From Haliotis rubra (taxonomy: Eukaryota), in NCBI RefSeq assembly GCF_003918875.1, contig NW_025767220.1, forward strand, positions 496,001 through 560,000: 64,000 nt of DNA, read 5' to 3'. Numbering within the stretch: the stretch's first letter is position 1; each line of letters starts with the position of its first letter. Under the pieces are notes generated by a model that was given only the letters and a program-made list of their open reading frames with translations, was not told the origin of the DNA and did not search any database. Positions 1-64,000 of the stretch are shown here, one piece after another. Made by a program: the position numbers and the translations under genes.

Positions 1-329
1 GACGACTTGCAGATCCTGGCAGACAATGAAAACATGTCTTGGAGGATATGCTCGCCATCACCTTGCAACACACTGTTTGGCAGCGATTCATAAGTATATG
101 CCGATAATTAAGTCATAAATCGTCCAATCAACTCTGCTTTAGAAAAAGACATTTTTTGTGTTGGATAATGGAATGTGGCTAATCTCTTGCGGTAACTTTT
201 GTATACATTATTATGAAGGTAACTTCGTCGCTTTAATTACCTGACAACAAGTACATATATACAGGTTTATATCAAAGTAGTTTCGTGGCTACAATTCACG
301 TTCTGCAAATACGCTTACACATATATAGG

Positions 330-1880
330 TTACAATAGTGGTAGCTAATGAGATAGGTGACAATCATCTTGAGATGTCTCACCTCACAGACAAAGCATAA
401 TATGAAGACGAAGACAAGAGACAATTGTTTAACAATGTACGGCTTTTACACGAAGGTTTACATGTATTATCTATTTGAAGACATCCAAGTGACCCTCGAT
501 CGTGCTGTAACCATTATCAAAGACATAAATGCTGATGCTGCAGATTCAAACCAATGGGAAAGATAAGAAATATGGTTAGTCGACTATGATGCCAACTAAC
601 GCCCGTTTCTCCTGAAAGCCTTGTCATTTGAAACATGGTACACAGTTCATGTGTTTTGTAATCTATGAAACTATATCTATATCTCCCGAACTGATCCAGA
701 CAGTCAAATACGAGCGGTTGTATTGATTAAATATGACAAACAGTTGGCGATCGAAGGGATTGAGTATGGTTTAACATCAGAAACTATATATACAATCGGA
801 TACAAGATATATGACGTTGTTCATGCTGGGCTCTCTTAAAACAAGTGTCCTTGGAAGACTGTCTAACTTTGTCTTGGAAACAAAAGAAACAAATAAACTG
901 GTGCATATGATGGAATGCCTTAAATTGTTTCAATGTGTTTCATATTTCGCATTCACATAGAACTTATGATAGAAATGAAGACCAGGTCACCATAAACTCC
1001 TTTCCAACACGTCCATGTCATGGGGTATGGTGACTCAGCTTCAGTCAGGTCACCATCAACTCTAACACGTCCATGTGACAAGCACGGGACACCAATACTC
1101 TTCCCGTGTCCGCGGGGAGATAGCACTTAGTTTGAACTATCGGTGTTTCCCACACCAAAGGACCAGCAACATGAAACGTTTCTGTCCTCACTATAAATCT
1201 ACTTGCCACTTCACAAACTGTCAATATACTTTGGCCCCAGGTTTATTTGTCGATCGCGATATTGCATCGGTTTGACTCAAAATCAAACACAAGCGTTTTT
1301 TCTCTTTGTTTGAAACTGATGTTTTTCCTGCTGAAATATTTAAGAATGTTGGAACAAAGTAGCCCGAGGTTAGATTGTCAGTTGGAACCGTTGTCTGCGT
1401 ATCAACACTCCCTTCAGCATCTATTGGAAGATGTGGAAGATGCAAGGTTGGATGTAAATGTTTCAAGCAGATTTTCAGTTTCACAAGGAGAAAGAATTCA
1501 GAACCGGTGTGACTTAGTAACCTAAAATAAAGCGTTTGACAAAATAATATAACCATTTGTACATTATCGTCACTACAACGATGGTAGTTATAATTTGGTT
1601 TGTTTTGTTTTGTTTGTTTTTGTTCTCTTTTTACACCATTGAAATAACATACGTAGTACTGAACGAGACAATACTGACAGACATCAATCATGATTATATA
1701 TCATCTGTCAGTTCAGGTACAGAGATTTTCTAAAACTGTAACCGTTGGGACGCTGTTGGAACTACACAGTTCATGTCTTCTACGAAATAACAACATGATG
1801 AAGGTCAAGATGTTCCACTTCATGTGTAACGTTTGTTTCGCAAGGTTACAACATGAACAGCTCCGTGCAAATACTGATAG
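330..1880 (+). repeat. Third, older direct paralog of the duplicated segment
   Basis: 340-850 aligns at ~70-75% to 10835-11460 (VYMYY..ED...AVTII...NQWER in both). 1114-1425 is ~98% identical to 11813-12124. Confidence 0.85.
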
Positions 1881-1904
1881 TATATACGGACTCATTATAT
1901 CAGG

Positions 1905-3430
1905 CTGAGTCAAAAAGAAACTTCACAAAATGTAATTTGAAAAATAATGAATAATTTTTCCCTGATGATACATCTATGTATCCGAAATGGGATCCCTATC
2001 TTTCGACTCTAGAAAAACGTTAGCAAAACCCACTCAAACCCATCCATTCGTCGTGCAAATGACGTTAGTGCAAAATCAGGTTTTGCACGTGCAGTCGATC
2101 ACGTGATCTTCGCATCGAAGTTTTCTTCATATGCACGTGTTTGCATTGGCCTCAAGAATTGAAAAAACTCTTTTAAACCACAGTTCTAACGGTACTTGAA
2201 ATGCCACGATTGTCAAATGTGCAACGTGATCGTGCCGTTGGCATGTTGCAAGCGGGAAGATCAGTTATTGACGTCGCAAGAGCAATGGGATGCAGCCGTC
2301 GTACTGTGTATGACTTGCGAGGTCGTCTGCAACACTATGGCACCACTTCTGATCGCCCAAGGTCGGGTCGTCCACGTGTGACGTCACGAGCAGAAGACCG
2401 TCAAATCGTCCTACGTCACCTACGTGACAGATTTCTGCCGGCTTCACGAACCAGGGCTGAGATGTTTAGAGGTCGACTGTCCTCACAGACCATTCGAAAT
2501 CGGTTGCGGGCTGCCAATCTCTATTCTCGACGTCCATATCGTGGGCCAATATTGACACCGTTTCATCAACGTCAACGTCTGCTGTGGGCCCAACGTCACC
2601 TCCGATGGACCCAGAGAGATTGGAATCGAGTCGTCTTTAGCGATGAATCCAGGTTTACCCTCAGATTCGCGGACGGCAGGCATAGAGTCAGGTGACGACG
2701 TCGTGAATGGTATGCCCAATGTTGTGTACAGGAAGTCGACAGATTCGGGGGCGGAAGTTGCATGGTGTGGGTGCCTTCTTTGGGAACAACCGTTCCCGAC
2801 TTCTGGTCATCCGTGGAAACCTCACAGCTACTGCTTACCGCGACCAGGTGCTCACCCCTTAACTCGTTCCTTTCATGGCGGCTCATGGACCAGGTCTACA
2901 GTTCCAGCATGATAATGCTCGGCCGCATACCGCGATGTTGACACGAAATTTCCTTCAAAACGCTGGAATCAACGTCATGGACTGGCCATCGAGGTTCCCT
3001 GACCTTAATCCAATAGAGCACATTTGTGATGCACTTGGGAGAAGGCTTCGTGGTCTTAGGAACCAACCTCAGAATTTGCAGGAACTTGGCGCTGCCTTGC
3101 AAGAGCAATGGCGCAGAATCCCCAACCACGTATTCACAAGCATCAGGCAGTCGATGAGGAGACGGTGTTTGGCAGTGGTGAATGCGCGGGGCGGCCATAC
3201 ACGATATTGAACTGAGAAATTTCGCATTTTTATTCTTGTGACTTGACATTCTGTATACCCATGTTTTGGAACGGCGGTGTAGCCTAATGGAACTGATTAT
3301 GGCACTGTCATTGTATCGAGTACATCACACAGATCTCAGCAATGAAAAAATAACAATTTAACCATCTTACCATCTCTTGTCCTTTTATAGTGCCCTGAAG
3401 AAAGAATGTGAAGTTTCTTTTTTGACTCAG
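1905..3430 (+). mobile_element. Tc1/mariner DNA transposon (Tc1, DD34E), full length but inactive
   Basis: TIRs ctgagtcaaaaagaaacttcaca (1905-1927) and tgtgaagtttcttttttgactcag (3407-3430), followed by TATA. It encloses a transposase. The empty site is visible in the duplicate copy at 13017-13020. Confidence 0.95.
2201..3210 (+). pseudogene. Tc1-family transposase pseudogene
   Basis: N-terminal HTH with RSGRPR, VVFSDESRF, GGGSCMVW and QHDNARPH...DLNPIEH (D34E spacing counted), ending GGHTRY. Broken by TGA at 2693-2695, a frameshift near 2770 and a TAA near 2860. Confidence 0.93.
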
Positions 3431-4049
3431 TATATTTGTCTTGCTCTTTACCCATTGGAAGGGCATATACAACTTTGGAATAGATAATTGTGCTATTTTA
3501 TCTGTTACATTAAAGGCAATTTGTGTTTTACAACAGTAAGGAGCTTTTATTGAACTCATATTGATCCATGGACGGGTGTAATATCAACAGAATTGACATG
3601 ACATTTATTTGTATAATTTACATTTCGTTTAGAATGAAAACTGATGCAGTTTTTACATGATGCAGTTATTAAACAGATCAAGTGCAAGAGATACTGACTC
3701 AATAATAATGCTGAAACTCTAATGTGGGTTGTTTTTGTAAGTATACGTTTCAACATGTAGCATCCTGTCTTAAACTGCCACGTGGACATACGGACATGGA
3801 AAATGCATTTAATTTTGAAAGAAAAAGAAATATATTTTCTTACCAACTGTTGATAAGTGCCTGTCTGGATGAAAAACATAATAATAACCATTCAGTATCC
3901 ATATTTGTCATCAGCAAATACAGACACATCTCGTAAATAATCATTGTTTATTGAAAAGAAATTATATAAAACTTGAGAAGAATTTATATTATAAGTATTA
4001 ATTCTCAATGCTCAGGTTATAGATTTTATAAAATAGAAAAAAAATAACA

Positions 4050-5000
4050 TATCCCTGTGAGTGTCTCCTCGCCGAAGTCATTATTATCCAGACAAGCGTT
4101 GTGAACTGCTCTGAATGAAACCCTGGTGGAATAACAGTTTGGCATTGTAGTTGCTGCACAGCAAGGGCAGTGTCGTGTTCCAGTGTGACCGAATGAGAGA
4201 CACAATGACCGAAAGAATTCATCAGTTGTTGAAGCTTGGCAGACCCCGTAAGATGCCGTATGGTCATGCCCAGTGCAAGGTGTTTAGGCATCAAAGTTCT
4301 GCCTTGTGTTGCCAGTGTGATCATGTCTTGTGCAACAGAAATGACTTTCTTCTGATTTTCTTCCCTCTGCAATTTCCCTCTGCAACACCATACCAGAACA
4401 TTAAAAAGCTGTGGTGGAATAATTTTCTCAGAAGATGATAATGTCATATCACATGCATTAGGAGGCCATGTATCAACACTAGGACAGGAAGACACAGCAG
4501 CATGTATAATTATAGCGGCTCTGTAGAGTTGAACAAAATCATCCTGTAATGAGTTTTGAACACTATGACTGGAGATAACCCCTTCACCAAGATCACTATC
4601 TGATTCACTGTCACTACATGGAATGTTGATCAAGGACGATTTTCCTGTCTTGTTGTAGTACACAAACTCACAGCAAATTGATTTAGGCTGTAGAAACTCC
4701 AAAATTGTATACTTTGACTGGAGTCGTGATTTTAACTGGCTGTACTGTTTCTATATATTATGTCAAATCCTTCTGTTTCTTTAATTTCTGTCAAGAGGGA
4801 CATCTTCAACACTTCCTCATTTGATATCAACCGCTCTTCTATGACATGTGAACAAAATAAATCAAATGTTTTTTGCCAGTGGCTTGGGTCCTGCACCTAT
4901 TTTCAATAATATCCGCTCATCATTCCTTATCTTGGCAGCCTCTAATAGTCTTTCTGATTGGCTGAAAGTCTGCCGTATTATAGAGGCTAATTGCTAATTA
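4050..5000 (-). pseudogene. Frameshifted fragment of a large DNA-transposon protein, Academ-like (CXC-associated) transposase
   Basis: ORF 3998-4702 contains PKHLALGMTIRHLTGSAKLQQLMNSFGHCVS. A one-base frameshift restores FTTLVWDNNDFGEETLTG. Both motifs are recalled from invertebrate transposase-derived proteins, so the superfamily call is an inference. Confidence 0.55.
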
Positions 5001-5800
5001 ATGAACCGCTAATTTTACAAGAACATTCATGATTTTTATTCAGATAAGGGTAAATGCAATTATCATACCAATATCAGGTATTCACTAAAACCTTTAAGCA
5101 CTATGATACAATTTTAAAGGTCGGCCCACGGCCTATATTGTGAGGACTGGTTGAATGTCTTGACTCCATATAGAGTTGATAAAACAATCTAAACAGTATT
5201 TGTCTTTATCTAGTGGCCGGCAGGTTGCCGTTTCTCTAACGTTGCCGCTTAATATTTATATGGATAAAAGAACTGGAGGCGCTCAGAAATCTCAATATAC
5301 AGTCCTTGGGATTAAATGTCATAATTGTTTTATTAGGATATTATATTTCGTTTTGTATTTTTATCAACAAATGGCCAAGACATGTTTACATTAGACCGTT
5401 TGTCCAGATAAAAGGGTGATTTAATTACATACACAGTGGAGTCCTGTTCACCTTTGTTTTATACTTCGGTCCAAATGGAACCTGTCCCGTCGGACCGGAT
5501 GTTTTCTTGCATTGACACTTACGTAACTTCCTGTTATGCAAATTATGTGAGTGCCAGGTGTTGCCGTTGGACATGGTTCCCCTTTTGCAAACACCTGGTG
5601 TCATCACTGTTAGTGATTTATCCTTTATTCTCACATATTACCTATCGTGTTAATGTATTATTCCAATATGTATGTAGAGCTCACGCAAATGTTGAACAGT
5701 TTCCACTCAGTAACGCGTTTCGTCATCGTCGAACTGGGAACAGTTAAGCTTGAGTGTCACTGAACATGGTGTGAAAAGGTTGTCAGTATTGTGGGTCTAC

Positions 5801-5900
5801 CACACCACACCTCGCCTCACCTCACCTCACCTAATACCACCTTACCACACCACACATCACCTCACCTTACCACGCTCCACCTGACCTCATCACACATCAC
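5801..5900 (+). repeat. Degenerate (CACCT/CACAC)n microsatellite
   Basis: cacctcacctcacct tract. Copies at 15361-15460 and, inverted and longer, at 24715-24885. Confidence 0.85.
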
Positions 5901-6029
5901 TTCATCCAGCTGTCCTTACTCAGTCAGCTCCTTGCACATGCTGCTTGCTTTCACCAAGCCTTCACGCTTGGCTTTCCTTAAAATAATGTCCCCAATTTAA
6001 GGCTATTACTATTCAAAGCGGGGTTATAA

Positions 6030-6209
6030 TGAATAAAACCTCTTTAATCCGGAACCTGTCAATCTGGACCCTGTCTTCCAGACGATTATTGTTGGAACGT
6101 TAATATATATGAAAGAACACGACAGTGCATGATTCTTCATTCTGGAAACTTGGTAATCAAGACCATTTCACTTAGACGACTCCGTCCGGACTAATCAGGT
6201 TCATCTGTA
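6030..6209. mobile_element. Old pogo/Tigger-like MITE remnant
   Basis: Degenerate inverted ends aaaacctctttaatccgga ... tccggactaatcaggttcatctgta. Also present near 15596-15741 and inverted near 24404-24585. Confidence 0.4.
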
Positions 6210-7751
6210 CTAACACGACGTTTAACTGGGGAAAGTGAGAGACGTCCGGAACACTGAATACTGGATCAAGCGTGCATTTTAAGACCGAGTGGGCGTATGT
6301 GTAAACTGAGTTGAATGTTTAGAGCAAGGACTGAACAATATCTACTTGGAAATTCTCTCCTTTGTCCTTCAAACCCTGAAACAAACAATTTTAGTCTCTC
6401 ACGCACATCGGAAGTACGGGCACAGCGTTTGAAGCAAAGACATCATGGGCTATCTCTTTCACCTCACTTAACAATGACTGGAACCGGTGATAGGTCGGGC
6501 CATTTGCCATTTAACCACACAACAGGTAATCCCGCTGTTACTAAGTGCTAGTCTGGGTGTCTATAAGACAGAATGTTGGTGATTCAAATCTAGCCAAAGA
6601 TCTCAGCTATTCACATTATCACAGATTATAGAAAGCAAACCTAACATTGCAATCCTGATTAGTATCTCGGAGCATAATGTAATGAATGTTCGTTCGGAAA
6701 AGTAAAATTAATACCTTATCAATTTCTTTAGTAAGTGCTTGAATGCGTGGTGAACGAAAGAAAGAGAGAGTAAAAAGAGAACGGTCAACAAAACAACATT
6801 TACACTAACATTGTATCCAACACCCGTGGCTCGTTTACGAAAGCTAAGGAATAACTTATTTTCATCACGAGTTTTGACCTGCTTCACAAGAGGTCCACTC
6901 TTCCTTGATAACGGTATAAGATTCTATACTGTAACGTCGCATCATAATATAATAAAGATGTTGTCATCTATAAAGCATCCTTCTCTGAATTTCTTGTTTC
7001 GTCCAATTAACAACGTGAAATGAATCAGAAAGGACGGACACTGCTTCAGTATTTGTGGCTTTGACTTCATTTCGAACGTTCAGATCTGAGATCCATTTTC
7101 TTAGGTCTACATTTGTATTCTGATCAAACTTTATCACTTTGGTCATTCCAGAGTTTGTCTCTCACCTGCATCCCTAAGTACGTACAGGCCTGACCTTCCA
7201 CGAGATGGTCACTATCTCCTCCCCCAATAAATTAGTGATCCTCCTTCTTCTATGTTGCCACTTGTAAGATCAAGAGCGTTGTTTTCGTGGAACCAAGAAC
7301 GTAAGAATGTCATTGGAAAAGGACTCAACAAACAGAATCTGCCTTTTGGCAAGAGGATCAAGGTCATTCACGTCAAGTGTGTAAGATGTATTGAGCACCT
7401 TGACTGAGAATGCCCAGAATGATATCCGTCAGTTTGGTACTGTATATTTGAATGGGTTTTAGGATATGTCACATACGCACACCAGCAATGCAGCTGTTTT
7501 TGTTTCGTTTTTCATCATGTATGTGATGTCACACTAGAATTGCCGTATAGAGCCGTGCTCCATATCACAAAACGTGATCACTAAAGTTCGACAAACAACA
7601 TGCACGCAGGATAATAAGCAGCCTTGATTATCCGCCGAAACTCCGGTATCATTTGGCAAAATACCTGTGAAAATGAATGAATTATGTATTTAATAATCTT
7701 TAAATCTGGACAAGCTATTTAATGAATCATTTTGTCTCGACCATCTATAGT

Positions 7752-8250
7752 ATGACAAATTTTATCTTGCCTCACACGTAAGTGTCGTTTTCTGATTGGC
7801 TAAGCGCTCTTCTATTAATTTCAATGTACCCCCGCTTACACGCGAGTAACATTTGCTATGTACTCCGCTGGGAATGCCGAACTCAATTGGTACTTCTTAG
7901 TAGTAATTCTTATCTCGAATAACATTGAATCACGTAATGATGTACGGAAATTACCGATGTTTTGCGAATGCAAATCGATGGAGGGGAGATAACTCTAAAT
8001 TTGTTTTTCTTGTCGTCTTGTCGTCTGGTACTCCATACTATGATCCGGTACCCGTGCTTCAAACAGTTCAAAATTACCATTGATGTGTTCGGTAAGATAA
8101 ATACGTTGTTCACTGGTCCCTCGGGGCCCATGGGTTGATGTACCCTCGATGTTTCTTTATGTTCCCCTCGGCCTTCGGGCTCAGGATATATAAGCAAATA
8201 CCGAGGGTATATCAGCCCATGTCCCCCACGAGACCAATGAACAACTATAT
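7752..8250 (+). mobile_element. Non-autonomous element ending in a ~140-bp palindrome (Crypton-like)
   Basis: Absent from the inverted paralog (junction near 23245-23265). 8105-8245 folds back on itself around cTTCGg. Duplicate near 17284-17782. Confidence 0.55.
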
Positions 8251-9306
8251 CTTATGACATCCAGTCCTCCGAACAGTAATTGTAAAATAATTGCAGGTCT
8301 GATGAAAATATGCAATGTCATCAGTTCCCCCATTCTTACACTCCTTTGTCCATAGACCAGCACTATGATTTCATCTGATTCATCCAAACAAAAAGCGGCA
8401 ACCCCAGAGAATAACCAGCCTCGATTCCATTGGACGTTAAACCAAAGAGCGGTAAAGTCAAGTATCCGCCACGTGAGTTGTATATAATTGTACACTGTTG
8501 ACGATAGGATTGTCAATCACATCTCACGAAACTGACATTTGAAAGAATCGGGAGAAAGTTTTTCACTCCAACTGGATCGTGTTCGTATCTTCAAGTGACA
8601 GTATAAGGCAGGATGTTACATGTATATATGTACATATACTAATAAAACTCCAAATCGACGGTTGAACAGATGAGTGTTCAAAGATATTTGAACTTTTGGT
8701 TAAGCTATTAAGATTGCAACGTTTTCGTTGTCACCGACATTTACGGCCATATTAATTCCGATGACATCAATTGATATATGTTCTAACCATATGCCTAATG
8801 CACTCGGTGTTGTAGAGTACAAATTGGTCTTAATGTAACCGACAACACGGATATATGGACCCATGGAATCGGGTAGTTAGTATTTGTATAGAACTTATAC
8901 AATTGTAACCTTGCAACGCAAAGTTGCTCATGAAGTGGAATAATCTTTACTGTCACCATGTTGTTATATGGTAGAAAACACGAACTGTTGAGTCCCGACA
9001 TCGTCCCAACTATCAGTCTCTGTCAGAAAACCTCTGTGCTCGTCTTGATAGATGCTATATATCTGGACGGTTTGTCGACAGCGGGGTAGGCGAGTGGGTG
9101 AATTGTTGATATCGAAGGGATATTGCTTTCAGTGCCGTAAAACTCACTCACTGCTTAATTTCAGTGGTATACTTGACAGAAACAGGAGGGAACGCTAGTA
9201 TGGTTACTCCATGGTTATCTCCTGTTTCTGTCAATACCAAGGAGAGCAATGTTGATTGTATGTCATAGAATTGGATTTTGTGTCTTGTGTGTCTACATAT
9301 TTGACA

Positions 9307-9547
9307 CCCGTGAAGGTCTGGGTTAGAATATTTATCTTCAGTAATCCATGCTTGTCGTAAGTGGCGACTAACGGGACCGAGCGGTCAGGCTCGCTGACTT
9401 GGTTTACACAGGTCATCGGTTCCCAGTTGCGTAGAACGATGCTCATGCTGTTGATCACTGGATTGTCTGGTCCAGACGCGATTATTAACATACCACCGCC
9501 ATACAGCTGGGATATTGCTGTGTGCAGCGTAAAACTAAACTCACTCA
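9307..9547 (+). mobile_element. SINE-like family A (structured non-tRNA head, (CACT)n tail)
   Basis: cccgtgaagg...gcttgtcgtaagtggcgactaacggg...gtaaaactaaactcactca, flanked by a 14-bp TSD ctacatatttgaca. Duplicate at 18832-19072. Confidence 0.9.
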
Positions 9548-9659
9548 CTACATATTTGACAAAGCGCTTTAGATGGTATTTGAAAATGTTGCAGTTAACA
9601 ATATACGTATCGTTATTAGTATCCCGCCATCTGATCGAGCAGAACGATGGTTGTCAGTA

Positions 9660-12335
9660 CTGCACAGATCTAGTTCAGTACTATGAATGTTGTGTCAGTG
9701 ATGTATTGAACAACGTACATGGGCAATCATTGTTGTGACAACTGACATGGGCAATCATTGTTGTGACAACTGACATGGGCAATCATTGTTGTGACAACTT
9801 ACATGGGCAATCATTGTTGTGACAACTTTGAGCAAGGATTACATCACCATTTCGTACCCTAACCTCAGGATAATAAGTAATATTGGTTTTGATTTCATCA
9901 TCGACTGATGCGTGAAACACTTTGTGTCCAACCTTAAACCTTGCATCTTCCACAGTAATAGAGTCCAAAGGGAGTGTTGACACGCAGAGAACTGTTCCAA
10001 CTGACAATCAAATCTCGGGCTAAAGTGTTCCGACATTTTGAAATATTTCAGCGTGAAAACAAAGAGGAAAAACGTTGTGTTTGATTTTGAGTCAAACCGA
10101 TGCAAAATCGCGATCGACAAATAAACCTGGGGCCAAAGTATATTGACAGTTTGTGAAGTGGCAAGAAGATTTATAGTGAGGACAGAAACGTTTCATGTTG
10201 CTGGTCCTTTGGTGTGGGAAACATCGATAGTTCAAACTATGTGCTATCTCCCCACGGAGATACCGGAGAGTGTCTCGTGTTTGCCACAGAAATGTGTTGG
10301 AAAGGTCTTGATGGTGACCTGATTGAAACTGTGTTGTCATATACCGTGACCTAGATGATTGTTCATGCTATCAACTCCAGGTTTACATGACCCAGATTCT
10401 ATGTATTTAATTATATGTTTGGAATGTACCTGATGGGCATAGGCACCTTTCTGACTGAGACGTTCAACACATCGGTATTATATTGTGTAACCTATTTCTG
10501 GTTCATAAGTTCGATGTGGAAACACCATATGCCCAAGTTAATTTGTTTATAAGGGCAAAATATTTTGCTTTTTTATTCGATGACGGCAAATAATCGAGAC
10601 TGATTATTCTCTCGCACCGCATGTTTTTATTTACAAACAGTTCTGTATTTATAAGAGTCATTTCCTTCATCAACTCGTCCATCAATAACCCTACCACTGG
10701 CTCAACATATCAATGTTATAACCATGATGGTATCTGTCAACCTTGGAGGGGAATATCACATTCTATCACATCGTGCGAAGACTGTTATTCTCTGGCAATG
10801 ACGTTTTACGTCACATTTCCTGGTTTAAAACAGTAGTAGATAATGAGATTGGCTGCAATCATCTTGAGACATCTCACCGCCCAAACGTAGAAGAGTCTCC
10901 CAGACGAAAAGAAGGAAGACTGCAGATGCATGAGTGAGATTCCGTTACCCGTGGGAGGAATCGAATCCAGACGTTTTGCTTGGCTACCCAAACATAAACG
11001 TCCCATCGCCCTCTTTCAGAGTGTTAATACATGTACCACCACAGAAGCAGAATGCATTTACACAGAATGGTTTACATGTATTATATTCTTGAAGACAACC
11101 TAGAGACCCTCAGTCTTGCTGTAACCATTATCACACACTACTATGCTGATACTAAAGATACAAACCAGTGGGAAAGATCGGACATAAAGGTTAGTCGACT
11201 AGAATATCAATTATAGTCCGAATCTCCTGAAAACCTTGGCATTTGAAAAATGGTGCAGGGTTCATATATTTCAAGCTATGAAACATTATCTATATCTGCA
11301 GAACTGATCACGAAAGTCAACTACGGGCGGTTGTATTGATTAAATGTGACGAAACGTTGGCGTTAAAAACCATTGAGTATAGTTTTACATTAGAAACTAT
11401 CATGGAATCGGATCCAAGATATGTGTTAGTTTCACTGGGCTCTCTTAAAACAAGGGTCTTATTTTCGCACAAAAACAAGCAAATCAATTGAGGCATATGA
11501 TGACATAGATTGTTTCTTAGCGTTTCCACATCGAACTTCTGTACCAGAAATAAGGTTTCACATACAATACCGATGTTTTGAAAGCCTCAGTCACAAAGCT
11601 GCCTGTGCCCATATTATCAACTTTACCTGACAACATCAGCTTCATTCCAAACATACAAGAAAATACTGAGAATCTGGGTCATGTAAACCTGGGGTTGATA
11701 GCATGAACAATCATCTAGGTCACGGTATATGACAACTCAATCAGGCCATCATCAAGTCCTTCCCAACACATGTGACAAGCACCGGACTACAATACTCTCC
11801 CCGTTTCTCCTCGGGGAGATAGCGCTTAGTTTGAACTATCGATGTTTCCCACACCAAAGGACCAGCAACATGAAACGTTTCTGTCCTCACTATAAATCTA
11901 CTTGCCACTTCACAAACTGTCAATATACTTTGGCCCCAGGTTTATTTGTCGATCGCGATATTGCATCGGTTTGACTCACAATCAAACACAAGCGTTTTTC
12001 CTCTTTGTTTGAAACTGATGTTTTTCCTGCTGAAATATTTCAGAATGTTGGAACAAAGTAGCCCGAGGTTAGATTGTCAGTTGGAACCGTTGTGTGCGTA
12101 TCAACACTCCCTTCAGCATCTATTTTTGTGGAAGATGCAGAGTTTGATGCAAAATATTTCATGCAGTTTATCGATATTCTGATTGATAAGGAGGAAGGAT
12201 CCAAGACCTCTGTTACTTATTAACCTAAGTGTGAGGTCATGAAAGGATGATATAATCCTTGTACATTATCGTCATAACAATGATTGTCCATCCAAGATGT
12301 TGAATACCTCACTGAAACAACATACATAGTACTGT
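9660..12335. repeat. Inverted repeat: arms ~9660-10550 and ~11475-12335, spacer ~0.9 kb
   Basis: The reverse complement of 10060-10253 matches 11813-12010 with only about 5 differences. ORFs 10092-10340(-) and 11729-11974(+) share the same peptide. Confidence 0.9.
9717..9828 (+). repeat. 28-bp VNTR, 4 units
   Basis: acatgggcaatcattgttgtgacaactg x4. Confidence 0.95.
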
Positions 12336-13635
12336 CAACTTCTTGAACTCTGATGAACTATCCAATAGATGGTCGAGACGAAATGTTTCGCTAAACAGGT
12401 TGTCCAGATAAAGGAATAATTTAATTACAAACATGGCACATTCATGTTCACATATATGTTTGCCAAATGGTACCGGGGTTTCGGCGTATAAACAAGTCTG
12501 GTTATTGACGGGGCTCTATTGGAAGATGTGGAAGATGCTAGGTTGGATATAAATGTTTCAGGCAGATTTTCAGTTTCACAAGGAGAAAGAATTCAAAACC
12601 GGTGTGACTTAGTAACCTAAAATAAAGCCTAAGACAAAATAATATAACCAGTTTTACATTATCGTCACTACAATGATGGTAGTTATTATTTGTTTTGTTT
12701 TGTTTTGTTTTGTTTGCTGGGTGTGTTTTTTTCTTTTTCATCTTTTTTTTACACCATTGAAATAACATACGTAGTACTGAACGAGACAATACTGACAGAC
12801 ATCAATCATGATTATATATCATCTGTCAGTTCAGGTACAGAGATTTTCTAGAACTGTAACCGTTGGGACGCTGTTGGAACTACACAGTTCATGTCTTCTA
12901 CGAAATAACAACATGATGAAGGTCAAGATGTTCCACTTCATGTGTAACGTTTGTTTCGCAAGGTTACAACATGAACAGTTCCGTGCAAATACTGATAGCC
13001 TGATAAAATGAGTCCGTATATTTGTCTTGCTCTTTACCCCCTGGAAGGAGATATACAACTTTGGAATAGATAATTGTGCTATTTTATCTGTTACATTAAA
13101 GGCAATTTGTGTTTTACAACAGTAAGGCACGTTTATTGAACTCATATTGATCCATGGACGGGTGTAATATCAACAGAATTGACATGACATTTATTTGTAT
13201 AATTTACATTTCGTTTAGAATGAAAACTGATGCAGTTTTTACATGATGCAGTTATTAAACAGATCAAGTGCAAGAGATACTGACTCAATAATAATGCTGA
13301 AACTCTAATGTGGATTGTTTTTGTAAGTATACGTTTCAACATGTAACATCCTGTCTTAAACTGTCACGTGGACATACGGACATGGAAAATGCATTTAATT
13401 TTGAAAGCAAAAGAAATATATTTTCTTACCAACTGTTGATAAGTGCCTGTCTGGATGAAAAACATAATAATAACCATTCAGTATCCATATTTGTCATCAG
13501 CTAATACAGACACATCTCGTAAATAATCATTGTTTATTGAAAAGAAATTATATAAAACTTGAGAAGAATTTATATTATAAGTATTAATTCTCAATGCTCA
13601 GGTTATAGATTTTATAAAATAGAAAAAAAATAACA

Positions 13636-14580
13636 TATCCCTGTGAGTGTCTCCTCGCCGAAGTCATTATTATCCAGACAAGTATTGTGAACTGCTCTGA
13701 ATGAAACCCTGGTGGAATAACAGTTTGGCGTTGTAGTTGCTGCACAGCAAGGGCAGTGTCGTGTTCCAGTGTGACCGAATGAGAGACACAATGACCGAAA
13801 GAATTCATCAGTTGTTGAAGCTTGGCAGACCCCGTAAGATGCCGTATGGTCATGCCCAGTGCAAGGTGTTTAGGCATCAAAGTTCTGCCTTGTGTTGCCA
13901 GTGTGATCATGTCTTGTGCAACAGAAATGACTTTCTTCTGATTTTCTTCCCTCTGCAATTTCCCTCTGCAACACCATACCAGAACATTAAAAAAGCTGTG
14001 GTGGAATAATTTTCTCAGAAGATGATAATGTCATATCACATGCATTAGGAGGCCATGTATCAACACTAGGACAGGAAGACACAGCAGCATGTATAATTAT
14101 AGCGGCTCTGTAGAGTTGAGCAAAATCATCCTGTAATGAGTTTTGAACACTATGACTGGAGATAACCCCCTTCACCAAGATCACTATCTGATTCACTGTC
14201 ACTACATGGAATGTTGATCAAGGACGATTTTCCTGTCTTGTTGTAGTACACAAACTCACAGCAAATTGATTTAGGCTGTAGAAACTCCAAAATTGTATAC
14301 TTTGACTGGAGTCGTGATTTTAGCTGACTGTTTCTATATATTATGTCAAATCCTTCTGTTTCTTTAATTTCTGTCAAGAGGGACATCTTCAACACTTCCT
14401 CATTTGATATCAACCGCTCTTCTATGACATGTGAACAAAATACATCAAATGATTTTGCCAGTGGCTTGGGTCCTGCACCTATTTTCAATAATATCCGCTC
14501 ATCATTCCTTATCTTGGCAGCCTCTAATAGTCTTTCTGATTGGCTGAAAGTCTGCGGTATTATAGAGGCTAATTGCTAAT
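13636..14580 (-). pseudogene. Second copy of the Academ-like transposase fragment
   Basis: Same sequence split into ORFs 13584-13958, 13987-14202 and 14150-14488 by different single-base indels. Confidence 0.55.
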
Positions 14581-17500
14581 TAATGAACCGCTAATTTTAC
14601 AAGAACATTCATGATTTTTATTCAGATAAGGGTAAATGCAATTATCATACCAAGATGAGGTATTCACTAAAAACGTTTAGCACTATGATACAATTTTAAA
14701 GGTCGGCCCACGGCCTATATTGTGAGGACTGGTTGAATGTCTTGACTCCATATAGAGTTGATAAAACAATCTAGTGGCCGGCAGGTTGCCGTTTCTCTGA
14801 CGTTGCCGCTTAATATGTATATGGATAAAAGAACTGGAGGCGCTCAGCAATCTCAATACACTGTCCTTGGGATTAAATGTCATCATTGTTTTAGTAGGAT
14901 ATTATATTTCGTTTTGTATTTTTATCAACAAATGGCCAAGACATGTTTACATTAGACCGTTTGTCCAGATAAAAGGGTGATTTAATTACATACACAGTGG
15001 AGTCCTGTTCACCTTTGTTTTATACTTCGGTCCAAATGGAACCTGTCCCGTCGGACCGGATGTTTTCTTGCATTGACACTTACGTAACTTCCTGTTATGC
15101 AAATTATGTGAGTGCCAGGTGTTGCCGTTGGACATGGTTCCCCTTTTGCAAACACCTGGTGTCATCACTGTTAGTGATTTATCCCTTATTCTCACATATT
15201 ACCTATCGTGTTAATGTATTATTCAAATATGTATGTAGAGCTCACGCAAATGTTGAACAGTTTCCACTCAGTAACGCGTTTCGTCATCGTCGAACTGGGA
15301 ACAGTTAAGCTTGAGTGTCACTGAACATGGTGTGAAAAGGTTGTCAGTATTGTGGGTCTACCACACCACACCTCGCCTCACCTCACCTCACCTAATACCA
15401 CCTTACCACACCACACATCACCTCACCTTACCACGCTCCACCTCACCTCATCACACATCACTTCATCCAGCTGTCCTTACTCAGTCAGCTCCTTGCACAT
15501 GCTGCTTGCTTTCACCAAGCCTTCACGCTTGGCTTTCCTTAAAATAATGTCCCCAATTTAAGGCTATTACTATTCAAAGCGGGGTTATAATGAATAAAAC
15601 CTCTTTAATCCGGACGATTATTGTGGGAACGTTAATATATATGAAAGAACACGACAGTGCATGATTCTTCATTCTGGAAACTTGGTAATCAAGACCATTT
15701 CACTTAGACGACTCCGTCCGGACTAATCAGGTTCATCTGTACTAACACGACGTTTAACTGGGGAAAGTGAGAGACGTCCGGAACACTGAATACTGGATCA
15801 AGCGTGCATTTTAAGACCGAGTGGGCGTATGTGTAAACTGATTTGAATGTTTAGAGCAAGGATTGAACAATATCTACTTGGAAATTCTCTCCTTTGTCCT
15901 TCAAACCCTGAAACAAACAATTTTAGTCTCTCACGCACATCGGAAGTACGGGCACAGCGTTTGAAGCAAAGACATCATGGGCTATCTCTTTCACCTCACT
16001 TAACAATGGCTGGAACCGGTGATAGGTCGGGCCATTTGCCATTTAACCACACAACAGGTAATCCCGCTGTTACTAAGTGCTAGTCTGGGTGTCTATAAGA
16101 CAGAATGTTGGTGATTCAAATCTAGCCAAAGATCTCAGCTATTCACATTATCACAGATTATAGAAAGCAAACCTAACATTGCAATCCTGATTAGTATCTC
16201 GGAGCATAATGTAATGAATGTTCGTTCGGAAAAGTAAAATTAATACCTTATCAATTTCTTTAGTAAGTGCTTGAATGCGTGGTGAACGAAAGAAAGAGAG
16301 AGTAAAAAGAGAACGGTCAACAAAACAACATTTACACTAACATTGTATCCAACACCCGTGGCTCGTTTACGAAAGCTAAGGAATAACTTATTTTCATCAC
16401 GAGTTTTGACCTGCTTCACAAGAGGTCCACTCTTCCTTGATAACGGTATAAGATTCTATACTGTAATGTCGCATCATAATATAATAAATATGTTGTCAAC
16501 TATAAAGCATCCTTCTTTGAATTTCTTGTTTCGTCCAATTAACAACGTGAAATGAATCAGAAAGGACGGACACTGCTTCAGTATTTGTGGCTTTGACTTC
16601 ATTTCGAACGTTCCGATCTGAGATCCATTTTCTTAGGTCTACATTTGTATTCTGATCAAACTTTATCACTTTGGTCATTCCAGAGTTTGTCTCTCACCTG
16701 CATCCCTAAGTACGTACAGGCCTGACCTTCCACGAGATGGTCACTATCTCCTCCCCCAATAAATTAGTGATCCTCCTTCTTCTATGTTGCCACTTGTAAG
16801 ATCAAGAGCGTTGTTTTCGTGGAACCAAGAACGTAAGAATGTCATTGGAAAAGGACTCAACAAACAGAATCTGCCTTTTGGCAAGAGGATCAAGGTCATT
16901 CACGTCAAATGTGTAAGACGTATTGAGCACCTTGACTGAGAATGCCCAGAATGATATCCGTCAGTTTGGTACTGTATATTCGAATGGGTTTTAGGATATG
17001 TCACATACGCACACCAGCAATTCAGCTGATTTCGTTACATTTTTCATCATGTATGTGATGTCACACTAGAATTGCCGTATAGAGCCGTGCTCCATATCAC
17101 AAAACGTGATCACTAAAGTTCGACAAACAACATGCACGCAGGATAATAAGCAGCCTTGATTATCCGCCGAAACACCGGTACCATTTGGCAAAATACCTGT
17201 GAAAATGAATGAATTATGTATTTAATAATCTTTAAATCTGGACAAGCTATTTAATGAATCATTTTGTCTCGACCATCTATAGTATGACAAATTTTATCTT
17301 GCCTCACACGTAAGTGTCGTTTTCTGATTGGCTAAGCGCTCTTCTATTAATTTCAATGTACCCCCGCTTACACGCGAGTAACATTTGCTATGTACTCCGC
17401 TGGGAATGCCGAACTCAATTGGTACTTCTTAGTAGTAATTCTTATCTCGAATAACATTGAATCACGTAATGATGTACGGAAATTACCGATGTTTTGCGAA

Positions 17501-19241
17501 TGCAAATCGATGGAGGGGAGATAACTCTAAATTTGTTTTTCTTGTCGTCTTGTCGTCTGGTACTCCATACTATGATCCGGTACCCGTGCTTCAAACAGTT
17601 CAAAATTACCATTGATGTGTTCGGTAAGATAAATACGTTGTTCACTGGTCCCTCGGGGCCCATGGGTTGATGTACCCTCGATGTTTCTTTATGTTCCCCT
17701 CGGCCTTCGGGCTCAGGGAATATAAACAAATACCGAGGGTATATCAGCCCATGTCCCCCACGAGACCAATGAACAACTATATCTTATGACATCCAGTCCT
17801 CCGAACAGTAATTGTAAAATAATTGCAGGTCTGATGAAAATATGCAATGTCATCAGTTCCCCCATTCTTACACTCCTTTGTCCATAGACCAGCACTATGA
17901 TTTCATCTGATTCATCCAAACAAAAAGCGGCAACCCCAGAGAATAACCAGCCTCGATTCCATTGGACGTTAAACCAAAGAGCGGTAAAGTCAAGTATCCG
18001 CCACGTGAGTTGTATATAATTGTACACTGTTGACGATAGGATTGTCAATCACATCTCACGAAACTGACATTTGAAAGAATCGGGAGAACGTTTTTTCACT
18101 CCAACTGGATCGTGTTCGTATCTTCAAGTGACAGTATAAGGCAGGATGTTACATGTATATATGTACATATACTAATAAAACTCCAAATCGACGGTTGAAC
18201 AGATGAGTGTTCAAAGATATTTGAACTTTTGGTTAAGCTATTAAGATTGCAACGTTTTCGTTGTCACCGACATTTACGGCCATATTAATTCCGATGACAT
18301 CAATTGATATATGTTCTAACCATATGCCTAATGCACTCGGTCTTGTAGAGTACAAATTGGTCTTAATGTAACCGACATAAGGACCCATGGAATCAGGTAG
18401 TTAGTATTTGTATAGAACTTATACAATTGTAACCTTGCAACGCAAAAGTTGCTCATGAAGTGGAATAATCTTTACTGTCACCATGTTGTTATATGGTAGA
18501 AAACACGAACTGTTGAGTCCCGACAGCGTCCCAACTATCAGTCTCTGTCAGAAAACCTCTGTGCTCGTCTTGATAGATGCTATATATCTGGACGGTTTGT
18601 CGACAGCGGGGTAGGCGAGTGGGTGAATTGTTGATATCGAAGGGATATTGCTTTCAGTGCCTTAAAACTCACTCACTGCTTAATTTCAGTGGTATACGTG
18701 ACAGAAACAGGAGGGAACGCTAGTATGGTTACTCCATGGTTATCTCCTGTTTCTGTCAATACCGAGGACAGCAATGTTGATTGTATGTCATAGAATTGGA
18801 TTTTGTGTCTTGTGTGTCTACATATTTGACACCCGTGAAGGTCCGGGTTAGAATATTTATCTTCAGTAATCCATGCTTGTCGTAAGTGGCGACTAACGGG
18901 ACCGAGCGGTCAGGCTCGCTGACTTGGTTTACACAGGTCATCGGTTCCCAGTTGCGTAGAACGATGCTCATGCTGTTGATCACTGGATTGTCTGGTCCAG
19001 ACGCGATTATTAACATACCACCGCCATACAGCTGGGATATTGCTGTGTGCAGCGTAAAACTAAACTCACTCACTACATATTTGACAAAGCGCTTTAGATG
19101 GTATTTGAAAATGTTGCAGTTAACAATATACGTATCGTTATTAGTATCCCGCCATCTGATCGAGCAGAACGATGGTTGTCAGTACTGCACAGATCTAGTT
19201 CAGTACTATGAATGTTGTGTCAGTGATGTATTGAACAACGT

Positions 19242-19430
19242 ACATGGGCAATCATTGTTGTGACAACTGACATGGGCAATCATTGTTGTGACAACTGACA
19301 TGGGCAATCATTGTTGTGACATGGGCAATCATTGTTGTGACAACTGACATGGGCAATCATTGTTGTGACAACTTACATGGGCAATCATTGTTGTGACAAC
19401 TGACATGGGCAATCATTGTTGTGACAACTT
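19242..19430 (+). repeat. Same 28-bp VNTR, 7 units (one truncated to 21 bp)
   Basis: Counted directly at the corresponding position in duplicate copy 2. Confidence 0.95.
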
Positions 19431-22400
19431 TGAGCAAGGATTACATCACCATTTCGTACCCTAACCTCAGGATAATAAGTAATATTGGTTTTGATTTCAT
19501 CATCGACAGATGCGTGAAACACTTTGTGTCCAACCTTAAACCTTGCATCTTCCACAGTAATAGAGTCCAAAGGGAGCGTTGATACGCAGAGAACTGTTCC
19601 AACTGACAATCAAATCTCGGGCTACTTTGTTCCAACATTTTGAAATATTTCAGCGTGAAAACAAAGAGGAAAAACGCTTGTGTTTGATTTTGAGTCAAAC
19701 CGATGCAAAATCGCGATCGACAAATAAACCTGGGGCCAAAGTATATTGACAGTTTGTGAAGTGGCAAGTAGATTTATAGTGAGAGGACAGAAACGTTTCA
19801 TGTTGCTGGTCCTTTGGTGTGGGAAACATCGATAGTTCAAACTATGTGCTATCTCCCCACGGAGATACCGGAGAGTGTCTCGTGTTTGCCACAGAAATGT
19901 GTTGGAAAGGTCTTGATGGTGACCTGATTGAAACTGTGTTGTCATATACCGTGACCTAGATGATTGTTCAAGCTATCAACTCCAGGTTTACATGACCCAG
20001 ATTCTATGTATTTAATTATATGTTTGGAATGTACCTGATGGGCATAGGCACCTTTCTTACTGAGACGTTCAACACATCGGTATTATATTGTGTAACCTAT
20101 TTCTGGTTCATAAGTTCGATGTGGAAACACCATATGCCCAAGTTAATTTGTTTATAAGGGCAAAATATTTTGCTTTTTTATTCGATGACGGCAAATAATT
20201 CTCTCGCACCGCATGTTTTTATTTACAAACAGTTCTGTATTTATAAGAGTCATTTCCTTCATCAACTCGTCCATCAATAACCCTACCACTGGCTCAACAT
20301 ATCAATGTTATAACCATGATGGTATCTGTCAACCTTGGAGGGGAATATCACATTCTATCACATCGTGCGAAGACTGTTATTCTCTGGCAATGACGTTTTA
20401 CGTCACATTTCCTGGTTTAAAACAGTAGTAGATAATGAGATTGGCTGCAATCATCTTGAGACATCTCACCGCCCAAACGTAGAAGAGTCTCCCAGACGAA
20501 AAGAAGGAAGACTGCAGATGCATGAGTGAGATTCCGTTACCCGTGGGAGGAATCGAATCCAGACGTTTTGCTTGGCTACCCAAACATAAACGTCCCATCG
20601 CCCTCTTTCAGAGTGTTAATACATGTACCACCACAGAAGCAGAATGCATTTACACAGAATGGTTTACATGTATTATATTCTTGAAGACAACCTAGAGACC
20701 CTCAGTCTTGCTGTAACCATTATCACACACTACTATGCTGATACTAAAGATACAAACCAGTGGGAAAGATCGGACATAAAGGTTAGTCGACTAGAATATC
20801 AATTATAGTCCGAATCTCCTGAAAACCTTGGCATTTGAAAAATGGGGCAGGGTTCATATATTTCAAGCTATGAAACATTATCTATATCTGCAGAACTGAT
20901 CACGAAAGTCAACTACGGGCGGTTGTATTGATTAAATGTGACGAAACGTTGGCGTTAAAAACCATTGAGTATAGTTTTACATTAGAAACTATCATGGAAT
21001 CGGATCCAAGATATGTGTTAGTTTCACTGGGCTCTCTTAAAACAAGGGTCTTATTTTCGCACAAAAACAAGCAAATCAATTGAGGCATATGATGACATAG
21101 ATTGTTTCTTAGCGTTTCCACATCGAACTTCTGTACCAGAAATAAGGTTTCACATACAATACCGATGTTTTGAAAGCCTCAGTCACAAAGCTGCCTGTGC
21201 CCATATTATCAACTTTACCTGACAACATCAGCTTCATTCCAAACATACAAGAAAATACTGAGAATCTGGGTCATGTAAACCTGGGGTTGATAGCATGAAC
21301 AATCATCTAGGTCACGGTATATGACAACTCAATCAGGCCATCATCAAGTCCTTCCCAACACATGTGACAAGCACCGGACTACAATACTCTCCCCGTTTCT
21401 CCTCGGGGAGATAGCGCTTAGTTTGAACTATCGATGTTTCCCACACCAAAGGACCAGCAACATGAAACGTTTCTGTCCTCACTATAAATCTACTTGCCAC
21501 TTTACAAACTGTCAATATACTTTGGCCCCAGGTTTATTTGTCGATCGCGATATTGCATCGGTTTGACTCACAATCAAACACAAGCGTTTTTCCTCTTTGT
21601 TTGAAACTCATGTTTTTCCTGCTGAAATATTTAAGAATGTTGGAACAAAGTAGCCCGAGATTTGATTGTCAGTTGGAACCGTTGTCTGCGTATCAACACT
21701 CCCTTCAGCATCTATTTTTGTGGAAGATGCAGAGTTTGATGCAAAATATTTCATGCAGTTTATCGATATTCTGATTGATAAGGAGGAAGGAACCAAGACC
21801 TCTGTAATTATTAACCTAAGTGTGAGGTCATGAAAGGATGATATAATCCTTGTACATTATCGTCATAACAATGATTGTCCATCCAAGATGTTGAATACCT
21901 CACTGAAACAACATACATAGTACTGTCAACTTCTTGAACTCTGATGAACTATCCAATAGATGGTCGAGACGAAATGTTTCGTTAAACAGGTTGTCCAGAT
22001 AAAGGAATCATTTAATTACAAACATGGCACATTCATGTTCACATATATGTTTGCCAAATCGTACCGGGGTTTCGGCGTATAATCAAGTCTGGTTATTGAC
22101 GGATTTTTTTTCATGTTGTTTGCCGAACTTCAGGGGTAATATTTTGGGGCATGGAGCACGGCTTAATTTGGCTATTACATACTTGATGTACATTTAAAAA
22201 CTGGCAGAAAATGATAGCTGGGACGCTGTCGGGACTCAGCAGTTCGTGTCTCCTACCATATAACAACATGGGGAAAATGAAGATGCTCCACTTCACTGCA
22301 ATTGGACCAGTTCTATAAAACAATACCACCTGCCGGATGCAGTCAATATATGTGTGTTGTCGGTTACATTAAGTACTCTACCGAGGGCATTAGGCATATT

Positions 22401-22586
22401 GTTAGAACATATATCAATCGATGTCATCGGAATTAATATGACGTAAATGTCGCTGACAACGAAAACGTTGCAATTTTAATACCCTAACCATACGTTCCAA
22501 TATCTTTATACACTCATCTGTTCAACTGTCGATTTGGAGTTTTATTAGTATCTGTACGTTTATACATGTAACTTCCTGCCTTATAC

Positions 22587-22843
22587 ACCCGTGAAGATCA
22601 GGGTTAGAATTTATCTTTAGTAACCAATGCTTGTCGTAAGAGGCGACTAACACGATCTGGTGGTCAGGCTCGTTGACTTGGTTGACACATGTCATCGCAA
22701 CCCATTTGGGTAGATCGATGCCCATGCTGTTGATCACTGGATTGTCTGGTCCAGACTCCATTATTTACAGACCGCCGGAATATAGCTGGAATATTGCTGA
22801 GTGTAACGTAAAACTAAAACTCACTCACTCACTCACTCACTCA
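22587..22843 (+). mobile_element. SINE-like family A
   Basis: Full head, body and (ctca)n tail. Absent from the inverted paralog near 8605. Confidence 0.9.
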
Positions 22844-25800
22844 CCCGTGTCATATACTGCCACGTGAAGATACGAACACGATCCAGGTGTAGTGCAAAAC
22901 TTTCTCCCGACTTTTTCAAATGTCAGTTTCGTGAGTTTTGATTGACAATCCTATCGTCAACAGTGTACAATCATATACACATCACGTGGCGGATACCGCT
23001 GGCATTGCAGGACTTCCTTACCCGGTTCTCGCACATTGGTTCTACCCTGTTTGGTTTTAACGTCCAATGGAATCGAGGCTGGTTATTCTCTGGAGTTGCC
23101 GTTTTTTGTTTCAAAGGAATGAGATGAATTCATAGTGCTGGTCTATGGACAAAGGAGAGTAAGAATGGGGGCACTGATGACATTGTATATTTTCATCAGA
23201 CCTGCAATTATTTTGAATTATTGTTCCCAGGATTGAATGTCATACACTGTACAGTTTTTTATCCCATAGATGGTCGAGACGAAATGTAACATTAAACCGC
23301 TTGTCCAGATGAAGAGATTATTAAATACATAATGCATTCATTTTCACAGGTATTTTACCAAATGGTACCGGGGTTACGGCGGATAATCAAGCCTGCTTAT
23401 CATCCTGCATGTATGTTGTTTGTCGAACTTTAGTGATCACGTTTTGTGATATGGGGCACGGCTCTATACGGCTATTCTAATGTGACATCTCATTCATTTC
23501 ACGTTGTTGATTAAACAATACAAGAAATTCAAAGAAGGATACTTTATAGATGACAACAGCTTTAATATATTATGATGCGACGTTACAGTATAGCATCTTA
23601 TACCGTTATCAGGGAAGAGTGGACCTCTTGTGAAGCAGGTCCTAACTCGTGATGAAAACAAGGCATATTCCTTAGCTTTCGTAAACGAGCCTCTTGTGTT
23701 GGATACAATCGCAATGCCAATGTTGTTTTGGTGATGGCACTGCACTGCTGACCGCTACGGCAGCAAAGTTTAACTGTAAATACAGTTCTCATTATTACTT
23801 TCACTCTTTTTCTCTCACTCACTTTCAATCTTTTATTCCCCCACAAATGCAAGCAGTTACTAAAGAAATTCATAGGTATTGTTTTTACTTTTCCGAACGA
23901 ACATTCATTACATTATGCTCCCAGATGATAATCATGATTGCAATGTTAGGTTGGTTTTATATGATCTGTGATAATGTGAATAGCTTAGATCTTTGGTTAG
24001 ATTTGAATCACCAACATTCTCTCCTATAGACACCCAGACTAGCACTTAGTAACAGCGGATTACCTGTTGTGTGGTTAAATGGCAAATGGTCCGACCTATC
24101 ACCGGTTCCAGCCATTGTTAAGTGAAGTGAAAGAGATAGCCCATGATGTCTTTGCTTCAAACGCTGTGCCCGTACTTCCGATGTGCGTGAGAGACTAAAG
24201 TTGTTTGTTTCAGGGTTTGAAGGACAAAGCAGACCACTGACCAGGTATATATTCTTCAATCCTTGCTCTGTACATATAACTCCGATTACACATACGCCCG
24301 CTCGGTCTTAAAATACCCGCTTGATCCAGTATTCAGTGTTCCGGAAGTCTATCACTTACATCAGTTAAGCGTCGTGTTAGTACAGATGAAGGTCGTGTTA
24401 TGGTACAGATTTTGAAGGTGATTAGTCCGGATGGAACCTTCCAACTCAAATGGTCTTGATGATCAAATTTCCAGAATGACGAAACATGCACTGTCGTGTT
24501 CGTTCATATAGATTAACGTTCGCACAATAATTATTCCGAAGACAAAGTTACGGTTTGACAGGGTTCTGATTAAAGAGGTTTTTTCATTACAACACAGCTT
24601 TGAATAGTAATAAGCATATATTGGGAACAATGGTTTAAGGAAAGCCAAGCGTGAAGACTTGGTGAAAGCAAGCAGCATGTGCAAGGAGCTGACTGAGTAA
24701 GGACAGCTGGATGAAGTGATGTGTGATGAGGTGAGGTGGAGCGTGGTAAGGTGAGGTGATGTGTGGTGTGGTGTGATAAGGTGAGATGAGGTAAGGTGAG
24801 ATGAGGTGAGGTGATATGTGGTGTGGTAAGGTGGTATTAGGTGAGATGAGGTGAGGTGAGGTGAGGTGAGGCGAGGTGTGGTGCGGTAGACCCACAAAAC
24901 TGACATCCTTTAACACCATGTTCAATGACATTCAAACTTAACTCTTCTGCGATGACGAAACGCGTTACTTCCTGGAGACTGTTCCTCCTTTGAGTGAGCT
25001 CTACATACATATTGGAATAATAGATTAACACGGTAGGGAATATGGGACACATACACGTGGGTCGTTAAAAAGTGAAATGTAAATATTTACTTGATACATT
25101 TGGATAAAGACTCCACAAATACCGTTATGTGAACGAATAATGCTACAATTCTGCAGTGTTGCTTCATAGTGCATATCACTGATTGTGGCTACATGTGTAC
25201 AATGGTAGCAGCTGTCCATCTGTTAGACACTAACTGTCCGTACATTCGGTATATTAACATTTTGGCAATGATAACACTATCCCAGTAATTTAGTCACAAT
25301 ACCTGAAGGCCTGCCTCTAATACCGATGAAAACAAGGCCGGAGCAATGTTTGTTTGTAAACACTTAACATTGAGCTTACTCGACCTTCTTTAGATGCCTA
25401 TTTACCCTCAATGACTTCACGGCATGCTGTTTTCGAGCACCGGTTTCACCATGCCATGACAGGTCGTAGCTTAAACACTGGTACTCCACAGACAATAGAT
25501 TGGTAATAACAAACCACAGTGTCCAAATACGGCCTGATGTAACTGAAAACTGTTAGGATGAACGCTCTTACTCACTCACTCAATGACGCCAACAGGTAAT
25601 CACAAGACACGTTCCAATACCCTGCCTTTAAAGTACTGGTTCTGCATGAAAGTTACATTTGCAGAAAAAATAGAAATATTTCCACAGGTGTCAAATTCTT
25701 TCTTGATTTGACTAGAAAATATAAACAACGAGCATCTTCAGAAATCTATTCTGGTAAAAGAGCTCTGTTTTTTCTATGATAACAACGTGAAGTATATACA

Positions 25801-26030
25801 CCTTCCATCTGGAAAGGGCCGAGGTTAGACATGTAAAGATATTTATACATGGAGTATCTTGAAATGAATATAGAAAGCTGATATGAAAGGCATAGTTTAA
25901 GGGGCTACTTCAGTTGTCATCACGGAGATAATAAGGCAGAGGATGCAGATAACCCTATTATGTACTCTAATTAATTAATGTAAACAGTTACCATCGGGGC
26001 GAGGATGTCGATAAGATACGCACATGTTCA

Positions 26031-26163
26031 TGGAATGGAAAGAGTGAACTAGCAGTTTTATGATAGATATTTACCTTTGGCTACCAGAAGCCTGGAATGG
26101 AAAGAGTGAACTAGCAGTTTTATGATGGATATATACCTTTGGCTACCAGAAGCCTGGAATGGA
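26031..26163 (+). repeat. ~62-bp tandem duplication
   Basis: tggaatggaaagagtgaactagcagttttatgat...ctaccagaagcc x2 plus tggaatggaa. Confidence 0.9.
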
Positions 26164-27010
26164 AGCAACTGTTACATGTGCCCAATGCCATACTACTAAA
26201 CATCTGTGTTGGCGGTTGTCATGGAAACATGAGTTATAGCCAGTATATAGGTTACGTATCTAATGTCATGCTTTTGCATGTAGAAACATTACGCCATCCA
26301 GAAAAATTGTTGGCATGAAGGAAGGCAGATATCCAATTACGTAGATCAAAGAGAACAAGATACACAACAGATGTAAGTTTTCTAAATAAGTCAGTGTTCA
26401 TATCATATTTTGTTAAGGGTTCACAGGAATGCATGGATCATAATTCAGGTTTGTATGAGCAAATTCCCTGAAATGGAGTATTTTACCGTTAATTGGTATA
26501 CTGTCTCACTCTACGTATGAATCAAGTATGTTTCAATATACATGACGAGATGAACTTTTAGCGCTATAATTTTAAGCGCTACTTTAGGTTAACCCAAAAC
26601 TACATTCGTGCTGAACTAAACTGTGAAATCAGTAAATTACCAAATAAAACATCAACATTTCATATCAAACCACACAGTTCCAGGTGTACAATATGAGTGA
26701 ATTAGTCAATCTGGACATTCAGTCGGCATTGTTTCAGACATATAGTGACAATATGAAAGACAAACATTGATTCATTGTATTTTGTTGTTTTCGTTAAGAT
26801 TCGACTGAGGGAAGTGATTGTCACAGGTGTTGTGGAACCTTCTAGAACAACACAGATTAATCCAACATAGTATGGGATAACATTTAACGCTCTATGTAAG
26901 GGGAAAGCACATGCTACAGTGATTCCAGATTTCATTCAGAACAGCTGATGTGTGAGGATCATACTTTCACCCTGGACACCCTGGTCGTAATTGGACAATG
27001 TACTCTATAT

Positions 27011-27124
27011 TGCTTGTCGTAAGAGGCAACTAACAGGATCGGGTGGTCAGGTTCGCTGATTTGGTTGACACATGTCATCGTATCCTACTGGTGTAGATCG
27101 ATGCTCATGCTGTTGATCACTGGA
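27011..27124 (+). mobile_element. SINE-like family A fragment
   Basis: tgcttgtcgtaagaggcaactaacaggatcgggtggtcagg...gatcactgga. Confidence 0.85.
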
Positions 27125-28066
27125 CATTTCGTATAGATTGGGCAAGATACGCTTTCCTTGTCGCTTTTTAGGCGAGATTTGACATAGAAATTAGTTTTGT
27201 TGCTTTCATTCTCATTCTGTCTCCGGATGCCTCCTGGGAACGTTCTATAACGTAAAATATGGTAGTGAGAATTAAATACCTGCAAAATATGTAGACATCT
27301 AAAACACAAAATATACATGTAACTAGCCAACAAATTTGACAGATCTACAGAGTATCAGGAGATATGACGCAACGGAAACTTTAACAAAATGACTTCCACA
27401 TCAGGCTGTCATTTGAAACGCAGAATTGTCCCAAGGAATACATTACCACAGCACTGTCGGAATACAAAGTCAGTTTGTCTGTTATGTTTCTATGAGCGAA
27501 AGCAGTGTCACGATATTATCATAAAGAATTTTAAACTAGAAACAAGATGTTATCCATCGTGTGGTACTTTTCGGACAGTGTCTACTTACAAGCGGTGATC
27601 AAATGAAGCGGTTCGTGGATGCACAGCCATATTTAAGTGAGTCAGGGGATTGAGTCCTTGATGCAGCATATTTACATGCAATCACCATGGACTGACTCAC
27701 TTAAGGTCTGTACATGTGCTGGGTACCATATTCTATCGATTATTTGCCTGTCTCCGTTGTTGTATATACTGCTGCTATTGTTGTGTAATAAGGAGACCTG
27801 TGGAAGTGAAGTGAGTCTGTTGTGCGCAGGACAGGAACTCATTGCTCATAATGTGTGTTCAAATTGTTTTTTTTGCCTGTAGTTTTTCCATCTATTTCAT
27901 CACAACCCGTGCATAATCAAGTTCATTCCAGACAAAACAGTGACTGATATCATGAACAACACAAATGAGCCTGGACCAGAAAATCCAGTGATTGATACAA
28001 TGAACAAACATCCACGAAGCCAGGCTACCTTTACGAAAATTGCCGAATCCAACCACCAGATTCGCT

Positions 28067-28463
28067 AAGCGGCCTTCACACAGAACATGTTGACAGAACA
28101 TGTTGTTGAAATTTTAAAAGTTGTCAAACTCGCGTTTTCACACGTCAAACACATGTTGTCAAACTTTCGTGTCATTTGAGCGCCATGTCCCTATCGGGGC
28201 GGTCAGGTCACAATTTGATTGACCGCGATTGGTTGTTTCTGAACATCACGAGTTTGACAACACTTCACACGTCAAATTCGAGTTTGACAACACCGAAAGT
28301 TTGATGAAAAGTTGGTGAGAATAGAGACCGATCTTATTTCTCGACAAAAGTTTGACAACTCTGAAATTGGTGTTGGTGGCAAGTTGTTGGAATGTTCAAA
28401 CTCTCAAACTCGAGTTTGACAACATGTGTTGTCCAACTTTAGTTTGCCGTGTGAAGGCCGCTT
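28067..28463. mobile_element. MITE with 15-bp TIR (PIF/Harbinger-like)
   Basis: aagcggccttcacac ... gtgtgaaggccgctt. Internal gttgtcaaac/gtttgacaac motifs switch orientation about the centre. Confidence 0.8.
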
Positions 28464-29029
28464 TAGGCTGCCTTTATGTCAAATATGAGTAGGTGGGGTA
28501 GGGGGAGTCAGTTTCAACATAAATAGTCACAGCAGTGCTCACATGACACACTATCGTTTCCCACGGTCAGTAATTAAAGCCAATGGAAATCATCATGCCC
28601 GATGCGGAGTACCTGTAAAGGGACATTCGTACACTTGTCACTGTTTATCACAAAGTTTATGCGTAATGTTATACCTTAGAGTGTGGCATTGACAAACCAT
28701 TGCAACCAGGGATTCGAACCTACAATGATATCCTTGCAGTTCTCCTCAAGACCTCTACCTGACGTAAACATGGGAATGGATATTAAGACAAGCTTACGTA
28801 AACATGAAATAGATAGCCTTTACAGTTAATATCATGTTTAACATGGGAACTAGTGTTGGCTTCCCATTTGATTTAATATCAATTCCGAAAGAAATATAGT
28901 GAAGACATGTCAGGAAAGTATGGAGTATGTTTACACATATGACTTTTTGTGTTGCATCTTGTGTTTATTGTCATTCAGCCAACATCCAAACACCTTGTTG
29001 AACGTTAATATGCTCCTGGCTATTAAAAG

Positions 29030-29190
29030 GGGCGGTGGGGTAGCCTAGTGGTTACAGCGTTCGCTCGTCACGCCGAAGACCCGGGTTCGATACCCCACAT
29101 GGGTACAATGAGTGAATTCCTGTTCTGGGGTTCACCGCCGTGATATTGCTGGAAAATTGCTAAAAGCGGCGTAAAACTTAACTCACTCAC
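29030..29190 (+). mobile_element. tRNA-derived SINE family B
   Basis: A box tagcctagtgg, B box ggttcgatacc, tail gcggcgtaaaacttaactcactcac. Confidence 0.9.
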
Positions 29191-30836
29191 GTACTCAATC
29201 AAAATCACATGAAGGAATGACTTAACCTCTGTGATGCCACATGATATTTCCGAATATGGTTTGCAGATCCTGATCTACCTGCAGCTCCGTCAGTTGCAAC
29301 AAACAGACGTGTTCGTTCATTGACTGAAACCGCACAATGGGCCATTATGACGTTGATCTGTAAATAATTTAGTCAGGTCCAGACAATCCATTGATCAGGA
29401 TCACAGCAGTGATCCACATCGCCCCGCCATCAACCAAGTCAACAAGCCTGTACGTCCATTACGGAAGCAGCAGTGACTATAGAGGTCTGGAAATGTTCTG
29501 TAAACGTCCTGGAGCGGGAACACCAGGGGGCAGCACTGACTAGAGTATACCCTTAGGATCCCGGAGAAAAGATGTCTGACCTGCCCAAGGGGACGGCGCA
29601 TCAGAAAACATATTCAAGCATCATGTCATCTCAATAAACTGACAGGGTATACACAACTGGCAATCGTAGAGGTAGGTTACTACGGGACTATCTATACTAG
29701 AAACAACAAGGAGCCAGAAATGTGGAACTTTTAACCCACATCTTTTGCGTCAAGATGCTGGTACCAGATTCAATTTAGTCCATGACCAAGGTATAAAAAC
29801 AGTGTGCATATCTCCTAAATATAACCATTAGCTAAAGTATCCATTGGCTAAATATAGCCATTAGCTAAGCGTTAGCCATAGCCTGGAGAGATGCACACAT
29901 AATCATATTTGGATCCTCTCAGCAAACATGGACCTGCAGTCGGACGTCGCACCTGTGATGCGGCATGTTTACTGCTGTGTTTATATGGAATCCTAGAACA
30001 CAAGGACTTTGTCAAGTTTTCGCAGAATTACGTAAACAACTTACGTATCAAACTTTATCAAAACGCAACAATGCTGCATTTTAAACAAGTGTCACTGACG
30101 AGTGCTTTTAAAGGACAAAATATGTTGCTTTCTTGTTTAAATGTCTAAACCGACGCCAGTATGTGTGCTTCACCTCCTGCTGGGTAAGTAGTGAGTATGA
30201 TTGCAGGCTTTGAGGGCTGGCGATATGGTGCCTTGCTATGAAATCCGGATCTGACACAATCCAAAACAATACCAGAATGTGTACTTAACTCAACACATCA
30301 ATTCCAAACATAACGTCATTTGGTCTGATTTCACTTCCTCCCTTGTGTTTCTTTGTGGGGATCTAATTCCTCACAAAGGCAATGATCACAACGCAATCTT
30401 TGAGCCAAGTGCTGATTCTGGTACTGATGATGTTTATATTGACTGGGAGAGTTGGAGGCGATAAAAGTTGCGAGTTTACATACGTGGGAGACAGTGGTTC
30501 TATTGTTCTAGATTACTTTCTTACATCGGTTGGTCTTTTTCAGTTTGCAGAAATGTTATGTGTCAGTAACCTATTATATCCTGGTCATTTCCCCCTGGCG
30601 TTATCGTGTAGGTTTCCTCCCATTAGACATGGGAAGATAACTGATTGGGATGATCATCACTCTAGTGTCAGCAGGTTTGTATGGGATCAATCGAAGGAAG
30701 GTCATTTTAACTATATCACTGAGGCAAACATTCCATATCCATAACGATTCCTTATTAGTGAAATTAAAACGGATCCCGAAGGGAGGATAACAGATTTAGT
30801 TCAGGGTATCCTTGATTCGGGTTCCAGTATGAAAAG

Positions 30837-31003
30837 TGAGTGAGTGAATCTAGTTTTACGCCGCTTTAAGCAATATTCCATCAACATCACGGCGGGGGAC
30901 ACCAGAAATGGGCTTCACACATTGTATCCATGATGGGAATCGAACCCGGGTGTTTGGTGTGACAAGCGAACACTTTAACCACTAGGCTACCCCACCGTCC
31001 CTA
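30837..31003 (-). mobile_element. tRNA-derived SINE family B
   Basis: Reverse complement of the 58046 copy. TSD tatgaaaag at 30828-30836 and 31004-31012. Confidence 0.9.
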
Positions 31004-32489
31004 TATGAAAAGACAAATCTAACAGTCATTATCCTGAATCGAGTAAACCAAAACTGAATAACGCGTGTACACGAGCTAGGTCACAAACCAGGAATGTTTG
31101 GGCATCATCGCAGTGAATATAACAGTAAAGATTACTGTAAACTGAGATACAGTTATAACGTTTCTTGCTGAAAGGTCACGTGTCATATTCAATCGCCATG
31201 GCTCGCTGAATAATTTCTTCACAAACCGAAACTTTAGATTTTGGAAAATTATACGTTCTCTTCAAACATGCTCAAAGACAAAGACCTGAGAGATTTGATA
31301 CCTGATTCACAAGCGGGAATTAGAACAGACTACTCAACCAATGATCCCATATTTACCTTGTGTGCTGTCATTGAGAGATCTTTATTCTCTAGAAAATGAA
31401 AGCTGCATGTAGCTTTTGTACATTCTAAAATGAATTAATTCAGTAGATAGAGTTCAAATTTAGAAATGTGTTGGAAATAGGAGTTTGAAGATAATAATGT
31501 ACCTAATCATAAGATCGGTGTATTCAAATATAAAATTAAGTTGTAGTGATGTTGCAAGAGCTGTTTTGATTGCGCTGTTGCCTACGTCAAACATGTGTGA
31601 TAAGCATCATACTTTTCTCTCTTTTTTTAAAAGAGTTACAGTTTGACATTATGAAATCCGGTACACATAGCAGTCAGCTTTGTCTTGATCTGACAGAACT
31701 TTTCATGTTAACATTTGATGATGATCTGATTCTGTGTCGAGTACTGTAACTAGTCTTCAAAGCCAATTGATAAATTATACTTTCAGTGTATTCAGATGAC
31801 TGGCAGTCTAATGTGAATCTGAACATAACAAATATTGTTATATTTCGCACAAGTGGTCGCTAGAGAAAAAACAGTTTTCGAAAGGAAAACGCATAAATGT
31901 TGGAAATTAATATAGATACCTTGGCATACGGTTTGCCTATAAGCCGAATTTGAACAGGTCTGTAATTAACCTGGTAAGCAGGACAAGAAAGTTCTTGTAA
32001 AACTTCACTCTGTAAAACCTAAGCATGCTGTTCCATCGAATATATGTTTTACATTACTTGGTATGTCAACACCAAGTGATGTGGTTTATGGTAAATGCAG
32101 GCGATTCCCAATGTACATTATATAATCTTAATCTCATTTATTGAAATATTGGTGTAAAATAATTAATAATCTGAACATCATTTTTCTATATAAGCCTACA
32201 AAATGTTTTGATGCTCTTATTAAGAATATTACATTTGGGTATCATATGTCCGCACATTTCTGTTAGATGTGGCTTTTATTTTATTTGCTAATCGCAGACA
32301 GCTGACAATGCAAAATATTTTATCAGATAATTTCATATGCGTGCCATCGATATGTTTACCCAAAAATGGCATTCAACTTTTACGAAAGTTCTAGATAGGA
32401 TTTCCTATAGTCAGTTTACGTCTTTGCTTGAACCCCGGTCATATTTAGCTAACGTACCTTACAGGAATCTGCCAAATGTCTTTTGACTT

Positions 32490-32760
32490 GACCCGTGAAG
32501 ATCCGGGGTAGAATAGGTCTTCAGCAACCCATGTGCTTGCCATAAAAAAGGCGACTATCTTGTCGTAAGAGGCGACTAACGGGATCGGGTGGTCAGTTTC
32601 GCTGACTTGGTTGACACATGTCATCGGTTCCCAATTGCGCAGATCGATGCTCATGCTGTTGATCACTGGATTGTCTGGTCCAGACTCGATTATTTACAGA
32701 CCGCCGCCATATAGCTGGAATATTGCTGAGTGTGGCGTAAAACTAAACTCACTCACTCAC
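32490..32760 (+). mobile_element. SINE-like family A, well-preserved copy with a duplicated head hairpin
   Basis: 11-bp TSD tcttttgactt at 32479-32489 and 32761-32771. Confidence 0.93.
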
Positions 32761-33165
32761 TCTTTTGACTTAATGATTAGGCAATCAACCTAGGAAGACA
32801 TTTATCTATTGTAAAACAAACAAACACTCTGTTCATTCTGTAACTTTATCAAAGATGACGTTCAATTTATGTTTATTGCCCTTTACACGACAAGCGTAGA
32901 TACAGTATTTACCATAACGGCCCTTATCATATGGCAAGGTTACAATGCTCTCTTGTTTACTTGTCAGTTAGGAACCTTCACACCAACGCCGGGTAGCCCT
33001 ATTTATTCATCATGCAGTTTTGTTCAGAAAAGAACTGATACCCTAACTTGGGTACTTCGTGTTAATGGTACTATGTGACTCCATTGAATATGGTCCCATA
33101 TCTTCCATGCAGTAAAAAGAATTGAATTGACCCCTTTCCAAATGCTATTGTGCTTTCAAAAATAA

Positions 33166-33310
33166 ATATACTCATGCCAATAATGGTTGCCACCCCTCCC
33201 CACCCCAACCCTACACACACCTCACACCCACACCTCAAACCCACACTCCACACCCCCTCTCCAATAAGAAATATTGAAGGGGGTGACAACCATTATTGGC
33301 ATGAGTATAT
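33166..33310. mobile_element. Very small Tc1-type MITE
   Basis: ~31-bp inverted ends atatactcatgccaataatggttgccaccc / gggtgacaaccattattggcatgagtatat, TA-flanked, with a C-rich interior. Confidence 0.75.
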
Positions 33311-33349
33311 ATAGCCATGTTTCACGGTGGCCACATGGTCATTATATCA

Positions 33350-36222
33350 ACCTTTACTTCATATCCCTAGACTTAGCCCCTTCCTGTCTTAACCTTATAT
33401 CCCCTAGACACAGCCCCTTCCTGTCTTACCTTATATCCACTAGACATAGCCCCTTCCTGTCTGAACCTATATCGTAGACTTATCCCCTTCCTGTCTTACC
33501 TTATTTCCCCTAGACATAGCCCCTTCCTGTCTTACCATATATTTCCTAGACATAGCCCCTTCCTGTCTTACCTTATATCCCCTAGACTTAGCCCCTTCCT
33601 GTCTTACCTTATATCTCATAGACATAGTCCAATCCAGTTTTACCTTATATCCCCTAGACATAGCCCCTTCATGTCTTACCTTATATCCCTAGACTTAGCT
33701 CCTTCCTGTCTTACCTTATATTCCCTAGACATAGCCCCTTCCTGTCTTACCTTATATCCCCTAGATATAGCCCCTTCCTGTCTTACCTTATATCCCCTAG
33801 AAATAGCCCCTTCCTGTCTGACCTTATATCCCCTGGACATAGCCCCTTCCTGTCTTACCTTATATCCCCTAGACATAGCCCCTTCCTGTCTTACCTTATA
33901 TCCCCTAGACATAGCCCCTTCCTGTCTTACCTTATATCCCATAGACTTAGCCCCTCCCTGTCTTACCTTATATCCCATAGACTTAGTGCCTTCATTGTCT
34001 TACCTTATATCCCATAGACTTAGTGCCTTCCTGTCTTACCTTATATCCCCTAGACTTAGTGCCTTCCTGTCTTACCTTATATCCCTAGACTTAGTGCCTC
34101 CATTTCTACCTTATATCCCCTTCCTGTCTTACCTTATATCCCATAGACTTAGTGCCTTCCTGTCTTACCTTATATCCCCTAGACTTAGCCCCTCCCTGTC
34201 TAACCTTATATCCCATAGACATAGCCCCTTCCTGTCTTACCCTATATCCCCTAGATATAGCCCCTTCCTGTCTTACCTTATATCCCCTAGACATAGCCCC
34301 TTCCTGTCTTGCCTTTTATCCCCTAGACATAGCCCCTTCCTGTCTTACCTTATATCCCAGTAGACATAGCCCCTTCCTGTCTTACCTTATATCCCCTAGA
34401 CTTAGTGCCTCCCTGTCTTACCTTATATCCCCTAGACTTAGCCCCTTCCTGTCTTACCTTTTATCCCCTAGACATAGCCCCTTCCTGTCTTACCTTATAT
34501 CCCATAGACATAGCCCCTTCCTGTCTTACCTTATATCCCCTAGACTTAGTGCCTCCCTGTCTTACCTTATATCCCCTAGACTTAATGCCTTCCTGTCTTA
34601 CCTTATATCCCATAAACTTAGTGCCTCCCTGTCTTACCTTATATCCCCTGAGACATAGCCCCTTCCTGTCTTGCCTTATATCCCACAGACTTACCTTATA
34701 TCCCCTAGACTTAGTGCCTTCATGTCTTACCTTATATCCCATAGACTTAGTGCCTCCCTGTCTTACCTTATATCCCATAGACTTAGTGCCTTCCTGTCTT
34801 ACCTTATATCCCCTAGACTTAGTGCCTCCCTGTCTTACCTTATATCCCTAGACTTAGTGCCTTCATGTCTTACCTTATATCCCCTAGACTTAGTGCCTTC
34901 CTGTCTTACCTTATATCCCCTAGACTTAGTGCATCCCTGTCTTACCTTATATCCCTAGACTTAGTGCCATCATGTCTTACCTTATATCCCATAGACTTAG
35001 CCCCTTCCTGTCTTACCTTATATCCCATAGACTTAGCCCCTTCCTGTCTTACCTTATATCCCATAGACTTAGTGCCTTCATGTCTTACCTTATATCCCAT
35101 AGACTTAGCCCCTTCCTGTCTTACCTTATATCCCCTAGACATAGCCCCTTCCTGTCTTACCTTATATCCCATAGACTTAGTGCCTTCCTGTCTTACCTTA
35201 TATCCCCTAGACTTACCCCCTTCCTGTCTTACCTTATATCCCCTAGACATAGCCCCTTCCTGTCTTACCTTATATCCCATAGACTTAGTGCCTTCCTGTC
35301 TTACCTTATATCCCATAGACTTAGCCCCTTCCTGTCTTACCTTATATCCCATAGACTTCGTGCCTTGCTGTCTTACCTTATATCCCATAGACTTAGCCCA
35401 TTCCTGTCTTACCTTATATCCCACAGACTTAGCCCCTTCCTGTCTTACCTTATATCCCATAGACGTAGCCCCTTCCTGTCTTACCTTATATCCCATAGAC
35501 GTAGCCCCTTCCTGTCTTACCTTATATCCCCGAGACAAAGTACCTTCCTGTCTTACCTTATATCCCCTAGACTTAGCCCCTTCCTGTCTTACCTTATATC
35601 TCCCAAACAAATTACCTTCCTGTCTTACCTTATATCCCCTAGACATAGCCCCTTCCTGTCTTACCTTATATCCCATAAACTTAGTGCCTTCCTGTCTTAC
35701 CTTATATCCCATAGACTTAGTGCCTTCCTGTCGTACCTTATATCCCATAGACATAGCCCCTTCCTGTCTTACCTTATATCCCCTAGACTTAGTGCCTCCC
35801 TGTCTTACCTTATATCCCCTAGACTTAGTGCCTTCATGTCTTACCTTATATCCCATAGACTTAACGCCTTCATGTCTTACCTTATATCCCCTAGACTTAG
35901 TACATCCCTGTCTTACCTTATATCCCATAGACTTAGTGCCTTTATGTCTTACCTTATATCCCTTAGACTTAGTTCCTCCCTGTCTTACCTTATATCCCGT
36001 AGACTTAGTGCCTCCCTGTCTTACCTTATATCCCATAGACTTAGTACCTTTATGTCTTACCTTATATCCCTTAGACTTAGTTCCTCCCTGTCTTACCTTA
36101 TATCCCCTAGACTTAGTGCCTTCATGTCTTACCTTATATCCCCTTAGCTTAGCCCCTTTATGTGTTACCTTATATCCCATGGACGTAGTGCCTTCATGTC
36201 TTACCTTATATCCCTAGACTTA
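33350..36222 (+). repeat. 36-bp minisatellite, ~80 units
   Basis: Consensus ccccttcctgtcttaccttatatcccctagacatag. The ORF track shows 12-aa periodicity. Confidence 0.97.
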
Positions 36223-38616
36223 GAAAGTATACGAGTGTCTGTGAACGTGGTCGGAATTCAAGAAGTGAGAATGATTTCCAACAAGATGGTACGTGGTCAA
36301 CCTAGGTCACGTCGACGCCTTTACACAACGACCATTCAGGACGGCGTCGTACAGCTGCGTAATATGTGGTACAGGCAAACAACATTATCCTGTACAACGG
36401 TAGCACCTGTTACCCCCGAGAACCCCGACTCTGACCAAACCATGTCAGTGTCGTAATTAATGTCTGACCTGTACGTCGGCTCATTTGTAGTGGCAAACTC
36501 TGGGCGTTTTCTAAGAATGCACATGAATAACACATACAAATGTCTCTTCGTAGTCGTCATGCTGCAGAAACTATTTCCCACATGCCCAAACACGCACAAA
36601 AACACATGCGTGCGCACAAACACGCACACATACATACACACGCTTTACATGTACTGAATACTGAAAAACAAGACTCACTATGGCCCCAATATACAATAAG
36701 GCGAAATGTAAAACTTAATGGTCCACATATATATTGTGCAGTATGTAATTTCAATATCAATAGCAATTTCAGCCAATACAATTCTTTTCAATAAAAGAAA
36801 TACATAACGGTAATATACTTTATAATGCAAATGGAAAAACAAATGACGTTTGTAACCAACCCAAAGGCCTAAGATTAATCATTCTCCATTTAAATTCATT
36901 GGTTAAAAGCCATTTTCGATTAAGCCAAATCATTCTTGCATTCGATATTAAAGAGGGACATCTGCGCCACTTAAGGCTTCTTGGCCAGCCAGGCCCCTCA
37001 TCGATCTGGGGACTTGTTAGACCCGGTATTTCATGACACAGAAAGACAAAGAATTTGTTCCTAATTGTCAACACACGCTGGGGTTTTAAAACACCAACAA
37101 AAAATGTGTTAATTTTCTAAACAAAGAAAGTTTGGCTTACACCTTGAGAAAATCTATCTGTTTCAGAATCACTGAAACTGCATTGTTAAAACAGGATGCA
37201 TGCCGATAATCACATAATAAACAGCTAATGGGGACGTTAGACACCCCAACGTTATCTTGCATGTCAACGTCTTTTTCATGTACATTTCAGATTTGGCGAC
37301 AACGAGGCAGAGCCATGTATTTTGATGACGCTATTCAAAACGCTGGAATGTGATAATTGTTCAGCATTTGCCATGTAGAAGATACAACAACATTTCGAAA
37401 CTAACGAATTTATTTTTACAAAAAGCACTGTGGATTTAACATTAACTAACTGTTTTGATACGGTGAAAACATTTTGCACAGGAGATGCACAGGAGTTTAG
37501 TGTCATCACAAGGGGATGGTCATTTTAGAACTGCATACTGAAGTGTGTCAATATATGGACGTGGTTACTTTTCACAAAAGTTTGCGAGAAGCATAATTAA
37601 TTATTTTCTTGAGAGACGGTCAGAATTGTTCGTGGTGATCTTCCTGACATGACACTTCAGCCATGCTATATTCTTGAGCATTGTCATTCTAACAGCACAC
37701 ACAACCATTGCTTCGTTGTGTTAAACCCTCTTATCCTTTTCATCTTATTTCCTCAACACGTTTATCTCAATAATGAAATGTACTCTGCACTCAATAGTGA
37801 AGCAAACTGATTCCCCAGTAAACCGCATGTCCACAGGTCAATACCTTTACCCATTAGCTTTATGAATAAAATCACTTTTTCTGTTGTCGAAGATGAGCAT
37901 GGCCTTCGTTCAATTTACTGTAATATATCTATTTACCATCCCATCTGTTGCCACTGCCAGTCACGTTCCAGTCGATACATGCCCCCGCCGGCTTTCCATA
38001 CAAACCGTGACATTCTCAGCCATTACCGCGAGCGCTTGTGTCCACTCGCCCGGGTGAGCGGTGAGCACTTGATTGGTGGACATCCATCTGCATCTGCACG
38101 TCATGTATAACAAGCTTGGATCTACTTGCTTGACAACTGGAACATGAACAGAACTTGCCGATGATCACATCGCCTACCGCTTCTCCCAGGGTCGTCCGGG
38201 AACCAGTCGAAATGCCTCCAGTCAAACCTGGCCTTATGCTAATCGGATCAGAGATTCATTTTGGGAAACGTCTTGAGTTTTCAAATCAAGTGAAGCCCCA
38301 GGAAGACTTTACCAAACCAATCTGCCGTTAGGTGTTGTGGTTCATCTTGAATCGCTTCATCAAGATACTGTTTGTCTCGAGGGCTGTGATTAACAGCAAG
38401 ACGTTGCCATTTCAATCGATTTACGTATATTCTACGTTCTCAAATGAAACGTGCGTCACCGTTTTGAATTTAATAAAATCGATTTGAGCGTCACTCCAGG
38501 GTTTTAAGAAAACTGGCTTTCAATTTGTCTAAGAAAAGCATGTAAAGAAATCCACAAACAAACCAAGATCATGCCCTACCATTCCAATCGGTTAGTCAGT
38601 TATATCTGAGGGTTCC

Positions 38617-39420
38617 CGTGAACATCCCGTTCTTCAGCAGGTAATGCTTGGCGTGAACATACCGGTTTTCAGCAGGTAATGCTTGACGTGAACATATCGG
38701 TCTTCAGCAGGTAATGCTTGACGTGAACACCCCGGTCTTCAGCAGGTAATGCTTGACGTGAACATATCGGTCTTCAGCAAGTAATGCTTGACGTGAACAT
38801 ATCGGTCTTCAGCAAGTAATGCTTGACGTGAACATACCGGTCTTCAGCAGGCAATGCTTGACGTGAACATACCTGTCTTCAGCAGGTAATGCTTGACGTG
38901 AACATACCTGTCTTCAGCTGGTAATGCTTGACATGCACATATCGGTATTCAGCAGACAATGCTTGACGTGCACATATCGGTCTTCAGCAGGTAATGCTTG
39001 ACCTGAACACCCCGGTTTTCAGCAGGCAATGCTTGACGTGAACACCCCGGTCTTCAGCAGGCAATGCTTGAGGTGAACATACCTGTCTTCAGCAGGTAAT
39101 GCTTGACGTGAACATATCGGTCTTCAGCAGGCAATGTTTGACGTGAACACCCCGTTATTCAGCAGGCAATGCTTGAAGTGAACGTACCGGTGTTCAGCAG
39201 GCAATGCTTGGCGTGTACATATCGGTCCTCAACAGGTAATGCTTGACGTGAACACATCGGTCTTCAACAGGTAATGCTTGACGTGAACATACCTGTCTTC
39301 AGCAGGTAATGCTTGGCGTGTACATATCGGTCTTCAACAGGTAATGCTTGATGTGAACATACCGGTCTTCAGCAGGCAATGCTTGATGTGAACATACCGG
39401 TCTTCAGCAAGTGATACTTG
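38617..39420 (+). repeat. 35-bp minisatellite, ~23 units
   Basis: Consensus cgtgaacatatcggtcttcagcaggtaatgcttga. Period measured from 38687 to 38722. Confidence 0.95.

Positions 39421-64000: not shown

What the first reader, a model, noticed from the sequence alone, without database searches (positions are those of the whole stretch)
1114..21718. A 200-310-bp core homogenised across five otherwise diverged paralogs, with patchwork variants indicating gene conversion
Seen: 1114-1425 and 11813-12124 differ at ~6 sites, while their upstream flanks are only ~70-75% identical. The inverted copies (10060-10253, ~19660-19857) are also near-identical in this core. Variants are shared across paralogs rather than within duplicates. 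21653 reads gcccgagATTTgatt like the inverted arms (10001-10020), whereas its own duplicate at 12061 reads gcccgagGTTAgatt like 1362. The 19621-19770 arm carries right-arm alleles (ttggaacaaagt, caagcg, tctact) that its duplicate at 10021-10170 lacks. Inference: there is recent conversion between arms, and the core may be kept complementary for a function.
Basis: partly seen in the sequence, partly recalled or inferred. Interest (0 to 1): 0.7.

Follow-up and report, generated by a model that had tools for sequence, protein, structure and literature searches.

The report
Gene-conversion patch in abalone repeats
A roughly 300-base stretch in a repeat-rich, gene-poor part of the blacklip abalone genome has been copied between neighbouring old duplicates, so it is now almost identical while the DNA around it has drifted apart; this is a clear but ordinary case of gene conversion, with no sign that the identity serves a function.

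Summary
Five core copies lie at 1109-1425, 11808-12124 and 21400-21716 (+) and at 10258-9937 and 19863-19539 (-). c1 and c2 differ at 6 of 313 core sites, against 20-27% in homologous flanks.

They are three old lineages, not five. c2/c3 and c4/c5 belong to one ~98-99% identical 9.6-kb tandem unit pair.

A sixth copy 12 kb upstream is the control. Its flank is closest to c1's, yet its core is ~14% diverged from all five. Selection alone therefore cannot explain the identity; non-allelic recombination can.

The core occurs only at this locus, so it is not a high-copy repeat.

Mosaic variants are real in the assembly: 7 extra parsimony steps against about 1-2 expected.

Nothing supports the idea that complementarity is kept for function. 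There is no Rfam match, no unusual folding and no conserved ORF, and other 97-99% patches occur in the same arms.

The core looks like a promoter plus first exon (TATAAAT, conserved GT), but this is untested.

No reads were obtainable. So the two 9.6-kb units could be haplotypes joined in tandem, and polishing artefacts cannot be excluded.

This scan has reported gene conversion elsewhere in this genome.

The parts
1109..1425 (+). Core copy c1. The five-way homogenised part is 1113-1303 and the three-way part runs to 1425. It holds CTCACTATAAATCT at 1187-1200, a T-run at 1296-1301, an ATG at 1346, and GT at 1446-1447 just beyond the core.
11808..12124 (+). Core copy c2, the right arm of the first unit. 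It differs from c1 at 6 of 313 sites.
21400..21716 (+). Core copy c3, the right arm of the second unit. It differs from c2 at 6 core sites. Three of these match another paralog: 21633 matches c1, and 21660 and 21663 match c4/c5.
9937..10258 (-). Core copy c4, the inverted arm of the first unit. The five-way part is about 10060-10258. It has a 14-bp deletion after the T-run and carries private changes, including an AAG->CTT micro-inversion at 10023-10025.
19539..19863 (-). Core copy c5, the inverted arm of the second unit.
442..1108 (+). Old upstream flank of c1. It is homologous to 11054-11807 at about 73-80% and to the flank of the upstream copy c6 at about 85%.
9942..10435 (-). Left arm of the head-to-head inverted repeat. 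It pairs with 11634-12139 at 86% over 516 bp and contains c4.
10436..11633 (.). Spacer between the inverted arms. It shows only 3 differences from its counterpart 20041-21225, about 0.2% against about 1.2% elsewhere in the unit.
11634..12139 (+). Right arm of the inverted repeat. It contains c2.
1421..12511 (.). First 9.6-kb unit (11.1 kb with the Tc1 insertion). It is the first member of the 98-99% identical tandem pair.
12512..12520 (+). Non-homologous junction of the tandem pair. It consists of filler GGCT plus 'CTATT', which are the last five bases of the c1-type core. After it the sequence continues as 1426-1880.
12516..22102 (.). Second unit of the tandem pair. It contains c5 and c3.
12125..12511 (+). 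Segment d, the c2-type sequence downstream of the core. It is repeated at 21717-22102 and at the end of contig C857, where it follows a c1-type flank.
1900..3423 (+). Decayed Tc1/mariner element with about 24-bp inverted ends and a TA at the insertion site. It is present in the first unit only; the empty site is at about 12990-13009.
22201..25044 (+). Older inverted copy of 5634-9026, 76-98% identical. With c3 it mirrors c4 plus its downstream sequence, making a large old palindrome.
24057..24233 (+). Second high-identity patch in the old arms. It is 97-98% identical to 6356-6532 and 15888-16064, against 86-91% around it. It has no open frame and occurs at three places in the genome.

Best explanation
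The locus is a gene-poor, repeat-rich cluster of old local duplications in the blacklip abalone assembly. An ancestral segment of at least 1.1 kb was duplicated in tandem (c6, c1, c2/c3) and once in inverted orientation (c4/c5). Most of it has since diverged to 73-86% identity.

Inside it, a stretch of about 190-315 bp was copied between copies by non-allelic homologous recombination. The main process is short-tract gene conversion, with possible crossing-over. That reset c1, the right arm and the inverted arm to 97-100% identity.

Tract ends coincide with indels, which would stop heteroduplex extension. These are a 2-bp and a 7-bp indel at the left edge, a 14-bp deletion in c4/c5, and a 4-bp insertion in c1 at the right edge. 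Once a stretch is identical it recombines more readily, so the core can persist without any function.

The core looks like a TATA-box promoter plus a roughly 220-nt non-coding first exon with a conserved GT. That reading is inferred and untested.

Shown here: the identity contrast, the tree switch, the excess homoplasy and the locus-restricted copy number. Inferred: the mechanism, its timing (about the same age as the 1-2% divergence of the two units), and the promoter reading.
For: - Identity contrast. c1-c2 differ at 6 of 313 core sites against 27% in the flanks (p = 1.6e-26). c2-c4 differ by 3.1% in the five-way core against 15-28% beside it.
- Tree switch. In the flank (200-950), sites supporting c1=c6 number 94, against 34 and 28 for the alternatives. 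In the core (1109-1408), c1=c2 has 39 sites against 3 and 3.
- No sign of constraint. c1-c6 divergence is 13.7% in the core and 10.5% in the flank.
- Clustering of shared sites. A Sawyer-type run test on polymorphic sites gives p = 0.0003-0.006 for c1-c2, c1-c5, c2-c4 and c3-c4.
- Excess homoplasy. The duplication tree needs 7 extra steps, against a simulated mean of 0.9-1.9, with P(>=7) <= 0.002. Most of the conflicting sites are transversions or non-CpG changes; one (col 1247, C/T) sits in a CpG in c4.
- Low copy number. Only 8 copies exist in 1.38 Gb, all at this locus or its second representation on C857. This holds even for a 29-nt block with 3 mismatches allowed. A SINE in the same region returns dozens of hits, which shows the search does report repeats.
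- More of the same nearby. Other 97-99% patches occur in the same arms, and segment d is a three-way mosaic.
- A hybrid copy. The end of contig C857 joins the c1 flank to c2-type core and d, as non-allelic recombination inside the core would produce.
Against: - Single-site mosaics could therefore come from Pilon polishing with cross-mapped short reads. The assembly used Nanopore wtdbg/DBG2OLC, QuickMerge and one Pilon round.
- The two units differ by about 1.2-1.8%, which matches the published heterozygosity of 1.27-1.44%. c2/c3 and c4/c5 may therefore be alleles joined in tandem by mis-assembly.
- Most c4-versus-c5 differences need no conversion, because c4 is simply private at those sites.
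- The outgroup argument assumes c6 is not a fast-decaying dead copy.
- The simulation assumes equal rates across sites.
Confidence: 0.72

Rival explanations
1. Purifying selection alone. The core is a working promoter plus first exon, or a functional RNA, and is conserved by constraint in each copy while neutral flanks diverge. No sequence exchange is needed.
For: - The core carries a perfect TATAAAT in all five copies.
- A GT sits at the same alignment column in all six copies.
- CpG observed/expected is slightly raised, 1.07 against 0.6-0.8 in the flanks.
- A 29-nt block is identical in all eight assembled copies.
Against: - The sixth copy c6 is as diverged in the core (13.7%) as in its flank (10.5%). 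Its TATA reads CATAAAT.
- The ATG-initiated frame is broken or shifted in c4, c5, c6 and c2/c3.
- A 32-nt perfect run at 14% divergence is not unusual in 300 bp.
- The middle old tandem unit has lost the core altogether.
- Conflicting site patterns need exchange.
Confidence: 0.1
2. Assembly artefact. The two 9.6-kb units are the two haplotypes of one region, wrongly joined in tandem through the shared core-plus-d repeat. The patchwork variants are then allelic differences or polishing errors. Only three copies per haplotype exist.
For: - Unit divergence of about 1.2-1.8% matches the published heterozygosity of 1.27-1.44%. The assembly pipeline is prone to retained haplotigs.
- Contig C857 duplicates C2330:440-497.6 kb at about 99.8-99.9%. 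It stops 100 bp after the d/a' junction, exactly where a dangling second haplotype would end.
- Sequence downstream of c3 is single-copy in the assembly.
- The assembly holds 8 core copies, which equals 2 x 4.
Against: - This cannot explain the c1, right-arm and inverted-arm core identity, which involves copies with 73-86% identical flanks.
- The d/a' junction with filler bases is a normal tandem-duplication junction.
- C857's core-right and d differ from C2330's at 5 of about 510 positions, and two of those match c3. They are therefore not simply the same molecule assembled twice.
- Reads of several kb should span the 700-bp shared repeat.
- Even if this reading is true, variants shared between alleles of different paralogs still indicate interlocus conversion.
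Confidence: 0.35
3. Functional complementarity. The inverted cores are kept identical because a transcript through both arms folds into a long hairpin. That could be an endo-siRNA-type locus, or the arms could form a structure needed in DNA.
For: - Head-to-head arms 9942-10435 and 11634-12139 lie 1.2 kb apart. They are 86% complementary overall and 93-100% over about 190 bp.
- Another first-stage note flags 9660-12335 as a hairpin-RNA candidate.
Against: - The direct copy c1 is homogenised as strongly as the inverted ones, which complementarity does not require.
- The TATA-bearing strands point away from each other, so transcripts from them would not contain both arms.
- There is no Rfam match and folding is no better than shuffles, with z from -0.4 to 0.
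- Arm identity outside the core is only 64-91%, and other high-identity patches exist.
- No RNA data were obtainable.
Confidence: 0.06
4. The core is a young mobile element inserted independently beside each paralog.
For: The surrounding DNA is full of mobile-element debris: a Tc1/mariner, a SINE family, and a 1.1-kb TE-ORF fragment with a 99% copy on another contig.
Against: - The core is absent from the rest of the 1.38-Gb genome.
- Homology of the copies continues at lower identity on both sides of the core.
- A 14%-diverged copy sits at the equivalent place of an older unit.
Confidence: 0.01

Closest known systems
Interlocus (non-allelic) gene conversion between low-copy repeats and segmental duplications, as in globin genes and many tandem gene families (established knowledge)
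   Same: It shows a short tract of near-identity inside older, diverged duplicates. The tree switches between tract and flanks, variants are mosaic, and tract ends sit at indels.
   Different: Here the tract lies in apparently non-coding, unannotated DNA rather than in exons. It involves both direct and inverted copies. Read-level confirmation is missing.
Arm-to-arm gene conversion in large palindromes, such as the human Y-chromosome palindromes (recalled from memory)
   Same: The copies are inverted and head-to-head with a short spacer, and they exchange sequence.
   Different: Y palindrome arms are more than 99.9% identical along their whole length. Here the arms are 76-91% identical, with only a few patches of 95-100%.
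NAHR-mediated deletion or duplication between direct low-copy repeats (copy-number variation)
   Same: The end of C857 joins the c1 flank to the c2-type core and downstream sequence, with the switch inside the core between c1 1280 and 1301. That is what a crossover between c1 and c2 would leave.
   Different: It is seen only at a contig end, so it could be an assembly chimera. The contig stops before the structure can be followed.
Other gene-conversion findings of this scan in the same genome (peroxidase, sulfatase and TIR genes, a zinc-finger pseudo-exon)
   Same: The species and the process are the same, with short homogenised blocks between old paralogs.
   Different: Those blocks lie in coding exons or an exon-like block of annotated genes. 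This one lies in a region with no recognisable gene.
Hairpin-RNA (endo-siRNA) loci of flies and mammals (recalled from memory)
   Same: It has inverted repeats of a few hundred bp separated by about 1 kb.
   Different: No transcript or small RNA is shown. The promoter-like elements diverge. The direct copy is homogenised equally.

Membership tests
Interlocus gene-conversion tract | Identity inside the tract is far above that of homologous flanks | tested here: met
   c1-c2 divergence is 1.9% in the core against 20-27% in the flanks, p = 1.6e-26. Arm divergence is 3.1% against 15-28%.
Interlocus gene-conversion tract | Phylogenetic incongruence between tract and flanks, with an unconverted copy as control | tested here: met
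   Flank counts are c1=c6 94, against 34 and 28. Core counts are c1=c2 39, against 3 and 3.
Interlocus gene-conversion tract | Mosaic or incompatible sites beyond what recurrent mutation gives | tested here: met
   There are 7 extra parsimony steps against a simulated 0.9-1.9, P <= 0.002. Run test p = 0.0003-0.006.
Interlocus gene-conversion tract | Variants verified in raw reads or a second individual | not testable with these tools
Only a second assembled representation, C857, is available.
Palindrome with arm-to-arm homogenisation | Near-identity along the whole arms | tested here: not met
   Arms are 76-98% identical in 100-bp windows, and only patches are high.
High-copy interspersed repeat or transposable element | Many dispersed copies in the genome | tested here: not met
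   There are 8 copies, all at this locus or on C857. The SINE control returns dozens.
Pol III type-3 / snRNA-type gene (U6-like) | Proximal element at fixed distance upstream of the TATA box, as in the species' own U6 genes, and a known RNA family | tested here: not met
   Only an 8-mer, AGTTTGAA, is shared with abalone U6 promoters. It lies 63 bp upstream of the TATA here against 30 bp in U6. There is no Rfam match and folding z is about 0.
Promoter plus first exon of a Pol II gene | TATA box, transcription start, splice donor, downstream exons and a transcript | tested here: inconclusive
   TATAAAT is present in five copies and a GT is conserved in six. However, the ORF is not conserved, no homologous protein was found and no RNA data exist.
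Hairpin-RNA / endo-siRNA locus | A single transcript containing both arms, and small RNAs derived from it | not testable with these tools
   No RNA runs were obtainable. The geometry argues against it, because the promoter-like elements diverge.

The most novel reading that the evidence does not exclude
The core is the shared promoter and non-coding leader exon of an unannotated, abalone-specific transcript family, either a lncRNA or a hairpin/small-RNA precursor. Its regulatory module is kept uniform by concerted evolution while the transcript bodies diverge. The same recombination also generates copy-number variation at the locus.
Probability: 0.12. Interest if true: 0.45.

Novelty: new member of a known kind. 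Interest (0 to 1): 0.22.

Why it matters
This is a clean, well-controlled example of short-tract ectopic conversion in non-coding DNA of a mollusc. An internal unconverted copy separates conversion from selection. There is also a possible crossover product in the second assembled representation.

Its main practical value is as a caution. The locus sits where this heterozygous, meta-assembled genome keeps redundant sequence. Copy number and single-base 'alleles' there should not be trusted without reads.

It does not open a new biological question.

Tried and rejected
- Known RNA family. Rfam at gathering score over the whole window, and at E <= 10 over 900-1700, gave only chance-level bacterial sRNA hits.
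- Structured RNA. Folding of 1218-1300, 1200-1310 and the c6 equivalent gave z from -0.4 to 0.
- Pol III type-3 or snRNA-type gene (TATA plus a T-run about 100 nt later). Comparison with the abalone's own U6 and U2 upstream regions showed no shared proximal element at the right spacing.
- Protein-coding first exon. The frame from ATG 1346 is shifted or broken in other copies. Pfam found nothing. The 156-aa antisense ORF has no relatives.
- Downstream gene. The only long ORF in the unit (4001-4750, minus strand) belongs to a multi-copy family of uncharacterised TE-like proteins of sea urchin, sea cucumber, spider and Hydra. It is a 1.1-kb fragment with a 99% copy on contig C1702, so it is not a gene driven by the core.
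- High-copy repeat. Rejected.
- Reads or RNA runs.
- NAHR inside the core as the origin of the tandem pair. Rejected because the junction (12512-12520) is non-homologous, with filler bases.
- c5 converted by one long tract. Rejected because arm-specific states are interleaved with the sites where c5 matches the direct copies.
- The 32-nt block identical in c6 as a sign of constraint. A run of that length is not unusual at 14% divergence.
Full report
**Where this is**

The window is C2330:496001-560000 of a 1,378,282,171-base, 2,855-record assembly. That size equals the published blacklip abalone (Haliotis rubra) assembly of 1,378,265,264 bp in 2,854 scaffolds, plus about 16.9 kb. Earlier notes of this scan name the same species.

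The paper describes Nanopore wtdbg and DBG2OLC assemblies merged with QuickMerge. These were polished with Racon and one round of Pilon, scaffolded with RNA-seq and purged of haplotigs. Heterozygosity is given as 1.27-1.44%. This history matters below.

**The observation**

Self-comparison finds the core five times in the window:
- c1 at 1109-1425 (+)
- c2 at 11808-12124 (+)
- c3 at 21400-21716 (+)
- c4 at 10258-9937 (-)
- c5 at 19863-19539 (-)

A genome-wide search adds a sixth copy, c6. It lies 12 kb upstream of the window (C2330:483999-484363, about 85% identical). Two further copies sit at the start of contig C857.

In a multiple alignment, c1 and c2 differ at 6 of 313 ungapped core columns. 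Their flanks are homologous but only 73-80% identical upstream and about 72% downstream. Fisher's test gives p = 1.6e-26.

All five copies are 93-100% identical over c1 1113-1303. The three direct copies stay at 98% up to 1425.

**Architecture**

The five copies are not five independent paralogs. A 9.6-kb unit occurs twice in tandem, as [1421-12511] and [12516-22102]. The two are about 98-99% identical, with roughly 100 differences over 9 kb once the misaligned ends are left out. So c2/c3 are one pair and c4/c5 another.

The junction at 12512-12520 is non-homologous. The c2-type downstream segment 'd' (12125-12511) is followed by four filler bases. Then come 'CTATT', the last five bases of a c1-type core, and the sequence that follows c1.

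A decayed Tc1/mariner with a TA target site sits in the first unit only.

Within each unit the inverted arm and the right arm stand head-to-head, at 9942-10435 and 11634-12139 (86% over 516 bp, 1.2-kb spacer). This inverted homology continues at 76-98% for at least 3.4 kb. Region 5634-9026 mirrors 22201-25044, making an old large palindrome.

Upstream of the window, c6 and c1 end successive units of an older tandem array with a period of roughly 7.5 kb. The middle unit of that array has lost the core.

No long open frames or Pfam domains occur in the 40 kb around the cores. The exceptions are transposon debris and a 250-aa frame of a multi-copy, uncharacterised TE-like family.

**Not a mobile element**

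The core, the diverged c6 version, and a 29-nt block with up to three mismatches all hit only these eight places in 1.38 Gb. A SINE from the same region returns dozens of hits in the same tool.

**Conversion or selection**

The sixth copy serves as the control. I aligned c1, c2 and c6 as a trio.

| Region | c1=c6 | c2=c6 | c1=c2 |
|---|---|---|---|
| Upstream flank (200-950) | 94 | 34 | 28 |
| Core (1109-1408) | 3 | 3 | 39 |

The tree switches at the core boundary.

The c1-c6 divergence in the core (13.7%) is not lower than in their flank (10.5%). Constraint strong enough to hold c1 and c2 at 98% is therefore not visible in c6. Its TATA also reads CATAAAT.

The frame starting at ATG 1346 is shifted or interrupted in c4, c5, c6 and c2/c3.

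A Sawyer-type permutation of polymorphic sites gives significant runs of shared sites for c1-c2 (p = 0.001), c1-c5 (0.0003) and c2-c4 and c3-c4 (0.002).

I conclude that non-allelic homologous recombination, not selection, made the core uniform. Tract edges coincide with indels: a 2-bp and a 7-bp indel on the left, a 14-bp deletion in c4/c5, and a 4-bp insertion in c1 on the right. That fits heteroduplex extension being stopped by heterology. This last step is inference.

**The patchwork variants**

The site table shows the following for c2 against c3, which differ at six core sites:
- two are private to c3;
- one is private to c2;
- one is shared by c3 and c1 (A at 12041/21633);
- two adjacent sites are shared by c3 with c4 and c5 (the ATTT/GTTA case).

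c4 and c5 differ at nine columns. At most of these c4 is simply unique. The changes are a precise AAG->CTT 3-bp inversion, a 1-bp deletion and two substitutions. The 'right-arm alleles' of c5 are therefore mostly retained ancestral states. Only two sites, where c4 agrees with c6, hint at conversion of c5.

Over the whole core the known duplication tree needs 7 extra steps, and the best of all 105 trees needs 6. Simulated independent mutation on that tree gives a mean of 0.9-1.9, with P(>=7) <= 0.002. Most of the conflicting sites are transversions or non-CpG changes; one (col 1247, C/T) sits in a CpG in c4.

Exchange after the split of the units is thus supported, but by only four or five sites.

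**The second representation**

C857:1-57 kb repeats C2330:440-497.6 kb in reverse at about 99.8-99.9%. The differences include real substitutions, so it is probably the other haplotype. C2330:300 kb has no such partner.

Its last 842 bases are a hybrid:
- Upstream, it matches the c1 flank and left core, with no difference across roughly 750 bp.
- The switch lies between c1 1280 and 1301.
- Beyond that it is c2-type core, then d, the junction and 100 bp of the next unit.
- This right part differs from C2330's c2 at 5 of about 510 positions, and two of those match c3.

This is what a crossover between c1 and c2, or an ectopically templated repair, would leave. It could also be a chimeric contig end.

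**What cannot be settled**

Two readings of the tandem pair remain. It may be a true duplication in at least one haplotype. The ordinary non-homologous junction favours this, as does the fact that C857's d is not identical to C2330's. Alternatively, two haplotypes of one unit were joined through the shared core-plus-d repeat. Three things favour that: the unit divergence equals the species' heterozygosity, C857 dangles exactly there, and the downstream sequence is single-copy.

I put the false-duplication reading at roughly one in three. Under either reading the main result stands, because c1, the right arm and the inverted arm are old paralogs. Under the second reading the patchwork becomes polymorphism shared between paralogs, which again points to interlocus conversion. 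Pilon polishing with cross-mapped reads could also create some single-site mosaics.

**Function**

The core has promoter-like and exon-like features:
- a perfect TATAAAT in all five copies (1192-1198 in c1);
- a T-run about 100 nt later;
- a GT at the same column in all six copies (1446-1447 in c1);
- a slightly raised CpG ratio.

It therefore resembles a TATA promoter with a non-coding leader exon of about 220 nt.

Tests for a known function came back empty:
- There is no Rfam family.
- Folding is no better than shuffles.
- Abalone U6 promoters share only an 8-mer, at the wrong spacing.
- No protein relatives were found.

The idea that the inverted cores are kept complementary is not supported. 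The direct copy c1 is homogenised just as strongly. The TATA-bearing strands diverge. Other patches of 97-99% identity lie in the same arms, for example 24057-24233 against 6356-6532, which is also non-coding and locus-specific.

**Verdict**

The gene-conversion reading is right for the core. It is weaker for the 'recent arm-to-arm' claim. It is unsupported for function.

The phenomenon is well known, and this scan has already reported it in several gene families of the same genome. Interest is low. The main open issue is technical: reads are needed to fix the copy number and the single-base variants.

Noticed in passing
window 1900-3423: A decayed Tc1/mariner element (HTH_Tnp_Tc3_2 and DDE_3 fragments, about 24-bp inverted ends, TA at the site). 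It is present in the first 9.6-kb unit but absent from the second, whose empty site is at about 12990-13009. It is therefore an insertion younger than the split of the two units, or an insertion polymorphism between haplotypes.
   Followed up: partly
window 10440-11760 vs 20045-21352: The spacer between the inverted arms shows only 3 differences in 1.3 kb between the two units. The rest of the unit shows about 1.2%. This is either a further recent exchange or a patch of low heterozygosity.
   Followed up: partly
window 24057-24233, 6356-6532, 15888-16064: A second 177-bp patch of 97-98% identity lies inside 86-91% identical old inverted arms. In the + copy it is bounded by AG and GT. It has no open frame and occurs at only these three places in the genome.
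   Followed up: partly
window 9682-9852 and 19207-19454: A 28-bp minisatellite downstream of the inverted cores differs by 77 bp between units. It grew from a sequence that is single-copy downstream of c1 and c2.
   Followed up: partly
window 3794-4917 and 13380-14499; L023/L024 (C1702:1288450-1289567): A 1.1-kb fragment carries a 250-aa frame of a multi-copy, uncharacterised TE-like protein family with relatives in echinoderms, a spider and Hydra. A 99% identical copy lies on another contig, with no other shared flank.
   Followed up: partly
C857:1-57410 vs C2330:440001-497600 (L012, L014, L015, L047): About 57 kb or more of the assembly is represented twice at 99.8-99.9% identity. This is probably a retained haplotig end attached to a 1.69-Mb contig. 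It ends inside the repeat studied here.
   Followed up: partly
L013 5514-6158 (window -4481 to -3854): In the middle unit of the older tandem array, a 36-bp minisatellite stands where the core is expected.
   Followed up: no
window 63182-63691: An open frame here holds a hormone-receptor (HRM) domain (Pfam PF02793, E = 1e-7). It is probably the first coding exon of a class-B GPCR gene.
   Followed up: partly
window 33353-36223, 38617-39426, 53705-55662: Three large minisatellite arrays with periods of about 36, 35 and 70 bp. N-gaps at 51963-52090 and 56604-56865 were left untouched.
   Followed up: no
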